Assembly: GCA_964595465.1 (NCBI GenBank)
Contig: CAZQQI010000004.1
Location: forward strand, 30,195-94,194
DNA length: 64,000 nucleotides
From: an uncultured Planctomycetales bacterium
GTDB taxonomy: Bacteria > Omnitrophota > Gorgyraeia > Zapsychrales > JANLHA01
Reading direction: 5' to 3'
Part shown: one piece after another, positions 1-64,000 of the stretch
How positions within the stretch are numbered: position 1 is the stretch's first letter
Layout: each line of letters starts with the position of its first letter
Notes under the pieces: model-generated
The model's database searches: none
Seen by the model: only the letters and a program-made list of their open reading frames with translations
Told to the model about the DNA's origin: nothing
Made by a program: the position numbers and the translations under genes

Positions 1-1
1 G

Positions 2-3000
2 ATACTCGGTGCTGTGAGTGCGTTTATACTGAGTCTGATCGGATTCAGCATAGCCATTCGTGCGCCGAATACCTCTATTAAACCGACAATCAAACAAAAT
101 GTGAAGAACCCGGTTCGACGTGTTCTTGGTGAATCCAAGCGTGCGTTTGACCGGGTTTCTTCATTATTCAGCAAAGGAGGAGCAAAATGGTACTTATCAA
201 CACGCACAGAGAATTGGAATTCAAGTACTTCCTGGAAATTCCTCAAAGCCGCTGCACGTTCTGTTCAGGCCGGGATGAAGAAGGGCGCACACGTCTTTAC
301 CTCATCTTCCGTGATCAGGAACGGGTCTATCAGCGCAACGGGATCAAAGGAACCTGGGACGAGATCGCCAGCAGCGCGGAACGCCGGCAGATCCACTCCG
401 TCTACAGCCAAGCGCTCAGCAGTAACCGCGTCCCGCACTTCAAGAGTAACCGGTTCCATTCGATTCTTAATTAGTGCGGCGGTTATTCTCGGCACAGCAG
501 AAACGGCCCAGGCCGCTTCGACCGAAAGCATTGTTTCTGCTGTGCCGGCCTGGATCCTGCCGGCGCTGGGATTCAGTATGATCGTGATGATCAGTGCTGT
601 TTTGATAGGGAAATTGATCAAGACAGCTAAAGAGCACGAAGCACAGCAGAATTATGAAGAAATCACCTCTGATGATCTGATCGAAGAGTGGACAGAACTT
701 GATATTCTTTCAGCGCGGGAATCAGCAGCTCGTGGGTTGGAGGTGGTTGGATTAGGCGCGGCAGCAGAATTGGTCCGCCGGGGTGAAGTGGATGCTGATT
801 ATAACGCTCAGCGCTACGACGCGTATGTCGGCCGGTTAATCGCACAAGCTATGTTTCATGACGAGCATGTACAGGAATGGATGACCGGCAAAAATATTTT
901 AATTAAGTTGACTGGCCGGACACGTTACCGTTTCTACAGCCGGGCGGTGAGAGGCGCGTTTGCTGAACCGGATGATGCCAAGAAAGAATATGGCGAAGAC
1001 CTGAGCGAGATAAAATTAACCGAACGCAGCATTAAAGAAGATATTAGAGAAGCCGCCCGGAAAGCATGGGCGCAGATAACTGGAGAAGGTGCAGGAGGTG
1101 TCGAGCGGTTAACCATACTTAAAGAAAACGCCGCTCAGCGCAGAAAAACTGAAAATATTGCAAAAGGTTTACGCAAACTGAGCAAAGCCGCCGTTTATAT
1201 CATTTTGGCATTGATCGGGCTGGCAGTATTTAACGCGATGACTGCACCGGCTATGGCACAGACAATCTCCGCCGATACGCAGGAAGCATCGCTCAATACG
1301 TCATCAATCTCCAGCGGACAAGCAGCCTCATCCTGGCTGCAACCTGAAAAGCTGCGCCTGCCGTCCAGTGATGATGTCCTGGTCGGACTGAATGTCCGCG
1401 ATTCAGGCTGGGATGATATGCGCATTATGATGGCGCAGGAAAAATCAGGTGAAATTTATGGCGCCCTTAAAAAGTCTGGCCGGCTGCAATTATGGCACGA
1501 GGCCCTGGTGAACCGCCAGGCCGCGTCTTCCGGGGAGGTCGTGATCGGGGTCACCGGACATATTATCGCTCAGGATCCGGTCATTGACGGTCAGCATGTG
1601 GCATTGGGTCAGAAGATCGAGATCGCTAAGGGCATATACGCGCGCGTGTATGCGCCGCAGATGTTCCTGGCCTATGAAAATGAAGAGGATGCGATCGTGG
1701 CGGTTACGGCCGGCGGACGTCATTTCGTGATCCCGGCTGACCTGAGACAAGAGATCGTGGCGAAGCGTTCCGGCAGTGAGACTGATTGGGTTGCCATTCC
1801 ACAGCGGGATGATAAGACCAAACGCGTGATTATCAGAGAGCGTACCATCAGAGAATTGAACGGGCGTCTGCCTAAGCATCGCATTAATGGGCACGACGGT
1901 CTGCGCGGCGGAGCCGTCATGGTCTTGAGCGCCCGGGCCCAACGCCAGGACCGGTTTGCCTTTAATAAACTCTCCGGCCAGCTTCTGCGTGAAGCCGCTA
2001 AGGAGATCGGTACCGGGTATTATGATACCCAACTGCTGAATATGTACCGCACACTCACTTATATGTTCGAACGTGAAGCCGGCTTGACCGAATCTCTGGC
2101 CTACCGTTACTTCGAAGAAGGTGAAGTGATCGGGGCCAGTTATGTTGGAAACGTCGATCGTTTCAAGGCTGACATTCCGTATGACAAGGTCTACAGCCCG
2201 TATTCCGGCCAGGTCACGAAGGTGGAGCGCACAGGGTTCGGTATTCGTATCGAGATCGAGGGGGCGCCCAAGGTAATTACTGGATTAGAGGCGACGATCA
2301 TTAGAGAAGGCGAGATCGTCAAAGCTGGTGAACTGATCGGTCTGGATCGCGACAAAGCGCCGGCAGAGGAACGCTTGGTAAGTATTAAAGAACAGATTGA
2401 AGAAACGCAGGATGAGGCGGCGAAAGTAAATAAGGCCATTGAGCGTGCCGAACGGGATAGAGAGCAGAAGGAAAAGATACTGAAGAGCCTTGAAGATCGT
2501 GAAAAGGCCGGTGAGAGCGCCGTGGCCCAGGCCCGCCGTGAACAGGCGGCACAGATGTCCGGTTGGAGTATCGCGGGCATTAATATTGACCAGTATCAGG
2601 CTGACCCGAAAGTTGTGGCGGAACATCTTAAGATGCTGATTAACGGCACGGTCAGCCCGTATCAGGTGGAAACGGGATTGAAGCTGACCCTGGGTATTTC
2701 CACCAATGGCAATCTGCCGCTGGGCAATATCCCGGGCATGAGCTTTGGCATGAACGGGTTCGGAACCAACATCAGCGGTGCCGGCGCGACGCAGGGCCCG
2801 GCTGATACGCTCAATCTGATGTTCGGTGATGCGCTTTACGAAGGCGGCAATGCTATGGCCGGCAAGGCGCTGGCATGGCTGTATGCCATGAAGTACGCGA
2901 CACAGATCTGGAATTCGATCGCCACTGAGATCCACCATGGTGATGAGCAGCGGGGCATGATCATTATGCCGCATACCAATGAAATGCTGATGCTGCTTCC

Positions 3001-6000
3001 GCTGGATTATACCGAACATCTGGTGGTTCAGCGCGACCTGCAGAAGAAAGACGGTAAGTATGTCTTTACCGAAAAGGATAAAGAATATATCACCCTGAAG
3101 TCGAACTGGACCCGTATTATCGAAGATGTCCTGAGCACTTTGTCACTCAGTCCGCCGGAGAAGACCCTGCTGGAAGAATATATGACCAATCATCCGATCT
3201 ATGTACCGGGCGACCGTGAACGCCTTTTCTGGCTGGAAGGAGTCAATCAGCCGGTTGATTCGGATTATCAATATATCTCAATGCGGGGTATGAGTAAGCA
3301 TCAAATGCGCGAACGTCTGGCCCGGATGCGTAAGGCCCGGAATAATCTACAGACCCGCATCGATGATGCGGCTTTACGTGAAAGTTATCGAAATTTTTAT
3401 AAATCCGCGATCCCGTATCTTGAAAAAATGCTGGCCCAGGCCTCTGCGGACGGATATAAACCGCAGGAATTTTTGCACGGTTACCGTTATAACAAACGGA
3501 CCGGGCAGCTGGAAGAGCGCATGCGGATCCGTATGTTCATTGAAGATGAGAACGGCAAGCCGGTTATTCAGCAGTGGTTGTCTAATGATGATGAGGGTGC
3601 AGCCTACCGTATGCAGCCCGGCACAGCCTTCTTTATTCCGTCTATCGCGCGCGTGACACATAATCTGCCGGAAGTCCAGGCTGGATTGTATGGCAAGGGC
3701 ATGAGTTATGACCCGGCAAAAGGAATTTTCAGCCGTTATGACAATCCTTACAACAATGTCTTTCCGGCCACCCGTCCGGTTTTGAAATTGATGAGCAGCG
3801 GGACCACCTTTGATCTGTTTTCTTCTCTGGCCCAGGCGCGGGCCCTGCCGCAGGCCGTGGGTAAGAATCTTGACGGGTCTTATGCTGAATCTCTATTTAT
3901 CCCGGGTATGGATCTGATCATTGTTTCTTACTGGTTTAATAATGAGATCGTTCCGGAAGGCTCGCAGAATGCCGGTATCAGACCGGCACAGGTTACTGGA
4001 CATTTGATCCCGTTCAAGTTGGCGCAGGGCGGCGGTCAGGGTCAGCCGCGGATTTATGATCAGGCGCCGACATTAGCTTTTACCAGCCGTCTTTCGCAGC
4101 GGGATTGGAGCGTTATCCGCTATCCGGTTGATAAGGATGGCAACCGTATCCCGGTCATGATCCGCACGGTGGATCCGCGCACGGGTGCGGTTTATAAACG
4201 TCCTCTGCCGGAAGGCGTGAAGGTGGTTAAGCGCGCCGGCGACCGCCTGGGTAAAGACCAGTTCGCCTTCTGGGTGGAGCGTCCGCAGAGTATTCCGCGC
4301 GAGATGCATCTGGTGGGTGATGAGGTTCGGTTTATTTCTTCACCGCAGGAATCCGCGATGTATGGAGAGCTGGCGCCGGCACGCACAAAAGAAGACGAAC
4401 GCCGTGTTGTGAAGCTTACCTGGAAGCTTGATGAGAAAATGATCTGGGAGAACATCCTGCATGACAGCGGTGATGACCAACTTAAGCACACTCGCCTGCT
4501 GATCGGCGAAGGGCGCGCGATCGGTTTGGCGGTCCTCGGTGCTAATGCCGAGCCGTTGGATGATAACGAGAGCTACACAGCCGCTGTGAAGCCGGACGGC
4601 ACCATTGTCCGCTATGATGATGCTAACGATCAGCCTGTGACACAGAAGATCGTAATCCCGGTCCTGGAGAAGGCCGATGTGAACGCGCTGGTCACCTTCC
4701 TGCGTAAATATCAGTATCAGCGTATGGATCTGAACACTGTCCGCCGCATGCTGACGGATAAAGATTTTCCGGCTGAATGGAAAGGTGTCTTCCAGATATT
4801 TTCCAATGATGCCCAGAAAGCACTGGATAAGGTTCAAGCAACACAGGCGGCTTTTGAAGCGCAGGTACGCATCAAAGACCGCATTATGCAGATGATCAAA
4901 TCGTCTTATGCCGAAGAAGGCGATCTTATGCGTCAGCGCGCGCAGGCGGTTTTCGGTATCTTTAAAGACATGACCGAGATCGAGGTGGAGATGGTTTCCG
5001 GTATGTTGATGATGAAATACCTCAAGGAGATCGCGATCGAGAATAATATGAGCCTTGATCAGCTGATCGAACAGCTTGAGGAGCGCGGCGACCTGCGAGA
5101 TCAGATCATGAAGCTTCTGCATGACCGGTTTACGCCGACGCATCTTTTCGGGCGCGGGGCCGCGCAGGACAACCAGAGCAAGCTTCGTCAGACAGAAGAA
5201 GGCATTCAGCACTTCCGCAACTTTACTCCGAAGACCAGTACCGCATTCAGCGCATACGAGCTCGGCGGAACGACTGTTGCCGGAAGAACAGTGACTTTTG
5301 ATGAGGCCATCGCGTGGAATAAAGGGCAGATCAACACCTTTAAAGAAGACTATAAAACGGATCTGATAAATTTGATGAACAGTGATGATGCAGATGACAA
5401 CCTGCTGCGTTCACAGGAAGAATTAGCAGAATCTCATGACTGGCTGACCACAGAAAGCATCCAAATGCGTCAAGCCATGTCTGACATCGCCCATCAGCAG
5501 AATATTTACGGAGGCTATGTCAAGGCCGCTGATTTTATCGGACAGTGGTATGACAATGCGGCCTATTGGCAGGGCGCTTATGATATCAGTGATTTTCATG
5601 TCCGTCAGGAACAGTGGACCTGGAAGAATGGCGAGCTCATTAAACATCGTCCCTGGTATCATGAACATCAATTAGAAGATATTGACCGCTGGATCGCTGG
5701 ATATAAGCGCAACATTTCTCTCCTGCAGATCGCCGATACAACACGGGTCGAGAGTTTTGAAGGGCTCTGGATCCGTCCGATCCAGAGCAAGACCGTTTAT
5801 ACGGTAAGTGACGCGCAGAAAGAGGCGGACCGCTTGCGCGAGGAAGTTCGCTCCCTGCCGTTTGCATTTAAGGATATACAGAATATCACGGATGAAGCCC
5901 GCGCGGTCTATCAGAAATATACTGATCAGGTTCTGCCGCTGCAGAAGGCCTACGCGGATCTGCTGGCGAAAGACGCGGCCGCGGACGCGTTATTCCAGGG

Positions 6001-9000
6001 CAACAATCCGAATAAAGAGACAGTGGAAGACATCCGCGCGCGTAAGTTGAAACTCTTCCAGGCAGAAAAGGCTTGGCGTGAGGCGCGTCAGACTGTTCTG
6101 GCAGAGCTGGATCAGGTTGGGCAGGGTTATTATCTGGATGAACGCACACGCCGCATTCTGGACTTTGAGCGTGAATTGGCGCTGACTGCTGCCAAAAATT
6201 TCTTTGACCGCCGCGGTCTTGGCGCTAACCCGCACGGTGCTATGTTAGAGAACATGAAGAAGTTCGCCAGTTATAACTGGCCGCTGCGTGACATTGCTAA
6301 TCGCATTTCTGATCTGCGCCGGGCGTCCGACAATGCTGAGAAAGATATTGCGCGTGCGCATCAGGCAGTTGTTCACGCTCAGCAGCAGTTCGATGATTTG
6401 GTGACTAATTTTGGCCGTTCATTCATCGACCATTTGGACGAGCATTACGAAGGCGTGGTCCTCTCCCAGAAAGACCGTAATTATATTGCTTATCAGCTGG
6501 CCCGGATGCAGCGCGGACCTCCGCGGATCAAATATATGAATGGTCAATTGTACTTAGACGGCCGTCGTGTTGACGCGGCCGGCACGATCAGTCAGGGTCG
6601 ATTTACCGAGATCTCTTCTTCTGATTTTCGCAACGGCGAGATGTCCGCGCATATGACCGCCTGGATGGATCCGGAACACGGCCGCAATGTCTATATTATG
6701 AATGCTCAGCCGAATGCCGAGGGCATGGGCGGACATCAGCTGATGCTGCTTGAGGTTAATCTGACGCCGGAAGAAGCCAGGAATTTTACACATCATTTCG
6801 CGATCGGAGGCGGGCAGTGGTCCCGCACCGAACAGCAGGGTGCGTTTGACGAAGAGGGCGAGACCGTGACTGAACGGTACGCCTTGATCCTGGATACATT
6901 AGCGTGGCGCAATGATAAATTTTCTTTGAATGTGGTCGGGTTCGGTAAGATCTCAGCATCAAAGAACGGTACACATGTCGGTGGTCTTCAGGGTACGCTA
7001 GAATACAAGATCAACGAAAAGGCGCGTTTGATCGTGGAAGGCGGATTCGCGGCATCTAGCCGAAAAGAGACCTATAGTGTTTTCGATCCTGCCACACAGG
7101 CCTATAAGCCGTGGACCCTGCGCGGGAGCGATAACTATAATTATCAGAAGATCACACTGGATCATGTCCTGACCGAAAAAGGCGGTCTGCGCGGTCAGAT
7201 CTCGCTCATGCGTGTGCAGGAAGGCAGCTTTGCCCGTAAGATCAAGGGAAACACCAGTATCTTCCCGTCTATGGGGCTTACCTATAGTCCGAAAGACGCA
7301 GCCAAGCGTCAGGCCGAGGCTAAGTTGGCTGAGCTTAAAGAAGACGGTGTGACCGATCCGTTTGAATTGCAGGCAGCGTATCAGAAGACCTATAATGAGA
7401 CCCTGGCGCAGTTTAAACTCCCGGTTGAGGTCGCTTTTGAACAGGCCCTTGGGTTCAACATGACTAACATTGAGGCGCGTTACAAGAATGTCTGGATGCG
7501 GGCGCGTCACCTGGACGGCACCTGGACTTATGGCGCGGGCGCGCGGATCATCGACCGTGAGCAGGTCAAGATGGATGTCAGTGTGTCGGTTGACGCTCTC
7601 GGCACACCTGTGGTGAATCTGGCGACATCCGCCCAGCCTTTTGACGGTGTCGAATTCAGCGCTTCGTTGGGCAATAAAGATCCGCTGGTCAGCGCCACGA
7701 TCGATATCTTTAAACTGGCTAAAGTATTGGCAGTGAATGAAGAGACCGAAGCGGCTGCGGCCGTGACCCTGAGAGATCTCTCCCGGACTCAGATCATGGT
7801 GGGTCTGGATCTGGCCGGTGTGGTCGATGCTGACGCGCGACAGATCGTCAATATTATTATGCAGATCCGCAGCGACAAAGACTTCATGAAGACCAATCCG
7901 GGTTTTGATCAGATCCTGGCCCATGAGAAATTCAAATCTCATCAAGACCTGAAGAACATCCTAGATAAACGCATGGTTGTCAGCAAGCTTGCTTGGACTA
8001 AGACCGTTACGGAAGAATTCGTTGCTTATGAAAAAGCGGATATTGATCCTTTCCTGGCCCTGGCCCTTGCACCTCAGCCGTTCGATCAGCCCAAGCCGTA
8101 TGATGTCAATGTTTACCTGAATGAGAACTTGTGGCAGACCAGATATGCTGTTCTTGAGACGGACGCCGGGGATCTCAATACGAGCGTTGTCGGGCTCAGG
8201 AAGCGCATCGCTCATGAATTAAAGATCGCGAACAATAAAGATTATTTCGGCTATGCCCGCTTGCTCGGCCGCTTGAGCCAGGGGCTGACGATGGAAGAAT
8301 ACAGCGTGGCTGTGACGGTCGAGAAGGCGTATGAAGAATACAACGAGAACGGCATGATCCGGTTCGCTCCGGGCAGCGGGTATTACTTCCGTATGCCGTA
8401 CCGTGGTGAGATTATCGAGATCCCGATGGGTGACGGGAAAGGCCTGGTCATCGTTCCTGAGTTAGCTGAAAAATATAATCTGCGTGAAGAATTGCGTAGC
8501 CCGTATCCGATCCCGGTCGAAGCGAAGCTGAATATGCTTAGATTGATCGAACAGGCTTACGAGGGGGATGGGTACTATGTGGTGCCGGGCGAAGGGCTTT
8601 ATCAGATTACCGACAATCAGCTTGATCTGCACCCGGATGCCACAGACATTCCGGCTGAGGCGATCATCGTCCGCAGTGAACAGGGCATTGCAGCAACGGC
8701 AAACCATTTTGCTCTGATCGTACCCAACAGCCAGGGAGAATGGGTCAAGATTTTTGCAACGGAGGCCGAGATGGTCAACTTGCTGAATGACAGGACCTAT
8801 GGATTAGATTATTACCTGTTGACAGAAAAGGACCAAGACGGTGAACCTATTCGCATGCTGGCTGTCCCGGCTGAGGAAGGCATGTCCGGTGCCAAAGAAA
8901 CCATTGACGGCCGCTGGGTGATCGGTGTCGGATATATGAACAGAGAATTGAACGACCGCCTGGATAGCGAGACTGAAGAATTCAACGCCGGGACACTGGA

Positions 9001-12000
9001 GAAGGATGGCGAACCGGTGGTCATGCGCCTGAACCGTCCGAATGTCACGGCAGACACCTTAGCAACATCGCTGACCCGTGAAGAAGCCGAGCAAATGATT
9101 ATAGATAACATGGCGACTGAAGAGTCAGAGCTGAACGCGCCGCACTTTGTCCTGCGTCATCTGAAGGACAACCTTATGGATGCCTTCCCTTATTATCAGG
9201 ATATCGATGGTGACCAGGAATATGATCCGCAAACCGATGCATTCAGCAAGGGTGACCCGCGTTTCTATGAATCCCAGCCGAATGAATCTTCGCGCGGTGA
9301 CCAGTGGCAGCCGCTGAAGACCTTCGGTATCTATGATCCGCAGACCGATACATTTTACACCTTTGATTTTGCCGGCGAAGACGGGCGTATCGGATACGCT
9401 GCGATGTCTGATATCTTAGCGCCGTATTCGTCTGTTGTCGTGAATGAAGCCGGTCAATCCGTTTATAAAACCACGGAAGGGCTGGACGCGCTTATAAGCG
9501 AAAACATCCTGAGATGGGCTAAAGAGACAGAGGGCGGGCGCACGCGTTATATCTTAGAAAGCCCCTATTCACCGGTTGGGTTATCGCGTGACTTGCGCGA
9601 TCAGTTCGAAAACATTCTTGAGCAGGGTCATTGGCTGGTCCTTAAAGAAGACACCGTTATTCCGTCCAGCGTGGATCCGCAGAAATTGATTGCGGTGACC
9701 TCTAGATTCGAAGCGCTGCTGGAAGGTTCCCTTGAGGATAAAATTGAAATCGTCCGAATGGATGCGGACGGATATGTGACAGCCCATGTCTACCTTGATT
9801 ACAATCCTCAGAAATCACGGATCGGAGTTGTCGATAGCGCCGTTGAGCGTATCTACAACTTGGCGGATTATATCGAATCCCCGGCCGATGTGCAACCTGT
9901 CGCTGATGCGACGACGTTGGATGAGCTGACCTATAGCGACATGAGCGATGTTCCGGAATTGACCCTTCAGCGTTTCCACAAGATTATGGATGCTGTACAG
10001 CGGTTGGGTGAGGATCTGAAATACGTTAAGATCCGTGATCTGGATGTGACGCGCTATTTTGATGGACCGTATTATACGATTGAAGTCTTTGAAGAAGGCG
10101 CCAGCGATCCGATCGTCAGTATTCGCCCGCTGCAGGAAGAGATCGTTTGGTTTGACGCCGAGGGGAACGAACGCTACACCACTGATCTGTACGGCGAAGA
10201 GGGCGTCCGGGTCAAAATTGGGGATCGCTTCGAAGAGAATGTCACCGGCGTCTTCGAATTTCATGAAGACGAAGACACCGGGTTATACGTTAGTTTGCGT
10301 GAGACAGAAGAAAATCCATCGTACACGACCATGAAACGTACCCATACTAATGGTGCCATACAGCGAGAAGAGGTTGCCACTGTAAAGAGAAATGACGTGA
10401 TCAATATCCTCAACACCGGTCAATCGTTACAGAACATCGCTGAGGGAGCGGACTTCACCTATGCCGATGATTATGTTTACGACAATGAGCATAAATTGGC
10501 CGAACGCCGTATTGGCGTTCATGATCAACACGCATGGACCATCTATCCGCAGGTTCAGGATGGGCCGGTTGAAGGTATTACGGAAAAACTGCTGGCCTTA
10601 AGCGATGTCGGTCAGAGCTGGGGTCAATTTAATATTACTTCTGATATGGAATGGGAGATCGCCAAAACCGTACGGGTTTTCGGCAACAATTACAAAGTTG
10701 AGACCTATGACTACCGTATTCCTAATGATCCTTTAGAGCGAATCTTTTTAACGATTAGGATGGAGAATGGTCAGCTGATCGAAATGATTGCCGGATTGGC
10801 ATTTGATCAGCGTACCGGGGATCAGATCCGTTCATCTGTCCTGGAGATGAACTACGACGAAAAAGCCCAATTTGATTATCTTGAAGAAGATGAACGGGAG
10901 CAGTTGGATATTATTGACAACGCTGGACAGCTGTTTGATGCAGAAAAGATCGAGACCCTTATGGGCGCGATGGCCAGACGGTTCCCGGAAGCCGTCAAGA
11001 TTGATCGTGCAGGACGCCTGACCCGGTTCTTTGATATTATCGGGCAGGAAGATGAGATCCTGCCGGAAGACTATCCGCAGATCTTCTGGGGATTCATGCG
11101 CCGCATGGGAATTACCCCGGACACAGAATTTACGGTCTTGCGTGAGCGGGCCCGCCTCTGGACCGGTGATGGATATTCTGATCAGTATTTCGCCCGGCCG
11201 AAATTGCATTACCTGATCCCCAATGACAGCCGCGGGCGGGATGCTGTGGTGGTCTATCCCAACGGCGATATGACCCTGAACTTGTGGTGGCTGGAGGGTG
11301 AAGAAAATGTCCATGTTATAAACGGCGGTCCGCGTTATTACGATATGCCGACCGGGGTTCTTCCGGGTATGATCACGATCGATGCAGACAATGAGCTGAA
11401 GCAGGTCGGCATATACCGTGCTCCGGCTCAGGGTGAAGCTGAATTCGATATTACCTTATATGAGCGCGAGAATGGCCGTCCGCTGGAAGGCGCTGACCCG
11501 ATTGTGGATGTCCATGCTGGCGGCGGACAGATGTTCCAGACAGCGTTTTATAATGAAGACGGCTCCAAGGATGTGTTCATCGGTCATGAATATGAGATTA
11601 TGGACGCGGAATTCAAACGCAGCGCCATCTATACGGCCGGTGGTCAGCTTCTGGCTGAGAAGTATTCCCATGTCACGGTTCAGATCGTCAAAGAGCTGTT
11701 GGGTGTTGGAACCAATGGGGAAGAAACGATTGTCTTTGATCCGCGCCAACCATACCGCTATCCGATCCAGGCTTACATGAGGAATGCCGAAGGAGAGAAT
11801 CTTGCGGACGGCACCATCGTTAAGACCTTTGTTCACCAGGACAGCATGATGGATTTTAGCGCTGATCCTATAAAAGCCGATGTGGGTGCTCAGAAGAGTG
11901 AATTTGTGGTTTATGAATCTGAGGGCGTGGCGCCGCAAACAATCAATGCTCAAAAGTATACCTATATTGATGACGAGCTTCAGGAAAAGACCCGCTGGCA

Positions 12001-15000
12001 GCTGGGTAAGGATTATTTAGAAGCATTGCCGTGGAAGACGGCGATCTTCCTGCTGATGCTGTATCTGGCTATCAATTTCGGCTTCGGCAAGATCATTGAA
12101 ATTTTCAAGACAGCAGGACGAAAAACCGGTTTCGGATTGTCTCGTCTGATAGCTGTCTTTGGACGGAAACATAAAAAGGAACGTGCTGACTCAGCAGATG
12201 AGGGTCAGGAAAGAATTGAAGATATGGTTAAAGAGATGGAAGCCTTCATCGATGCTCTTCCGGCATACGGATTTCAAGCGGGTTCAGCTGAAAAGACAAA
12301 AGAGAATCTCAAAGACGAACTGCGCAGCCTATTGAAGGCCGGGGTCAGCAAAGAAGATATCGTGAAAAATCAGTTTAGATTGTTTGTTAAAGTGTGGTTT
12401 GTGCCGGTCATGGCCCGCAAAGCCTGGATGGGAGAATATCAGCAGAGCGATATATCGGATCGCGGGTTATGGGTAAGGGTCAAACGCTTCTTGCGCATTG
12501 ACCGAAAGGTCAAAAAATATGCCCTGGGTCATAATTATGAAGAAGTCGAAGAACGGGCCAATGAGATCCTTTCTAAGGTGGGCTATCAGCTCGAGAATGG
12601 CAAGGCAAACATGGTCTATGACAAGACGCAGTGGAAAGAATATATCCGTCACATGTATATTTACGATATGGTCAACCGCTCCAGCGGAAGACTCTCGAAT
12701 GTAACCATGACCGACGCGTACTTCTTTTATCGCGCCCTGCAGAGTATGGGCCATGATCCGCTGTTCGGTAGAAAGCTGGAAGAGCGTCACTTGGATCTGT
12801 GGGATAAGGTTGTCCTGGCACACAATAAAGCGATCAAAGCTCACACCAAGCACGGGGCTGCACATCATGATGATATCAGCGGCTATTTCCGCACGCCGGG
12901 ATATATCCGTTGGTATGAACAGCAGGATGAGACCGGATTGACCGGACGTGATCGTGTGGAAATCGAGCTCATGAAAGCCGATCTGTTGGAGCAGACCCTT
13001 AAAGCCAACGAAGTTCTGCCTAAGTTGTATTCTGATGTTAAGACCACGATGTATGGATTTGCCGGCTGGATCCGCATCCTGCGGAATTTTAACCGTCCGA
13101 TCAGCGCCATCATCAGTGTCGTGATCCTCTCATCATATGGGATGATGTTTACCTATCAGCCGAGTCTGCTGGGAGCCTTAGGAACAAGCAACATCGCCTG
13201 GCCGGCGTTGATCGCCTGGCTGCCGTGGGCCGCATTGGCTTTTGCGGTTTTACTGGGTGTTAACATTGTAATCCGATTGTTGGATGAGCACTTTAAGGCC
13301 CGCAACACTCTGGAGGATTTCGGTTATGGGGAAAGCGTGGCAGAGTCGGCTTATGATGACAAGGCGCCGAAGGGCACGCGCGGCCGCAAAATACGGGCTA
13401 CGATATCGACAATAGTGGTCCTGGCATCCAAATTGATATTTAACCTCTATATTATGAAATGGATTGGCGGTGCTCTGCTCATCATCGGGACCAGCACGTG
13501 GTCAGTTCCGTTTGCAACGTTTATTATTGTGGGAATTCCGTTCGCGGTGCTCTTTGCATTCAGCTCGTGGGAGTGGTCGAACCGCACAACGGCAGAAAGG
13601 GTCCGCACAGCCTTGGCAAAAACGATCGGGCTGAGCGGAACTCTGCTTATTGCAGCGGCTTATTTCTTCGGATTCCACAGCTGGGTCGGGTTGTTATTAG
13701 CGGTTCCGTTTGTGGCCATGATGAGCGTCATCCTGTTATTAGACGCGTATGCATACTGGTACCTTTGGGAAGGGAAGCTGGGCAACTGGATCGCCAAGTG
13801 GACAGGGGCGTACCGTGTCAGCGCCTGGAACATATCTGCTCCGCATCGCCTGCTACGCAATACAATGACCGCTGGTGTGGTGCTGTTATTCATGTTCATG
13901 GATCCGACAGGGACGCTTAGTGCGCTGGCCTTCGGTCATGGCATCTTATGGACGGCTGGATTATCGGCCATACTGATTGCTGGTATTTCCGTGCTGAACG
14001 TTATATTCTTCCGGTTCGGCATCGCCAAGATCGGCGGGGATTCGGCCGCTGATGTCTTCCCGCGGGCGATGGAACGGTTTGCTGTGCAGAACCTGCCTGC
14101 GACACCAGAATTGACAGCACTGGAGAAAGATCCGAAAAAACAGGTTGAGATTAATGGAATCGTCTTCCCGAGCCGCGAACATGCCGTGGCAACTGCCAAG
14201 GCCTGGAACAGCTTTATTGATCAGTATGTGACCGATGACCTTTCTACTGATGGAGATGATAAAGACAAGCAAGGCGAAGCCGATAAGCTGAAATTCAAAA
14301 TTGAAGGGATCGATGACGCAGATTTCTTTGCCGGTGAGGTTGTAGCAGCGCCGAATCTGCGCAAGGTCACTCCGGAAGTTAAACGTATCCGTTACCGCAT
14401 CCAGTTTTTCCTGGGCACCCTGCTCATGGATATGGAGCGCACACCGGTATGGGATCAGATGCAGATGCTTTCAACTGCCCTGCCGCATTTTGATGAGGTC
14501 TTGATCTATCCGTTCTCCATTAAGACCCGCGCGGATTATGACGGGATTAATTCCCCCTACCGTACCGGAGAAACTTTGCTGACCTACTTTATCAAGCGGC
14601 ATGGAGCCGAATGGCATAATTTTAAGACACGTATGAGAGAAAAATATGGCTCTGATCATCCGGATGTTAAAAGGTTAGATGAGTTTGATTATCAAAATGG
14701 AGAAATCCTCGGAACATATGACAGCCGTGATCAAGACTATCATCTGGAAAGTGAAGAGCTGGAACGCGAGGTCAGTCTGTGGGTTTCTTACCGTTATCAG
14801 CCGCTGTCTCGTAGCGTGCGCGGGATTATGCATCATCAGAAGATGTATGCGTTCTACGCTCGGGTAAATAATCCGAAGCTGAGTCAGGAAGAAGCTATGC
14901 AGAAGGCTCTGGAGAAATATGAATTCCTTCTTGGATTCCAGAAATATGGCGACTTTTTACCCAATTATGAAAAATATCTTGAAGCAATGGAAGATTGGAG

Positions 15001-18000
15001 GCGGGACACAACCAAAGATAAGCCCGAGAAAGATAAAAACATTATCTTGGTTGAGGACGCCAATTATCTCCTGCGTAAATATCCGGGTCTGAAAGGAGCC
15101 TACTTATCTGGTAAACCTTTTGGGGCCGTCTTTACTTACCGCAAAGAATTAAACGGGAAAGAGAAGAAGATCCTGTATGAATTTAAAGATGAACAAGGCG
15201 GATACATTGTCGAAATAGACCATATTGATCTGCCTGCCCATTACTTTGCCGGACAAGGGAAACCCGTCAACCAGAATCACCTTTACCGTTTCGTGCGCGG
15301 AGAAGTCGTTCAGATGATGGATATGAACCAGGATTTCTATCTGGAAGAAACCTTCAAGGCGCCGAATCTGATCGCTGAATTCCGCAAAAATGAGCGTCTG
15401 GTTATTATGGGGTATCCGGAAGATATTGTGACAGACGTCAGTTCACCGGCCGGTAGTGTCCACGCCTTTGGGGACCACACCTTCGCCACCCTGGTTCAGC
15501 GGGCATTGAACTGGAACGGGGTCCGCTTCCATTATGGACATCCGGACTTCGTCCGGGCTCGTAGTTTCCGTCAGCTGGGTCTGTTAAGTGCGCCGTGGGT
15601 CAACGAGGACATTTTCGGGGCTTATAAGGGAACGCTGTATGGTGAGGAAGTTTCCAACAGTGAGATCATGCAGGCAGCCAAAGGCCGTGAAGGTGTCTAT
15701 GAAGGCCTGCTGGGTATTTCGGATAAATTCGGCGCCGGCGCAGCAGAACAGGCCGTGACCCGTATGCTTTATCTGTTCAACCGTTCCGGCAAGATCGGTT
15801 TCGGCCGTGTCTTTGTTCACTTTATTGCCTCGATCGGCTACTTCCTGCGCAAGCCGTTGGTTGTTCTGCAGAACAATCTTTATATCCTGACCATCGTTTT
15901 GGGCGGTCTGAGCCTCTTTGCCGCATTTCCGGGTGAAGTCGTCTTCGGTCTTGTTGGTCTCATGCTGTCGCAGGCCATCACCATGACCGGATATATTCAG
16001 CTGATCAAAGAACACGGGTTCTTCAAAGGCACATGGAGATTTATGAAGGTCTTCCCGGTCGCAGCGTTATCTTATCAGGCTTTGATTTACGGTGCGTTTG
16101 CTCCGGGTGTCATCAAGGCGACCATTAATAATGCCGACTATGTCAAGACCGGACGTCGTCCGGGCCGTGAACACCGCACGCCGTTCCGCAAAGATGTCGG
16201 TTCAAGCGACCATATGGAACTCTATAAATATGTGGCCCTGGATGATAAGCCGGTATCAAAATACGGCAAGGTCGTTAACGGTTTTGTTAATGCCGCTTTA
16301 GGGATGATCCTCTGGCAGACCTGGGGCAGCATCTGGTCTCTGTTCCCGCTGATGATGATCTTCTCGTCCATGGTTGGCCCGTATATGCTGAATCCGGGTT
16401 CAACTCCGCTGACGGTTAGTTCCAAGACCTGGGTTAAGAATCATATCTTTGATATGAAACATGCTGCCTATAAAGCGGGTAAGAAATGGATCATCATTAC
16501 AGGTAGCTTTGCCGCCCTTTGGTTCGTTTTAGGCGGTCTGCCGTTCTTGCCGATCTTTGGGGTTATGACGGCGTACTGGGCGCTGGGATTCTTCCAGGAT
16601 CGTTCTGGCGAGGGGAATCGTGTTAAAAAGGTGCGTGATACGGTTGACGAATATGTCAGCATTACAGTGGTCATGAGTATTCTGACGGTGCTAGGAATTG
16701 CCGCTTTAGTTTACGCTGTGCCGCGTGATCTCATTAAAGGACGCATAGGTTGGATCAAGAAGATTTATAAAAACGGTGTCGGACAGAACGGACGGTTAAA
16801 GGAAACACAGGATGAGGGTAGCTATGGTCAAAAACAGGCAGAAACCAATCATTCGGCTGACGCACCAGGCGAGACAAAAGATAAGGGCCAGCAAAAGACG
16901 TCCGTTAAAGACGGTCAGGAACAGGATGCCGGCAGCCAAAAACAAAAGAATACAGATGTGTCTGATTCCGCTTCAAAAACTGCAAAAGAATTAAGCATTG
17001 GAACGTTGCAATCAATAAAGAGGGAATACAATCACAACGAAGATCAGATTGAAGTAGATAAAAAGGCCAAAAAATTGTGGAAATATCTGCTTGGTCATTC
17101 GCATGAGAAGATAAATGACGCGATTTCTCTTATAGCTCAGGCCGCAGAACTCGAGCAGGCGTTAGAGAAAGAAAAAGATAACGCTAAGAAGAACGCCTTG
17201 AAGAAAAAGATTTCGAATGTAGAAGGGCAACTGCTGCCCATTATCCCTGCCCTCGATCTGGCGACATTTGGGGTTCATCTGCAGGGGGAAGAAGAGCAGG
17301 CCGAAGCCAGTCAGGGCTTAAATGAACTTTTCAAGCGTCAACAGGATTTGATAAAGGAAAACAGAAAAGCTAAGAACCAGCAGTCAGCTGAGCGCAAAGC
17401 AGAAATTGAAGCGCAAATCACTCAAGCTCAGAATGAGTTGGCCAGAAAAGTCCCCGCTCTTACGACCCCGGTTATTACCTATTATTTAGAGAACGCAGCC
17501 GATATCCAAGAGGTGATAAAGGCCCTTGTCCAGCAGCATCAGATTTATTCCAACCAAAAATTCGAAAAGGCACTAAAGATCATCCAGAAAAGAAAACGGG
17601 ATGAATATCAAACAGTGACGTCAAGAGAAAAGCAAAAGATGTTCTCTGATATTTGGGAACAGGATATTAACGAAAATATTAAGAGTTTGTTGCATGCGCT
17701 GGTCGGAGAAAAGAACCAGGAGCGACAGGATGCAGGATCGTCTGCGGCTAAAGAATTGAAGAAGCGGCTGGATAAATCAGTAAAAATTCGTGCCGAGTTG
17801 TATATAGAGAAGCATGGTTACGACATCGAACTGCTTAAACAGCAGGCAATCAAGGCGGGAGTCGATGTCCCAAGCCGCGGGGAATGGATCTTCGCGAGAA
17901 TGCGTTCAGATTTACAGCAGGCTCTATTGGTTAAATATGATTTTGATCGGCAGGCTGTTTACCGCTCCATGATCAGTGAAGCGGAAATGCTGGCAGTACT

Positions 18001-21000
18001 GAGCCGCTTCCTTAACGCTCATGACAGTGAAGAAAGCCTCTATGAGGCAGATGATCTGGTTTTGGCCGGTAATGATGACTTGAAAACTTTTGAAGAAGCA
18101 CTGCGGTTATTTGAAGCAGGTGTGGGCCAGCGGATCGTGATCCTGGGCGGATACGGCCGTTTGACCCTGCCGCTGATCCAAAAAGCCGTGCAGGCCGGCT
18201 TCTCCATCAAGGTGGCTGATGATCGGATCATCAGTGACGGCCAACAGCTGGCCGAATTGATGGCGGAAGTCAATGATGAGAATATGTCGCAGATCATTAA
18301 CCGCAGTGAAGCGGATATGATCCGCCAGATTATGGTCCAGATGATAGGCGGGGATAATGAGATGCTCCGGAAGTTTAACGCAGCGGTCGTGCTTGAAGAA
18401 GATTCGGCCAATACGCGTCAGAATTTTGTGAATTACCGCCAAAAACTGATCGATGAGGACCGGCTGCAGGACGGGCAGTTATTCCGCGCCCTTTTCATTC
18501 AGACGCCGCACCAGCAGTTCCGCACACACGCCACTTTTAATAGTGTTTTCCAAGCTGAAATTGCCGCTGACAAAATAAAAGGCATCAGCCGCACCATTGA
18601 CCTGCGCATTCAGCCTACGGCAGAGTTCAGAAGTCTACTTATCGCAGAGCTAATTAAAATTATCGCCTATACCAAGAAAGGCGATATTCTGCCGGTCTAC
18701 AAGGACAAAGACGGTCTCCCCGCCATCCCGGCAAATATATGGAAAACAGGGGCCCAGCTCTTCACTGATCTTACTGCATCTGATCAAAATGACCTCGCTG
18801 TGGGCATGTTTCAGATCATCGAAGCGGCCGGCTTTAACAGAATCGACATCGTCTCTGAGAATGATCCTGATGCGGTAAAAGAATTTATATCAATAGTGAT
18901 AGCCCCGACGTTTATTAGAGAGATTCAGGAAGATATTCGCGCAGAGCGGCCGGCAATTACCGCACAGGAAGACGGCTACGACCTGCGCGTCAGCGATGTT
19001 CAGATCCCTGAGCAATACCAGCCGGCTGTCGAGGCTGCTCTGCGCAAGGCCCTGCAGGAAGGCGCGATCCTGATCAAGGCGGTTAATGCCGAAGGTCAGG
19101 AAATCATCATCCCGGCCGATCAGATCACCATCCGCTTCTCCAGTGTGCATTTTATCATCGATATCAAACAAGCCCTGACCAGCCTTCGCGTTGTAATGAA
19201 GGAAGAGAACGAGACCCCCGCGAAGCAGACGGAAGATACCCAAAACCCGCCCGCCGCCGCAGCCGAACCGCAAAAAGCTGAACCTGCCGCAGAAAAAATC
19301 GCTGACCAGAAAGAACCGGCGGCAGCAGAAAACGAAAATAAAGCAGCTGCTGAAAAGTCTGCAATACAGGAAAACGAAACGGCTCCGGCTGAAACTGCAA
19401 AACCATCTGAAGAACCCAAAGCCGCAGAAGTCAAACCTGTTGTTGAAACTCAACCAAGCCGGACAAGCCGCCTCCGCCGTTTTATTCGCCGTGTCGTGGG
19501 CATCTCTTCAATGCTGGCTATCGTTTCCTTGAGCGCCTATTCCGCGTTGTTCCTCCTTGCCAAATACAACGATCTGCCGGGAGTCAGCAAAGACATCACG
19601 GCAGCCTTTACAGCTTCAGCTGAAGAGTTTGTTTCTGCTGTCCCGGCCTGGATCCTGCCGGCGCTGGGATTCAGTATGATCGTGATGATCAGTGCTGTTT
19701 TGATAGGGAAATTGATCAAGACAGCTAAAGAGCACGAAGCACAGCAGAATTATGAAGAAATCACCTCTGATGATCTGATCGAAGAGTGGACAGAACTTGA
19801 TATTCTTTCAGCGCGGGAATCAGCAGCTCGTGGGTTGGAGGTGGTTGGATTAGGCGCGGCAGCAGAATTGGTCCGCCGGGGTGAAGTGGATGCTGATTAT
19901 AACGCTCAGCGCTACGACGCGTATGTCGGCCGGTTAATCGCACAAGCTATGTTTCATGACGAGCATGTACAGGAATGGATGACCGGCAAAAATATTTTAA
20001 TTAAGTTGACTGGCCGGACACGTTACCGTTTCTACAGCCGGGCGGTGAGAGGCGCGTTTGCTGAACCGGATGATGCCAAGAAAGAATATGGCGAAGACCT
20101 GAGCGAGATAAAATTAACCGAACGCAGCATTAAAGAAGATATTAGAGAAGCCGCCCGGAAAGCATGGGCGCAGATAACTGGAGAAGGTGCAGGAGGTGTC
20201 GAGCGGTTAACCATACTTAAAGAAAACGCCGCTCAGCGCAGAAAAACTGAAAATATTGCAAAAGGTTTACGCAAACTGAGTAAAGCTGCTGTCTATATCA
20301 TTGTGTTTTTAATCGGCTTGTCAGCACTCAACGCGATGACGGCACCGGTCATGGCGCAGACCATCTCTGCCGATCAGCAGGAAGCATCACTTCATGGGTT
20401 GCCGCAAGAAACCGGATTTGACATAGATGATATCCGTATGCCCTCCAGCGAAGATGTCTTGGTCGGCCTGGGAGCCCGGAATATTTCCCGGGAGGACATA
20501 CAGATTATGATGGCGCAGGAAAAATCTGCAGCGATTTACAAGGCATTGGAAAAGGCCGGCCAAGAGCATCTCTGGCACGAAGCCCTGGTGAATCGTCAGG
20601 AAGCGTCTTCAGGCCAGACCGTCATTGGTGTAACCGCGCATATTATTGCGCAGGATCCGGTCATAGACGGCAAACCTGTAATCCCTGCCCAGCGGATGGA
20701 GATTGCCGAAAACGTTTACGTGCGCGCACATGCACCGCAAATGTTTCTGGCTTATGAGAACGCTGACAATGAGATAGCAGCGATTACCGCTGGCGGGCGC
20801 CGTTTTGTGATCTCGCCTGAGTTGAGGGATGAGATCGCAGCTCAGGAAAATTTCAGTGATGATGATTGGGTCGTTATTCCTCAGCTCGATGATGACAGGA
20901 GCCGCATTATCATAATGAAACGCACCATCAGTGAATTGAGCGGGCGCCTGCCGCAGCAGCGTATCAACGGGTATGAAGGTCTGCGCGGCGGTGCGGTTAT

Positions 21001-24000
21001 GGTCATCAGCGCACAGACCAAGGGGCAGGATAAAAAGACTTTTCATGACCTTGCCGGCCAGCTTCTGCGGGAGGCCGCAGAAGTGATAGGTTCTGATTAT
21101 TATAAAACTCAGCTGCTTAACATTTACCGTGTTCCGACTTACCTTTTTGAGCGCGAGGCCGGACCGGCCGAATCTGTGGTGTATCGGTATTACGAAGAAG
21201 GCGAGGTCATGAGCGCCAGCTATGCAGGCACCATCAAAGGCATTGAGACGGATGTTGCGTATGAGCGGGTTTACAGCCCGTATTCCGGTAAAGTCGATAA
21301 GGTCGAGCGCACAGATTCCGGCATCCGCGTCATGATTAAGGGTGCCCCAAGAGCCATTATCGGTTTAGAGGCCACGATCATTCGTGAAGGCGACATTGTG
21401 ACGGCTGGCGAAATGGTCGGCCTGAATAACGTTCAGGTTCGCGCAGGTGGCCGTCTGCCGGCATCAGAAGAAGAGGTCGAAAGCGCACGTGAAGAGGTTG
21501 CCCAGAGAATAAAGGTAGATAGTCAGCGCGCCGCAAGTACACAGGTAAACCTTTCGCAGCAAGAAAAAGATGCATCTTCACCGAACCATCGCGCACCTCA
21601 GGATGAAAAGCAAAGACAGATTATAGAAAACAGGGCCGCCAATTTACGAACAGATGTGAGCGGAACAGAATACAGCGGCCAGCAGCAGGAGATAATGAGC
21701 GTTATCGAGCGGGCTCGTTTCCAAGTTCTGCATAACCGCTTATTTATTGATACCGAAGATGAGCCGGATCTGATCGTGGCCTCGATTGCGAAAGGCACTC
21801 TTTATAAAGAAGTCTATTCATTCAGTTCCCTGGATGACGTTCAGGATAAAAATTCTTTCATGTATTTTATCCGCAACAACCCCACTGCTACAGTGGAGAT
21901 TTATCAGGTGCCTGCAGACGTAGAACGTGGTGGTTTTGATATGTCCAGTATCCGGCAGGATCGATATCGTTTATCTACTATAGAGGAGATCGATAGAGCT
22001 ATCCAAAATGGAGAACATATCGTTGTTGTCGTGGAAGGAACGGTTGAAGATGAGCATTTTGAAGGAATATTATTCGCGGGCACAGAGGCAGCTCAAGATC
22101 GCAAAGAGCTGAATGACCGCGTCAGGGACCACCTTCTGCAGACGATACGGCTGCAGAAGGTGTTAGGTTCAGCCGAAGGCGGAGTTCTCACAATTGAACA
22201 GCAGCGGGCGGCAGTCCGGGCAAAATATCCTGCGAGTTTCGGAAATGCTGTCTTTAAAAACACATCTTTATTTGTGGCCGCCCAGGTTGGCACAGATAAC
22301 CGTGGATTTATTAGAAGTGTCCGGTCGCTGCTGACGAGCGGAAATTTTCATCGCCTTAATATTGACGGCGCGCAGTATCCTGCCATGACCATAAATGGTC
22401 AGACGTTTGTGCTGCGTTATTGGCCGTTTGATACCCATCATATAGTCAAACGCTACATTCCCATACCTGTTGAACTGAATGGTGAAGGCCGTGTTATTAA
22501 AGAAGAACGAGCGGCTGTGATCAGAGAATTAAAACGATCGTTAACCAGCGCGGACCAGGTGCGGGGGACGATCATTCTCGGAGAATATTTTTATCAGGCT
22601 GAAGGCGTTAAGAACGGCATCGGCAGGATCATGCTGGCCCGGGAACAGCAGGCGATGCAGGATCAAAAGGCCTATATGGATAAGAAGATCATATCTGAAC
22701 TCTTGTTCCTGCCGGCAAATTTTTATATCCAGAGTCCGGTTCCAGTCAGCACGCCAGGAAGCATCCTCTTCGATCTGATGTTTAAACCGGACAATGATCT
22801 GTATAGACCGTTGACCAATGAAGAAAAAACGCAGTTTTTGGCGCAGTATAGAACGCTTTATCGTGAGAATGTTTCCGCTCGTCTGGATGCTGATTCTACT
22901 TTGGATCTATGGCAGAAGAAATGGAACATGTTAAATAAGCAGGAGCAGGACCGGGCGCTTAGAGAAGCCGATATCCTGGTCAATGATCTACTCAGCGCCG
23001 ATGAGAGAGATCTGCTCGATGCCTTTAGTCAGCGCCGGCACAATGAAATGGAAGTCCTGACAGCCTTAAATTGGCTGTCGCAGGGAGCGCGTTTTGCCGG
23101 GGAGATCATGGAGCGCTATGACACCCGGCAGGTTGTTGTGCCGCGGGCGTTAGGTCCGGAGTCCGCTGTGTTTGACGCCCCCCGGCATCAGGCAGCTGTC
23201 GATATTTTGACACAAAAATATATTTCTTTCACCGGGGAATTAAATCTGATTTCGACATTGACCCTGGGAGAACATACCAGCATCGGAGTCAATACCGGTC
23301 AGAATATGAACTTTTTGGAGAGTTTGCTGCAGCTGGGTATTACTGTTGACCTTAAGTCGGTTATCAATCAGGGGGCCATAGCAGCAACAGGGGATCCTAC
23401 CAGCACACGCTTCGTTACCGCACCGACACGAACGCGGTTCAATCTTTATATCGGCGGATTTCCGCTATCTTTGGTGCTTGACCGGGTGTTGTTGGGTCAG
23501 GTTCTGGAGGCGCATCAGGATGAAGATATTTACGCGATCCAGATCAAGGACGGGTTTTTCTTCAGCGACCTTGAAACATATACCCGTGAGCAATTTGATG
23601 TTCTTACCAAAGCCGTCGCTGACGCAAGGGTTGTTGTAGGCAAGACAGAGGTCAATGTCGGAGGCCGCGTCAAGACAGTGGCGTTTTATCTTGTCGCCCG
23701 TCTAAAAGCTGATGGGAAACCAGAGCTGCAGGTCTTTATGTTGACACCGGCGGCTTATGAAGCTGAAGCACACAGGATCGATCGTGAAATCGCACAGTAT
23801 CAAGATTTTATCAGGTCTCAGCGGGAAGGCGGATATAGCGCCCGTTATGGCGCGAGAGGGGGCACCTATGCTCAGAATATCGCAACCGGCCTGTTGAAAT
23901 CTTATGATCAGCAGCGTCTGGCTGACTATCCGAATGCCTACACCTGGGACATGATGGTGGTGGCTGAACGGATGCTGAACGCGCATGATCGAGAGCGCGC

Positions 24001-27000
24001 CCGTGATATTCTGGATTTTTATTATCAAGCCTATCAGACGCAGATCCGAAAAAACAAAAAGATTGGGTTAGCGGGATTATTTGATAATGACCGTAAATAC
24101 TTTGAAGGCTTTGCTCCGTCATATCATGCTTACACAGGCGTACCGGAAACGCGTGCTGACCTGGCCTCGACAGCTGCGGTTGGATATATGATCCTTCGCT
24201 ACGAAACAGCAACCGGAGACAGTCAGTATCATGAAATGCTTCAAGATATTGCTTACTGGCTGCGCGCGCGTCAAGAAGCCAGCGGAGGACAAGGTATACG
24301 CTCAACAGAGAATGGCCCGCTCAATAAATATGCCGAGCCGAATGCCGTGGCTTTCGCGTTCTTGAACGCGTACGACCGTATCGATAAAGAGTATCGAGGC
24401 ATAGATAGGATCGGCAATATTTTCGGCCACAATAATCGGTCCTTAAGCGGACGTGCCGCTGATGATATTCAGCGCTGGCTGGTGACCCGCATGTGGCAGG
24501 ACGATCTCATCCGCAATGCGCAGAATGGTGCCGGATATTCGGCAGACGCGCAGTCACGCTGGATCACAGTTCTTGGGCCGGATAAAATTATGCAGATCAA
24601 GGCGTGGAATGCGAGAGATCTCTATAATTATGTCCAGGATATCCGCAGTCATTTTGAAGTGAGCATCGATCATCCGGTTTATGGCGAGCTGCGGTTGATA
24701 GATGTCGCAGACCGTACTCTTATCGCTGGAAGCGATCGGCCGGAAGTGAACGGCCGAAAAATTCGAGCCGGGTTTATTGAAGCGACTTCAGAAATGATCG
24801 GTGCGTTCCGTATGATCGCTGATGAACTGGAACAGCAGAATGAACATGAATTGGCGGATCGTGTCCGTGCTTATGCCCGGCAGTATTCAAAATCTATCCG
24901 GAGCGTGAAAAACCAGCAGGATGGGACACTTCCACAGGCTGTGCATGTTTTGGATATAAATCCGGACACGAAAGAAATTGATTCCGGGGTGGGTTATACA
25001 ACAATTATCGGAGACCGATCATTAGCGGCGCTTGCTCAATATCAAATCAGCGTGATCGATAATGAAAACATGTTTACCCTGGATCAAGACAGCAGGCCTA
25101 TCTTGTATATGGAAGGTCGTCCCGGCCATGAGATCACAGCCGAAGAGATGCGGAATCAACCAACGGTGAATATAGGAGAAGAGAGCCATGAGCTCATGCG
25201 GCGCAATATCGAAAACATGATCGACCGCGCTAATCGGGGAGAAGAAGTGGAAGGCCTGATTTATTATGACGCAACGAACGCCCAAGAAGCAGTCTTTATT
25301 GACGAGCTTGGAAGGCTTCAGCATGTTAAGTTGATTCCTTCCGCCGGCGAGCGTCAACGGTATGCCTCACTGCTTGACCGCCAGTTCCGCGATAGCCGGG
25401 ACTATGCCCAGGCGTTAAGGAAAGGCGGTGTGATCTTTACAGGAAGTGACCGCCGGCCGATCCGTACAGATGATGGCTCACGGATTTATGGATCAGAATG
25501 GGTCGGTAAAGTTTTAGACGCGGTCGATGAACTGACTCAGATTGAACGTTCTGCGATTTATCATAAACGTTTCGCGGATTTTGATATCGATATAGACCTT
25601 GACGGAGACGGCACGAAGGACAGCGTACGGGCCACGATTGTCTTTCCGATGGAGGAGAGGCTGAGTGTCCGCCGATCGATGCATGAAAAAACCGGCCTGG
25701 CAGTGACCCGTGTCTTTAAAAATGGCCGCCCTCTCTATGAAGTTCACAATGGAACCCTCACGGTGCATACCTTTCAATCGCCTAGGAGTGAACAAGCTGT
25801 TGATATGCTCAGACGGGCTGAAAAAGAACTCGGTCAGGATATAGATGTGCTGCTGCCTGCGGGATCACACAATTATGATTTCGGGGAGATTGAATTCACC
25901 GAAGATAATATTGTGGAACGTGTTCAAGATTTTCTCAACGAAGATCCGCAGGTGATAGCAGAGAGTGTTGTCACAGGGCATCATTTTATGGATGTGGAGC
26001 ACGCGAAGGCGTATCAGACAAATGCTGAAGTCAGCCGCGGTGTACACATTGATTATCAAACAGGTGAAATGAAATATAGCATTCATGGGCTTGCCGGTCC
26101 TATTTTTGAGGTCACCCACAGCAAAATCGTGCAGAATATTTATACACCTGAAGGAGAGAAACAGGCCTCGTTAGTCTATGTGAATCCCATTGAATCCGAT
26201 AATTTGGCTGAACAATTGCTGATAGGGATGGATATCGAGGACATCATTCAGCAGTCCGGCTTACAGGCGGAAAGACACCAGTATACGGCCGGAGAAGAAT
26301 ACCGGACAATCGAGCAGGTACAGGATCGCCGTACAGATGAGGTGTACATCCGGGTAGTGGATCGTCATGGCCGCATCCAAGTGGAACGCCATCCCGAGTT
26401 TTCCACCGAGACCCGTTATACCTTCGATCAAGATTTTGTAGGCGGGAAAATTGCCGCGCATAGTACGACATTTCAGAATGACCAGCCCATTAAAGAATTC
26501 AAAGCAACAGAGTATGATACTGCGACTCAGACCGTTTACGGAATGATCACCGATCTGTGGACCGGAGGGGAACAAAATGTGGCTATCCGTGAAGGCAATA
26601 TTGCGGAAACGCGTGTAGAAGATAGTTTGGGCGATATTCGCCACACGGCATATGCGCGGAATAGAAACGGCACGAGAGTAACGGCAACGATCACCCAAAC
26701 CGGCGAGCCGCAGCAGACGGTTATATCAGAGTTCGATCCTCAACGCGGTCTCTGGCAAGAACACGGGACAGAATGGGCCGCCTTTGGGGAAGGATCTCTG
26801 CCAATGCAAATGCGCCGGGAACGGGATTTAGAAGGCCTGGTGATTCAGGAAGAGAATGCGACAACCGGCCGTTTATATGTGCCGCAATACAATGAATATG
26901 GTACAGAGATCAGCGGTGTCATGTATGAGAAAAATCTGGAGACGGATAAATATGAGCCGGCTTATCGATATTCCGATTATATCTATCAAAATGGGGATGT

Positions 27001-30000
27001 GACGCGGAAGCGAACGGATGCGCGCAACGGAGTAGTGATTTGGGAAACATTAAGTCAGCTGGGCGCGCAAAAATATATCTGGTATCCCGCTAAAGGTGAA
27101 GTGGTGAATGTCCAGAATAATAGTGTACACACCATTGCAGGAGGAGAGACACTTGGAAGCGCGGAGGCTATTGGTGAACAGATCGCTGAGATAAGGGATG
27201 CTGGCGTGATTGATCAGTCAGTCGAGATCGAAGGGGAAGAAGTGATCGTCCGGATTCAGCTGACAAGACGAAGCGATCAACCGCTGACACTGAAAGGCAT
27301 CGATCCTGCCACGGGAGAAACAAACGCGGAGGCGTCCAGCTATAAAAATGAAATCATCCTGAAGGATTATGATGTGATCCACACATATGAAAATGGTGTT
27401 ATCGGCGAAAAGAAAGCGGATGTGATCCATCATGGTGTCATCGAACAGGAGATCCACTATGGAGATCCGCTGCAGACCGCAACGGTTCGATCTGTGATCA
27501 CAGGGCGTACAGATGAACCGCAAGAACTTGGTGGAACAGATCCGTCAACCGGAGACACTAATGCCGCGCTTTACCCCGATAAGAATGAAATAACGTTAAT
27601 TGAAACCAATACGATTCACAGGCTTAGTCGTATTGATAATGTGTCCTGGCTTATCGGAGAGCAGATTGCGCAACTGCGGCCGGCAGGGATGTTGAATGTG
27701 AACGGCCGAACGGTGCAGGTGTTTGAACGCAGTGCTTGCAATGGCGCATATGAGAAGGCGTTCGGCATCATCACGGATGTTACCCGCGAAGAAAACCGTG
27801 ATGAGATTGGTAAAGAATATATAGAATTTTATCCTACCCGATTTGAAAAACGAAAGCCGGTTGAAGGAAGGGCTCTTATCGGATTTAGAGAAGACGAGCG
27901 ACGCATAATATATCATTTTAATAAGGAATACCAGCTTGTAGGAAGAAACGAAGAAATTCTGAGCGGATCATTAAATGAAGAATATGCTCTGGGGTGGATT
28001 GTCCGATCCACTGATGCCCTTCATGCCTTACCGCAGAACCTGCCGGAAGGCTTTAGACATAATTTTGAAGCGCACTCGGTTGCGGGCGATATCTTTATTG
28101 CTGATGAACAAGATGATAGCCGTAAATTCGTACGATCCTATATTATGATGTCATCGGGTAATGAGGATAAGATTCTGGCGGAGATCACGCGAGACAGTTC
28201 TCTTACCGGCGGATATAGAGTTGAATTTGATTTTATATACAATCATCAGCGTTATGGTTTTGTATATTCTGCCAGCAAAGAAAATCAGATTTATCGTTTC
28301 AATGAACTGATCGGCTACTATGAATATGATGGCTCAAAGAAGTATATCTATACGGCGACAGAAAATGAGAATGAGTTCAAACTAGCCGGCGTCTGGTATA
28401 AAGGATCCCGCGGAGATGATACATATATGCCGGTGGAAAATTTTAGGGCGTCCGTTTTTCTGCAAGGACGGAAGATCGTTGATAAATATATTCAGAAACA
28501 GGGTGAGGGGAAACCCGACCTTCCGAAAAAGGTTGTCTATGATCAATACGGTATTCCGATCGCTACCCTGAACCGTACGACAGGGCGCCTGATTGAACTT
28601 GTTAAAATTGAGCGGAAAAATGATCGTATGGCGATCTTCGGTTTCGCGAGCGGTTTTTATACTCCTCGGCTGGAGATCTATGAGATTGGCGATATAACAC
28701 CTCTTGTTCGTGCCTGGGGATTCAGATCTCGCTCCCGTGCCTGGACCAATCGTTCAGATTTCCGTAACAGAGTTAATTCCAATATTTTTGATGCCGCGAT
28801 TCAGGAAATGCGGCAGTTGGTTAATGGCGGAAGAACTCTGGAGGGCATGGATCTTAGTGAAGTGTATGAAGAGATTCAGGACCTGCGTAAGGCGGAAGAG
28901 TTTCAAAAGGCGCTCATAGGTATTAATTTTGTCCCGGAGGGTGTCGGGTTAAGATCAGTGCCCTGGCGTAATGACAGCGAGGAAGACATTCAAACTCCGG
29001 CTCTGCCTATCAATGACGGTTGGATTCCGCAGCAGATTAAATATCATGATGACGCACACGCAGCGCTGATCCCTACCAGCCCTGAGGCGCAGTCGAAAGA
29101 ATATATCAATACTCGATCAGAGGCCGTGATATTACGAGCGCTCTTACGTATGGGCCGTTATCAGGACGTTGCCCGCGCACTTCGTTTCTACGCTATTATG
29201 ACCAGTGACGGGACAGAAAATGTTAAGAACTCTTACCATGCGCCGTCCGGAGAGCCGCTTGAGCAAGTCTTCGGTTACACCAAGCCGTCATATGCCGCTT
29301 CAAAAGCGGGCTCTTCTATTGCAGTCGCAGAGGTTGCCTGGGAATACGCTTTGGTCACGGGTGACAGATCTGCGGCTGAACTGGCAAAAAATATTCTTGA
29401 AAAACTGATCCGGGATTATCATTCACAGCATCTTGATTACGGTATACGCAATGTTCCATCAGAAGGCGACAAGAAAGTTCTGAATGGGACCGTTATGTGG
29501 CCGGAACCGGAGTATATGGATACCACAGATAATGTGTCTTTTTACCTCTTATTGGAAAAAATGTCCAGGACCGGAGAGGGATTTAAGAAAAGACCATTTA
29601 AGCAGATGGTTGAGAACCTGAAAGCGTCTCAGGAACAATGGATAGATAACTATCTTAAGCCAAGATTTCAGCGTGAAGGAGTTGTTACCTCGGGCATCTT
29701 TGAGATCCAGGAAGTTGTGCCGGAATATTCAACAAATGATCAAAAAACGCTTTATGGCGAAACGCCATCTGTTACCCCGCAAGACGTCCTTCTTTATATT
29801 GAAGCGCAATTAAAGCGGAAGACTATGACTCGCTTAGAAGCAAAACAGGCATTGGATCAGGTTGTCACATATTTCGGTGTTGAGGTCGAAGGGCTGCATG
29901 GTCTTGATTATAGTCTCCCGATGGCCCGTCAAGATGTTATTTCTACAGAAATTACGGGTGAGTTTATTTCAGTCGCAGAGAAGGCGGGCTATGATGAGGC

Positions 30001-33000
30001 TGCAAATTTCTATAGATCTCAATTGGGCAAAATGGTGAAAGACGGGGCTTTGCCGGAAGTGATCGTTCCTGAGTTTAAAGATTTCAACATGAGCCGGATC
30101 GCGACGGGTCATGATAATCAATTCGTCGCGCGGGCAGTCGAAGGCGAATGGCCGCGTTCTCCGCTGGCAGCGGCTTATGTCAAGCTGGATCAGATCGAAA
30201 ATCAGCCTGAACCAGGCGCGGATGATTTAAGAGATCTTCCAGCCATCCAGGCGCCGCAGCAATGGCTGAACAGCAGTCAGATCTTCTGGGCCATCATGGT
30301 CATAGGTTTATTCCTGACGACCATCATTGTGCCGCTGATAGGATATGTCGTCTGGAGACAGTATCGCCGTAAGGCTAAAAATGAAAATCCGATGAAAAAT
30401 GATGAGGCGGAGAAAAAGCTTCTGCTTAAAGAAGCTCATGCCAAGGAAGTTGAGGAACGCTGGGCGCTTAAGATCTTGAGAAAGATTATGGTGACGTCAA
30501 TCCATCAGAAGAAAGGTCAGTATGTTGAGGATGACGACGCAGAGGCTCGTGAGATTGCGGCTGAAGGTGTTGATACCGTGATCGGTTCCGGAGCACTGGA
30601 GATCAACTTTGACACACAGGTGCGTGAGATCTATAAGCTGATCGCGGCCTGGCAGTTAAGAGAAAAGAATAAATATTCGGAGGATGTAGAACAGGTGCGG
30701 AGATTTTTAAGCGGTGACGGCAATGCTGTTTTGAACGCCATGGATGAGTTTTTCTTGGCGGTTTCCTTCTTCGCCCGCCGCGTTATTAAAGAAGGAAATA
30801 AGGACGGCGGTGGAGATCAGGATTGGATCGCGAGGATCTTCGGGAAAGGAGCTGAAAACCCGACCTTTGACAGTAATCATATCTGGTCCCGCCTGATGAT
30901 CTATTTCAATCCGTATGTGCACCGTCTGAGACGTCTGCTCGCTGAGTATGATGCTGCCTTGGAAGACATGCAAGAAATCAAACGGATCAGCCGGAGCATC
31001 CGCAAGGTCTTGACCGATATGGGCATGCGGTCGCCGGATAAAAACAGCGCACCTTCGCTGCAGAGACCATATTCCTTCGATTATGACGGCAGTGATATTG
31101 TGATACAGGTGCCTGCAGGCTATGAAGTAGTCTTAATAAAGCATATTTATGGGGTCAAGGACGATGCAATCGATGAGAACGAAGAAGGGAATTATATGGT
31201 TCGTAAGGGCGATGATACCGCTATCGTCAGACATCACAAGGATAATAATGGGCGCAATGTGTTGATTTATGCAGAGCCGGAACAAGATGTGGTGTTGACG
31301 CCTCTGCAGCGCTTGAACCTTATACAGAATGTCATTCAGAATAATGTCCGGACAGAAGATGAGCTGAGGGCCATAAAGCTGATCTTAGGGAAAGGCATCA
31401 CAGCAGCTATCAATACAGGGAAGAATAGTTTTGATGGTTATTATATCGTTGAGGATTTGAGCCTTCAGGATGTGATGACGTTAATCGCTAAATTGATGCG
31501 CAGAGACAACGTATCGGAAATGGCGTATGACGAAGAGGAAAATCCTGTTCTTAAGGAATTTATTGATAAATTCTATGCCTTCAATCAGCGTGAACAGGTT
31601 AAGCCGCGACATGTCTGGTCTCTGGAGATGTCCAAGGCGTTCCCGTATCTGATGAGCGCGCTGACAGCGGCGGTGGTAGCCTTTGATGCCGTATTCAGCC
31701 GTGGGCAATTGATCCCGCAGATCGTGAAAAGGATCGCGCCTGTACTGGTCACGAGCCCGCTGTTTATCCTGGGAGCGGTCTTTGTTGGGGTGTCTATACT
31801 GTTATACGCGATTCAAAAGCTCATCATTGAACCATATCGGTACGCCAGACCGGATATAAGCAGTTCCCAACTGAAAAAAGGCATTAGCTGGAATTGGAAG
31901 CTGTGGGAATATGCACGCAATCTCCTTCGTCTCGCGGGTGTCATTGGTATGCTGTTCGCTATAAGCGGGCTTTCTACCACCGGTGCGGCGCAGACGTTGT
32001 TGGTGCATTATATTCTGCCTATTCCGTTGGTTATGGAGGCCTTCGGCATCGTTTATCCGGTCAGTCAGACCTTTTTAAGCCGTCTGACACGTGCTCTTCA
32101 TCGCCGTTGGCCGACGCCTGCCTCATCTCTGAAAAAGCACAAACAGATGAAGTTTATTGGTGTGATTTTGTTTCTGGGCGGTCTGATCAGCATGATGGCC
32201 CTGCCGGCCATGATCGCTTCAATTATAACCGGGGTTGGTGTCGCGGTATTGTTGGCTGAGCGCACTCTGCTGAATTCGATCAATTTCTTTGAGTCCCGCC
32301 CGTCTTCAGTCATTGCGGACTCATTCAAGTATCATTTTAACCTGGCCGCACCGTCAGGGGATCTATGGGGACGGGGCGCGATGAAGCTGAACTACATACT
32401 GATGACGTTAGGGTTCGCGGCCCTTGCCTTTTATGTTATGGGGTCTCCGGTCCTGGGTGGCTGGTTCTACACACATTATTTGATCGACGCTGCAATGATC
32501 AAGACAGTGATGGCTTCCGGTTTTCTGATTATGGCCTTCCTTCTTTCTAGGATGGCTCTCTACAATGTTATGATCTCAATTATCCGTTCGTTCGTTCTTA
32601 TGCCGGTTAAATTCATCGCTACTCTGTATGCTGTTCTGTCTTTCGCGTTCCCTGAATTGTTCGCGTTCCATTGGGCTGTGAGTTGGGCGATCGCCGCCGG
32701 TCTGATGATCGCTGGGCGGTTTGTTGATCCGCTGATCCACAAAGCGTATTATGCGCTGGAACGCAAACTGGTGGAATGGCGTTTTGACATCGCTAGCGAC
32801 CGGAAGAAATTAGCAAGGGTCTTAATGCCGAAAGAGAACGGAGTGACAAAATACTTGAACGTGGCCAGGGCCTGGCTGGCTGAATTACTTGCGCCGCAGG
32901 CCGCCCAACGAAAAATCGGCATTGTTATGATGGGCGGAGATGCTCTAGGCACGCTTGGTCGTTTAAAGAACGGACTTTCCCGCAGCCGTTGGGATTGGCT

Positions 33001-36000
33001 GCGTCAGCGCAAATCAAAGGCCTTGCAAGCTTACATGGCCGGCATTCATTTTGATGAACATCTGGGAGAAGAAGAGATCGATCAGACCATTAAGCAATGG
33101 CTTGAATTGCTGCACCTTTATGAATATTGGTCCAAGGTCACCTTGTTCCATGAATCTCAGCTGGTTGAGGATGCTGTGAAAGGGACGTTGCCGGAGCAGT
33201 ATGAGCGTGAGAAAGATGGTACCCCGAAAGCCAAGGAGAATCCGAACATTGATGATGAAAACCTGAATGTTTATATTTTTCCGGGAGATCGCGAAAAGAT
33301 TCTGCATGCGTTTCAGATCCGCCGTTACTTGATCTCTATGATGTCTTCCGGCGGGCAGTCTCAGGATACCGGGGTCACGCTTGTGGATATGGCCTTGGCC
33401 TTTAAAGATAAAGGCCTGGCGGGATCTGTTGTTTTTAATATGCTGGCTAATAAATTTAACGATGCCTCTGCTATACCCACGGAAGAAAAGTTTTCTTGGG
33501 ATGCGGACTTCGGGCAGAGAAGAAAGCTCGCGCAGCTGATCTATCAAAAGACCGGTATTAAAAGTAATATTATCCATGATTGGACACCGTTCGGTGCTAA
33601 AGCAACGGCCATGACCGGGGCCGATATGACTCGGGATGCCACGGATTATGATTTTAATGTGATTATGGATCGCAATGCCTGTGTGCAACAGGTAGATAAT
33701 TTGATATTTGATGTTAAGCGTGCCATTACCGATCCCGATACGGTCATTATTGTAACCGGTCGTGGGACGACGAACACCTTTATGCCCATGGGGCAGGGGT
33801 CTCAGAATATTGAGGAAGGCCATCGTGCTTATGTGGTCGGCGTTATGGCGTTCGGCGGCTCCGCCGGGGAAGCCGTTGGAACAGGATGGGGGAATATCCT
33901 GCGCAACCTCTACTGGGAAACTCAGATGGCTGGACTGAATCCGGATTTCCCGTATCGTGCGTTGACCCCGGATGCCCGCCGTCTGCAGAAGGGCTTCTGG
34001 AATCGTCTGATGTCCAATACGTTTGGGATGATCGGGTTCAATCCCAACGCTGTCGGGATCAGTGAGGATATTTGGGCAGTTCAGCAACAGGCACATTCTA
34101 CGATCGCACTTGGCGGTATCCCGAAATTCCGCCGTTCTCGTGCGTTTTGGCATAAGATCCGTGAATCCTGGTCTCAGACAGACTGGCTCGCGGCCATGCC
34201 GCGCTGGGCCGGTGGTTATCCGCAGAAGATGGGCGACTGGATCATGCAGGAGATCATGGATATGGGGCCGTTGTCCTTGCAGGCCAAAGAGATCCGGGCG
34301 CATGGCGGCCGCTTCTTCCTTTATGCCAAGATCGGCCTTTTGAATATCCTCTTGACCGCGCCGGCTATCAAACTCGGCATTCTTCCTTTTGTCGGGATCA
34401 ATGTAATCCTTTGGTTGCTGGGTTTTATTTTTAACCAGGTTTTGACTATTAACGGTTTATTGGCTCATATGGAAGGGCACGGGTTCCATACTGTTCCCGC
34501 TGTGATCGGTGCTGTGGGTGGCGGAATCCTGAGCGCGGGGAATCCTGCCGGAGCCTTGATCGGTTTTGTTATAGGAGGGTATATTACTGCCATCGGGCAG
34601 TGGGTCAAGACCCGCGGGCGCGATATGTTGTTATTCGCGAATTTGATCGCCATCCATGTTCTTGGACAGACCATGCGTCAGACGCTGGAGTTTATCCCCT
34701 CTAAGGGTTCTGCCACCGATCACGAGACGGTGGACATGAGAATGATCATGACAAAGTCAGAAAAAGATTTTATCAATACGCGTACGATTGCCTTGATGGG
34801 GCTGATATTGTTCGGGTTGAATGTTTGGGCGCTGATGAGCTTGGATATGCTCAACGTTATTCTGCTTTTCCCGAGCCTGATGTTTAATTTGGGCCTGATT
34901 ATCGGGCCGTTTGTGGAGAAAACGAAAGAGGGGCAGGCTTGTCATCCGGTTCTGGAATTTATCGTTCAGTCATCAGGATGGGTTGTTGCAGGCGTGTTCT
35001 GCCTTCTCGCGACAGCGCTTTTCGGACTGGGCTTGGGTGGCGCGTATTTGGGATCAGCTCTTGTCGTTTATACCGGCTTGGTTCTTTTAGGTTGGGTATC
35101 GAAAAAGGATGTTCAAGAAAAGGGCTGGCGCTGGAACGGATATTCAGTGTTGTATTTTATCGGCTATCCTGCAATTGAATCTATAGATTGGATATTCTCA
35201 AAGATTCAGGGTCAAAGATCACGGAGACTATCTTCTGAATTTGCCCGGCATTTTGTGATTGGCTTATTTGTTCTTTTCTGGTTTTTTATCGTTCCCGTCC
35301 CGGGGGTCTTGATGCTGGAAGCAGGGGCTTATCGAATCATGATGACCCTGTCGTCGTTAATGAGTGATATTGCCACAGCCGTGGTTTTTGTGGTCATAAC
35401 CGCTGCGCTCGGATCTTTGGTGGCCTGGGCGTTACGCCATGATTTTGGTCTCCAGAGGATCAAATCTATGCTCCGCGAGAAGAAGGGAAGCCATATTCGG
35501 TTTTCTGCACTTTACCGCGAGTATTCTCGGCAGGATATGGATGAGTTGCATCATGCGAAGACCGCAGCAGCCTTTAACGATGCCGCCGAGTTTATTGAAC
35601 AGGATCATGAGCAGTTTGCTCAAGACGCTTTGGATTATATAGAAGGACTGTTAGGGGATCATTATAAGGTAAAAATTATTGAAGGGATTAATGCCGATAG
35701 AGTCCATTCTATGCCTGCGGAAAACGGCTACGACCTACGCGTCAGCGATGTCCAGATCCCCGAACAATACCAGCCGGCGGTGGAAGCATCCTTACGCAAA
35801 ATGCTTCAGGAAGGCGCGATCCTGATCAAGGCGGTTGACGCTGAAGGGCAAGAGATCACCATCCCCGCCGATCAGATCACCATCCGCTTCTCCAGTGTGC
35901 ACTTTATTATCGAACACAAAGAATCGCTGACCGATATTCGCGTTGAAATAAAAGAGGGCAAAGAAATCCTCCCGGAACAGCCCGCGGCTCTCGAAACCAA

Positions 36001-39000
36001 GCCCGCCGTTGTTGCAGCAAAGCCGCAAAAGATCGAGCCGCCCGCCGCCAAGGTCCGTAAGATCAATGCGAAATTACGCGATAATTATGATGTTCAGACC
36101 GGTCAGCGTATGTTCGCTGATAATGATAAAATGCAGGCCATGCGCGCGATGTTTCCCCAGGATGAGAACGGTGAACGCCGGGCTATTAAGACCGATATTT
36201 ATTCTATTTCGATTCGTGAGCTGCCCGAAGCCTTGAAAGCTTTCTTGTTCAAGGCGGCCGAAGACTGGGTGAATGTTTTCAAAAACACATCTGAGGAAGT
36301 TGAGTTCTTCCTGCCTGCTGAAAACACCTATCATATCAGTATTGCTGTGCCGCAGGACCTGGCCGCGGATCCGGACCATACCGGTGTCCTGGGGCATCCT
36401 GATGATGCGTTAACTTCTGAACAGATCATTGATGCTGCCCGTGCTCTGCGTGACATTGTGAGGCAGACAGGCATCATTACGCTGCGGCCGGTTGGTATCC
36501 GTATCGGCACAGACGGAGGCCTGGTCTTCGCTTTTGAATATGATGACCAACTGCAGATGCTTAAAGAAAAATCTATCGCAGCGGTACAGAAGGCCACTAA
36601 CGGTAAATATACCGGCCGCGCCAAGCCGCTGGTTCTGGTCACTATAGCGCGTACGTTGAGCAACCCCGTCGTTACAGCAGACCTTAAGACCGCGGTTGAA
36701 GCATTCGCCGGGACATATAGCACGGTTACTCTGCAGGACCTTGACCTGCCGGCACCTATTATTATTGATTCGGTCTATTTTTCTCATGAGACCCGCTGGA
36801 TGGATACGGAATTCGACTTGGAAGAAAAGTTACTGCTGGGTCAGGATAATCCGGACTTTGTTTCCCGTGTGGGGTGTGCCGCCGGAGCGCAGGGGTCAGA
36901 TCAGGCAGAAGAAACCGTTCAGCCTAAGAGGTCCTCATCACACAAAAAGGCTGAAGAACCGCAGAAGATATCCGAAGAGATCAGCAGATTACTCGGGACA
37001 TATAAGAATATTCCGGGCGTTGAGAAAGTGCGTAAAGCCTTGAATAATCCTTCGGAAAGACCGCTCGCCGAGCTGATCTTGCGAACAGCGCAGGCGCTTG
37101 AAGAAGATGGCGCCGTGATCAAGGCGTTTGAGGCGCGTCTTAAGGTGGCGTTAGATGAAGATGAGAGGACTGGCGAAGCACATAAGCGAACAGGCATTGA
37201 CGCGGATCTTATTGTCGTGTTCGGTGAAAATGACCAGAGCCGGGAATATCTGGTTGAAGTCAAGGGCACGCCGGCATCAGCGGCAGATTTCATTGAAACG
37301 TATTTTTATCAGCAACGCCGGACATTTGACCAGCCTGAAAGATATGAGGTTGTCTCCCGCAAATTAGAGTATGCCGGCGTGATCCTGGCTGTGCGCAAAG
37401 GCGACAACACCTATCCTGTGAGAGAGATCACAGCGATCCCGTCGCAGCCGGGATTTTTTATCTATCCGGTGGGAACCAAAAAACAGATCGCGGCCATGCA
37501 CCACCCCGCAGCAGAACGCACATTGGATTATGATGCTCCGGCCGTAAAGAAGATCGGTAAGGGATTATATGTGTCCTTAATGACCTTTGGTCTGCTGGCC
37601 CTTATCAGCCGTGTGTTCGATCTGGAAATTGTTTTCTACGTCAGCCTGTCTGTGTTGGGTGTGAGTCTGCTGGCTGCGGTGATCCTTCCTTATATATTCG
37701 TACGCAGAGGAGATGGTGCAGAAAGGGCGGATCGGCCTGCTACAGGAGATAACCGTGTTGATAGTACGCCAGAAAAGCCTGCTCAGTGCGTAGAAAGAAC
37801 AGTGCAATTACCGATGCGTGATTATGTGAAAACGAATGATGCCGATGAACAGGACGAGCCCGAACCTCAGCGCATTATCATCAAACGCTCTTGGACATTA
37901 TCCCAGGTCTGGTTCTGGGGCGCGATCGCGGTGACCCTTTTCGGCGCGTATAAAGGGGATCACAAGATCATTGATACCGGCTTCGGCTGTTTTATGATCT
38001 ACCTTGGCATTGTCATTGTGAAAAAGATCATGGCTGTTTTCATTTCGCGAAGAGACAGGCTTTTAGATAAGGCTGCCGCAGACCAAGGCTCAAAGATAGA
38101 AGACGAAGGTCAGGAGATGATGGGCACAAAGTATCCTGCCGTCTTCGGCGCTGAGGAGAAGGCGGACGAGATCTTTTTTGAGACCCTGGAAGAGGTCGGG
38201 GACATGTTAGAGATCATGCGGGTGCGTGTGCAGAAGGCTGAAGAGGTTTATGCCCGGATCGAGCAGACGAAGATAGAGGAAGAGGAGGATAAGGTTCTGG
38301 ATCTTGTTTCTTCTTTAATCGGGGCTGAGGAAGCTCACCGGGCGTTTAAGGATAAAATAAAGGTCCTGAGCAAAGAGATCCATGCCGGGGAATTGGAAGG
38401 ACATTCGGTTACTGCGGGAGTTGAGGATGCCCGCGATATGCGAAGCCATGCGATGTATGTTTTGAAGAATTCTTCAGCTGTTTTAAATAAGCTGGCGCAG
38501 AAGGCGCTGGGATTTATTGTTCAGGTTGAAGATAACCAGAGAGAGATCGCCCGGGCATTTTACGATCTTGATGGAAAAAACGGCAAAGATTTTGAGGAGC
38601 ATTACAGAGACACTAGAAGTTTTGCCGGGATAATAGAATTGCTGCATGAATTCATGAGGGCTAAAACACAACCTCGGAAAACGCTTGATGTGAGAACCGC
38701 CGGCACCGAACCGTCGCCTTCTTCATCGAACAATATCGCAGATGACCAGGCAGCAGGACTGCTTTCCTCCATTCAAGACGGCATGCTAAGAATAGAGTCA
38801 GCGATGAAAACTATTCGGTGGAAATATGAGCAGGCAGAAAAGAATACTGAGCAGGACTATGTTGAACGCTTAGCGCTGGCTTTAATGAGAGGGCAATGTG
38901 AGCTCAACGTTCTTAACCAGGCGCTGAAAAACGGCAAACATTATCTTCATGTGGCAGAGCAGAATAAACGGGATGAATTCGACGAAACAACAGCGCGCAC

Positions 39001-42000
39001 CTTAGCTCAGGTTAAACGAGTATGGGAACAAGCACGGCAGACGCTCATGGAGGCACAGCAAGAGGTAAGCAAGATCGCGATTAATGTACGGGGAATGATG
39101 TATGCGGTCAATGCTAAGTTGGCAGAAGTGCAGCGAGAATTGCAAAAATTGGCAGGCCAGCAAGCGTCTGATATGAATAAAAAACAGAGCCCGTCAGTCT
39201 TTTCTAAAGAGCTGGAAGAGATCATTACGGACATGTCCCGTGGTATTCGTGATGTCCGCAATGGTGTTGATATCCATGACGTAAACTCAAGTCAGGCCAG
39301 GGATTTAAGGCAGAGTGAGCATCGTTCCCGCTCCGGCATCGTCTCTATCTTGATGCTCACGATTTTATCCAGTATTTCTATCTTCGTGCTGTTTCCTTTA
39401 GCGATGGTTATTTTAATATTATTAGCAATTGCGGTTGTAGTGACATGTAATTATGGGACTAATAGGATTATTGAAGAAATTTACGAAATATCCCGGGATC
39501 TCCCGACAAGGACAAGAGGTGCGCGATTTAATGCCTGGTTCTCCCATTTATTCAAACGAGATCAAAGAAATCACGCTGCGTTTGTCCGCGTATTTCACAA
39601 TCTTATCCAGGAGATAGCCGATTGTGATGAACAACTTCAACGCGAACTTGAACGGTACCAAGATAATAATGAATTGTCCTATAGTGAGAAGGCCGCGCTA
39701 TACGATCAAAGCGTTGTTCTTCTGTGCAAGGCGCATCAGTCTATTTCCTTTATAAGAGAAAAAATTTATATTCGAAAAATGTATGAGAGAAAGAGAAGTA
39801 AACTGGGTGAGCTCAATCAGTTTGAAGTAAAGCTCTTAGTTTTGACAGAAAGTATAGATGCAAAAGAGCGGCTTGTGAAGAAATTGCTGGATACGACAAA
39901 GCTTGGAGAAAAGGGAATAGAGAGTTCAGACATGGATTCGGTTCTGGCTATTCTCACGAGCGCACAAGATTTTATCCTGCGCAATCAGAAAGAGGATGCG
40001 ATAAAAGTTTTGAGAACAGCTATAGATCTGGGGATGCATGATCCCAGAGTATATGTTATGTTGGGCGATGTTCTCTATGAAAGTTTAAAATTAAACGCGG
40101 CTATAGATACGTATCAAGCGGGTCTGGATAATGTCGATAAAACGCATGAATTTTATGACATAATCGCGCTTAGTTTCGCCAGTATTCTGGATGATCTGGG
40201 CCGTTTTGATGAAGCCGAGGATGTTATTAGAGAAGCGCTGTCAATAGACAGATACAACTCTGCCTTGTGGGTTTGTCATATAGCGATCTTGAAGCGCAAA
40301 GGCTGGTATGCTGAAGCTTTACTGCAATGTCATATAGCCGAAAAATTCATTAATCCTTCTGATTCAGCAGAGATTAAAGAGCTGATTTCCGAATTGACCG
40401 ATCTCTTAGACAGCGAAGAAGATTCTTTTTCACGTAGCAACCGCATCGATTTGACGGATGTGCAAAAAACAGACGGAGCGGCTGTTATTTTGCATTATAT
40501 AGATGAATTGCGTGAATATAAGTCTGTCGAAGAAGAATATTTGAGTGCCGTCAAAGAGAACATGAACCGCGAGAAATTGTCTGTCCTGACCGAGAATGTT
40601 GACGCGGTCAAAGTTGTTTATGGTACACAGGACCTGTTTTATGAGTTGGCGCTGGTCTTAGAACAGAAGGTCAATGCCTTCAACCGGACGGATCGGAAAA
40701 CCGGACAATTGTGGATCGTCATTAATCCTGATTTAAGGCCCATGGAAATTAAGCAGGCCATCGTTCATGAATTAGGCGCCATATTCGGGCTGCGGCATGA
40801 GGACAATTATGATCTGGAGCGATCATTGCTGAGTTCACAGTCCGAAAATCCCCTACATACAGCCCACTTAAATCGTATTCGTCGGCAGATCCATACGATC
40901 ATTCAGAAACGCAAGAACGGCGAGAGAGTCCTTAATCGTGATCCGTTTTCTTCTGGCCCAGCGGATGAGGAAGCACCTGCCGAATTGGTCTTCAAAGGCA
41001 ACTGCTGCGCCCTGCACCGTATTGTCGAAGGTGTGACCCTGCGGCTGGAAAACCCTGATATTCGGGACAGCGATCGTTATATTGGAAATGAGGAGGATCC
41101 TGACGCGGCGCGGCGGCGTGAGATCGCCAAGTTCAACCAGGTTGTCGAGTCCTGGAAGAATGTCCTGAACGAGACCAAACAGGCCTTTTCCGAAAATCGC
41201 GAAATTCAGGCGTTTGCAGACAGTGTGGTCTTCCTTATGGAGCTTGAGCAGATGGTTCGTCCTCTGATCGCTGAGCAGGACGCGGCAACAGGACGCCGTC
41301 TGACGGCGATCGGAGCTGCCGAGCAATCGATCCCTCAGCTGCACATGACAGCAAGGAATATGTTTGCAGATAATGCCCATATGCGGAATAAGGCGTTAGA
41401 GTTTATAGACGGGTTATCCGCCATTCTGGTAGACCTCATGCATCCCGAATATTTACGCGCTATGAATGATCTTGATGATCTTACGGATCAGCCTGATGTT
41501 GTACTTCTGCTGCCGGAGATCTCTCCTCTGCAGCTGTTAATGTACGCTCAAAAGTATAATCTGGCGGCAATTGTTCCGGAGAAAGGAACCGCCACGGCCC
41601 ATGCCGCGATTCTTGCCCGCGCTTTCGGCCTGGTCACGCTCACCGGCGCGTATTTGGATGGGGATATCCATAAAGGGTCTGCCTATCAGCTGCTGAAGGG
41701 TGAAGAACCTGTGGTCATCAATGTCCATGGCGGTAAGATGAGAGTTTTCCCCACGCAGAAATCTTTAGACAAATACCGGTATTATCACCGCCGCATTGAA
41801 CAAACCCGCAAGAAAGCGCAGGCCGAGATTGCAGAGACGCTCAAAACAGCTGATGGTGTAGCTATGCAGCTTGCCGTGAACAACGATGATCACCGCCACA
41901 CCCGGCAGACCTGCAGTATGATCGGACAGGCGGATCTTTACGGGATCGGGCTGGACCGTTTTGAATTTCTGATCATGGAATTAGCTATGGGAAATTGGAA

Positions 42001-45000
42001 AGATATTGATCTGTTCAGCCGTGAGATCTTGTCGATACTTCAGAGGATGCAGACAACGGCCAATTCATATGGCAGCCCGCTTCAGTATACAGTCCGCACT
42101 CCTGATCGGGACCGCCGCAATGTGAAATTACCGGGCATCGATGAGAGCAGTGATTATGAGGGATCACGGTGGTATTACCGGACATCTATCGGCAGGCAGG
42201 TTCTGGAGGCCGCGTTGTCGGCTATTATGGATGCCCAGCAGACGTACCATACAGACTGCACAGCGGCCGGCCAGAAAACCATGGTCACGTCCATTACGAC
42301 CTTTCCGCTGATGAATTCAATTGAGGATGCCCGGGGCGTAAGGCGCATCCTGGATGACATGCGCAAGCGTTATCCGGCGCAGACCGCCCTGCAGAACCTC
42401 GGGTTTATGGTTGAGAATCCGGAAGCGGTCGAGGCGATGCGCGAAATCAGTGAGATTTTAGGAGATGTCCGGGTTATTAATCTGGGCACGAATGATCTGG
42501 AGGCGACAGTTACTCACAGAAATCGGGAATACGGCCGGGGTACACGAAAGCCGCTCTTTAATCGCCGTGTTCTCGAATGGATCATTCAGGCGGCCGCGAC
42601 CGCGCATGAAATGAATGTTCCGCTTTGCCTTTGCGGGGAACTGGCCAATTATGATGAAATGACGCTAATCTTGCTTCACCTGCGCCGGCAGGGATACAAC
42701 ATTTATGGCAGTATTAATCCGGGCCAGGTGGCCTGGCAGAAGCACTTTATCCGGCAGGTCACATACAATGACCTTGATCGGGTTGCTTACCTTTTGGGTC
42801 AGCGGAGTTTAACTGATGAACGGTTCAGCAAACAGATCCGCCTACGTGTTTCGGAAGTTTTAAGCCGGATAAATTTTGATATTCAAAATGACCGTAATAA
42901 TCATCATGGGCAACACGGGCATAGACGGAGAGGTACGGTCTCTGCCCCTGTCCTTTTTGCTTTATTCGCTTTTTCAGCAGTTGTGGTTCTGCCGCTGACT
43001 GTGGCGATACTGCTGGCACTGGGTCTGATGATCGTTGTCAGGACCGCCTATGCGATCAATAAGGTGGCGGCTTCGTTTTATCGCGAATCTTACGATCACC
43101 GCCTTGATGTGGCAGAGGAGCAGAATATCCCGGATCAGCGGCGGCTTACGCATCCGCTTATCCCCGGCGTCCGCTATGCCGATCATTTTGAGTTTCTCCA
43201 AACCGCCCGTCAGTGTCTGAAAAGTATCGAAGATTGTAATATTCAGCTTTATGATGCAATGACAGTATATCAAAGAGAAGAGAAGCTAAGTCGGGATGAA
43301 GAAGAGGATCTCTATTGCCGCATGAATAATCTTCTTGATTCGGCATATGACCATATTATTGCTTTACAGAAAGAACTCCGTATTAGACAGGTGGTTGATC
43401 AGGAAGAGCCTTTTCTGAATGAGCTCAGGAAACTTGAGCTGGATGTCTCGGCCTGGGAAGACATCATTGATGATAAAAACCGCGTCTTGAATACATTGTT
43501 AGATATTCCGGTGTTGAAACCAGCAGAAACAAGCGGGCGGGATGATCTGTATGATGATCAGAATATCCAGGGTGTCCTTGCACAAGCAGGATACTTGATC
43601 GGGTGCGGTCAAATAGAGGGCGCCATCGGCATTTTGTCTACAGCTATTGATCAGGGCCTGCGTGATCCCAGAGTGTATATCACTTTGGGTAATCTTTTTT
43701 ATCAGAGATTTGAAGTTGATGATGCCGTGCATACATATCGGCAGGCGTTGTTTAATGCTGACCAGGATAGTGAATTTTATTATATGATTGTGATCGGTTT
43801 CAGTAGTATCCTGGAGGATCTTGGACGGCTTGACGAGGCTGAGATCGTTATCTGTAGAACGCTGCAAAATCTGAAACGTAATTCTCTGATATGGCTGTCC
43901 TATATTTCTATTCTGCAGCAAAAGGGATGGTATGCCGAAGCTCTGCTGCAGAGTACAATTGCTCTCAAGTTCGTCAGCCCTGTTTATTATCCGGGGATCA
44001 AATCGACGATCTCCGAATTAGCCGATTTGTTAGATGAGAGAGGGCATGGTCAGGATGAAGAAGATCGTTCTGCCGATGGGCGGAAGGTGGAAGACGTTGT
44101 GAGCCTGCTTAAGTCTAAGTGGCTGTATCCGGCTGAGAGAAGGGGCGTAGACGCGGTTTTTGATGTTTATGTCTCTTTGGCGCTGGAGTTGAACAAGGGT
44201 CTGCGTTTTCCGAACCGGATTTTGGTAGTCGATGATCTGGAATGCGGTGCCTGCTGGTATGAGCAGTCCGGTCGGAGAATATTGGTCCTGGATCGGGGCG
44301 TGGCAAATGGTGAGCTGGATCAGGTCTTCCGTCACAGCCTTGAGGGCGAACAGCGGACGCACCGCTGGGTCATTGAGCATGAATTGATCGCCCTGCAGGG
44401 CGGCCTGCGGCATGATCAGGTTAAACAGCTTCAGACGATTTTGGCTGTTTTGCGTTGGTTTAAGAAATATCCTGATGATACTATGCCGGTCGGAACTGTT
44501 CCGGATAATGCCGCAAAAAGAGGGATCCGTATTTCTTTGCCGGAGGTTTATGCGGATTATACTGGTCCGTTGCTGTTGGCACAGATCGGCCAAGACGTTA
44601 TTCTGGCCGCTCCTGCAGATTTTCAACAGGTCCTGCAGGCCGCGGGAGCGCGCAAGCAGACAGCGATCCCGTTTTTGGATCCGGTTAGGCGGAAAATCAT
44701 ACTTCGAACACTGAAGATGCGTGTGCTCAGCGCAGAAGCCGCGGCATATGTCTTGCCTCAACCGCATTATCCTGCGCTGCACCGGATTACAGCAGGAATG
44801 CCCATTCAGCTTCTGGCCCCCGTTCAAGAACGTGACCGTTTGTCAGGGCGGCTCGGTGGTGAAGTGAAAGATTTCGCGGCCGACTCAACTGTTCCACCGG
44901 TCAGGAATACCGGGCATGATTCTTATAACCCGGGACCCGAGTGGGATGAAAAGATATACAGAGCCGTTTTCGCTGTTTCTCTGACAGCCTGTCTGGCTGT

Positions 45001-48000
45001 GGGTCTGGTGTTTCTGACAGGGCAGGCGATTTTACCGGCAGGAGTTTTTGCCGGTATCATTCTGGCATATACAGCGGTGAAGGCCTGGCAGAAACATAGT
45101 TATGTTTGGCGTATTCGACGGATCCGAAAGAGCGCCATGCATGCCCGCACCAAAGAAGTATATAGTTTTACCTCGCTGCTGAACCGCGATGTTCTTAAAC
45201 GGGAACTTACAGCAGACGATATAACGAACTTGCTTTCTGTACAGGGACGAAGTTTGCGTATCGCTTCTATCTCCCGTGAGATCGCGCATGAGATCGGGCT
45301 GAACCCGAGGAGAACGGAATTCATTGCCTTGACTTATAATTTAAGTGACATTCCTTTTCGCAGCCTTTGTTTATCACAGGAGCGTGAATTGGGGCGGCGT
45401 ATTGCGCACAGCGGATTCGATCTTAAAGAACAAAATATTCGATTGCTGCGCGATGCCGGGATATGGCTCAGTCGTCAGGATATTGATGATAATCTGAATT
45501 TGGATATCGATGGAGATGTCAGCGTCCTGAGTGACGAGGCCAGGCTGGTGCTGGCTGTGCTGAGTGTCCTGGAAGCGGAAGAGGACATTCTGCTGGGTTT
45601 GCGTTTGGGGATTATCCGCCCGGCGGACATCCCGCTGCCGCTGCAGCAGAAGATGAACACGGTCTTTAATGATCCGGACCTGGAACAGTGTCAGCTGAAA
45701 ATCTATCAATATGTTCTGCAGGACTTTCAAGGTCTCTCACGGCGTATTGTCCGGCACATATTATCGGCTCGACAGCATCACTTTTCCCGGGGGTCTGTAG
45801 ACCAAATGCTGGCACAGGCACGTTTCATAAAGAAAAAGTTTCGTGAGACATTTATTATTCCGGCCTTATTTAACAGCCCACAGGCCAAGAAAAACATACC
45901 AAAATTATATGCCTACCGTGTGCGTCTGGTCAATGTTCTGTTTCAGCGCTGGGCCCTGGATTATCCGCATAAGCATCCTGCCCTTATGAATGATGTGGAA
46001 AAGAATGAAGGGATGCGCTGGGTTTTGTGGCAGATGATAAAAATCCCGCCGCGCGCATTGAAAGGATTTGCTATTACGGCTCAACCCATTTCAGATGGTG
46101 AAAAGATCATCAGTGAACGCGGGCTTCTTGATCTCGAAAGTGAAATAACACAGGGAAGGCCTTCTTCCATACGCGATGTGTGGCAGACAGCAAGCCAGAT
46201 GAACCCTGGCCTCGAGCAAAAGATCGTTCAGGCTTTGTTGGAACGTATTGCCAGGTTAAATGGAAGCAGCGAAGAATTGGGGCAGTTGTTGGCGCAGTTG
46301 CAAGAAAATTCTATGATGAGAGATGCGGATGCTGAAGAGGATCAATCCACTCGGCTCACTGCCAGAGGCGGGACGATTATCTTTGCGCTGATGGTGTTCT
46401 CTGAGGCCGGCCAGTGGCTGCCGTCTCTGGATGTGTTCAAATATAGAGCGATCATTACAGCAGCATGTGCGTTCATGGTTTTGATATATGTAACGAAAAT
46501 CCTGGTTCAAGTCAGAGCCATAGTCCACAAAAACAGAACGATACAACAAGGAGGGGCATCATGGATTCCTTATGGGAGAAACTCGAAGTTCAACGCACGG
46601 TCCGTTCGGACATCGGCACCTTCGTCTCGGTCAGCTATCCCGGCTGGGCCAGCGACTACGCCGTTCTCTTCCAGGATGACGGACGGGTCCGCGGCCGCAC
46701 CAGTGAAGGCGGATGGGTCGAACTCAGTCATACCGCGGCCGACGTATTTCGCCGCAAATGGCAGCGGTTCGATCGATCAACTGGGGGCCGGTAAAGACCA
46801 TTCTGTCCGCGCTCCCCCAGCGTTCAAAGCAAAACACTATACCCGCCGACCGGCAGTATTTTACAGTCTTTCTTTATTCTTGATTCCGAGTTTTCATGTT
46901 CCCTTAGCAATATCAGCGAAGTTTTTTCCGCTTGCTGATGTGATGGTTATCGCATTTTCTCTTATGCTTATCGCCAGCCTGTTCTGGCGTATCGCGTTTA
47001 ATGATCGTCCCGGCAGATTTCTTCACGATCACGGGGTCATGCTGAAACGTGAACGCCGCAGGCAGAACGCGCACGAGATCAATATCAGGCTGGAGAAGAT
47101 TCGCGAGCTTATGCGTGCCGAAGATTATGAGACAGCCGTTAGCGCGTTGGGAAAAATGGTCTTTGATGAGTGTCCAGATAACGCGCGGCCGTATCTTATG
47201 GCAGCTGAATGCTGGCGCTGCCTTGGTGAAAAAGATAATGCTGTCGAAGCCTTGAATGTTGGGTTGGAGAGCATGACTCCGCAGGGCGCCGGCTACGGCA
47301 TGCTGCTTTTCTGTTTGGGTGATCTGCTGCGCGATCAGGGACGCTTAGATGAAGCCGTGGAAAAGTATGCTGAGGCGGATAAGTATTTCTGGCAAAACGG
47401 AAAATTAGCCCTCGCGGCGGCGCGTGTAGAGGTTCAGCTAAAAAATTATGATATTGCGGAAATTCATTACGAACTGGCGGTGAACCGGTTATCCGGGGCA
47501 TTAAAAGAAACAGCCAAACAAGAGAAGAGAACGCTTAGGAAAAAAATAGAGCGAGAAAAACAGAGTATTGTTAAAGAAAAACAAAACCGCAAATATCAGC
47601 AGTTGCTGAGCCGCGCGCAGAAGATTAAAAGATATCATCCGGAAAAGGCGATCCAATTGCTATTTTCTGCGATGGGCGTTAAGCCCAAAGGTACGGAAGC
47701 ATACGTTAGAGCCGCCGAGATCTACGTCGAGCATAAGCGACATGATCGCGCCCTTGAGCTTCTGAAAGACGGGCTGCAGACGTTTCCGCAAGGCAAGCCG
47801 AGCCACAACAAGATCATGGTCCTGATGGCCCGGATATTTACCGCTCAATATTATGACCAGCGTGAACAAGGGTATGACGGCGATCCGCAGGTCGTTATTC
47901 AAGCCTTGGAAGTGGCGCTGAGCAAAGATTTTTATAATTTCGAATTGCATATGGACCTTATCGGAATGCTGTATGAAGCAGAAGAGTATGAACGCGCGCA

Positions 48001-51000
48001 GCAGGAATTATGTTCGATCCAAGGTTGGTGTAATGCCTCGGAAGAGAAAGAACGCTGGCAGCACGCCTTCAGTGAGATCCGCGGAAAGATCGGCCGCAGT
48101 AGAAATTCCAGCGAGGGGGATTATTCCGCTGACGGTGTGATCACCACGCGCAAAGACGCTGACGCCGAGATCAGGCGTGCGCTTGAGCTGCCGGAAAATC
48201 AAGATCACAAAGTCTTAGGAGAAGATCATGAGCCGGTCAGATTAGCGCGCAGATTTTTCTTCTGGGACAACACCCAGAAGAACTATATGTTTCTATCGGC
48301 TCTGATCGCTAAAGAGTTAAACAAGGTGCGCATTGAAGCCCATGTCCTTTCCGGACTAAAGGTGAGGGGGGTGTGGCAGTACAAGCAAGAAGGTGATCAA
48401 CGGGTGCTGAAGATCTTTATACGTGAAGGTGAGAAGCGGGGACGGGTTATTGTCCATGAAGTTGCAGCGGCCCTAAGCGCGCAAAAGCAGGGGTTTGCGA
48501 CGGCACACGCAACAAACAAAAATATTGAAGAATTATATATGCTGTTTGTTAGAGGGGCTGGTCAGATTGAACATGAGGTGGTTGGTCCACCGAAATTCCT
48601 GAGAACCGGCAAAGATTTTGCGGCAGATAAGACGAAAGGTGCCGGCCGCACAATACCGGCGATTTTCCTGCGCGTTAACCCCAGCGGCAAGAGCAGACGA
48701 TTCACCCCGGAAGATGTCCCGAATTATAGCTATCATAAAGATAACCGCCGTATCGTATTCCCGGAACCGATGCCGTCTGTGCATGATCCCCGTCAGGCCG
48801 TCATGCTGAAGGGAGAGGGCTGGTTTTCGGTGCTGATGACGTGCGGGGAGGCGCTGCGCGATCCGCGCCCTTGCTGTGGAGGGCTGAAGTATGAAGAAGT
48901 TGAAAAAGAGCGCTGCAAGGAGCGTGAAGGCGAACTGATCGACGAGGTTAAGAACCTGGCGGCCAATGAGGATCGGACCTGTGCGTTATGGAATACATAT
49001 GCCCGGGGCGGGGCCTGTGTTCTTTGCTCGGATCAAAGCCGCAATAAGGACGATATTCTTAGGGAATGGGTCTATGCGATGATGTTTTTAGAGCTTTTGG
49101 GGTGGAAGTATATTGTGCTGCCGGATCTGAACACGACGCAGGAGGACATGGACTTCATTAATGATATTGCCTTTGGAGTGGCCGTAAGAAACTATCTGCA
49201 GAAAGAGCAGCGGCTATCTGAAGATGATCGTCGTGAATTGACAGCTATTTTGGAGAGTTCAGCACTTGACCGATGGACCCGCTTGACAGCAGAACAGCGG
49301 TTCCGGATCGGCATGGCCCTTCCGGCAGCGGGCGGCAAGGCGCATTCCGGCGGGGTGCCGGTCTATGATTGGGATCTCTACGGAGAAGGATTTGTCCCGC
49401 AAATTGAATGGATGCTGGCTGAGCGAAGACGGGAAGGCCCCGTAAAGGTTTTGGTTTACGGCACCAACGGGAAGGCCCGTTCGATTATACGTACATTGAT
49501 CGACAAGTTTTCTCCCAAGGAGGTCATCCTTGTGGGCTGGGGGGATCAACAGAATGGGATTTATTACAACGCGGGGCTTGACCGCCATGACCTTCTACTG
49601 ATGGTTCGAGCTTTTAAAGAGCACGCCGGAGACATGAGTTTGGCACAGTATCGAAGTAAGATGGTTTTTTATTCGACACTTGGGGGGAAAGCGTTCCTTA
49701 AGCAGTTTGCCGACTTGGTTATTTTGGCTGAAGAGGCGAGGGAAATATTTCAGGGAGACTTATCGGATTATACTGGAAAGCAGTTTGTTGAAGGGGCCGC
49801 GAGGATTTTAGGCAGGTCTCAGCGTGACCGACTATCCGAAGCCAGCCTCAGCTATTGTTCATCGGTTTGGGTGCGGGGAGGGATCCATGTTGCTTTCCGT
49901 GAACAACTCCTGCATACTCTCATTCCGTCATTGAGTAAAAACTTTGACGCTAAGATGTGGCGTATGCATCTGATCGCGGATATTTTCTCGACTGCAGAAG
50001 CATTGCAGGGAGAATTACGTCAAACATGCTGGAAAGACCAGAATTTTAAACCCTGGCAGATCGCGCGGAGACTTGCCAAGGCGATCCGTGAAACCGAACA
50101 GATGGGCTTTTCTAGCGGAGAAGCGGTTAAGGAAGATGTGGATTTTGTGCGCCGCATGGATCAAGACAGCCCCTGGAAACAGCGTATGGGAGGCTTAACC
50201 GGTTTTTCTGAGGACGCCTACGATAAGGTTTTTTATGGCCGGGAAGGATTGCCCAAAGCGAAAGATCACGAGGGAGAGCAGGATCCGTTACAGGAAGCGA
50301 CGGAATATCTTTTTAAAGATGATCCCAGATGGCAAAGGGTCGGGGCGTATCATGCCAGCCGTTTGTCACAGCGCATAAATCCGGCGCAATATGATATTCA
50401 CTGGCTGATCATCCTTTCCCGTCTGCAGACGCTCCTGGCTGACCGCCAGGGAGAAGCACGCGCGCGCTCTTTGGCCGCAAAAGCCCTGGGAGTATTGTAC
50501 CGTCCTTTAGCAGATGCCGGCATCGATACGTCGACGTTAGACGGCATCATTAAAATCCTTCGGGGAGTTCTTGACAGCCGGCATATAGAAGTGGTTTTGA
50601 TGGCCGTATGGGCGATCGCAACAGCCGGGATCGATCCGGCGGGCTTGCTGAAAGAGACGGCGAACCAAAAACAAAATCTTCACCAGCAGATCAAAGAGGC
50701 TGAAGAGGCCATCGCTGCCGCCCCTGACCCCACTATGTATTATACTGCCGCAGCCTCTTTGCGCTACGAACGAGCGACGATCTATTTTCTCATGGATCGG
50801 AAGATCGAGGCGATCGAAGATTTTAAAAAAGCTCAGCAGCACTACGAACATGCTCAGTATGAAGGCGGCCAGCTGCCATTTCGTTTGATCTTGCAGCTGG
50901 CCCGCTGTTATGAGTGGCTGGCCGTAGAACAAGACAGGAATGAGACGGTGGCCGGAGTATCGGATGAAGCCATGGAGCATGCCGTTGAACAATATCTTAA

Positions 51001-54000
51001 TCTGGCAGATTACAATTATATGGCCAAGTTGATGGAGAAGACCCCGAGCATTTTGAATACCCATTTTGAAAGCTATCGTCTGTGGGCCCTGGAGGCGCTT
51101 TTAAATGTGTACCGCCCGTTTTGTCAGCATGCCAACACTATTTTGGCTGATGAATTGAATCAGGAACTCCATGCTGAAAAATGGAAAGAGCTTATTCCCC
51201 TGTCTCTGGGTTCCCCTCCGTCAGGGGCAGGCGGATTTGAGGAGTTTGTTCAGAGCTTGAATCCTGTAATCTTTGAACTGGAGTGCGCGTTTACCAATTA
51301 TTATGTTCCGTATTTGCCGCTGTTGTTTTTCTTTACCAAGGATATTATTCCGGTTGATTCGTTCCCTGAGGCCCATAGGGTCATTAAAAATATTCTGATC
51401 CACCGTCCCCTGACTGATCAGGAAGGACATCCCTTGAATCCAGAAACCGTGCGTTCTCGGCTCAGAAATGGAGGGCATTATCTTAAAAGGTTGAAGAATC
51501 GGCATGAGCGGAAGGTCCTGGAAGATCTTCTTGAGCGCTTGAATGTTATTGATACACGCAGGATGGGGAAAAGGGCGATGCCCCAGGACAGTGATGACCG
51601 CAAACCGGCAGAAGAGGGTCCGCCATTCTCAGGTCATGCCTATCCGGCATCCGTTGAAGATGATGCAGGGCGGTTAAGTTTGCGGCCGGCATCATCTGAG
51701 GAACGGGAACGTCTTATGGTCCTTCTAGGCGGTGAACATGCTTTTGTCGAGAGAGGGGCGGTGCCGGATGATATTGAAATGTTTATTGTGGATCATTTGA
51801 AGAAGGTTGCTGTGGCGAGCGGGCATAAGCTTTATATCAATGCCAGGATTTTATCAGCGGATGATGAGGATCTTCGGCCGTTTTTCCAGGGGCATGAATT
51901 TTTCCATCTGGTATATCCGCATCTTTCGGAAGATATGGTGCAGGGATATTCGTTGTTTTATTTGCTGGCTAATGAATTACTATACGATCATTTGAACTAT
52001 CTTGAGACGAATAAACACGGCATTAAAGGGAACTCATCATGGCTTAGAATTCTTCGACCCCATATTCATATCGCTCCCCGGGAATCTTTGACGAGCAGGG
52101 AGCCGGTTAAGCTTGACGAAATTGGATTATGCATTCCTGCTCATTGGGACGACCGCGTCGTTTTGATGTCCCTGAGTTTTCTGATGGCGCATAATTTCAA
52201 AAGAGAAACAGCTTTGATCCTGCAATTGATAGAGGAAGGATCGATTTTATGGGATGGTTTCGACAAAAAGACTATACGCAAACATTATGATCCGCTGACC
52301 GGACGGGTATATATCCTTTTGCCTAAGCTCCGCAGGGCTAGTACGTCCGAGCAGATGATTTCCTTAATGGGGAGCTTTATTGCGGTCATTGGTCAAGAGG
52401 CCTATCAGCAGGAACATAATCCTCAGGGCATGACCAAGTGTTTGGAGAGCGAAGGGAGTTTGGACGTTGCGGGATTAGAAGTGAATCGTCTGACACAAGA
52501 TCGTCCCTTGTTCGGTCCGCGGGAGGGCGTCTGGTGGGAGACGGAAGGCGCGTTCAATCCAACGGCGTTTTTGGTCGGAAAAACTGTGTATATGATCTAT
52601 CGGGCGCAGGGAGATGATCATCGTTCGCGTTTCGGATTGGCCCTCGCTGAGTTAGATGATCAGAACACTTTGGATGTAGACAATATCATCCGTTTTTCTG
52701 AACCAATCCTCTCTCCGCTAGAGGGTAATTTCGATACGCTGGCCTGTGAAGACCCTCGTGTTGATATTGTGGATGATCAGGTGGTGATCTCATATGCCGG
52801 TGTCAAGCTGGCGCCGCGGGAACATCTCTGGTTTGAGATGCATTTTGATAAAGACCCCGCCGGGGCGACCCTGCGTTTGCTTAATCTGATCAAAGACAAG
52901 CCGGACGATGCCGTTATCGCTCAGGCCGGCATGGCGGTCATGTCTTTGGAGATGTTTTTGCGAAAAACCGAAGAGCGTCTTGCGGGCTGTGAGGAAGCAG
53001 TATTTGAGTGGGAGCGGTTTCTGGTTAATGAGGAACGGGATACGGAATACAATAAGGATGATCCCGTCTTTCGTGACGGCCAGGGCCGGTTATGGATGCT
53101 GGACCGCCCTGTCCGCACCGATGAGCATGATCTGCCGCGTCACTGTATCCGCTTTCGCCGTTCCGACGGGGATATCCACGGCCCGTGGCGCAAACTCCCG
53201 ATCTACATCGCGCCGAGGGATAAGAATGTTTTTGGCGGGCCGTATCAGGAAGGGTGGGTCGGAGCCGGGACAAATCTGGTTGAACTATCCTGCGGTCTGC
53301 TGATGTTTTATCATTCGGCTATTTTGGATCCCAAGATGGAGCACCCCGGTCATCGCTCATATTATGGACATATGATGATCCTGGACAAGTATGATCCGAC
53401 CCGTATCCTCTGGCGCTCAGAGGAGCCGATTATTATACCGGAGATGGATTGGGAAAAAGACGGCCTCAAAGGCGATTTGGATCATGTTTTTCCTGAAGGA
53501 TTGATCAAACTCAGTGAAGACGAGCGATCTGATGGGGGTCATCATGTCCGCCTTCTCATGCTGTACGGAGCGAAAGATTTTTATTCCGCCGCTGCGGAGG
53601 TCGAATTTGACATTGATGGGCCAAATATGTTCAAGGATCAGAGGAGTGCGAAAAAGACCAATCAGCGGTCAGGCAAGACTCGTATCGAGGTTCCCTTTGC
53701 GCTGGTCGCCCTCTCAGTTGTCGCAGGGGTATTCGTAGGAATCTATGCTTATATAGCAAAAGATGTCAATATTTTTGCCGGTTTCGCTGCGGCCTTGATC
53801 GGCATTGTCGCTTTTCTGGGAGGCTTGATCCCATTATGGCTGGCAGTATGGATATTACGGAAAATCCCGGCCTTTCTGCAAAAACGCCGTATGAGAAAAG
53901 ATTGGGAGCAGAAACAGTACCAGGCGAAGAAACCGAAAGTTGTTGCCCGGCTCAAGCAATTACAGAAAAAAGTCGATCGTTATGTGCGCCGGGATCATCT

Positions 54001-57000
54001 TCAGGCAGCGGTTGAAAAGTTAGTGGAACAATATCAGGATGAGGATGTCGAGAGATTGGCAGCACAGATTTTTGATGATTTTGCTCAGGTTATCTTGCGT
54101 CGTCAGGATGAGCAGATGCTTAGGAAAGCTCAGCAAGAAAATGAACGGCGGGCGTTTAAGCAGTTTCAGCAGGGCATGGACGATCTGCGTAAGCAAATTA
54201 AAGATGGAAAAAAGAAAATCCTGGAAGGACAGCCGCTGCTTGATCGTATTTCCCAGCTGCTGGAACCTGTAGCGCAAAATCCGCAGGCCCGAAAATCAGC
54301 TGATGAGCTGAGGGGTGAGATTCGTGCTGCCCGGGAGGAAAAGAAGGTTGCCGCGGCGCAGCAGATCAAAGTCATTGGTAATCAGCGACTCGACACATTG
54401 GAGGCTCGCCTCAGCAAGGCTATAGCAGATCGTTTGTCTGCGGCGCGAGGGAGAACAGACAGGGAACAGGAACGGTTCAGAGAAAAATTATCGCCTGATA
54501 AGATCTTTTCGATGTGTTCAAATGGTTTGTATGTATTAGAGGAGGCGATAGAACAGGCGTCAACTGAAAAAGAAGCGCGCAGTGCATTAAAAGCCATTAA
54601 GCGAATGGGTCCGGCGATCAATAGCCTGATCGAAGCAAATCAAGCTGATGCTGATGTGTTGGAAAATTACGCCGATGTTCTTAAAGAGACTGCGCGGGAA
54701 AAAATCGCATCGTTGAAGGGTAATAATCCGGATCACGGGAAAAATCGAAGCCGGAATTCGGTTGGTCGTCACGGGCAACGCAAAGCTTTTGTCGACAGCG
54801 GGTTCCTGTTTGGAAATATTTTTTCTGGAGTCATCTTATTCAATCTTCTGGGGATTCAGCATCTGCTGGAATTCATGTCCAGATGGCATCTAGTAAAGTG
54901 GAGAGCTTTCCCCAAAAGCTTTCTGGGCGCTTGCGCCCTCCTGCTCGGGGGATTGATCGCCATCACGGTGGTTTACGCTGTAAGCCAGTTTCTGTTTTAT
55001 GTGGTGCAAGGACTGGCCAATATTGCACGAGGGATCATACATTGGATGCAGAAATTAGCCCGCGGAGAACGGTTTTTGCGCGATGCTCTATTGTGTGAAG
55101 GATTTGCGTCTGCGGTTTCTATTTTGTTTATCGCGGCGGCAGGGGGGTTGGTTTTCGTTCACTTTGATTCTGGTATTTTGCTGATGATAATTGCAGCGGG
55201 AACTCTTCGTGTGCTGAGAAACCGCATTCATAGGACAAGAAAACAGCGCAAGACTCACCGACAAAAACCGTCTTCGGACACGTCTTCGCAAAAGAAAAAA
55301 GCCCGTAAAAATATTCGGATGCTGTTGATCGGTTTGGCGTTTATCCAGATCCAGGCTGATGGTCCAACAGCTGTTCAGTATGTCGGTGTATTGCTTTCAG
55401 CAGCGGCTCTGTTTTCATTAGTCTTTTTCTGGGCCATGCAGCCGCGTGACGGTCCGGGCAAGAAAGACAGCGTTCCCTCCGCCGGATCGCGTCGATCCTG
55501 GAACCAGCGGCTGATTGCGTGGTGTCGTGACCCTCATCATGTCAGCCGGCCCCGCCTGACAAAGGTTCAAAATGTATCCCGCCATTTCGAAGGGTTCCGT
55601 TATAAGACCACCCAAAATATGTACTTTATGCCGGTAAAGTTTTCGGATGGTGAACGAGGATTTTACGTAATTAAAGACGGTCGCTTTCTGGCTAGATCAG
55701 AGCTGACCTGGAATGGTCGTTTGCGTACGGTAGATGTAAAAATGATTCTCCGTCAAAGCAGCCGGCGGAAAAAAGTTTCTTCCCGTTATATTCCTGCGGA
55801 TCCAGCCATGCCGTTAAATTTCAGCTTACGCTGGCAAGGAAGTTATGTCGATATGACTATAGCGGGGCGGGAACTGCCTTATGAATGGCGTGTGGTAGAC
55901 TTTCCCATTGGTCAGAAGATCGACACCGATCTGGGGATGCAGATCAAGCGGATTTCTGCTGAAGAACTGGAAATCGCCTGGTCCGGTATTTCTCCCCAAA
56001 AAATAAAAATGTCTGCTGCTTCCAGGGCTGAATATGATCCGGAAATTGTTCCGGTTGCAGCTCCGGAAGAGAAGAGTGCGGGATGGCAGGAGAATTGTGC
56101 TTTACGGTCATTACATCAAATTGTCCCGGATGCTTTGCAGAATAGTGTAATAGAGGCTGGCCAAAATAGTGCAGAGGATTTTGAATATCTGAAGATTTCA
56201 GATTCTGTAAAACCGGCATTATCAGCAGCAAAATTTCAGGAAATATGGGAACTGGCTCCCAAAAAAGCGCAATATAAGCTTTATGCTAAACGGGTCGGGA
56301 CATTGGCAGAGACAGACCGGATGCTCTGGCATATCTCAGCTATGCAGGGGTCAGACGAATACCATTCTCTTTATGGCTTGCTTAAACGTGGGATTATCCG
56401 GGAAAAGGATCTTATGGCCGGGGCTGCTTCTTTAGAACGGCTGCAGCCGGAAGAGGTCGTACATGCCCGGGTCAGCGAATTTTATCGCATACATAGTGAG
56501 TTTATCCGCTTATTGCCGGAATACAAGAAGGCCCGCAGGCAGAAACAGGCCGAATATCTTGAGGACATCCAGAACCAGTTTTCTTCTTATGCCGATTATA
56601 TTTCCCCCTACATTCAGGAGATCCGGTCCCGCAATGGAACTACTCAAGATGCGCTGGACCGGCTGGAGTGTTTAGATCCCGATCGCTTGAAAACGCTGGC
56701 GCGGCAATGGGGGAAACGTTTGTCTGCAATGACACCGTACTTTGAACAGGCCTTTGCCCGTCTTGACCATTTTCATCTTGATCGTTTGAATGATATCGCA
56801 GTTAACTTGACGAAGCTGCGGCTTAAGGCCCAGCTGCTGCGTCTGCAGAATGAATTGCGCGGGGATGCGTATGGACGCCAGGGGCCGATCTATCTTCTCT
56901 TTAATAGTGTGATCAAATCCTATACCCGCATTGCGCATGAACACATATGGCGCCGTTCCCGGCGGCAGGGAGATCTTCAGGGACAGAATCTGACCATGGT

Positions 57001-60000
57001 TGACGCCCAGGGACGTGTGACGTTCACCCTGTTTTATGAGCGCAAGCCGGTCCTGCGCATTGAATGTCTCGGAGCGGATCAGTATCGGTTTTATCAGATT
57101 ATATGGAAGAAGGTCGCCGTTCAAGACGGGCCGCCAGCAGTTCATCCGGTTTTAACCCCGATGGCACCGGGAGATCTTGACAAGAATCTCCGTCAGGCCC
57201 TGCATACCCTAGAGAGCATCGAGAAAGATTATTCCCATTTGATTTATCATGAGGCGGCTTTGAGACAGGCCCGGTTCCTTCTTTCAGGGAAAAGGACTGT
57301 TCCGTATGAGCGGGAGATGGCGTTGTCTTTGATCCGCGGGGTGTATTTCGGACCGCAGTCGAAGCAGAATAAAGACGGACGGAGCCGTCCCGGGAAATAC
57401 GGGCTGGCGCTTAAAACAGCGGAAGTTAGCCGTGGGCGGCGGGGAGGCTTGATCCGTCTACCCAAGATCAGCCTGGAGACGGCCTTGTCCGCGCTTGATG
57501 CCGGCGATGCCCGCACAGCACGGGAGATGCTTGCCAGTGCGCAGGAATGGATCAACGGGCGTCTGAATGTCCTCGAGCGGCAGGACCGGGGGGTTCAGAG
57601 GCGCCGGGATTATTTTTACCTATTATTCCGCGATCATATGGTTCGCCAAGCCATGCAGTCACTAGAAACCGTTCTCCGATCCGCTCCAGAGAATGATATA
57701 GAAATTCAAAAAGTACGTCTCCAGCTTGATGGTCTTATAGAACAGCATTTCAAATCCATTGCCGCAGAACAATATTATAAAAATGTTCATACCTGGTTGA
57801 GCGCTATACGTGGACTTTTGCGCACTGTTGAACGTTTGCGGTCAGCGCCTTCTGTGGAGTTTCGCACGCAGCGTATCGCCATGCAAATGCGCGGGATTAA
57901 AGAGTATATGCGCAAAATTTGGAGCGGCTTGAGTCAGGTTCGGGATAAGCGGCGAAAGAGCGGTGTCGGGAGAGGTCGGGGACAGGGCAGTAATCGCGGC
58001 AGGGATCGTAGAGGATCCGCGAGCAGTGCTGTTGTGTTTATGATGGCAGGAGCGACGGGCTTGATTATCGGCATCATGACGTCGAGTCTTTTTATCTGGT
58101 CAGGCGGAATAGTATTGTTAGGGGCGGCTGTTTATGGTTGGCGGAACGGGAAGCTGCTGTTCGTGAAGCGGCTGCGTTCTTTGGTTGTTCCGCTTGCAGG
58201 CCTCCTGCTGGTTAGCTGTTTTGTGATACTTCCGGCTGGGTGCAGAGAAAAACCCGCAGGTCAGAGTCAGGCGGAGAAGCGGCTGGTCCAGCAGCGCGCG
58301 CGAGAACGATCCAGGATTGAAGATATTGCAAGAAGAATGAACAATACAGATCCGGCCATCCGCAAGCAAGCGATGAAGGATCTTGCCGCAGTGAACTATG
58401 TTCATGACGAAGCAGTTTCCCTGCTTCTCAAGGGTCTGCATGATCCCGCGCGTGATGTACGCATGGCGGCTGTGGACAGCCTGGCAGCGCTGGGAGCAGC
58501 TGCCAGGGACGCTGTACCGGAAATGAACAAGAAGCTGTTATCGACGGATAATCAGCAGATGCAGCAGGTGCTGATCAATGCTGTTGTACGCATTGAAGGC
58601 GATGCCACGGGGTTGATCAAAAGACTAGCAGATGTTCTCCGCGGGAAGGATGCGGCAATGCGTGGTCATGCTTTTAATGTCTTGGAAAAAATTTCAGGAC
58701 ATAACGTACAGAAACAGACTGTGCTGGTTCCGCTTTTGAGAAACGATGATGCGCAGCTTCGTAAAGAAGCAGCCAAGATGCTGACCAGAACAGGATGGAT
58801 ACCGCCCAATCAGCAGGCCAGGGTCGTTTGGCTGGTCGCTCAGGAGAAAAATCAGATATTTATTCAAGAAGGGGAGAGCTCCGTACCGGCCTTGATCGCG
58901 TTGATGAATGATGACGCAGAGCATGTTCGCGACGCTGTTGCAGCTGCTCTTGCTGAAATCGGGCGTCCGGCATTTTCAGCGTTAGTCCAGGATAAGACTG
59001 ATCGTGCAGATCGTGTCCGGACATTGATGGCGCGTCAGACTGACGATCAATCGCTGTTATTGGACATGATTACGCATGAGCGGGGAATTGAGCGGGGCAA
59101 TGTCCAGCTGGCAGCAATTCAGCGTTTGGGTGAGATCGGAGATATTCATGCCGTGCCGATATTGAGAACATGCGCTAAAAACGATATCGATTATTCTGAT
59201 GATGAGAATCAGGCCGCGCGGAAGGCTCTGCAACAGATCAAACAGCGTGTCGGTCCTGCAGAGTGGTCCAGGACGGTTTCCTCGCCTATTAATTGGTCAA
59301 AATGGTGGTCTGCCGGCATGGCAGTCTTATTCACCGGAATTGTTCTATATGTTGCGGCGTTATTCCTGAGCATTATATCGAATAAGGTCATCGTTCCTGT
59401 TTGTAGCCGTCTGGCCCGCCAGGGCGACAACAATGGCAATGCCTCGGATCCAAAGCCGTCTTTGCCTGTTCTGGAGTCTTACCGCTATTTCAAACGGTCT
59501 GAAGCAAGACGAAGGCCGCCCGCCTTTCATGGCAAATTGAGAGAAATTTTAGGCGTTACGTTAATGGCTATCTTGATTGGAGTTTTTCTGAGCACAGCAT
59601 TGCGTAACCATAAGGTAATTTTAACTCTTGAAGGGTATTTCGCACTCATATTTTTTGTCGGCTTGATCCCGATAGCGATCTTTTGGTTAATGCGGATTTT
59701 AGCGACCGGTATTCCGCAGCACCTGGTTTGGACCGCGTTCTTTCCTCTCAGATATATTTTGATGATGCTTGAATACACCGGAATGAACACCGACCGCCCC
59801 CAGCAGTATTATCTCTTGCGCCGCATAAAACAGAGATTAGCATCCGGGTCCTATAAAGAGGCCGATGAGATTGTACAGAACACAGACATTAAACTCGATT
59901 GGAAGAGCAGACTTGATCTTGCTGAGATGTGGGGGGAGCGAGCAGGAATTACTCTCGATGCAGCGGAGGCATCTTATGTTAATTTTAGCCAAAGTGATGT

Positions 60001-63000
60001 GCCGGTCAGCGTACAGGAAAAAGTTGTCATAATGTGGAAAATGATCATTGAAGAAGCCCCTGTATTTGCGGCAGTATATTTTGCCGGTACCGGTTTAGTC
60101 AAAGCAAACCTATGGCAAGAGGTTGCCAGGATATGGGAGATCATCGCAGAAAAAGAACCCGCTGCTGCGGCAGAGTATTTTGCCCGTTCCGGGCTGACCG
60201 TCGAGAACGCCGGTGAAGACGTGGTTGCCATTTGGGAAATGATCGCGCGAAAGGCGCCGCAGACAGCGGCAGAGTATTTTGCCCATTCCGGGTTGACCTT
60301 AGAGAATGCTGGTGAAGACGTGGTTGCCATTTGGGAAATGATCGCGCGAAAGGGGCCGCAGGCAGCGGCAGAGCATTTTGCCCGTTCCGGGTTGACCTTA
60401 GAGAATGCTGGTGAAGACGTGGTTGCCATTTGGGAAATGATCGCGCGAAAGGCGCCGCGGGCAGCGGCAGAGTATTTTGCCCGTTCCGGGCTGACCTTCG
60501 AGAACGCCGGTAAAGACGTGGTTGCTATTTGGGAAATGATCGCGCGAAAGGATCCACTTTTAGCGGCGAAATATTTTTTCAATTCAGGATTGACGTTTGA
60601 AGATGCTCCGCATGCTGCCAATGAAGTTTGGGGGTCCATTACTCAGAACGAAAATCGCATAGTATCTAAGCCGTTTTTACGCGTATGCGAAGAGGAATAT
60701 ATTAACGGTGTAGATGCAGGGTTTGAATCCCTGAATGTCTCCGGCCTGGCGCTGGGAAGCCAGGCGTATGTAAAAGCCTTGCTGCTGGAAGAGATCGCAT
60801 ATACGGGTGAAATCAGGAAATCTTTTTCAGAGAATTTAACACAAAAAATTATTCCGGCGTTGAGAGTCTTGGAATCTTTAAGTTCGGAGTATCCCACTTT
60901 GGGGATGGAAGCCAAGCATCATAGCGATGATGAGCAGAACCAGCATATTTTCTCCCTGCAGGTTTCTATGGGGAACTATTTGAGTCAAGTAAAAACCGAA
61001 CACGAAATGGGCCTTTCATACCTGGAAAGTAACGGTTATGGAGAAATACGGGTTTTGCCGACCGTTTATCCGATTTTTATTCTTTTGGTGGAAAAAATAC
61101 GGCGGCTGGGGATCGTCGGGACCATGCTGTACTCAAGTGTGATATCCGGAGATCACTTACAGGAAGCCGGCCTGCTTTTGACGGCATTGTTTTATGCGAA
61201 TTATTCCGCGGCACCGATCAATCCGGATGGAACAAGCGATTGGATGTTTCCCGGAATCGGTGGCCGTTTTATCGGGGCAACGGTCGACCCCTGGACGGGA
61301 GAATTGGGAGATTATGATCGTTCTACAATAGGACGGTTTACGACTCAGACCAATTTTTTCCACGGTCTGATCGAGATTCCCAACCTCGAGGGCGGGGTGC
61401 GTCCCTATTTTGCTGATGATCTAGAGCGGACCTTTCTGCTGGCCTCAGCGGCTCAGGCCTATCTGCGAGGCCGAGATTTTGATGAGCGGCTTAAGCAGGT
61501 CTATCAGGAGTTCCGTCAAGAGGTCGCGAAGTTTATGATAGACCGGCTTGATTTTACGGCAGAGGAGTTCAGAAAATTATTTCCTGAACGCCATGGCGGC
61601 CATGAATATACGAAAGATGAGGATGGCCTTATACAAGTGTTGAGGCATATGGAGAAATATTTCCGCGCTGTTGTGTCTGATGACGATGAGCAAAGGCAGC
61701 AGAAGATTTTATGTCATAGGGCTTTTGGAGAGATCATTGAGCGGCACCGCAAAAAGATTAAGACAATTATGTTTCCTGGTGCGGCAGGAGATTTTCTGAC
61801 AGCGGGGATGAAAGAGGATTGGCAGGAAATTGAGCAGATCGTGATCCAGGGCATATTCTCGAATGATCCGCAAGATCGTTTTCTGTGTCAACGAGCAGCT
61901 GATTTTTATGGCAGCAACAGTTTGGTAAGAAAAGTACTCGAAAACGATAAACGGGGAACCAGTTCGAAGACACATCATAGCGCTGATTCCAAAGAAGAGC
62001 CTGCCGATCATACTTCAGACGCTCCCGGCGGAAAGCCGCGTTCTGAACAGGGTTTTATTCGAACCTCGTTGCTGGGCATTATGTTTCTTCCTTTGGCTGT
62101 GACCTTCTCTGCTGCTTATGGTGCCGCGGTGGAGAATACGATATGGCTACTGTATGTGTTTTTTGCCGGGATCCTGGTCTATGCCGTCTGGGCCGGTGGA
62201 ATAAAAAACGGTATTCATGCATTCAGTAAAAAAATGCTACAGAAGACACGCCGGTTTTTGAATCTCAATGAACATCAAGATCCAGGCCAGCACAACACAG
62301 CAAATGGATCCGTTGATGATGTGGTGTTGCAGCCCTATCATCAGGCTATGCGTGATGTTGATGAGCGTTTACGCAAGGAAATTACCTTGACTCGGGATGA
62401 TCGCAACTGGTTATGGGCCAAGAGACGGCTATTGATACAAAATTATGATGATATCCACGCAATGGCCGTACAGCATGTTATGACAGCCGAAGGCGTCGAC
62501 ATGAACCTGGCCCGGATTGAACAGGACATCCCGGCGGAAGCTGAAAAGATATCCCGTGAAGGACCAAACTGTATTACCCGTGAGTTTGTCCGCCGTGGCT
62601 GGAAGGTTATTGCTGATGATCTCGTGCGTCAGGCTGTTGAAGATCCTGCGGGGATTCTCTATGATGATCGCTTTGCTGATCCGTTCTTCCGCGTTATGCC
62701 GATTCTGTACAGGATCGGGCCGGACATGGCGAGAACCATTTTTGTTAAAAGGGTGGGCGCTCGACTGTACCACGTTGTCAGCGCTCCGGGAGATGGAGCA
62801 GAGCTCCGTCTCATAGATCTGTATGGCCAGGAGGATGCCTGGGTCGGATCGGACAAGCATCCAGATAAATCGCGTCATATATTTTTTCATCCGGAAGAAA
62901 ACGTTTTCCAGTATTTCCTATCTACAGCCCTAAAGGTTATTAGACGCTCATTTTATTTTGTTAAGCGTGGGCTGGTTCACTATATCGTTCTAGCGGTGCT

Positions 63001-64000: not shown

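Follow-up and report, generated by a model that had tools for sequence, protein, structure and literature searches.

A predicted FKS/GT48-type glucan-synthase module inside a giant open reading frame, most likely from Candidatus Omnitrophota

The stretch of 64,000 nucleotides analysed here (the window) contains a reading frame that is never closed, which raises the question of whether this frame is the interior of one real gene and, if so, what kind of protein such a gene would encode. On rescanning, + strand frame 2 (nt 2-64000) contained no TAA, TAG or TGA in 21,333 codons, as the earlier note had stated. At a stop probability of ~5.1% per codon, calculated from base frequencies (T.2435, A.259, G.278), ~1,100 stops were predicted in this frame, and the probability of finding none is ~10^-489. 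Because all three stop codons are absent, the ORF is valid under any stop-reassigning genetic code. Codon-position GC followed the order GC1 (0.51-0.61) > GC3 (0.45-0.60) > GC2 (0.34-0.45) in 21 of the 22 three-kb bins, the exception being the bin that starts at nt 6002, where GC3 (0.602) was marginally above GC1 (0.595); this near-uniform pattern indicates that frame 2 is protein-like throughout. Between the members of each of three internal paralog pairs, dN/dS was 0.28, 0.33 and 0.18, indicating purifying selection in frame 2. Neither the start nor the stop of the gene lies inside the window, so the gene does exceed 64 kb, as had been proposed, and 21,333 codons is a lower bound on its length.

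The other five frames had been described as stop-dense with only short ORFs. Their stop counts (1,552, 1,021, 480, 933 and 1,075) bear out the first half of this description; the second half fails, since the longest ORF off frame 2 is antisense and runs for 1,443 nt from stop to stop. From ATG to stop it occupies nt 33014-34303 of the - strand (429 aa), and it looks like a shadow ORF. No Pfam match was obtained for any of the four antisense ORFs scanned (429, 315, 290 and 265 aa), and the Rfam and tRNA scans were empty. The features located along frame 2 are collected in Table 1.

Table 1. Features of the reading frame, in order of position in the window
Feature	Nucleotides	Amino acids	Strand	Basis
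Single stop-free reading frame, interior of a larger gene	2-64000		+	Stop scan, codon-position GC, dN/dS
638-nt identical direct repeat, copy 1, start of module A	545-1182	about 182-394	+	
LytM/M23-like or lipoyl-type 'barrel-sandwich' element, module A	2183-2344	728-781	+	
Beta-rich conserved domain, N-terminal part of the ~2,200-aa 'FKS supermodule'	10109-12031	~3370-4010	+	
N-terminal TM bundle of FKS-like synthase, ~8 helices (predicted)	13100-14011	4367-4670	+	Helix scan, AF2 model
GT48 (FKS1/callose-synthase type) glycosyltransferase domain (predicted)	14177-15871	4726-5290	+	PF02364, FKS1 alignment
C-terminal TM region of FKS-like synthase (predicted)	15878-16804	5293-5601	+	FKS1 residues 1375-1438 collinear; model
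Weak DUF218-like element	18134-18547	6045-6182	+	E 2.6e-4, below Pfam cutoff
638-nt exact repeat, copy 2, start of module B	19643-20280		+	
Equivalent M23-like element, module B	21236-21424		+	
Second TM-soluble-TM module (~9 TM, 553-aa soluble domain, ~7 TM)	31640-35425	10547-11808	+	Helix layout
TM+TPR unit, first copy (single TM)	39278-40423	13093-13474	+	Paralog search, Pfam
Enzyme-I-like PEP-utilising module	41060-42787	13687-14262	+	PF00391, PF02896, TIGR01417
TM+TPR unit, second copy	42878-44047	14293-14682	+	35% identity to first
TPR array	47093-47791	~15698-15930	+	Pfam
HExxH element (H17298-E-F-F-H17302)	51503-52150		+	Conservation
GH130-like domain with internal insertion	52481-53602	17494-17867	+	PF04041
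HEAT repeat array	58334-59176	~19445-19725	+	HEAT_2, E 3e-20
Tandem array, 99-nt (33-aa) unit, ~4-5 copies, 80-93% identity, in-frame	60121-60607		+	

An assembly artefact, in which a chimeric join or a wrong path through a repeat made or lengthened the ORF, has to be weighed against this evidence. The perfect 638-nt repeat, whose copies lie 19,098 nt (6,366 codons) apart in the same frame, might confuse a short-read assembler and could be the sole point of assembly ambiguity in the window; the fall of GC3 from 0.60 to 0.45 along the window might likewise reflect a join. However, both copies are in frame with all four distinct flanks, and alternative paths through the repeat would only add or remove whole 6,366-codon units. 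Random joins would have to keep the frame open over 64 kb at the probability given above, and errors break ORFs rather than create them. In addition, the same type of ORF stays open over all of the DNA available in 36 independent species assemblies, among them a complete 3.36 Mb chromosome (L002), and homology with relatives is collinear over 2,200 aa. We consider an artefact very improbable, and the reading of frame 2 as the interior of one gene is followed below.

The repeat copies belong to two paralogous modules: module A (aa 177-830, nt 530-2491), which holds two of the three leading TM helices, and module B (aa 6543-7193, nt 19628-21580). The identity of the 638 nt in otherwise diverging paralogs may reflect a recent exchange between them, as a conversion tract; the scan of metagenomes with the duplicated module returned no relatives. 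Both modules carry a LytM/M23-like element, with Peptidase_M23 E values of 0.0036 and 0.23 in the A and B copies. An active peptidase was rejected for these elements, given that the HxxxD and HxH zinc ligands are absent, and they are probably non-catalytic.

The earlier note had described large soluble domains alternating with polytopic TM clusters, and a Kyte-Doolittle scan and the AF2 model presented below agree with this layout. The scan, which is crude, found ~63 helices in ~26 clusters, with soluble stretches of 120-3,600 aa between them and ~5.6% of residues in TM helices; such a count is too coarse for helix parity between domains to serve as a guide to topology, and a parity argument was therefore given up. 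Internal repetition is confined to three paralog pairs and the 99-nt tandem array, whose 33-aa unit is helical-repeat-like; the protein is thus mostly non-repetitive, which upholds the view that it is unlike classic giant adhesins. Giant adhesin-like proteins consist of tandem repeats (fibronectin- and haemagglutinin-like), and RTX/Bap adhesins of Ig, cadherin or VCBS repeat types, whereas the window has hardly any repeats and abounds in enzymes and TM helices; the giant adhesin-like protein of Chlorobium chlorochromatii and the RTX/Bap proteins share only their size class with it. The Pfam scans of the window also found no NRPS/PKS domains (condensation, adenylation, KS, AT or carrier), and with almost no repeats and no such families an adhesin or NRPS/PKS identity was ruled out. 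Helical repeats of the scaffold type are present as TPR and HEAT arrays, with more TPR/Arm repeats at aa ~16848-16950. The second TM-soluble-TM module resembles the FKS module described below in its layout; it was rejected as a second GT48, having no similarity to that module by blastp/phmmer or hhalign. For about 76% of the protein, the loci and proteins that were fetched contained no homolog, most of it also lacking a Pfam match, and an NCBIfam search of aa 1-9900 gave no match. Because of this, any reading of the protein as a 'carbohydrate factory' rests on a minority of its sequence.

Within that minority, aa 4340-5600 is, as judged from sequence and model together, a complete FKS/GT48-type processive glucan-synthase module. 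PF02364 scored 173.8 bits (cutoff 37.2), yeast FKS1 aligned with an E of 6e-33, and a profile comparison with FKS1 residues 747-1316 reached an E of 2e-50. The FKS1 residues E851, K1082, N1085, D1102/N1104 and E1221/D1222, whose catalytic or UDP-Glc roles have been described (PMC12715860), are all kept, with E4832, K5087, N5090, D5107-M-N5109 (DAN motif) and E5202-D5203 (ED motif) present in the window; the window module differs from eukaryotic GT48 in having Phe (F4830) for Y849 and DMN for DAN. The predicted C-terminal TM region contains the family-invariant Y-x-x-T-G-R motif (Y2011, T2014, G2015 and R2016 of the alignment), which Fks1 and the callose synthases (CAZy GT48) share, and the N-terminal TM bundle shows a weak collinear match to the TM5-6 region of FKS1. 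In the AF2 model of the synthase (pLDDT 79, pTM 0.82), helical bundles flank the GT domain on both sides, which places it between two TM bundles as in Fks1/Fks2, with a predicted channel. Fks1/Fks2 structures took the first 13 places among the PDB matches of the model, with E values as low as 3e-25 over 1,146-1,377 aligned columns, and BcsA, CesA, and hyaluronan and chitin synthases came next, although the global TM-score against Fks1/2 was only 0.35-0.48.

In its predicted layout the module shares with Fks1/Fks2 and the plant callose synthases the succession of a TM bundle, a cytoplasmic GT-A domain and a second TM bundle; its identity to Fks1/Fks2 is ~17% over the structural alignment and ~30% in the GT domain. 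It differs from the eukaryotic enzymes in its surroundings as well: it sits inside a protein of >21 kaa, a Rho1 partner is not expected in bacteria, and it is preceded by a conserved ~950-aa region whose beta-rich domain is missing from eukaryotic GT48. The supermodule profile had no significant FKS1 match before residue ~747, FKS1 residues 557-720 giving only a non-significant collinear stretch, so that no counterpart of the N-terminal accessory (AC) domain was found by this profile; the conserved domain upstream of the synthase has a beta-rich fold, unlike the AC domain, with one TM helix behind it at aa 4014. Together, these parts form an FKS supermodule (aa ~3370-5600) common to other Omnitrophota giant ORFs. 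Downstream of it, aa 6012-6300 recurs behind GT48 in two other giant ORFs (L020 and L035); the DUF218-like identity of the element within this region is a weak hint, and a PDB profile search gave no support for it.

An exhaustive protein search retrieved 869 relatives of the GT48 module, and the named top matches were proteins of Omnitrophota MAGs, for the most part 'partial' ORFs that take up the whole of their contigs. The module was found in 48 species loci, including 30 labelled Omnitrophota, 10 from MAGs labelled 'Planctomycetales/-ia' and 3 from Endomicrobiia/Elusimicrobiota. At 36 of these 48 loci the available DNA ends, on both sides, before the ORF does, and 11 stay open for at least 20 kb. 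Relatives are collinear with the window over the supermodule, where the best identity is 66% (L001), and carry the other window modules in different order. They also contain starch-synthase/GT1/GT2, RHS and HEAT domains and, in one relative, Peptidase_C39; these are families reported for Omnitrophota giants, which supports the lineage and kind of the present protein. The link to Omnitrophota made in the earlier note is therefore strengthened, the nearest homologs of the supermodule being in Omnitrophota MAGs, and a member of Candidatus Omnitrophota is the most likely source of the window, on the basis of the homology of one supermodule at up to 66% identity. This evidence is indirect, as the window contains no phylogenetic marker gene.

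The distribution of relatives also bears on the possibility that the window is eukaryotic, as an intronless gene or a contaminant. Elsewhere, GT48 is characteristic of fungi, plants and oomycetes, and HEAT, Arm and TPR repeats are typical of eukaryotes. However, the nearest GT48 relatives, at 42-66% identity, are all in bacterial MAGs, whereas plant and oomycete callose synthases reach ~33% and rank below ~80; in a rough NJ tree, the eukaryote-like GT48 sequences group tightly together, separate from a bacterial cluster of greater diversity to which the window belongs. Since a module of the PTS Enzyme I type is also bacterial, a eukaryotic source is scarcely credible.

That module, bracketed by the diverged TM+TPR pair, follows the order of an N-terminal helical part, a mobile His domain and a PEP-binding barrel. 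PF00391 scored 31.6 bits against 23.1 and PF02896 48.7 bits against 22.8, and TIGR01417 covered model positions 18-548 of 565 at 77.3 bits, against an equivalog cutoff of 341.7. The equivalent of the catalytic His189, H13867, lies in GTATAHAAILAR, the mobile His domain reading GTATAH13867AAILAR, and the equivalents of E. coli EI R296, E431, N454/D455 and the catalytic C502 are conserved in the alignment, the R332/D335 region being unaligned. In its domain order and its His189, R296, E431, D455 and C502 equivalents, the module is like PTS Enzyme I; it differs in a ~100-aa unaligned insertion and in its fusion between two TM+TPR units, and the window shows neither an HPr nor an EII partner. We thus read it from its sequence as EI-like and not as a bona fide PtsI. 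The GH130-like domain matched PF04041 at 57.8 bits (cutoff 26), the PDB entry 9fj8 with an E of 5e-9 and NF052550 with an E of 1e-17, the last below the equivalog cutoff, and it is nearest to beta-1,2-mannobiose/oligomannan phosphorylases. Both the EI-like and the GH130-like domains score far below the NCBIfam equivalog cutoffs, so that any substrate proposed for them would be putative.

Upstream of the GH130-like domain lies the HExxH element, the only occurrence of this motif in all 21,333 aa. It is common to five other GT48-bearing giant ORFs, and its two His, its Glu and a second Glu eight residues downstream are invariant in six of six sequences. The best PDB match, MJ1213 (4qhj), which we take to be the peptidase 'selecase', was marginal (E 0.037 over 42 residues) and aligned on the HExxH helix. 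We consider this element a candidate minimal zinc metallopeptidase, of the gluzincin type.

A conserved putative peptidase inside the ORF would suit a polyprotein or fused operon, in which separate proteins arise by proteolysis or internal starts and the giant chain is a precursor. Cleavage by C39/S8 peptidase domains has been proposed for giant proteins (West-Roberts et al. 2023, 10.1101/2023.11.21.568195), one relative carries Peptidase_C39 as noted above, and in four relatives (L004, L012, L013 and L037) a frameshift or single in-frame stops divide the same module order among neighbouring ORFs of one strand, so that the modules can evidently work uncoupled. These breaks may, however, be MAG errors, the frameshift in L004 adjoining A-runs within a conserved motif, and cleavage is only putative, given how marginally the HExxH element matches a known peptidase family. 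Nor do signals for separate expression stand out in the part scanned (nt 1-40000), where promoter- and terminator-like motifs are about as frequent as chance predicts: nt 1-20000 gave 21 against 20.8 and 20 against 18.6 expected by chance, and terminator-like sites were mildly enriched in nt 20001-40000 (29 against 17.7+-4.2 expected), in T-rich TM-coding DNA. Published proteomics of a 39,678-aa protein, the type 'Archaeovorin' of Velamenicoccus archaeovorus (10.1101/2023.11.21.568195), is not decisive on this point. We regard a polyprotein as possible though not the likelier course; it would be partly compatible with the multi-enzyme membrane protein favoured below.

A different function, a weapon for predation or attachment that binds and digests the wall of a prey or host cell instead of building a polysaccharide of its own, has been hypothesized in the literature for Omnitrophota giants. 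The GH130, TPR/HEAT, LytM-like and HExxH elements could act on foreign envelopes, and one GT48-bearing giant ORF comes from a MAG that carries the label Methanosarcinales (L033), perhaps a wrongly binned episymbiont living on an archaeal host. On the other hand, the catalytic domains with the strongest support have a biosynthetic or cytoplasmic character (UDP-Glc synthase, PEP-dependent EI and phosphorylase), the M23-like element is without zinc ligands, and neither a lytic transglycosylase nor a dockerin, lectin or adhesin repeat turned up in the Pfam scans of the window. A predatory role is accordingly unlikely.

Proteins of this general kind have been described before. Full-length Omnitrophota giants all have numerous TM regions, TM-rich giants reach 85,804 aa, and the 'Archaeovorins' carry HEAT, TPR, GT, GH and PEP/pyruvate kinase-type domains (West-Roberts et al. 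2023, 10.1101/2023.11.21.568195). A larger survey lists 3,650 proteins of at least 10 kaa and 348 of at least 30 kaa, with a maximum of 147,155 aa and 147 TM helices, and 94% of long proteins being membrane-targeted (Nielsen & Lui 2026, 10.64898/2026.06.07.730766). Hence the suggestion in the earlier note that giant genes occur in a few lineages only, as a mark of rarity, could not be sustained: the architecture has already been described, in these two preprints, as typical of Omnitrophota giants. Like the Archaeovorins, the window combines a giant ORF and many TM helices with HEAT/TPR, GT/GH-type and PEP/pyruvate-kinase-type domains, its sequence is mostly unannotatable, and its closest homologs are in Omnitrophota. 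It differs from them in that no SecA_DEAD (at Pfam E<=1; a divergent copy occurs in most full-length Omnitrophota giants), C39/S8, NUDIX, methyltransferase or GT5/GT1 domain was found in the window, an absence that is not conclusive as the gene is incomplete and continues past both window ends. Other marks of these giants, namely an N-terminal signal peptide together with the C39/S8 peptidase and, close to the gene, a T2SS-like locus and pilZ genes, would fall in the N-terminus or the flanking DNA beyond the window. It differs further in its GT, an FKS-type GT48 synthase with a predicted TM channel of its own. The window also resembles the Class 1 'multi-enzyme metabolic cluster' of Nielsen & Lui in sugar metabolism, HEAT scaffolding and TM helices along the chain, and its at least 21 kaa fall within their size distribution; its ~5.6% of TM residues stands against their ~2%, figures that come from different methods and are not comparable. 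West-Roberts et al. make no mention of 'glucan synthase' or GT48, and PF02364, PF02896 and PF04041 are unlisted in the text of Nielsen & Lui. The giant ORF is thus a further example of a described class; what it adds that is both new and testable is its GT48 module.

Taken together, the window is probably an internal slice of one gene of >21,333 codons, most likely from Candidatus Omnitrophota, whose product would be a multi-enzyme protein anchored in the inner membrane, of the 'Archaeovorin' or 'multi-enzyme metabolic cluster' kind. We propose that the polypeptide would be threaded into the cytoplasmic membrane during synthesis, with the TM clusters pinning carbohydrate-handling enzymes and helical-repeat scaffolds side by side at the membrane. 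The GT48 module would polymerise UDP-glucose at the cytoplasmic face and extrude a beta-glucan through its own TM channel, as in Fks1 and cellulose synthase. The GH130 and EI-like domains might supply or recycle sugar phosphates, or regulate the process by PEP-dependent phosphorylation, and the HExxH element may cleave the chain or a substrate. The gene itself would be a mosaic, in which a conserved FKS supermodule is joined to other modules that are shuffled or lineage-specific.

The giant ORF alone matters little, as its class is catalogued in thousands; the value lies in its content. A giant protein can here be partly resolved into a coherent carbohydrate-handling set (FKS-type synthase, EI-like, GH130 and HExxH), and giant ORFs of at least 48 species use its FKS supermodule again and again as a building block, so that the supermodule could serve as a marker of giant-gene fragments in fragmented MAGs. 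The shuffled module order in relatives and the 638-nt conversion tract would illustrate how giant genes grow and change, and the synthase provides a 1,200-aa piece for expression and assay and a bacterial outgroup for GT48. Much more tentatively, and as an idea that we rate as doubtful for the present, Omnitrophota and some Elusimicrobiota may hold a deep, diverse bacterial clade of complete FKS/GT48 processive synthases, habitually inside giant ORFs. If this is true, the bacterial clade would be a candidate source or ancient sister of the eukaryotic enzyme, and the synthase would offer the first directly assayable catalytic handle on the function of a giant Omnitrophota protein. If the enzyme is active, ultra-small bacteria would build a callose- or curdlan-like beta-glucan with a supposedly eukaryote-specific machine, the target of the echinocandins.

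The earlier note had read the window, from its sequence alone, as the interior of one giant ORF, and this reading proved correct: a stop scan of all six frames detected no TAA, TAG or TGA in the 21,333 codons of + strand frame 2 (nt 2-64000), and the remaining five frames are as stop-dense as claimed, with 480 to 1,552 stops each. A random codon of this base composition has a ~5.1% chance of being a stop, which predicts ~1,100 stops over the frame; the probability of finding none is ~10^-489. With TAA, TAG and TGA all missing, no appeal to an alternative genetic code is required. Of 22 three-kb bins, 21 show the coding-type order GC1 > GC3 > GC2, and in the other one GC3 exceeds GC1 by a narrow margin. 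Differences within the three internal paralog pairs are mostly synonymous (dN/dS 0.28, 0.33 and 0.18), and the amino-acid composition of the frame-2 protein is ordinary. The longest ORF outside frame 2 is antisense (1,443 nt stop-to-stop; 429 aa from ATG to stop) and had no family match, and the tRNA and Rfam scans of the window returned no tRNA and no Rfam family. The giant ORF is confirmed as real, and the gene must be at least 21,333 codons long.

Two compositional features were also observed in the window. GC1 and GC2 remain stable along the window, whereas GC3 drifts from ~0.60 at nt 3000-9000 to ~0.45 at nt 27000-30000 and in the last kb; the drift may reflect modules that differ in age or origin within a mosaic gene. 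Matches resembling a hairpin plus T-run terminator were mildly in excess at nt 20001-40000 (29 versus 17.7+-4.2 in shuffles), with no strong terminator seen in that interval; the T-richness of TM-segment codons is the probable cause.

When the window was compared with itself, as DNA and as protein, only three paralog pairs and one tandem array emerged, so the protein is not repeat-built. The tandem array sits just downstream of the HEAT array, and its copy number could be strain-variable or mis-assembled. The only repeat long enough for assembly ambiguity is the 638-nt direct repeat, which is in frame with all four of its flanks, and alternative paths would add or remove whole in-frame units only; it therefore cannot create the ORF, although it could alter its length. 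Because its left boundary is abrupt and identity falls gradually on the right (from 92% to 76% to ~70%), the repeat has the appearance of recent gene conversion between two paralogous modules of one gene.

Features of the window and of related loci (amino-acid positions follow frame 2)
Feature	Position	Strand	Remarks
Duplicated module	aa 177-830 vs aa 6543-7193	+	Self-comparison
638-nt perfect direct repeat	nt 545-1182 and nt 19643-20280	+	Copies 19,098 nt (6,366 codons) apart, in phase
GT48 domain (Glucan_synthase, PF02364)	aa 4726-5290	+	173.8 bits vs cutoff 37.2
140-aa pair	aa 6292-6434 vs aa 11876-12019	+	Self-comparison
Diverged TM+TPR pair	aa 13093-13474 vs aa 14293-14682	+	Self-comparison
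TPR arrays	aa ~13320-13425, 14536-14623, 15698-15930	+	Pfam
Enzyme-I-like module	aa 13687-14262	+	Pfam PEP-utilizers and PEP-utilizers_C above threshold
HExxH element	aa 17168-17383 (nt 51503-52150)	+	Invariant HExxH and Glu eight residues downstream
GH130-like domain	aa 17494-17867	+	Closest to beta-1,2-mannoside phosphorylases
HEAT array	aa 19445-19725	+	Pfam
99-nt (33-aa) in-frame tandem array	nt 60121-60607	+	~4-5 copies, 80-93% identity
Frame interruptions in relatives (positions in fetched loci)	L004 7931-7998, 16259-16261; L013 6395-6397; L012 12641-12643, 16627-16629; L037 5389-5391		

By a Kyte-Doolittle scan, the candidate TM helices number ~63 and fall into ~26 clusters, with 120 to 3,600 aa of soluble sequence between clusters, which bears out the alternation of TM clusters and soluble domains described in the earlier note. 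The order and spacing of these elements are strikingly parallel in aa 1-5570 (nt 2-16711) and aa 6501-11808 (nt 19502-35425): both stretches comprise 3 TM, ~3.3-3.6 kaa soluble, 1 TM, ~0.4 kaa soluble, 8-9 TM, ~0.6 kaa soluble and 4-7 TM, with detectable homology between them limited to the first ~650 aa. The position of GT48 in the first stretch is occupied in the second by a 553-aa soluble domain of unassigned function.

The GT48 domain matched yeast FKS1 with an E value of 6e-33. The residues of FKS1 implicated in catalysis or UDP-Glc binding include Y849, E851, K1082, N1085, the DAN motif and E1221/D1222 (2025 review, PMC12715860); in our alignment E851, K1082, N1085, D1102/N1104 (DAN motif) and E1221/D1222 are all retained, and Y849, replaced by Phe, is the sole change. 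A profile of the entire conserved region matched FKS1 residues 747-1316 (E 2e-50) and extends in collinear fashion, below significance, into the flanking TM regions, where it includes an invariant YxxTGR motif. An AlphaFold2 model of aa 4390-5589, built from 36 sequences (pLDDT 79, pTM 0.82), was matched best in the PDB by Fks1/Fks2, which took the first 13 places (E down to 3e-25) in alignments of 1,146-1,377 columns that include the TM bundles, although the TM-scores were low, at 0.35-0.48; next came cellulose synthases of bacteria and plants, hyaluronan synthases and chitin synthases. Judged by its sequence and predicted fold, the GT48 module is a complete membrane-embedded processive synthase of the FKS type, and an apparently active one. 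Unlike the eukaryotic FKS enzymes, it is without their N-terminal accessory domain; the conserved region upstream (aa 3370-4330) holds a beta-rich domain, the model of which, though of reasonable quality (pLDDT 73.6), had no confident fold match.

No copy of the window turned up in the public genome or metagenome collections searched. An exhaustive HMMER search recovered 869 relatives of the GT48 module, 137 of them below E 1e-30. The best named relatives are Candidatus Omnitrophota MAG proteins, mostly annotated as 'partial' and limited in length by their contigs; a few are from Elusimicrobiota/Endomicrobiia, and plant and oomycete callose synthases appear from rank ~80 down (~33% identity). 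In a scan of one genome per species, 48 GT48 loci were found: 30 labelled Omnitrophota (including Ca. Zapsychrus exili), 10 from Planctomycetales/-ia MAGs, 3 from Endomicrobiia/Elusimicrobiota and 5 from other or unnamed sources. The match-bearing ORF is open past both ends of the fetched DNA in 36 of the 48 and over at least 20 kb in 11; these include L002, a locus on a complete Omnitrophota chromosome of 3.36 Mb, the fetched part of which equals the window in GC (0.496). Collinearity between the relatives and the window extends over aa ~3370-5600, the conserved FKS supermodule, whereas aa 2014-2574, 6012-6300, 7280-9010 and 17168-17383 are differently placed in them, indicating that the giant genes are mosaics. 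In other respects the twelve long relatives examined remain largely dark; Peptidase_C39, starch-synthase/GT1/GT2, RHS and HEAT domains occur in single members. For ~76% of the window protein, the fetched loci and proteins contain no homolog. A rough NJ tree was built from GT48 hits P0001-P0163 over 204 GT-domain columns, with labels set by proximity to a few named seeds. The sequences nearest known plant and oomycete callose synthases formed one tight cluster in it (mean distance 0.43), and those of bacterial type, the window among them, lay apart as a more diverse set (0.69); on the origin of GT48 this clustering gives no more than a lead.

In some relatives the giant frame is broken by isolated in-frame stops (TAA, TAG and TGA mixed) and reopens at the next codon, with no ATG or GTG within ~20 codons after the interruption in the four junctions checked; the frame of Ca. 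Zapsychrus exili also switches by +1 within a conserved motif, next to A-runs. These interruptions could be MAG errors, gene fission or recoding, and in view of them MDP8213471.1, a 'complete' protein of 2,761 aa, probably represents only part of a far longer frame. A 25.4 kb contig of a 'Methanosarcinales archaeon' MAG (L033, JAIWAR010000013.1, match at 10001-11215) carries a GT48-bearing ORF of at least 5,749 aa and may be a mis-binned Omnitrophota contig, which, if true, would be intriguing given that V. archaeovorus, an Omnitrophota bacterium in culture, was seen adhering to Methanosaeta, the methanogen on which it preys (West-Roberts et al. 2023 preprint, 10.1101/2023.11.21.568195).

Several other domains accompany the synthase. 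The Enzyme-I-like module aligned with positions 18-548 of the 565 in TIGR01417 at 77 bits, far under the equivalog cutoff; its phospho-histidine motif, GTATAH13867AAILAR, is conserved, as are the counterparts of R296, E431, N454/D455 and C502 in E. coli EI. The HExxH element, just upstream of the GH130 domain, contains the only HExxH motif in the 21,333 residues and is common to five other GT48-bearing giant ORFs (six including the window). Its best PDB match, marginal (E 0.037) and aligned on the HExxH helix, was MJ1213, the minimal metallopeptidase selecase; the element is a candidate minimal metallopeptidase. Weak hints were obtained of a DUF218-like element (aa 6045-6182) and, in both copies of the duplicated module, of a LytM/M23-like barrel with its zinc ligands absent.

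In the best-supported reading, we infer that the chain would be inserted co-translationally, with its TM clusters holding one enzyme or scaffold domain after another at the cytoplasmic membrane. The complete GT48 module would use UDP-sugar on the cytoplasmic side and extrude beta-glucan through its own TM bundle; the GH130 domain and the EI-like domain, with its catalytic motifs, could supply or recycle sugar phosphates or act in PEP-dependent phosphorylation; the HEAT and TPR arrays would organise partners, and the HExxH element may process the chain. A polyprotein is compatible with this evidence, and we consider it rather unlikely. The published hypothesis of predation or cell-wall degradation is a possible reading but less supported by the content of the window, in which the clearest catalytic domains have a biosynthetic or cytoplasmic character and no lytic-looking element occurs except the one whose metal ligands are lost.

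Giant genes encoding up to 85,804 aa are concentrated in Omnitrophota; all full-length giants have numerous TM regions, and the 'Archaeovorin' type is rich in HEAT, TPR, GT, GH, sugar-metabolic and 'pyruvate-diphosphate kinase' (PEP-utilising) domains (West-Roberts et al. 2023, 10.1101/2023.11.21.568195). A further survey counted 3,650 proteins of at least 10 kaa and 348 of at least 30 kaa, the largest having 147,155 aa and 147 TM helices; 94% of long proteins were membrane-targeted, and a 'multi-enzyme metabolic cluster' class was named (Nielsen & Lui 2026 preprint, 10.64898/2026.06.07.730766). The size of the window protein, its pattern of TM helices, its mix of domains and its nearest relatives all fit the Omnitrophota giants of both preprints; no SecA_DEAD or C39/S8 domain was seen within the window, which covers only part of the gene. 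Its ORF belongs to this now well-documented class of giant proteins. Neither preprint mentions GT48 or glucan synthase in its text, and none of the papers in the library searched links Omnitrophota with GT48; CAZy or other sources might already list bacterial GT48 members. The interest of the window lies in its content, namely a predicted complete FKS-type synthase module that recurs in the giant ORFs of at least 48 species.

Follow-up and report, generated by a model that had tools for sequence, protein, structure and literature searches.

Archaeovorin-type giant genes of Omnitrophota have been described by West-Roberts et al. (2023, bioRxiv 10.1101/2023.11.21.568195) and in a 2026 preprint (10.64898/2026.06.07.730766), and the main text of the latter reports that most repeats within these genes are ancient and divergent, not recent tandem expansions. 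Hallmarks of the type include a nearby type II/IV secretion-like locus, downstream pilZ genes and an N-terminal C39/S8 peptidase; the gene studied here exceeds our window, by which we mean the whole 64 kb stretch of DNA that was analysed, on both sides. A single + strand open reading frame spans the window (2..64000; all features below lie on this strand), with 21,333 codons, no in-frame stop and both ends open, and each of the five other frames contains 480-1,552 stops (six-frame stop count). This unbroken frame, no shorter than 21,333 codons, and its many transmembrane (TM) segments (77 hydropathy peaks) are like those of Archaeovorin-type genes, as is the combination of HEAT (HEAT_2, 72 bits), TPR, PEP-utilizer (PPDK-type) and sugar-metabolism enzyme domains with mostly unannotated sequence; GH130 and GT48 domains are present. 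The closest relatives are giant-gene fragments on the Omnitrophota contigs L003 and L004, and these two genome bins were the only genomic relatives found (L003 with 29-42% identity over ~2,500 aa). Minus-strand ORFs of at least 200 aa gave no credible family match above curated cut-offs. Our main reading, to which we assign a probability of roughly 0.55, is that the window is the interior of a giant, membrane-threaded, multi-enzyme gene from an Omnitrophota-like bacterium, in which an ancient in-frame copying involved only boundary blocks and not the 16-19 kb units between them, and in which part of one block was recently homogenised.

A sequence-only reading of the window had proposed that two regions of this frame, here called modules 1 and 2, are in-frame tandem copies of one entire unit of 16-19 kb that have a common start, a common 62-aa end block and interiors still alignable between these ends. 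Both regions do lie in one stop-free frame, and the common start and end were confirmed. The start, block A (~1.87 kb), occupies 515..2377 (aa 172-792) and 19613..21457 (aa 6538-7152), with homology setting in at nt ~505/19603 and a protein match that reaches aa 792/7152 (BLASTP E = 7e-167 and 8e-156). The offset between the copies is 19,098 nt, and 19,080 nt past an 18-nt indel. Copy 1 consists of a first TM helix (TM1), a charged loop of ~190 aa, a second, signal-peptide-like helix (TM2) that ends APAMA|Q, and a domain of ~370 aa that ends in a degenerate LytM-like segment. Homologs of block A were found neither in a 5.8-billion-protein search nor by HMMER against 1.84 billion representatives (where only block B was matched), nor among representative bacterial and archaeal genomes, PDB sequences or viral contigs, and a query across the junction of the units recovered none from JGI metagenomes. 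The LytM-like domain claimed for both modules is present as a segment, but it belongs to block A itself: its last ~55 residues look like the barrel-sandwich segment of M23 (Pfam E = 0.0017), the two copies scoring 18.9 and 13.0 bits where the curated cut-off is 28.7. Peptidase M23/LytM enzymes carry HxxxD and HxH zinc-binding motifs, whereas both copies are without either motif and match no PDB sequence.

Within block A, 531..1183 and 19629..20281 differ at one base in ~650 nt (dS 0.01). Both borders of this stretch are abrupt; nucleotide identity is ~76% right past its 3' end and ~70-76% over the following ~1.2 kb (to nt 2347), where the proteins are ~61-62% identical, with dS 1.4 and dN/dS 0.19. 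Because dS falls from 1.4 to 0.01 across such sharp edges, we read the near-identical stretch as a recent gene-conversion tract between the two copies. Repeats of ~650 nt and ~100% identity are a typical trap for assemblers, and the identity, or the adjacency of the units, might instead be an artefact of a collapsed repeat, of consensus polishing or of chimeric joining at the repeat. We consider this very improbable, since collapse cannot create the ~1.2 kb of diverged homology (70-76% nt, 62% aa) into which the identical stretch runs, nor the 81-94% nucleotide identity between the copies of block B, and since the frame stays open over all junctions and composition and GC skew are uniform along the 64 kb.

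The common end, block B (~0.5 kb), lies at 18824..19300 (aa 6275-6433; core aa 6325-6386, nt 18974-19159) and, as B', at 35564..36055 (aa 11855-12018; core aa 11909-11970, nt 35726-35911), where the attached interior has a counterpart in L003. In the core, 58 of 62 residues match (offset 16,752 nt), with weaker similarity across the rest; over their full extent the copies are ~60% identical at the protein level (BLASTP E = 2e-39; dS 0.83-1.2, dN/dS 0.09). Both offsets, 19,098 and 16,752 nt, are divisible by 3 as had been pointed out, which is uninformative since the two copies share one frame. The block forms a small helix-plus-sheet domain (AlphaFold2 pLDDT 88) followed by a Pro/Ala/Glu/Lys-rich linker. 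At the level of sequence, the in-frame intragenic duplications at both ends, which bracket units of similar size, are real, and their matches greatly exceed what chance would give.

The two units meet at 19301..19612, where the 104 residues between B and the second copy of A (A') hold a low-complexity linker, the basic stretch SRTSRLRRFIRR and an extra TM helix (aa 6501-6519). Promoter-like and terminator-like sites occur at this junction at chance frequency. The basic stretch and helix that follow the linker resemble a protein N-terminus, and one might suppose that two neighbouring genes of one family, each with A at its N-terminus, B at its C-terminus and a different middle, were fused by loss of a stop codon and spacer. 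B-like domains occur in other contexts among Omnitrophota sequences, an observation that favours our main reading. On the side of a fusion, the 243-aa gene P0002, which was called separately, begins at such a domain, a stop codon immediately precedes it in L002, and L004 has a gene boundary within comparable sequence. However, the B domain also sits mid-frame in longer ORFs of L003, L004 and P0004, no protein family bounded by A and B was found, and no free-standing A-like protein appeared among the 1.84 billion representatives or 5.8 billion proteins, so that fusion seems improbable to us.

The interiors between the blocks comprise ~5,500 residues in module 1 and ~4,700 in module 2, and the claim that they are alignable did not survive comparison. 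Blocks A and B are the sole repeats that connect the two regions in self-BLASTP and self-BLASTN, neither of which links any part of aa 793-6274 to aa 7153-11854 with E < 0.01, and the self dot-plot that had been suggested as a check displays the terminal blocks only, the outcome named beforehand as refuting the duplication. We relied on a chained-hit test, because semi-global alignment with free end gaps was degenerate and uninformative; the best collinear chain of weak matches scored 102.5, against 90 +/- 10 for locally shuffled sequence and 85-99 for unrelated parts of the same protein. Neither a three-sequence FKS HMM searched against module 2, nor HMMs built through L004 as an intermediate and searched across modules, gave a match, and an HMM of module 2 with L003 reached a best i-E of only 0.69 in module 1.

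By the profiles used, the interiors also differ in domain content. Module 1 carries at 14387..15913 (aa 4796-5304) what, judged by profile and motifs, is a genuine FKS1/GT48-type 1,3-beta-glucan synthase domain (Pfam PF02364, 210.5 bits against a curated cut-off of 37.2, covering positions 7-511 of the 819 in the profile). It aligns to residues 814-1316 of yeast FKS1 (structure 7xe4; E = 6e-32), is 31% identical to eukaryotic FKS, lies between TM clusters at aa 4367-4674 and 5293-5578, and bears the motifs GKPVNQNH (aa 5086), MDMN (aa 5106) and NEDIF (aa 5201), the last being the catalytic motif 'NEDIY' of FKS1. A homolog search with the module 1 interior returned one match, a eukaryotic FKS. 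Upstream lies an arm free of TM segments (1256..12040, aa 419-4013, by hydropathy), predicted from flanking charges to be outside the cytoplasm; it has no Pfam match or recognisable domain, and its sub-domain at aa 2958-3180 matches L004.

Module 2 bears a different membrane domain, which by tblastn is conserved in Omnitrophota: its interior is collinear with L003 over 28400..35683 (aa 9467-11894), at 29% identity over 940 aa and 37% over 1,573 aa (E = 0), and the catalytic-type domain is 42-54% identical to L003. TM clusters at aa 10547-10904 and 11438-11808 enclose a soluble domain (aa ~10960-11435) whose MDRN, SEDIW (aa 11354) and PRWA motifs are all invariant in L003. This domain gave no Pfam match to GT48/FKS or otherwise at E <= 10, and no PDB match as a single sequence or as a two-sequence profile; searches of proteins, metagenomes and PDB sequences with the alignment of module 2 and L003 yielded no match, and the single-sequence AlphaFold2 model has a pLDDT of 36. 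The TM-free arm of module 2 (20354..30283, aa 6785-10094), likewise predicted outside the cytoplasm, is dissimilar to that of module 1. Comparison by Pfam and HMMs, as had been suggested, shows no common domain order, with PF02364/GT48 and a DUF218-like match confined to module 1.

The sequence-only reading had also aligned a NEDIF/SEDIW region between the modules. NEDIF is an FKS1 motif, but the domain with SEDIW is undetected by any FKS profile, and hhalign of the two soluble domains scored 24.1 against a null of 17.6 +/- 3.0, a score reached in 15 of 400 shuffles and nearly equalled by the reversed control (22.4). We rejected the motif pair as evidence of homology. The TM clusters said to be alignable show no collinear similarity, although their layout runs loosely parallel: each unit has two TM helices, ~3,000 or more TM-free residues, one TM helix, a TM cluster, a soluble domain of 480-620 aa that bears DxN and ED motifs, another TM cluster and then B.

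The age of the end blocks bears on the same question. Outside the conversion stretch, the A and B pairs are old (dS ~0.8-1.5) and under purifying selection (dN/dS 0.09-0.2), and their similar dS values are compatible with a single event. In a three-way comparison B and B' are 69% identical, whereas the L003 domain is 46% identical to B and 41% to B', indicating that B and B' became alike after the L003 lineage had split off. With 42% identity between the module 2 interior and L003, any interior that had been duplicated along with B should be closer to its sister than that, and easy to recognise; none is detectable, which argues that the interiors were not co-duplicated. B carries this outgroup argument by itself, as block A is without a homolog. 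Elsewhere in the frame, a further pair, C (aa 13067-13470 and 14275-14678), shows the same pattern, with a TM-containing head common to both and bodies that differ.

A very old tandem duplication of the whole A-interior-B unit, before the L003 split, would escape this argument if the interiors have since become unrecognisable or been replaced for the most part, while selection and repeated gene conversion held the ends alike. Duplication of a unit in tandem would be expected to give the order A...B, A'...B' seen here, the TM layouts are loosely parallel, the DxN/ED motif pairs are comparably spaced, NEDIF falls on SEDIW and GRVF on GRFF in the hhalign alignment (not significant), and conversion is demonstrably active between the A copies. 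Over an aligned length of ~4,700 residues, however, no method finds significant similarity, the reversed control nearly matches the real hhalign score, and GT48 is recognised in module 1 alone. Moreover, both catalytic-type domains evolve slowly (31% identity to eukaryotic FKS; 42-54% to L003), so that they could have parted from each other only in the very distant past. Such an ancient whole-module paralogy lacks positive support, and we consider it unlikely, though with a real chance of being correct. The tandem order, the similar unit layouts and the similar dS of A and B are the observations that run counter to our preferred explanation. What stands of the earlier claim is that the end blocks were duplicated in frame; the interiors probably were not.

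Under the preferred reading of copied boundary blocks, A and B would have been copied in frame within the giant gene, and later the first ~650 nt of A would have been made identical anew by recent conversion between the copies, with the interiors being different proteins, a GT48/FKS-type synthase in module 1 and another Omnitrophota-conserved membrane domain in module 2. From their sequence features we infer possible roles for the blocks. A may be a membrane re-entry and export block, in which TM1 would return the chain to the cytoplasm, the ~190-aa loop would be cytoplasmic, and TM2, whose N-side is basic and whose hydrophobic core of 18 residues is accompanied by an A-x-A site, would act as an internal signal peptide. 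The flanking charges (7 Lys/Arg on the N-side of TM2 and 0 on the C-side; 1 and 6, respectively, for the helix at aa 10095) are consistent with such a topology. TM2 would then start the export of an arm of 3,300-3,600 residues, and signal peptidase might cut there. B may fold into a small domain at the close of a unit, ahead of a flexible linker, and common A and B blocks would give two unrelated units equal topological starts and ends. A bolder picture, which we offer as speculative and on balance rather unlikely, is a giant protein of self-contained units, each a huge exported arm plus machinery in the membrane that resembles a polysaccharide synthase (of GT48 type in unit 1, and in unit 2 a highly diverged enzyme with DxN, ED and RW motifs). 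The units would be delimited by A and B, gene conversion would keep these blocks alike, and signal peptidase might cut the protein at each A.

These results bear on the growth of bacterial genes to lengths of tens of thousands of codons. Matching ends are insufficient to call a large duplication, because the ends here appear to have been copied or homogenised independently of the interior, and the near-identical 650-nt stretch is direct evidence for gene conversion inside such a gene. If A and B do serve as elements for export and termination that can be used repeatedly, they would point to a way in which enzyme units without common ancestry join into a membrane-threaded polyprotein, and the boundary blocks would hint at where it might be cut.

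In comparison with known systems, the domain of module 1 resembles fungal and plant FKS1/callose synthase (CAZy GT48) in its Lys/Asn contacts to UDP-glucose, its DxN motif (DAN in FKS1, DMN here) and its retained catalytic ED (motif roles from PMC12715860), as well as in the placement of the catalytic domain between TM clusters; unlike those enzymes, it is embedded in a giant bacterial polypeptide, matches part of the profile and shows no accessory-domain match. The dS of ~1 between the repeats agrees with the old, diverged repeats that the main text of the 2026 preprint (10.64898/2026.06.07.730766) reports for Omnitrophota giant genes, and a keyword search of the main texts of that preprint and of 10.1101/2023.11.21.568195 returned no mention of boundary blocks dispersed in a gene, of a conversion tract that is nearly identical between two parts of one gene, or of a glucan synthase (FKS-type) domain. 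An old pair (dS ~1.4) with a sharply bounded stretch of ~650 nt at dS 0.01 resembles the concerted evolution of repeats in large repetitive genes, but unlike the usual intragenic repeats maintained by conversion, the copies here form no head-to-tail array and instead lie 19 kb apart, bracketing unrelated sequence.

Read on the + strand from nt 2, the sequence gives 21,333 codons without a stop, and the remaining five frames of the window carry 480-1,552 stops. G+C content (0.45-0.53) is uniform along the window, as is the GC skew, which is positive throughout. Because the frame is open throughout and composition is uniform, the blocks shared by the two proposed super-modules (module 1, nt 505-19160; module 2, nt 19603-35912) both sit within one giant gene, which extends past the window on either side. 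In the numbering used here, amino acid n is encoded by nt 3n-1 to 3n+1.

To compare the protein with itself, we cut it into pieces and compared the pieces with each other. Exactly two significant pairs link the two modules, both on the + strand: the start blocks A and A' (aa 172-792 and 6538-7152; E = 7e-167 and 8e-156) and the end blocks B and B' (aa 6275-6433 and 11855-12018; E = 2e-39). The nucleotide comparison agrees, with an offset of 19,098 nt in block A (19,080 nt past an 18-nt indel) and of 16,752 nt in block B. Both modules do share their opening and their closing block. The homology sets in near nt 505 and 19603, where the sequence-only reading had placed the common opening, and 58 of the 62 residues match in the end block that it had described. 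That reading had also taken the modules to be alignable throughout, as an in-frame duplication of a whole 16-19 kb unit. The self-comparison links the start and end blocks only, the very pattern that its author had said would refute the proposal, and the duplication is left unsupported, the interiors having no detectable collinear similarity. Between aa 793-6274 and aa 7153-11854 there is no BLAST match at E < 0.01, and weak hits chained in collinear order score at best 102.5, against 90 +/- 10 for a locally shuffled null and 85-99 for unrelated stretches of the same protein.

The interior landmarks behave differently from what had been proposed. The LytM-like domain falls within block A, where it scores 18.9 and 13.0 bits against Pfam M23, below the cut-off of 28.7, and zinc-binding motifs are absent from both copies. 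NEDIF and SEDIW, regarded as marking a region common to both modules, lie in two domains, of which the SEDIW domain goes undetected by FKS profiles. NEDIF (aa 5201) is the catalytic 'NEDIY' motif of an FKS1/GT48-type domain at aa 4796-5304 (nt 14387-15913), which scores 210 bits in Pfam, matches yeast FKS1 (7xe4) at E = 6e-32, and retains the Lys/Asn, DxN and ED motifs, whose roles in FKS have been described (PMC12715860). TM clusters lie on both sides of this domain, and its sole match in the protein databases is eukaryotic, at 31% identity. GT48 is regarded as essentially eukaryotic. The stretch aa 4796-5304 is nevertheless a genuine FKS1/GT48-type 1,3-beta-glucan synthase domain within a bacterial (Omnitrophota-like) giant gene. 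SEDIW (aa 11354) lies in a soluble domain of module 2 that is enclosed by two TM clusters and has no Pfam match at E <= 10 and none among PDB sequences. A three-sequence FKS HMM does not match it, and a profile of module 2 with its homolog from the Omnitrophota contig L003 gives no link to FKS or to module 1. Profile-profile alignment does set SEDIW on NEDIF, but we take its score of 24.1 as not significant evidence of homology, since 15 of 400 column shuffles reach it and the reversed control gives 22.4. The soluble domain (nt 32879-34306, aa 10960-11435) is 54% identical to L003 5481-7133, with MDRN, VTGRGTTN, SEDIWAVQQ and PRWxGG invariant between the two. These motifs recall the DxN/DxD, ED and QxxRW of processive GT2/GT48 synthases, although no profile detects the likeness, and the domain may represent an unclassified polysaccharide synthase family. 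The TM clusters, also said to be alignable, are loosely parallel in position, which is the one point still in favour of a shared plan. An ancient paralogy of the whole modules, for which the similar membrane layout and the short motifs are the sole support, seems unlikely to us.

The L003 contig (11.5 kb, a single frame throughout) serves as an outgroup. Its sequence follows that of module 2 collinearly from aa 9467 to the end of block B', at 29% identity over 940 aa and then 37% over 1,573 aa in tblastn, and at 42% when aligned with MAFFT. Module 1 has nothing similar in L003 beyond the match of block B to the contig's B-like domain. This domain shares 41% identity with B' and 46% with B, against 69% between B and B'. 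Block B and the module 2 interior are thus about equally far from L003, and B and B' grew alike after the L003 lineage had split off; had an interior been copied along with B, it should exceed 42% identity and stand out clearly, and none was found. The likeness of B and B' therefore goes back to an event that affected only B, by copying or by gene conversion. The outgroup comparison is confined to B because block A had no homolog in a search of 5.8 billion proteins, 1.84 billion representatives, PDB sequences or viral contigs, nor any match in representative bacterial and archaeal genomes or, with a B-A' junction query, in JGI metagenomes.

Within block A, nt 531-1183 and nt 19629-20281 differ by one base (dS 0.01), and the next 1.2 kb show 70-76% nucleotide and 62% protein identity (dS 1.4, dN/dS 0.19). 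We read this sharply bounded identical segment within an old paralogous pair as the mark of a recent gene conversion. A collapse during assembly could account neither for the diverged part of block A nor for the B pair. Synonymous divergence is in a similar range in the two blocks, with dS 1.4 in A and 0.83-1.2 in B. The reading that we favour, with a probability of roughly 55%, is that the boundary blocks alone were copied long ago and that part of A was converted recently.

Block A opens with a TM segment (TM1, aa 185-203, + strand) and a charged loop of about 190 aa, and then TM2 (aa 396-418, + strand), which is preceded by seven Lys/Arg and followed by none, ends at APAMA/QTISAD and looks like an internal signal peptide. 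No TM segment follows for 3,300-3,600 residues, and the TM-free arm of module 2 terminates at a helix with reversed charge bias (Lys/Arg 1 N-side, 6 C-side). From the charge bias of the bounding helices and the TM-free run, an extracytoplasmic location is predicted for the arms. Block B, a small domain with a confident predicted fold (pLDDT 88), is followed by a low-complexity linker and lacks specific relatives in the PDB. B-like domains are present in several further Omnitrophota sequences in varied surroundings. Block A would then serve as an export and re-entry block, and block B as a domain closing a unit. The B domain occurs at 18896-19201 and 35648-35953 in the window, at 8586-9083 in L003 and at 9866-10228 in L004, a marine Omnitrophota bin; all its matches, three among 1.84 billion representative proteins and two genome loci, are Omnitrophota sequences.

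In L004, two sub-domains lie within about 200 residues of each other, one shared with the module 1 arm (aa 2958-3180, E = 5e-12), the other with the module 2 arm (aa 9274-9335, E = 9e-7). Neither has a counterpart in the opposite module, which speaks for domains being shuffled among giant genes and not for conserved modules. In L004, a 991-aa frame (3-2975) ends in a short overlap with the start of a frame of >5,740 aa (2927-20146), where either two genes may truly meet or a single giant gene may have suffered a frameshift; NAGPA, acetyltransferase and CofD-like domains are encoded in the second of these frames. Further along the window, another paralogous pair, C, repeats the pattern of modules 1 and 2, a common TM-containing head with dissimilar bodies: aa 13067-13470 and 14275-14678 (nt 39200-40411 and 42824-44035) are about 40% identical and in frame at an offset of about 1,204 aa, share a TM helix and a TPR-like segment, and have PEP-utilizer domains after the first copy only. 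A third unit may exist, given a weak TPR similarity to aa ~15,727-15,795. Smaller repeats also occur. In the module 2 arm, a unit of about 80 aa recurs in tandem in degenerate form (nt 27083-27697, aa 9028-9232; 35-49% identity), with no counterpart in module 1, and a 99-nt tandem repeat at nt 60167-60551 (3.9 copies, 93% matches) encodes 33-aa repeats that span aa 19989-20227 at the protein level.

What deserves follow-up is the pattern of boundary blocks, together with the conversion tract and the domain of GT48 type. Genomic relatives were found in only two bins, L003 and L004, both from Omnitrophota. Pfam assigns HEAT, TPR, PEP-utilizer, GH130 and 1,3-beta-glucan synthase domains to the frame, and no others. 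The gene is probably a new addition to the giant genes known from Omnitrophota, and its domain set agrees with that of their 'Archaeovorin'-type giant proteins (bioRxiv 10.1101/2023.11.21.568195).

Follow-up and report, generated by a model that had tools for sequence, protein, structure and literature searches.

Assembly-line PKSs are encoded by very long modular genes, in which tracts of 0.3-1.4 kb attributed to intragenic conversion occur commonly between otherwise diverged modules and tend to have edges that follow domain borders (PMC8256042). GRINS in these genes are recognised by a length of more than 500 bp, by more than 80% DNA identity elsewhere in the same gene and by mean absolute GC and TA skews (150-nt windows) that exceed 0.15 and set them apart from the remaining gene; the two skews correlate with each other and peak at third codon positions (PMC8256042). 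GRINS copies share 75-95% identity within the compared macrolide PKSs and reach 98% in chalcomycin synthase (PMC8256042). In spider silk spidroins, recombination reportedly keeps the repeats of a single long ORF nearly identical (PMC3933166).

Giant genes are also known from the Omnitrophota. Most of the encoded 'Archaeovorins' carry a divergent SecA DEAD helicase domain (10.1101/2023.11.21.568195), and the repeats in such genes are reported to be ancient and not recent tandem expansions, their nucleotide similarity having dissolved (10.64898/2026.06.07.730766). A glucan-synthase domain has 0 occurrences in either report (10.1101/2023.11.21.568195; 10.64898/2026.06.07.730766). In this work we analysed a window, the whole stretch of DNA under study, of 64,000 nucleotides. 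A sequence-only reading had pointed to a pair of almost identical segments (hereafter the patch) within it.

The giant reading frame and its two-copy module

The coding content of the window was assessed by a six-frame stop count, codon periodicity, Pfam domains and hydrophobic segments. One reading frame spans the window (Table 1); of 212 segments of 600 bp, 209 support a single frame by their codon periodicity. About 80 hydrophobic segments (19-mers) occur in clusters along the ORF, and the Pfam matches include PEP-utilizers_C (E 7.9e-13), HEAT_2 (E 5.2e-15) and several TPR families. A glucan-synthase domain (PF02364) is located between the two copies of the module described below; its relatives, at 44-57% identity, are found in giant ORFs of Omnitrophota MAGs. 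The five best relatives with a named phylum (57, 52, 51, 44 and 44% identity) are all Omnitrophota MAGs, and more distant ones carry the labels Endomicrobia or Planctomycetia. A glucan-synthase alignment scan of metagenome contigs gave no closer relative of the whole gene, the best reaching 51% identity. Placed by its glucan-synthase domain, the gene is probably that of an Omnitrophota bacterium; the window contains no marker gene. The window would be part of one giant gene, which encodes a multi-pass membrane protein of more than 21,333 aa.

Table 1. Coordinates of the features in the window
Feature	Position	Strand	Remarks
Single ORF holding both modules	2..64000	+	21,333 codons, stop-free, open at both window ends
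Module A	515..2377	+	aa 172-792; blastp self-comparison
Module B, paralogue of module A	19613..21457	+	aa 6538-7152; blastp self-comparison
Very diverged left flank	404..533	+	weakly alignable with ~19520..19631
Patch copy A	534..1182	+	aa 178-394 of window ORF; one mismatch to copy B
Patch copy B	19632..20280	+	same frame as copy A, 19,098 bp (6,366 codons) downstream
Diverged right flank, module A	1183..2377	+	partner 20281..21457
FKS-type 1,3-beta-glucan synthase domain (PF02364)	14384..15910	+	E 6.7e-62, 210 bits, above curated cut-off

The surrounding region had been read as two super-modules. Self-comparison by blastn and blastp, a permissive search included, gave no homology on a 19-kb scale, and only one module of about 620 aa (~1.86 kb) and two smaller pairs were found. 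By blastn, the shared homology pairs 531..2347 with 19629..21427 (79.9%), and blastp gave the limits listed in Table 1. Neither a third copy of the module, searched for with an HMM of modules A and B, nor a second glucan-synthase block, searched for with a profile from 14 related loci, was found in the window.

Module A consists, in this order, of a transmembrane helix (TM1), a loop domain, a second helix (TM2) with a signal-peptide-like end (AAVYIILALIGLAVFNAMTAPAMA/Q) and a domain of about 380 aa, which terminates in a weak barrel-sandwich / M23-like motif. The hydrophobic segments are located at aa 185-203 and 396-414 in module A and at aa 6551-6569 and 6762-6780 in module B, the right part of which shares 60-62% aa identity with module A. 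All Pfam matches of module A were sub-threshold (Peptidase_M23, E 0.0017; RnfC_N, E 0.027), and NCBIfam and PDB sequence searches for a module function gave no match. AlphaFold2 predictions on two-sequence alignments were unusable (pLDDT 36 and 38). Homologues of the module were found neither in GTDB genomes, JGI metagenomes and an index of 5.8 billion proteins, nor in a HMMER scan of 1.84 billion representatives, nor in the regions flanking 18 loci with related giant genes. These searches thus yielded no outgroup that would show the donor copy or the former divergence of the patch.

The near-identical patch and its flanks

Direct comparison of the two patch copies (649 bp each) confirmed that they differ at a single base. 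The sole mismatch, G/C at bases 544/19642, is synonymous (GTG/GTC, Val). The exact run between the copies covers 545..1182, i.e. 638 bp, and mismatches resume at 1183; the encoded proteins are 100% identical from V178 onward. The patch codes for TM1 and a loop domain of ~190 aa that is predicted to be helical, and its right edge lies two codons short of TM2. Lysine/arginine clusters at both ends of the loop suggest that this domain may be cytoplasmic. The offset between the copies equals 3 x 6,366 bp, both are read in the same frame, and the 18.4 kb separating them are continuous and coding in one frame. The only other long repeats detected by blastn self-comparison of the window were one pair of 78% identity and one tandem array.

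To the right of the patch, identity at the same offset drops to 76% in 1201-1300, and codon alignment of the other 1,179 bases gave 68% nucleotide identity, with no further identical run longer than 23 nt. The Nei-Gojobori method applied to 388 codons of this flank yielded pS 0.63, dS 1.38 (saturated), dN 0.26 and dN/dS of about 0.19, with dS ranging from 1.16 to 1.91 across five successive blocks. These values indicate that both module copies are old and constrained. Within the patch, synonymous divergence is about 0.007 (1 difference in ~150 synonymous sites), which makes it ~200-fold younger than the right flank by dS. Since the contrast is also seen at silent sites (~0.007 against 1.2-1.9), it reflects age and not protein constraint. 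At a per-site identity of 68-76%, the chance of a 638-bp exact run would be about 0.76^638, or roughly 1e-76.

To the left, nucleotide homology essentially ends at ~515-531, and upstream of this the alignment is limited to some 40 codons of weak similarity. This flank combines a basic linker rich in Ser, Thr and Arg with a hydrophobic segment; an SRTSR motif is common to both copies, and pS is 0.74 and pN 0.56 over 43 codons. The diverged homology previously described around the patch is clear on the right, over ~1.2 kb, and confined to these weakly similar codons on the left. Such divergence leaves little clear homology for the resolution of a RecA-type event on this side. As homology of lower identity runs on past the patch edges, clearly on the right and weakly on the left, the patch resembles a conversion tract in an older duplication rather than an inserted element.

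Origin of the identity

The patch is probably a recent intragenic gene conversion tract within an older module duplication. The sequence-only reading had already proposed recent gene conversion or homologous recombination, and this is also the best reading of the synonymous divergences given above. The ~620-aa module would have been duplicated within the gene long ago, and both copies would have gone on changing under purifying selection to the point of synonymous saturation. A recent, non-reciprocal homologous recombination event would then have overwritten ~650 bp of one copy, the donor being either the other module copy or an unseen third one. This would have wiped the differences accumulated in the tract, and the one synonymous difference would have arisen or survived since. 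Both the recombination mechanism and the direction of copying are what we infer from this pattern. As direct, in-frame repeats that are perfect over 638 bp, the two copies would now also be a substrate for RecA-type unequal crossing-over, by which exactly 6,366 codons could be lost or gained with the frame intact.

An assembly or polishing artefact would imply that the two sites truly differ, or that just one exists, and that the assembler, gap-filling or polisher copied or misthreaded a repeat. With its 638 bp, the exact repeat is longer than short-read k-mers and the usual inserts and is of a kind that short-read assemblers handle badly, and collapsed multi-copy assembly has been noted for some giant-gene Omnitrophota contigs (10.64898/2026.06.07.730766). 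We nevertheless consider such an artefact unlikely. True copies with ~70-75% identity, like the flanks, would neither cross-map reads nor be homogenised by polishers, and a repeat mis-join yields one copy, not two. The tract edges are sharp, the right one falling inside continuing homology, and a 64-kb frame uninterrupted by stops or frameshifts speaks for a consensus of high quality. Because the intervening 18.4 kb are continuous and in one coding frame, the sole alternative arrangement of the same pieces is a form with a 19.1-kb in-frame deletion together with a 19.1-kb circle, which would itself be a product of recombination. The concern that a repeat collapse would undermine the single ORF proved unfounded: with an offset divisible by three and both copies in the same frame, the frame stays open however the four flanks are joined across the patch.

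The repeats also bear on possible heterogeneity of the population. RecA-type recombination requires a few tens of bp, and the direct, in-frame repeats are perfect over 638 bp, well above this requirement. Cells with and without the 19.1-kb segment might coexist through reciprocal recombination between the repeats, the contig representing the long form of a gene of variable length. As an account of the patch this seems quite improbable; it leaves the origin of the identity unexplained, and would supplement gene conversion rather than replace it.

Selection at the nucleotide level, whether for an RNA embedded in the patch, an antisense gene or an internal regulatory element, appears extremely improbable, as does a mobile in-frame cassette inserted at both sites. 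The patch is mildly purine-rich (95th percentile among 649-bp stretches of the window), and its skews of 0.22 and 0.17-0.18 formally pass the numerical GRINS cut-off; however, so do 10% of all 649-bp stretches of the window. With zero synonymous change over 638 bp beside a saturated dS, such selection would have to act on every base. No Rfam family matched anywhere in the window, which speaks against a structured RNA in the patch. A mobile cassette is disfavoured by the homology that continues past both edges, weakly on the left, and no DNA or protein similar to the module or the patch was found in viral contigs, plasmids, or genome and metagenome collections.

Gene conversion between the two copies, at ~200-fold younger age than their duplication, would mean that homologous recombination is still active inside a giant gene, and the perfect in-frame repeats could let it gain or lose ~6,400 residues in one step. 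The patch also marks a site in a giant gene where assemblies are at risk. Related giant ORFs differ in block order (L001, L005 and L009 versus L002, L004 and L011). Recombination between dispersed in-frame modules might be a general route by which Omnitrophota-type giant genes grow, shrink and are reshuffled, with the patch as a fresh footprint, the gene polymorphic for a 6,366-codon in-frame block that includes the glucan-synthase unit, and the block orders of related ORFs as older outcomes; this generalisation is speculative and, taken as a whole, rather doubtful. The conversion mechanism is textbook knowledge, which makes the patch a useful data point rather than a surprise, in a gene that is itself unusual.

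Comparison with known systems

As in the assembly-line PKS genes and their GRINS (Nivina et al. 2021, PMC8256042), a high-identity tract links diverged modules of a long modular ORF, and the patch edges, like those of PKS tracts, tend to respect domain borders. Unlike in PKSs, Pfam scans of the whole ORF showed no PKS or NRPS domain, the tract thus lying outside an assembly-line PKS, and just two copies are present. With 649 bp at 99.8% identity the patch passes the length and identity thresholds of GRINS, and its identity exceeds the values for the compared macrolide PKSs (PMC8256042). A GRINS-like skew signature is not convincingly present: GC and TA skews show no correlation (r = 0.07 in one copy and 0.02 in the other), and the third-position GC skew of 0.129 equals that of the whole ORF (0.129).

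The tandem array of the window lies at 60068-60661 in the same ORF and is made up of 33-aa units, of which the four inner ones are ~93% identical and the two outer ones diverged. It shows a second sign of recent homogenisation in the giant ORF and resembles the homogenisation reported for spidroins (PMC3933166). Spidroins are eukaryotic tandem arrays, whereas the patch is bacterial and joins dispersed copies that lie 19 kb apart.

The locus also resembles the Omnitrophota 'Archaeovorins' (West-Roberts et al. 2023, 10.1101/2023.11.21.568195; 10.64898/2026.06.07.730766), giant multi-pass proteins of more than 10,000-30,000 aa, with which it shares a huge ORF, here of at least 21,333 codons, and many membrane-spanning segments. 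Domains of the TPR, HEAT and PEP-utilising/PPDK types are further features in common with Omnitrophota giant membrane proteins, and the closest relatives of its best-conserved domain are themselves giant ORFs in Omnitrophota MAGs. Pfam detected no SecA_DEAD domain in the 21,333 aa of the window, beyond both ends of which the gene extends. As a probable case of recent, dispersed homogenisation, the patch belongs to a category outside the tandem-repeat scan of 10.64898/2026.06.07.730766.

The patch and the module that holds it

The sequence-only reading had reported a tract of about 650 bp with a single mismatch and a fall of identity beside it, and both were confirmed. The two copies of this patch, 649 bp each, differ only at position 544 (G vs C), a synonymous difference (GTG/GTC), and within the patch their proteins are identical from Val178 on. 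By direct comparison the exact run covers 545..1182 (638 bp), with the next mismatch at 1183. Identity is 76% in 1201-1300 at the same offset, and beyond that indels destroy the match. Codon-based alignment of the remaining homologous sequence gave 68% identity over 1,179 bases, with no identical run longer than 23 nt; at this divergence the arithmetic chance probability of a 638-bp exact run is ~1e-76. The identity of the patch is real and far beyond chance.

The repeated unit does not amount to the two super-modules first proposed, nor to a 19-kb repeat. It is a ~620-aa module with two copies spaced 6,366 codons apart. DNA self-comparison returned only this pair of regions (79.9% identity overall), and protein self-comparison delimited the same unit (Table). 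No further homology on the 19-kb offset was found by permissive blastp self-comparison of the window ORF, by an HMM built from both module copies or by a glucan-synthase-block profile built from related loci.

Each module consists of a diverged basic linker with a hydrophobic segment, a first transmembrane helix (TM1, ILPALGFSMIVMISAVLIG), a ~190-aa loop domain with predicted helical structure, a second helix (TM2) with a signal-peptide-like end (…NAMTAPAMA/Q in copy A) and a ~380-aa domain ending in a weak, sub-threshold barrel-sandwich/M23-like motif. The patch starts 3 residues ahead of the hydrophobic TM1 core and stops 2 codons short of TM2, and its content is exactly TM1 plus the loop domain. 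Lys/Arg clusters flank the loop (KLIKTAK directly after TM1, RRKTENIAKGLRKLSK directly before TM2); the positive-inside rule would place the loop domain in the cytoplasm and the C-terminal domain on the outer side of the membrane. In both modules TM2 resembles an internal signal peptide with an AxA cleavage motif, deep within a giant polypeptide, and might serve as a signal-anchor or be a site of processing.

The module gave no above-threshold match in Pfam, NCBIfam or PDB sequence searches. AlphaFold2 on two-sequence module alignments reached a pLDDT of only 36 and 38, too low to justify a fold search. No module homologue was found in GTDB genomes, JGI metagenomes or a 5.8-billion-protein index, nor by HMMER among 1.84 billion representatives, nor in viral contigs, plasmids or the flanks of 18 related giant-gene loci.

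The giant ORF and its other repeats

The ORF that holds both modules has zero stops, as against 480 to 1,552 in each of the other five frames, and since it is open at both window ends the actual gene is longer than the window. A simple codon-periodicity score preferred its frame in 209 of 212 windows of 600 bp. The score did not favour the ORF frame in 1-600 (0.73 vs 0.79), as would fit unusual composition rather than a frame change. The protein contains ~80 strongly hydrophobic 19-mers, which are clustered. An antisense ORF overlaps a region where transmembrane segments abound. Among the minus-strand frames, the one with the longest open stretch (480 codons) has 480 stops, against 933 and 1,075 in the other two; because stops are few throughout that frame, the antisense ORF probably reflects codon usage rather than a gene.

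Features of the window ORF (window positions; aa, residues of the ORF)
Feature	Position	Strand	Remark
Giant ORF	2-64000	+	21,333 codons
Basic low-complexity linkers	2-520; ~19400-19610	+	Precede both modules; rich in Ser, Thr, Arg, Lys; SRTSR common to both
Patch, copies A and B	534..1182; 19632..20280	+	Offset 19,098 bp
Modules A and B	DNA 531..2347, protein aa 172-792; DNA 19629..21427, protein aa 6538-7152	+	DNA and protein self-comparison
TM2, copies A and B	1187-1261; 20285-20359	+	…NAMTAPAMA/QTISAD; …NAMTAPVMA/QTISAD
FKS-type 1,3-beta-glucan synthase domain (PF02364)	14384-15910	+	Pfam, E 6.7e-62
Duplicate of ~140 aa	18881-19300; 35633-36055	+	60-64% aa, 77.6% nt identity; dS ~0.9
Antisense ORF	33014-34303	-	429 aa
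Duplicate of ~400 aa	39200-40411; 42824-44035	+	35% aa identity; dS saturated
PEP-utilising enzyme domains	~41492-42760		Pfam
GH130 domain	~53189-53599		Pfam
Tandem array	60068-60661	+	Six 33-aa (99-bp) units
TPR and HEAT repeats			Pfam

Other internal repeats were also present. In the tandem array (AAEYFARSGLTLENAGEDVVAIWEMIARKAPQA) the four inner units are ~93% identical and the two outer ones diverged, as recent unequal crossing-over or conversion in mid-array would leave them; this is a second, independent sign of recent homogenisation in this ORF. The dispersed ~140-aa duplicate, one copy of which lies only ~330 bp upstream of module B, has a highly conserved core (GYDLRVSDVQIPEQYQPAVEA…ITIRFSSVHFII) and no family match. 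The copies of a third, older duplicate (~400 aa) bracket the PEP-utilising enzyme domains, and a highly hydrophobic helix lies close to the start of each (aa 13129-13147 and aa 14327-14345).

Origin of the patch

Substitution rates were estimated by the Nei-Gojobori method in five successive blocks right of the patch. There dS ranged from 1.16 to 1.91 (saturated) and dN from ~0.24 to 0.31, with an overall dN/dS of ~0.19, indicating that both module copies are old and under purifying selection. The patch holds 1 synonymous difference over ~150 synonymous sites (dS ~0.007, roughly 200 times below the flank), and this silent-site identity cannot be explained by protein-level constraint. Selection on the DNA or RNA itself was rejected, as the required constraint is implausible and the window has no Rfam family match.

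Homology extends clearly past the right edge of the patch; past the left edge it is marginal, with ~40 weakly alignable codons that include the SRTSR motif (pS 0.74, pN 0.56). Such continuation at lower identity would be expected of a conversion tract superimposed on an older duplication, and not of an element inserted twice. A mobile cassette was discarded on the same ground, and nothing similar was found elsewhere (viral contigs, plasmids). The age contrast and the homology across the edges make recent non-reciprocal homologous recombination (gene conversion) the best explanation, as had been proposed from the sequence, with the ~620-aa modules as partners in place of super-modules. About 650 bp would have been copied from one module onto the other, in either direction, or both modules would have received them from a copy beyond the window.

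That assembly or polishing produced the identity appears quite unlikely to us. Truly flank-like divergence would prevent the cross-mapping of reads through which an assembler or polisher could homogenise the copies, and a repeat mis-join leaves one copy, not two. Moreover, the 18.4 kb between the copies are continuous and coding, the sole alternative arrangement being a deletion form plus a 19.1-kb circle, and a 64-kb frame without any stop or frameshift indicates a good consensus. Nor would a collapse undermine the single ORF, as had been feared, since the reading frame survives whichever flanks are joined through the patch. The offset equals 3 x 6,366 and is thus divisible by 3, which makes the exact runs direct, in-frame, perfect 638-bp repeats. 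Through unequal crossing-over between them, the gene would lose or double a stretch of exactly 6,366 codons that contains the glucan-synthase block, with the frame intact.

Related loci and known systems

The glucan-synthase block identified 14 loci in GTDB genomes. The five best loci named to phylum (57, 52, 51, 44 and 44% identity) belong to Omnitrophota MAGs; the labels of more distant loci are Endomicrobia or Planctomycetia. At 9 of the 14, one frame stays open from end to end of the sequence retrieved (up to 22 kb), and the longest frames of the remainder measure 2,470-6,079 codons. Across the related loci L001-L018, the FKS-type domain is conserved, with identities of 30-57%, in giant ORFs from MAGs bearing these three labels.

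Block order differs among the relatives. Three loci (L002, L004, L011) are colinear with the window (aa ~2230-2570, then 3376-5600). In three others (L001, 872-12682; L005; L009) the homologue of aa 7516-8969, which follows module B in the window, lies upstream of the homologue of the glucan-synthase block (aa 3399-5573), directly adjacent to it in L001. These differing orders suggest that blocks have been shuffled within these giant genes.

Omnitrophota encode giant, transmembrane-rich, multi-enzyme proteins (10.1101/2023.11.21.568195; 10.64898/2026.06.07.730766), which the window ORF matches in size, transmembrane segments and multiple enzyme domains; glucan synthase has 0 occurrences in either report. 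We take the window to be part of such an Omnitrophota-type giant gene, the phylum being read from the glucan-synthase domain alone.

The patch hints that recombination still shapes these genes. Such recombination is a possible general engine of giant-gene growth and block reshuffling, which the different block orders in related loci would fit. Conversion from module to module within one gene is a well-established phenomenon in long modular genes, and 93% of assembly-line PKS clusters carry tracts of 0.3-1.4 kb (PMC8256042). That the patch is one of the skewed GRINS repeats defined there was rejected. Its skews of 0.22 and 0.17-0.18 exceed the numerical GRINS threshold, as do those of 10% of all 649-bp window stretches; the two skews are uncorrelated (r 0.07, against 0.70 in GRINS), its third-position GC skew equals the gene average and the gene is not a PKS. 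The patch is a phenomenon of the same kind as the PKS tracts, in another class of giant genes that is far less understood. Repeats in Omnitrophota giant genes were judged old from tandem nucleotide repeats only (10.64898/2026.06.07.730766); the patch, a dispersed and essentially identical tract, is a small counter-example to that view.

Follow-up and report, generated by a model that had tools for sequence, protein, structure and literature searches.

To our knowledge, well-supported same-strand nested bacterial genes are few, and comS/srfAB and the phage Rz/Rz1 pair are the textbook cases. In phage lambda, the spanin gene Rz1 lies entirely within Rz on the same strand; it is read in the +1 frame from a ribosome-binding site of its own, and both genes are functional. 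The products of Rz and Rz1 are two small lysis proteins that interact, and constraint acts on both reading frames. ComS is a protein of 46 aa whose frame is generally held to be a novel one over an older NRPS frame; srfAB retains functional domain sequence across comS. The small comS gene lies wholly within srfAB, in the surfactin synthetase operon of Bacillus subtilis, on the same strand and in another frame, and it is expressed from the host transcript (PMC12915044). The products of the two genes are therefore transcriptionally coupled (PMC12915044).

Giant genes of Ca. Omnitrophota reach tens of thousands of codons and encode numerous transmembrane regions, and their content is a mosaic of sugar-metabolism, phosphotransferase, and HEAT sequences (10.1101/2023.11.21.568195; 10.64898/2026.06.07.730766). 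Divergent SecA DEAD/preprotein-binding domains occur in most of these giants (West-Roberts et al. 2023, 10.1101/2023.11.21.568195). Term searches of the same two papers (10.1101/2023.11.21.568195 and 10.64898/2026.06.07.730766) turned up no statement on nested or overlapping ORFs, on alternative frames, or on internal ribosome-binding sites.

We describe here a small ORF (ORF1) nested in a giant ORF, for which comS inside srfAB is the closest analogue. In both cases, a small same-strand, out-of-frame gene lies inside a very large multimodular gene. Unlike srfAB, the host of ORF1 is a membrane-spanning ORF that exceeds 21,000 codons. Unlike comS, ORF1 has free-standing paralogues, and selection acts on ORF1 and not on the host frame across it, which is an unconstrained linker; the arrangement is conserved among deeply diverged lineages with 30 to 50% identity. 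ORF1 shares with Rz1 the full same-strand embedding and a putative ribosome-binding site of its own. In contrast to the Rz/Rz1 pair, the host-frame segment shows no constraint on its amino acids, and the host is a giant cellular gene.

Layout of the nested ORFs in the giant ORF

The features of the locus are collected in Table 1, in which the window is the whole 64,000-nucleotide stretch of DNA that we analysed. With at least 21,333 codons and about 63 transmembrane-like segments found by hydropathy over the whole window, the host ORF fits the description of the Omnitrophota giant genes in both length and transmembrane content. Its mosaic of enzyme and repeat domains also fits that description, and the Pfam domains include Glucan_synthase (1e-60), PEP-utilizers, GH130, TPR, and HEAT. 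The match to Peptidase_M23 in the window was weak, at 17 bits, under the Pfam threshold of 28.7. No SecA match was found by Pfam in the 64-kb window, which holds only part of the giant gene. Using window aa 160 to 900 or 1 to 900 as queries, we found no giant-frame relatives in genome contigs, metagenome contigs, or a database of 5.8 billion proteins. The host protein is too divergent for giant-frame searches to find its relatives.

Table 1. Coordinates of the host ORF, the two nested ORFs, and the surrounding features in the window
Feature	Coordinates	Strand	Description
Host ORF	2..64000	+	Frame 2; at least 21,333 codons; no stop; runs off both window ends
Giant-frame transmembrane-like helix ILGAVSAFILSLIGFSIAI	2..58	+	Hydropathy; upstream edge of the conserved "island"
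IRAPN motif	59-73	+	Giant frame; conserved; just after the helix at 2..58
Shine-Dalgarno AAGGAGG of nested gene 1	174..180	+	ATG 6 nt downstream
Nested gene 1 (ORF1)	187..474	+	Frame 1; 95 aa; MVLINTHRELEFKYFLEIPQSRCTFCSGRD...HSILN; TAG stop
Giant-frame linker across ORF1	188..475	+	Stop-free; 64% S/T/A/R/P/G; strongly positive net charge
Giant-frame hydrophobic segments AAVILGTAETAQAAS... and ILPALGFSMIVMISAVLIG	476..610	+	Begin right after the ORF1 stop
Shine-Dalgarno AAGGAGG of nested gene 2	46548..46554	+	ATG 6 nt downstream
Nested gene 2 (ORF2)	46561..46794	+	Frame 1; 77 aa; MDSLWEKLEVQRTV...STGGR; TAA stop

ORF1 lies fully within the host ORF on the same strand and out of frame with it. 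The initial annotation had reported AAGGAGG, 6 nt, and an ATG at 187 opening a 95-aa ORF in frame 1, with the giant frame open over the same bases; we confirmed both points, and frame 2 is free of stops across the window. On sequence evidence, ORF1 has its own initiation signals in this AAGGAGG-N6-ATG arrangement, and its Shine-Dalgarno (SD) sequence reads as K-G-G in the giant frame. Over ORF1, frame 2 reads WYLSTRTENW...TSRVTGSIRF, and this stretch begins at the SD region and runs up to the transmembrane helix that follows. Judged by composition and hydropathy, the giant frame over ORF1 reads as a positively charged linker of low complexity that joins two transmembrane helices.

We found no hydrophobic segment in the ORF1 product by hydropathy, and an AlphaFold (AF2) model had five beta-strands and a helix with a pLDDT of 87.3 and a pTM of 0.75. 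We therefore predict a soluble protein made up of five beta-strands and a helix. We considered whether a CxxC motif in ORF1 might be a zinc site but set this aside, since its second Cys is not conserved across the family. Scans for sigma-70-like promoters and for terminators near both nested ORFs gave nothing exceeding shuffle expectation.

ORF2 is the "copy 2" that the initial annotation implied. Its anatomy is as in ORF1, and the predicted order of elements is likewise five strands and a helix. No homologues of ORF2 were found by a word-based search, by tblastn against all loci, or with the family HMM, and BLASTP detected no similarity between ORF1 and ORF2. ORF2 most likely works in the same way as ORF1. 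Look-ups of the exact sequences of ORF1 and ORF2 returned no database record.

The length of ORF1 is by itself unremarkable, since each off-frame holds 8 open stretches of at least 95 aa in the window. In contrast, AAGGAGG-N6-ATG was observed twice in the window versus 0.16 expected, and both sites start frame-1 ORFs (95 and 77 aa). A third AAGGAGG, at 49517, was rejected as an internal start; it lies in an ordinary K-E-V coding context. Frame 1 exceeded the giant frame in codon log-likelihood at only two places in 64 kb, which are the two nested ORFs, and the giant frame scores lowest at these same two places (-4.36, versus -4.22 for the next stretch). The summed fraction of S, T, A, R, P, and G reached at least 0.64 only there, versus 0.36 +/- 0.06 in the giant protein overall. 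This agrees with the earlier remark that the giant frame over ORF1 has the composition of an off-frame reading. The "genome-typical codon usage" claimed for ORF1 was overstated. No other off-frame open stretch scores better than ORF1 does in its own frame (-4.11), yet this value falls short of typical giant-frame coding (-3.93 +/- 0.08) by about 2 SD and makes ORF1 borderline coding. When we resampled synonymous codons with the giant-frame amino acids fixed, frame 1 was open in 1.3% of cases for ORF1 and 0.18% for ORF2; with the ORF1 protein fixed, the giant frame was open in only 0.5%.

Conservation of the nesting and selection on the two frames

A profile search of 1.84 billion representatives gave 101 matches at an E value of 1e-3 or below, 46 of them at 1e-10 or below, and nearly all were 85 to 110 aa long. 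One protein, P0001, matched ORF1 with 50% identity over all 95 aa (100% coverage; E value, 1e-27), and a family HMM built without ORF1 scored ORF1 at 1.5e-32. Sequence comparison thus places ORF1 in a conserved family of roughly 85 to 110 aa; the database search that the initial annotation had asked for yielded this family, with 101 cluster representatives at the 1e-3 cutoff. The family is absent from Pfam and NCBIfam and corresponds to no named family there, and a sequence-profile search of the PDB with it gave no match.

The closest homologues of ORF1 are in MAGs labelled Omnitrophota. We found the same nesting in six other lineages (L003/L007, L008, L004, L011, L013, and L016), four of which are MAGs labelled Omnitrophota; L004 and L016 are unlabelled metagenome contigs. 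Together with the window, these make seven lineages from independent assemblies (JGI, ENA, Logan, and GenBank MAGs) with 30 to 50% protein identity. In every nested lineage, the host frame is the small frame +1, and in the nested relatives it is open throughout the locus, up to 20,285 nt. In all nested homologues, an SD-like motif precedes the ATG by 6 nt: AAGGAGG in L003/L007/L008 and L004, AAGGAGA in L011, and GGAGG in L013 and L016. The SD, ATG, and stop of the small frame are kept across the seven lineages at protein identities down to about 30%. Conservation in related genomes, on which the initial annotation had made the small ORF depend, was thus found.

The flanks of the nested gene are also recognisable in the giant frame. 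IRAPN can be recognised in L007, L008, L011, and L013, while L004 has IRGPS and L016 has IRASR. In the nested relatives, as in the window, a hydrophobic segment lies directly behind the small-frame stop or no more than a few residues from it. When the giant protein of L003 was compared with that of the window, the sole BLASTP similarity covered window aa 1 to 157, which is the nested-gene island. A related long-read contig (L015) shows frame breaks, and its gene call P0071 (332 aa) joins the giant frame to the small frame. We rejected P0071 as a natural in-frame fusion and regard it as chimeric because L015 is fragmented by frame breaks throughout and looks typical of an error-prone long-read assembly.

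To compare the two frames, we used two related MAGs (L007 and L008), which differ at 35 sites over the ORF1 region, with 6, 2, and 27 differences at positions 1, 2, and 3 of the small-frame codons. Over this region, omega was 0.08 for the small frame, against 1.76 for the giant frame and 3.8 for the null frame; the flanking giant frame gave 0.46 and 0.11. The substitution pattern between these MAGs switches phase exactly at the ORF borders. BLOSUM scores were higher in the small frame (104 to 478) than in the giant frame (7 to 305) in 15 of 15 pairs, and the giant frame scored about as the null frame did. Between the window and L003, positives were 78% in the small frame versus 49% and 46% in the other two, and NG86 omega was 0.49 versus 1.08 and 1.25. 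Conservation of the giant frame across ORF1 was no better than that of the null third frame. These substitution patterns show that the small frame is under strong purifying selection and that the giant frame over the same bases is unconstrained except for staying stop-free.

Free-standing relatives in the dcw cluster

Free-standing homologues of ORF1 lie between MraZ (PF02381) and RsmH (PF01795) at six loci (L005, L006, L009, L010, L012, and L014), which tblastn with ORF1 matched at E values of 1e-14 to 1e-21 and 31 to 44% identity. One of the free-standing proteins, P0012, matches the family profile at 1.5e-17. The hosts of the mraZ-rsmH copies are Omnitrophota MAGs, two MAGs labelled Planctomycetales, and two unlabelled contigs. 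The protein encoded between mraZ and rsmH is homologous to ORF1 over its full length, has the same length and matching start and end positions, and shares the motifs FK[YH]..E, LFL.F, [IV]Y.RNG, and W.E. It differs in being free-standing and in lacking the MV.INT N terminus typical of nested copies. In a rough NJ tree without support values, free-standing and nested copies form separate clusters. The window copy is not between mraZ and rsmH but nested in the giant ORF, and ORF1 therefore belongs to a paralogous subfamily and is not the dcw-cluster orthologue.

Peptidase_M23, with or without SLT, lies about 570 to 820 aa downstream in the host, at the Pfam threshold in two relatives and weakly in the window. 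Given the linkage of its paralogue to the dcw cluster and the M23 module downstream in the host, the ORF1 protein could be a cytoplasmic partner or regulator of the peptidoglycan/division machinery, a role that we regard as quite doubtful.

Origin of the nested arrangement and rival explanations

We concluded that 187 to 474 is very probably a genuine conserved nested gene, translated from its own SD, in an older frame that the giant ORF has bridged. According to this model, ribosomes would initiate internally at the small gene's SD on the mRNA of the giant gene, as the conserved SD-ATG pair suggests, and synthesis of the small protein would thus be coupled to transcription of its host. The small gene is probably the older one, and the giant frame an unconstrained newcomer over its bases, because free-standing paralogues exist and the giant frame there is unconstrained. 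Bridging may have occurred by fusion of flanking ORFs across the small gene or by uptake of the small gene into a loop-coding segment, after which selection would have purged stops from the +1 frame. The initial annotation had proposed an overprinted gene, an internally translated product, or a compensated frameshift. Nested coding has held up strongly at the level of sequence evolution, through the family, the omega contrast between the frames, and the SD, ATG, and stop shared by seven lineages. The polarity implied by "overprinted" is most likely reversed, as the small frame appears to be the older. A compensated frameshift does not account for the same phase in seven independent assemblies, for free-standing homologues of the same length, or for a giant frame that is stop-free in every lineage.

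An assembly artefact could take the form of two compensating indels, a mis-assembly, or a giant frame that is really interrupted. The giant-frame reading does resemble off-frame sequence, and one related contig, L015, does have frame breaks and the chimeric P0071. However, phase, SD spacing, start, and stop are identical in lineages with 30 to 50% protein identity, free-standing homologues share the begin and end positions, and the substitution phase changes right at the ORF borders. We consider an artefact effectively refuted, with a negligible probability. Chance would make ORF1 an off-frame ORF with fortuitous SD-like codons, leaving only the giant frame functional; the other long off-frame stretches in the window and the plain coding AAGGAGG at 49517 fit this. 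In contrast, 101 homologues, purifying selection in the ORF's own frame, a confident fold, and the conserved SD, ATG, and stop do not, and motif, ORF, and codon signal coincide at the ORF1 and ORF2 sites only. A chance origin is vanishingly unlikely and is refuted for ORF1; for ORF2 alone, it has a low probability.

Internal SD sequences stimulate -1 (dnaX) and +1 (prfB) frameshifting, and the SD of ORF1 could be such a stimulator instead of an initiation site. Ribosomes would then slip -1 near the SD, read the small-frame domain into the giant protein, and return by +1 near the stop. Selection on the small-frame sequence is consistent with this, as is the giant-frame GCA AAA TGG, whose A AAA would allow a single tRNA-Lys to move by -1 into the ATG frame. 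However, we found no slippery heptamer X XXY YYZ and no conserved slippery site. The A AAA is absent from L007, L008, L004, L013, L016, and ORF2, and the junctions differ (GGG TCA TCA TGG in L007, GGT TTC ACA TGG in L004, and GCA TCA TGG in ORF2). The conserved part is exactly the initiation cassette of SD, 6 nt, and ATG; the small-frame stop is conserved without a shift-back motif, and the free-standing homologues of the same length are complete proteins. Frameshifting needs no stop-free giant frame, yet about 95 codons are open in seven lineages, and the frame is also open across ORF2. Early termination or dispensability of the zero frame, as in a dnaX/prfB cassette, was not seen: no stop interrupts the giant frame anywhere in the overlap in any lineage. 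We regard programmed frameshifting as highly improbable. Initiation within a translated ORF may be inefficient, and ORF1 might instead be the relic of a once independent gene that was swallowed and is now untranslated, conserved through RNA-level or giant-frame constraints. Against this, the 27 of 35 differences at small-frame third positions and the omega of 0.08 are the signature of ongoing protein-level selection. Such a pattern is not expected from RNA structure, nor from a giant frame with an omega of 1.76, and the SD, ATG, and stop persist to about 30% protein identity. A relic is extremely improbable.

The comparative evidence for ORF1 as a nested gene is unusually clean, with free-standing paralogues, a phase flip exactly at the borders, and persistence in seven lineages at identities as low as about 30%. 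It indicates that annotation of the largest known bacterial genes overlooks real genes within them and that part of a giant "protein" is selected only for the absence of stops, which is relevant to domain and structure mining. It also suggests a way for giant ORFs to extend over neighbouring genes while keeping them. The locus flags an uncharacterised small family beside mraZ in the Omnitrophota division/cell-wall cluster, a paralogue of which is nested upstream of peptidoglycan-hydrolase modules, and this family is a candidate handle on the control of wall-degrading machinery in putative predators. It is possible, if somewhat unlikely, that the giant genes of Omnitrophota grow by bridging existing genes, that the nested protein links expression of a peptidoglycan-attacking giant to the wall and division machinery of the cell, and that ORF2 is a second, very divergent member. 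If the bridging model is true, swallowed genes would be long-lived and independently translated, and the host would read them as throw-away, stop-free loops. The ORF1 protein would then be a paralogue of an unrecognised dcw component beside mraZ, and the giants would carry nested genes as a recurrent design feature.

The nested small ORF and a second candidate

We found ORF1, the small frame-1 ORF, as the initial annotation had described it in every element: an AAGGAGG, 6 nt, an ATG at 187, 95 codons, and an open giant frame, which reads WYLSTRTENWNSS...RTSRVTGSIRF over the same bases. Its length is unremarkable, with 8 open stretches of at least 95 codons per off-frame in the window. AAGGAGG occurs three times in the 64 kb, and two of the three, those of ORF1 and of a second frame-1 ORF (ORF2), have a frame-1 ATG exactly 6 nt on. 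The chance expectation for AAGGAGG-N6-ATG in the window is 0.16. Past the third AAGGAGG (49517 to 49534, plus strand), an in-frame GTG follows after 8 nt. The surrounding sequence (…DKFSPKEVILVGW…) is ordinary coding, and a start here is unlikely.

In a codon log-likelihood scan with 240-nt windows, another frame outscored the giant frame at only two places in the window, ORF1 and ORF2. The same stretches hold the giant frame's two worst codon scores (−4.36 versus −4.22 for the next worst), and only there do S, T, A, R, P, and G make up at least 64% of the giant-frame reading (36 ± 6% overall). When we resampled synonymously with the giant-frame peptide fixed, frame 1 was open in 1.3% (ORF1) and 0.18% (ORF2); with the ORF1 protein fixed, the giant frame was open in 0.5%. 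The "genome-typical codon usage" first ascribed to ORF1 is an overstatement: ORF1 outscores the giant frame here, and its own-frame score (−4.11) is the top one among off-frame open stretches, but coding sequence of the giant gene typically scores about 2 SD higher.

ORF2 resembles ORF1 in giant-frame composition, codon signal, phase to the host, and siting between TM segments, and its initiation cassette is identical. Single-sequence AlphaFold2 gave a confident fold of the ORF1-like type. BLASTP, HMMER, and database searches found no ORF2 homologues. ORF2 is very probably a second nested gene and may be a highly diverged member of the ORF1 family, although the comparative proof available for ORF1 does not extend to it.

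Features of the window and of the homologous loci
Feature	Sequence	Position (nt)	Strand or frame	Details
SD AAGGAGG of ORF1	window	174-180	+	6-nt spacer, then ATG at 187
ORF1	window	187-474	+, frame 1	95 codons; TAG at 472-474
ORF2	window	46561-46794 (with SD, from 46548)	+, frame 1	77 aa; AAGGAGG-N6-ATG
Giant ORF	window	2-64000	+, frame 2	stop-free, 21,333 codons, both ends open
Peptidase_M23	window	~2185-2345	giant frame	weak, under Pfam threshold
Glucan_synthase	window	~14.4-15.9 kb	+, giant frame	Pfam, E 1e-60
PEP-utilizers (PEP-utilising enzyme domains)	window	~41.5-42.8 kb	+, giant frame	Pfam
GH130	window	~53.2 kb	+, giant frame	Pfam
TPR and HEAT repeats	window	scattered	+, giant frame	Pfam
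Antisense open stretch	window	4343-5410	−	356 aa
Antisense open stretch	window	7001-7960	−	320 aa
Antisense open stretch	window	33017-34456	−	480 aa
(I/V)(R/Q/G).APN	window	59-73	giant frame	directly after TM helix
(I/V)(R/Q/G).APN	L007	~9880-9900	giant frame	directly after TM helix
(I/V)(R/Q/G).APN	L011, L013	5′ of nested ORF	giant frame	directly after TM helix
Peptidase_M23	L007	12585-12850	host frame	above Pfam threshold
Peptidase_M23 and SLT lytic transglycosylase	L011	5320-6070	host frame	M23 (+/− SLT) module above Pfam threshold
Nested copy	L001/L002/L003/L007			Omnitrophota MAG RA.bin146 and matching metagenome contigs; open host frame 20,285 nt (L007)
Nested copy	L008			Omnitrophota MAG; open host frame 20,285 nt
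Nested copy	L004			ENA contig; open host frame 756 nt (whole contig)
Nested copy	L011			Omnitrophota MAG; open host frame 10,325 nt (whole contig)
Nested copy	L013			Omnitrophota MAG; open host frame 8,528 nt (whole contig)
Nested copy	L016			Logan contig; open host frame 6,587 nt (whole contig)
Free-standing copy	L005	3204-3491		unlabelled contig; between mraZ and rsmH
Free-standing copy	L009	9980-10243		between mraZ and rsmH
Free-standing copy	L010	635-922		between mraZ and rsmH
Free-standing copy	L012	9983-10261		between mraZ and rsmH
Free-standing copy	L014	8804-9067		between mraZ and rsmH

Nested and free-standing homologues

The protein database search proposed in the initial annotation found relatives of ORF1, one of which (P0001, 95 aa) is 50% identical over its full length (E 1e-27). 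A two-sequence profile searched against 1.84 billion sequences retrieved 101 cluster representatives at E ≤ 1e-3, 46 of them at ≤ 1e-10 and nearly all of 85 to 110 aa. ORF1 scores 1.5e-32 against a family HMM from which it was left out. AlphaFold2 with a 96-sequence alignment gave a confident model (pLDDT 87.3, pTM 0.75) of five beta-strands, a long helix, and a short strand. We found no hydrophobic segment in the protein, so the product is predicted to be soluble and cytoplasmic.

The conservation in related genomes on which the initial annotation had made its reading depend was also found. Among the fetched loci of ORF1 homologues (L001 to L016), six further lineages carry the homologue within another frame that is open over the entire locus. 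All nested copies share one phase, the host frame being the small frame +1, and have an SD (AAGGAGG, AAGGAGA, or GGAGG) 6 nt 5′ of the ATG. Codon scans of these loci flagged the nested ORF alone, with no flag in L008. In most of them the giant frame runs from a TM helix through a short linker, the SD (read as K/Q-G-G), ATG-G (giving Trp), and a low-complexity stretch to a hydrophobic segment, which adjoins the nested stop or lies a few residues past it. The (I/V)(R/Q/G).APN motif is recognizable in several lineages, among which the remainder of the giant protein is unalignable.

In one locus (L015, 10001 to 10999; ENA ERZ1286166 contig_299), the 332-aa gene call P0071 joins the giant frame (…NKGGLSW…) to the C-terminal two-thirds of the small protein. 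The giant gene there is fragmented, with many short ORFs on the same strand, so the join is likely due to indel errors; alternatively, P0071 may be a genuine in-frame fusion variant.

In L005, L006, L009, L010, L012, and L014 the homologue is free-standing, directly 3′ of mraZ (PF02381) and 5′ of rsmH (PF01795). ORFs further downstream are compatible with ftsL, ftsI, and murE, and Pfam confirmed PBP and Mur-ligase genes in L005 and L006. This conserved, unnamed gene (about 90 to 95 aa) is carried by Omnitrophota MAGs, two Planctomycetales-labelled MAGs, and unlabelled contigs and matched no family in Pfam or NCBIfam. Free-standing and nested copies form separate clusters in a rough NJ tree. 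In the family alignment, 64 of 95 small members start with MV, typically MV(L/V/C/T)(I/V/L)NT, and LN forms the C terminus of 19. The MV.INT N terminus is absent from the free-standing mraZ-linked copies; its conservation in nested copies could reflect protein function, initiation context, or overlap constraint.

Selection by frame and competing explanations

Between the window and L003, the small frame gives 51% identity, 78% positives, and a score of 284, versus 39%, 49%, and 112 for the giant frame over the ORF1 bases; these giant-frame values cannot be told apart from those of the third frame, which contains stops (41%, 46%, and 115). In all 15 pairs of six nested copies, the small frame outscored the other two. 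The closest pair, L007 and L008, is unsaturated (88% nucleotide identity). Their nested ORFs have 35 differences, 6, 2, and 27 at small-frame codon positions 1, 2, and 3, and the NG86 dN/dS (omega) is 0.08 in the small frame versus 1.76 in the giant frame and 3.8 in the third (null) frame. Giant-frame omega is 0.46 in the upstream flank (696 codons) and 0.11 in the downstream flank (1,436 codons), with differences clustering at the giant-frame third position downstream and less sharply upstream. Since the differences move from this position to the small-frame third position, selection, as judged from substitutions, changes phase across the nested ORF, from the giant frame to the small one. Nucleotide homology between L007 and L008 ends exactly at the nested stop (10290 in both) and resumes about 0.75 kb (L007) and 2.4 kb (L008) on, which suggests replacement of, or many indels in, the TM segment past the nested gene. 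At the level of sequence comparison, these data show conservation of, and selection on, a small coding frame that has an SD, ATG, and stop of its own, and a host frame across it that is kept open but is otherwise unconstrained.

The frame-specific omegas favor the overprinted or internal gene, one of the options in the initial annotation. An untranslated relic is contradicted by the small-frame omega and by substitutions at the third position, and a chance off-frame ORF is excluded for ORF1. Compensating indels, another of the original options, or some other assembly artefact could have displaced the frame; seven independent assemblies and the full-length free-standing homologues exclude this. 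Programmed frameshifting would join the two frames through a ribosomal shift and is disfavoured: no slippery site is conserved, whereas the initiation cassette and the nested stop are, and the giant (zero) frame stays open although frameshifting would not require it to. ORF1 is, with high confidence, a real nested gene under selection, and its product is quite likely made by independent internal initiation.

The giant host and its nested gene

The giant-frame product has about 63 hydrophobic TM-like segments and fits the "mosaic" giant proteins known from Candidatus Omnitrophota, as described in two accessible papers (10.1101/2023.11.21.568195; 10.64898/2026.06.07.730766). Term searches of both yielded nothing on nested ORFs, overlapping genes, or internal ribosome-binding sites. 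Amino acids 1 to 900 matched nothing in two nucleotide collections or among 5.8 billion proteins, leaving the host protein practically an orphan. By BLASTP, the giant proteins of the window and L003 are alignable only over the nested-gene island. Hydrophobic giant-frame segments at 476 to 535 and 1178 to 1279 have signal-peptidase-like A-x-A ends (…GTAETAQA/AS… and …TAPAMA/QT…), so the product might be cut into pieces, polyprotein-like. The three long antisense stretches are all in register with the codon complements of the giant frame, whose codon usage is the most likely reason for them.

We propose that 30S subunits would initiate at the SD within the giant mRNA, which would couple production of the small protein to transcription of the giant gene. 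Host ribosomes would read through and produce an S/T/A/R-rich, strongly positive loop between two membrane helices, which is probably cytoplasmic by the positive-inside rule. A peptidoglycan, cell-wall, or division role for the small protein is a tentative suggestion, made because a paralogue is fixed beside mraZ in the division/cell-wall (dcw) cluster and because a Peptidase_M23 (+/− SLT) module lies about 570 to 820 aa 3′ of the nested gene in the host.

Lambda Rz1, inside Rz, is a small gene that lies within a larger one on the same strand, but out of frame, and has a ribosome-binding site of its own. So is comS inside srfAB (PMC12915044). ORF1 would be functionally alike in these respects. 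The small gene is most likely the older frame, which the giant ORF would have bridged, because the family exists free-standing and the host frame is without amino acid constraint. The still recognizable upstream motif suggests that the nested arrangement was inherited rather than re-created repeatedly. Unlike in comS/srfAB and Rz1/Rz, the nested gene here is apparently ancestral, and the host, which is among the largest ORFs known, would add nothing but a stop-free linker.

Follow-up and report, generated by a model that had tools for sequence, protein, structure and literature searches.

A predicted small-protein gene nested out of frame within an Omnitrophota-type giant gene

Results

The window lies within a giant gene

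The DNA analysed here, called the window, is a stretch of 64,000 nt. Its plus strand is crossed from nt 2 by a single frame (idx1) with 0 stop codons over the 64,000 nt, whereas the other plus-strand frames have 1,021-1,552 (Table 1). The giant-frame translation gave Pfam matches to Glucan_synthase, PEP-utilizers, GH130, TPR and HEAT, and 73 hydrophobic 19-mers were counted in it within the 64-kb window. Giant genes of Omnitrophota are characterized by ORFs that extend over tens of kilobases and encode many transmembrane regions, and the giant frame has both features. The window covers part of a giant gene of the Omnitrophota type that is longer than 64 kb. It resembles the giant genes of Omnitrophota ('Archaeovorin'-type, multi-TM, with mixed enzyme domains) in its >64 kb ORF, its many transmembrane segments, its sugar-metabolism and phosphotransferase domains and its HEAT/TPR scaffolding (cf. 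bioRxiv 10.1101/2023.11.21.568195, 10.64898/2026.06.07.730766). The SecA-DEAD domain that is typical of such genes was absent from the Pfam matches for nt 2-60001 of this gene, which exceeds both window ends, and the SecA DEAD helicase domains of giant genes are reported to be highly divergent (bioRxiv 10.1101/2023.11.21.568195). An alternative genetic code was rejected as the source of the long frame, since no stop of any kind occurs in it, and so was an assembly error, since the same architecture recurs in independent assemblies. Searches of genome, metagenome and protein collections with protein or peptide patterns returned no close relative of the window, and neither did an exact product look-up.

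Table 1. Position of the host frame, the nested ORFs and the neighbouring elements in the window.
Feature	Position (nt)	Strand	Remarks
Giant ORF (host gene)	2..64000	+	No stop anywhere in the window; at least 21,333 codons; open at both ends
Shine-Dalgarno of ORF A	174..180	+	AAGGAGG, 6 nt ahead of ATG
Nested ORF A	187..474	+	95 aa and TAG; same register as B
Giant-frame transmembrane-like helix	46451..46507	+	IITAACAFMVLIYVTKILV; ends the module upstream of B
Shine-Dalgarno of gene B	46548..46554	+	AAGGAGG, 6 nt ahead of ATG; leader A-rich and weakly structured
Nested gene B	46561..46794	+	77 aa and TAA; ATG start; register -1 relative to the giant frame
Giant-frame passage across gene B	46562..46792	+	77-codon spacer rich in S/A/P/R/G (WIPYGRNSKF...DQLGAG); stop-free; no coding signature
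Giant-frame hydrophobic helices	46856..46987	+	Begin the downstream TPR module; correspond to the AT-rich stretch of the earlier note

A small ORF with its own start site

As an earlier note on this DNA had proposed, a small ORF, here called B, is nested in an alternative frame (idx0, one base 5' of the giant frame), and the giant frame remains open throughout it. B is a complete ORF within the host CDS, on the same strand and in another frame, and is in this sense a same-strand nested gene. The earlier observation that its start context matches that of a second small ORF, called A, was also confirmed: the layout AAGGAGG-N6-ATG is identical at 46548-46563 (B) and 174-189 (A). The motif AAGGAGG occurs only three times on the plus strand, and two of these are the start sites of A and B. 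When every alternative-frame ORF behind any GGAGG and start codon was considered, B had 77 and A 95 codons, and every other had at most 43. In a codon-usage scan of 2,129 windows, frame idx0 outscored the giant frame solely at 181-480 and 46471-46770; the single windows 19321 and 39451 were flagged too, but for the third frame (idx2). This coding signal at A and B goes far beyond chance. Across B, the codon LLR of the giant frame falls to -0.1 to -0.31, compared with 0.32+-0.14 elsewhere.

The leader of B (46500-46620) has a structure z-score of +0.67, and the 60-nt start region has an MFE of -5.6 kcal/mol against -12.8+-4.2 for the window background and an A fraction of 0.50 against 0.26. The start regions of the homologues described below likewise show less structure (Wilcoxon p 0.001) and a high A content (p 6e-6). 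An Rfam scan of 45800-47400 gave no match.

Both ORFs were said to lie after a transmembrane helix and before a new module. Hydrophobic helices of the giant frame do flank A (2-58 upstream, 554-610 downstream) as well as B, and B is followed by a new module, with TPR matches from about nt 47090. The segment 46795-46915 had been described as open in the giant frame, where it encodes hydrophobic helices, and as promoter-like. The first part is correct, but no sigma-70-like promoter consensus was found in it, and its T-richness comes from the codons for hydrophobic residues. Three promoter-like sites elsewhere in 46000-47400 did not exceed the shuffle expectation. Within the window the motif does not come back at other junctions of the gene: A and B are the only nested ORFs and no further copy was found. 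At 19.6 kb, the linker ahead of a duplicated module is of the ordinary E/P/A/K-rich kind and holds no nested ORF.

Gene B belongs to a family of small proteins

An exhaustive phmmer search with the B product yielded 31 matches at E<=1e-3, about 22 of which are stand-alone proteins of 71-105 aa that align from Met to end. An HMM built from 22 other members, with B excluded, matched B over its full length (E 1.4e-21, 72 bits), and the end-to-end alignment takes in residues W29, G45 and W52. Homologues in independent assemblies reach E 1e-30. B also shares the GGAGG-type Shine-Dalgarno (SD), the Met-aligned N-terminus and a length within 71-105 aa with the family, for which neither Pfam nor NCBIfam has a matching model. 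These alignments place B, over its full length, in an Omnitrophota family of small proteins that carries no name.

Membership of B among bacterial SH3-like repeat proteins with the motif RVRGRLxxGGWISL (P0001, P0011, P0017 and P0022) was rejected, as these match only residues ~33-60 of B in many short stretches. Pfam SH3_3 and SH3_5 match these four proteins weakly and leave B unmatched.

The small protein is predicted with high confidence to be soluble and to fold into five beta strands and a C-terminal helix (AlphaFold2 from the single sequence, pLDDT 87.5).

The nested arrangement recurs in related loci

Related loci were gathered with a hand-made degenerate DNA pattern derived from the family motif. 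This pattern recovers only about half of the known members, and the loci retrieved span 15 kb at most, so that the share of stand-alone genes is poorly estimated. It yielded 24 genome and 9 metagenome loci which, with one duplicate, make 32 distinct loci, each with a family member. The 24 species-representative genomes with the nested family comprise 13 labelled Candidatus Omnitrophota and 11 uncultured Planctomycetales/Planctomycetia bins. A GGAGG-type site precedes the ATG in 32/32 loci. Within the small gene, the +1 register, which is the giant frame, has 0 stops in all 32, whereas the +2 register has 2-12, and in all 32 the giant frame is open for kilobases on both flanks with the register constant. 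Three loci found earlier (L008, L011 and L013) have the same nested arrangement. L001 and L002 are exceptions: there the small gene stands alone, with intergenic DNA on both sides, and adjoins giant genes. In some relatives a stand-alone small gene lies directly 3' of the giant-gene stop. The sequences thus indicate that the nested arrangement is conserved in every related locus that the motif recovered (32/32). We searched the literature and found no account of a nested gene in a giant gene. In a text search of bioRxiv 10.1101/2023.11.21.568195 and 10.64898/2026.06.07.730766, nested ORFs and Shine-Dalgarno sites were unmentioned and 'internal' was used in other senses.

Two side observations were made in the relatives. 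SSSP/SSP motifs are clustered around the spacer, and gene callers omit the small gene or split the giant gene at this point, as seen in L008, L011 and L013.

The small frame is the constrained one

Stop avoidance was measured by recoding the small gene synonymously and counting stops in each register. Stops in the +1 register were depleted (P 0.0003-0.02 per locus) and those in the +2 register were not; as a control, giant genes in general gave observed/expected stop ratios of 0.90-1.11. On B alone the test fell short of significance (P 0.29), as +1 stops are seldom possible with the amino-acid sequence of B. The second codon of the small gene starts with A in 0/24 loci, since a TGA in the giant frame has to be avoided. 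The codon LLR of the small frame exceeded that of the giant frame in 23/24 loci.

The per-frame comparison of substitutions that the earlier note had proposed was carried out on three close orthologue pairs from relatives, as the window itself had no close relative in the collections searched. The result favoured the small frame. At its codon positions 1/2/3 the pairs showed 4/10/38, 12/4/33 and 16/8/30 differences, and identity was 77-84% for the small protein versus 49-59% for the giant-frame peptide. The flanks of the small gene in the close pairs showed the usual giant-frame substitution pattern. The pile-up at position 3 of the small frame, together with the stop depletion, shows that the small frame is under purifying selection and that the giant frame is a stop-free spacer over it, with no coding signature, little conservation and a specific purge of stops. 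Taken with the family match and the start site, the sequence data indicate that B is a real, conserved gene for a 77-residue protein, with its own ribosome-binding site and out of frame in the giant gene.

ORF A is probably a second gene of this kind

In ORF A, GC content by codon position suits the small frame (position 3, 0.68-0.72), the codon LLR favours the same frame, and no giant-frame stop was observed where synonymous recoding predicts 3.3 (P 0.003). Over 325 kb it is the only non-family ORF with a strong SD and ATG to have been flagged; another, weak candidate there (L041 4613-4792, with a TTG start) was judged a likely false positive. The AlphaFold2 model of A has a pLDDT of 51 and an order of strands and helix as in B.

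The two ORFs had been presented as paralogous, and this is not supported. No match was found between A and B by BLASTP, their Smith-Waterman score of 38 was reached by 1.7% of shuffles, and phmmer gave E 3-5. ORF A has the SD, the ATG and the length (95 aa) typical of the family but fails the profile match, with E 8.9 against the family HMM, and hhalign of A with 59 family members scored 15.5, a value reached by 5% of shuffled A sequences. None of the five approaches gave a significant similarity (p about 0.02-0.05). A repeat in the DNA was also rejected as the source of the likeness, the sole repeat near A beginning ~55 nt past its stop. The view that a protein is conserved in the alternative frame holds for B, with its family match and 32/32 loci. 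ORF A is not detectable as a family member, although SD spacing, register, coding signal and stop avoidance are as in B. Most probably A, too, is a nested gene of this kind, whose sequence has either diverged strongly or has no relation to that of B.

Discussion

The sequence properties of the locus are best accounted for if B is an independent small-protein gene that lies wholly within the spacer between two modules of an Omnitrophota-type giant gene, and we regard this as probable. Ribosomes translating the giant mRNA would cross the segment and so join two membrane-anchored modules by a linker of essentially arbitrary sequence, and other ribosomes would start internally at the nested SD and ATG, so that the same mRNA would also yield the small protein. 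Internal initiation of this kind would couple synthesis of the small protein in place and time to that of the giant protein, as may be compared with comS and srfAB. The small protein most likely works with the giant protein, as a partner, an assembly factor or a regulator. The most likely origin would be a fusion by which adjacent genes came to share one frame spanning a small cistron, which needed to stay separate.

This idea may be extended, more speculatively, to giant genes as a whole: they might be operons turned into polyproteins, in which the dual-coded small cistron was kept separate as the obligatory partner of the giant protein. We consider this possible but rather unlikely. Neighbouring cistrons would have been welded into one frame, the giant frame through the small gene would be a disposable and possibly excised spacer, and the nested protein would be made in cis, for example as a chaperone, docking subunit or regulator of the giant protein. 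The small gene could also double as a recombination handle by which modules are shuffled among giant genes, a role suggested by its being better conserved than its flanks.

Several other explanations for the nested ORF were considered. It could serve only as a leader cistron which loads ribosomes within the huge mRNA, for instance to prevent it from folding or to supply re-initiation at the downstream module, and which encodes a functionless peptide. The internal ribosome-binding site is indeed strong and accessible, the ORF lies at a module boundary, and the helices after it resemble a new N-terminus. A mere leader would not be expected to specify a protein that is conserved over its whole length throughout the phylum and has a confidently predicted fold, and no conserved SD with a giant-frame start codon was found past the stop of the small gene. 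A role as leader alone is improbable, though it could exist beside a protein function.

Frameshifting in dnaX and prfB is known to be promoted by an internal SD located a few nucleotides upstream. The nested ORF could accordingly be a terminator domain reached by a -1 slip near the internal SD and ended by the TAA of the small frame, so that the small protein would close a truncated giant product as its C-terminal domain, as in dnaX. The small-frame register is always -1, and the SD-ATG spacer of ORF A holds an A-run, GCAAAATG. Against this, the SD-ATG spacers differ in every locus and contain no conserved slippery sequence, which a programmed site of the dnaX or prfB type would have at a fixed distance from the stimulatory SD; the spacer of B is GGCATC, with no X_XXY_YYZ heptamer. 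In many loci a stop in the small frame lies just 4-7 codons ahead of the ATG. The family N-termini align at Met, the start regions resemble true initiation sites, and the free-standing copies in L001 and L002 lie between intergenic DNA. We regard frameshifting as quite improbable.

The small gene might instead be a fossil of a gene fusion, engulfed when two giant genes joined and now unexpressed, with only the giant frame of any importance. Stand-alone copies do adjoin giant genes in relatives, and ORF A appears diverged and has a poorly predicted fold. A fossil should lose its own frame first, yet no relative with a disrupted small frame was seen and the ORF is intact, with ATG and SD, in all 32 loci. 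The substitution patterns, moreover, show ongoing purifying selection on the small frame and none on the giant-frame peptide, and in 23 of 24 loci the small frame is preferred by codon usage; this explanation is very improbable. That B is a random long ORF in a GC-rich, low-complexity linker, or an assembly error, can be dismissed as next to impossible: frame idx0 does have other long open stretches (158, 132 and 123 codons) and the similarity of A and B is non-significant, but neither the homologues to E 1e-30 in independent assemblies, nor the architecture of 32/32 loci, nor the recoding and substitution tests are expected by chance.

An independent nested gene, as favoured here, has few known counterparts. 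In lambda-type phage spanins, the whole of Rz1 is embedded in Rz in another frame and both products are made. The likeness lies in one complete gene contained in another frame of a second gene. Rz and Rz1 are small, however, both frames are functional and constrained, and the products cooperate in lysis, whereas the host here is >64 kb and the overlapped stretch is unconstrained except for the absence of stops.

In the surfactin synthetase operon of Bacillus subtilis, comS is nested out of frame in srfAB, on the same strand, and is co-transcribed with it, which ties synthesis of ComS to expression of the host gene (PMC12915044, PMC11230408). There too, a small gene lies wholly within a very large multi-module gene. 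ComS differs in having 46 aa, in being restricted to Bacillus and in overlapping a conserved enzymatic part of SrfAB. The nested protein described here has 71-105 aa, is predicted to be well folded and is conserved across the phylum; moreover, it is the nested frame that is constrained, and the host frame runs between the modules as a stop-free spacer under no constraint. GndA, encoded within gnd of E. coli, is a frameshifted nested ORF with homologues in several species (PMC11230408), and our gene resembles it and other same-strand nested sORFs in these respects. GndA has only 36 aa and a TTG start, and is thought to result from overprinting of an older gene at a region that tolerated it. The small gene of the giant genes seems, in contrast, to be the older and better-conserved partner, and free-standing copies of it exist.

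In cellular organisms, functional genes that are conserved and nested within another gene on the same strand are very rare, and few have been characterised, comS and gndA included. The family presented here adds a nested protein of ~80 aa with a predicted fold and a constant register in 32/32 loci, inside the longest genes known in bacteria. It reverses the usual picture of overprinting, in that the nested gene is the constrained and apparently older one and the host frame just avoids stops. It also exposes a gap in annotation, as gene callers miss the nested gene or cut the giant gene at the nested site. For the giant genes themselves, the arrangement offers a handle on how they grow, possibly by fusion across former gene boundaries, on whether they are translated as a single chain or with additional internal starts, and on whether they require dedicated small partners.

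Nested ORFs in the Giant Gene

The frame that starts at nt 2 of the window (the giant frame) is open over all 64,000 nt, with 0 stops in 21,333 codons; the other two forward frames contain 1,552 and 1,021 stops. It encodes 1,3-beta-glucan-synthase, PEP-utilising enzyme, GH130, TPR and HEAT domains and 73 strongly hydrophobic 19-residue segments that cluster at module boundaries. Two preprints describe the same composition for the multi-transmembrane giant genes found in Candidatus Omnitrophota (bioRxiv 10.1101/2023.11.21.568195; 10.64898/2026.06.07.730766). No close relatives of the window were found in any collection searched. The glucan synthase domain is of the FKS type (PF02364), a family best known from eukaryotes, and the PEP-utilising and GH130 domains lie elsewhere in the same giant gene. 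In a tandem array, a 99-nt unit that encodes 33 aa of the giant frame is repeated about 5 times at 68-93% identity. On the minus strand, one antisense frame has 480 stops versus 933 and 1,075 in the other two and contains ORFs of up to 480 codons, probably because of the codon-phase effect that is usual on the strand opposite long genes.

Positions of the nested ORFs and of other features of the window
Feature	Position (nt)	Strand	Description
ORF A	187-474	+	95 aa, frame idx0, one base 5' of the giant frame
ORF B	46561-46794	+	77 aa, frame idx0, one base 5' of the giant frame
AT-rich stretch	46795-46915		
Identical tract	531-1190 and 19629-20288		about 660 nt, about 100% identical
Older duplication	1359-2340 and 20439-21420		65-75% identical
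Glucan synthase domain	about 14387-15910		FKS-type, PF02364
Tandem array	60032-60625		99-nt unit
Antisense ORFs (examples)	29545-30984; 33014-34303	-	in the stop-poor antisense frame

Two small ORFs, A and B, are nested in the giant gene. AAGGAGG occurs only three times on the forward strand of the window, and after two of the three sites the ATG of A or of B follows at a spacing of exactly 6 nt; the strong RBS and common start context reported earlier hold for both. Among alternative-frame ORFs of the window that follow GGAGG and a start codon, A and B are the longest (95 and 77 codons) and the rest have 43 codons or fewer. A log-likelihood of codon usage, with the giant frame as training set, was scored in 2,129 windows of 150 nt across the 64 kb. 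Only at 181-480 and 46471-46770 did the register of A and B (idx0) outscore the giant frame; the third forward frame was flagged in two isolated windows, at 19321 and 39451. At A and B the idx0 score is +0.1 to +0.3, versus -0.88±0.41 for this register elsewhere, and the giant-frame score falls to -0.03 to -0.31 from +0.32±0.14 elsewhere; for ORF A, GC by codon position agrees. As an observation, the nested arrangement is real and well beyond chance.

Hydrophobic giant-frame helices flank both ORFs and a TPR module begins downstream of B, which confirms its position at a module junction. The AT-rich stretch after ORF B had been described as promoter-like and as coding for hydrophobic helices in the giant frame; the helices are present, and no promoter consensus was found there.

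ORF B Belongs to a Conserved Protein Family

An exhaustive phmmer search with ORF B over 1.84 billion representative proteins gave 31 matches at E<=1e-3, about 22 of them 71-105 aa long and aligned to B from the first Met through the end. The family consensus is L.ITRV....G.FV.A.YPGW..EY.F.I..DG.VKGRTS.G.W.ELS...A.IIR.K. A profile from which B had been left out matched B at E 1.4e-21, with no other match anywhere in the window, and AF2 on the single B sequence predicted five strands and a C-terminal helix (pLDDT 87.5). ORF B is a real gene, predicted to encode a member of a conserved protein family, and the gene proposed from the DNA alone is borne out by its homologs, codon usage and start signals.

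The earlier note had also taken A and B for paralogs, which is not demonstrable from the comparisons made. BLASTP gave no match between them, and phmmer gave E 3-5. The best local alignment, LIFRDQERVYQRNGIKGTWDEI versus VLFQDDGRVRGRTSEGGWVEL, scored 38 and was equalled by 1.7% of shuffles. The family HMM reached ORF A at E 8.9, and hhalign of A to the family (P 0.011-0.039) was matched by 5% of shuffled A sequences. No similarity was found between the giant-frame peptides of the two segments (p 0.43). AF2 gave ORF A alone a pLDDT of 51, with the strand/helix order of B.

Free-Standing and Nested Copies

A degenerate DNA pattern derived from the family motif, which in a local check catches about half of the known members, was scanned over species-representative genomes and metagenome contigs. 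It returned 24 genome and 9 metagenome loci, one a duplicate contig, leaving 32 distinct loci; a family member was present in every one (E 1e-17 to 4e-32). The genome records with matches all bear the label Candidatus Omnitrophota or that of an uncultured Planctomycetales/Planctomycetia bin. A GGAGG-like site precedes the ATG start of the small gene in 32 of 32 distinct loci, and in all 32 the gene contains no stop in the +1 register (the host giant frame as seen from the small gene), with 2-12 stops in the +2 register. The +1 frame is open to both ends of the fetched DNA in nearly all loci, up to 7.6 kb on one side, and in the three exceptions is still open at least 2 kb beyond the small gene.

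At three further loci (L008, L011, L013), members lie inside a frame that is open as far as either end of the contig and has the +1 register found in the window, and gene callers began the big gene just after the small one; L011 is a Candidatus Omnitrophica MAG contig fragment whose called giant product of 9,482 aa runs off the contig. Free-standing copies also exist: one at L001 (10001-10225), 83 nt past the stop of a gene encoding 6,803 aa or more, and three in tandem at L002 (4333-5401), beyond the end of an ORF with 1,376 aa or more, one of the three very diverged (hhalign probability 90%). These copies, too, have +1-register stops below expectation (P 0.007-0.02). L012, a 12.6-kb contig of JGI 3300045909, carries many short same-strand genes with PFK, HEAT and phosphorylase fragments around its family member, and two +1-register stops (9446 and 9452) lie just 5' of the likely true start of the nested gene at 9502; indel errors seem to have broken up a giant gene here.

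In a set of 34 nested genes, the region from -40 to +20 has less structure than elsewhere in the locus (mean MFE -8.1 versus -10.6 kcal/mol; Wilcoxon p 0.001) and the leader is A-rich (0.39 versus 0.29; p 6e-6). Rfam gave no family matches in 45800-47400 of the window, and no conserved giant-frame SD and start codon was found after the small gene's stop.

Within ±300 nt of the nested gene, the giant frame of L016-L048 is enriched in SSSP (often SSSP[VLI]; 14/40 versus 4.5 expected, P 7e-5) and SSP (30/94 versus 10.6 expected, P 7e-8), motifs that may be processing sites bracketing the spacer; SSSP is absent from the window itself. In the pairs L020/L026 and L023/L043, nested proteins are 84% identical, with giant-frame flanks unrelated or much more diverged (21-52% identity), and L020/L026 homology reaches only about 40 codons upstream. 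Because conservation in these loci is highest in the nested gene, modules seem to have been shuffled around it.

The Small Frame Is the Constrained One

When small genes were recoded synonymously with the codon usage of each one's own giant gene, 3-6 +1-register stops were predicted and 0 observed (P 0.0003-0.02 per locus). P was 0.003 for ORF A and 0.29 for ORF B, whose amino-acid sequence hardly permits +1 stops. No +2-register stop depletion was observed. As a control, the giant genes' own +1 stops had an observed/expected ratio of 0.90-1.11, and 80-codon windows without +1 stops numbered 19 of 1,063 in the window and 0 in the other loci. No small gene has a second codon with A as its first base, which would make TGA in the giant frame, and of 24 loci, codon usage favours the small frame over the giant one in 23.

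The per-frame substitution comparison proposed in the earlier note, made on three close orthologue pairs, favours the small frame: differences at its positions 1/2/3 are 4/10/38, 12/4/33 and 16/8/30, and identity is 77-84% for the small protein versus 49-59% for the giant-frame peptide. Alignable flanks show the ordinary giant-frame pattern, with differences highest at position 3 and lowest at position 2. On the evidence of recoding, codon usage and substitution patterns, the small frame is the constrained one. The only constraint on the giant frame is to remain open, and this implies that translation would run through the small gene in that frame.

Specificity to Particular Junctions

In an unbiased scan, the window and all related loci, together 325 kb of giant-gene DNA, were searched for ORFs on the same strand but in another frame that had 55 codons or more, an SD-like site and a higher score than the giant frame. 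The scan returned all family members, all in register -1 (the small gene as seen from the giant frame), except the one at L021, narrowly missed with both frames about equal in score. Outside the family it gave ORF A and one weak TTG-initiated candidate. Because the scan also returned A, ORF A is the same kind of object as B, their sequence relation being unproven.

Recurrence at other junctions of the window was not observed. The module after ORF A is duplicated at 19.6 kb, and this copy is preceded by an ordinary E/P/A/K-rich linker with no nested ORF; within the window, the nested ORF is not general to junctions. The identical tract starts about 55 nt after the stop of ORF A and, because it is about 100% identical within an older, 65-75% identical duplication, suggests recent gene conversion or assembly collapse.

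Discussion

These comparisons show that a predicted small-protein gene, conserved and equipped with initiation signals of its own, lies out of frame within a spacer between modules of giant genes, with the host frame kept open across it. Access to the small frame by frameshift is contradicted by the free-standing copies and the lack of a slippery site. A leader-only role does not agree with a protein conserved end to end, nor a fossil with purifying selection that is still acting, and chance is contradicted by homology reaching E of about 1e-30. We infer that both frames would be translated from the giant mRNA and that the small protein may work with the giant protein. The arrangement could have arisen when neighbouring genes fused across a cistron that stayed separate, consistent with the free-standing copies adjoining giant genes.

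Among known systems, comS within srfAB and gndA within gnd come closest (PMC12915044, PMC11230408); unlike in either, here the nested frame is conserved better than its partner, and a giant gene serves as host. No description of the nested architecture was found in full-text literature searches or by term searches of bioRxiv 10.1101/2023.11.21.568195 and 10.64898/2026.06.07.730766. The finding extends to an architecture that is conserved among Omnitrophota giant genes and apparently undescribed.
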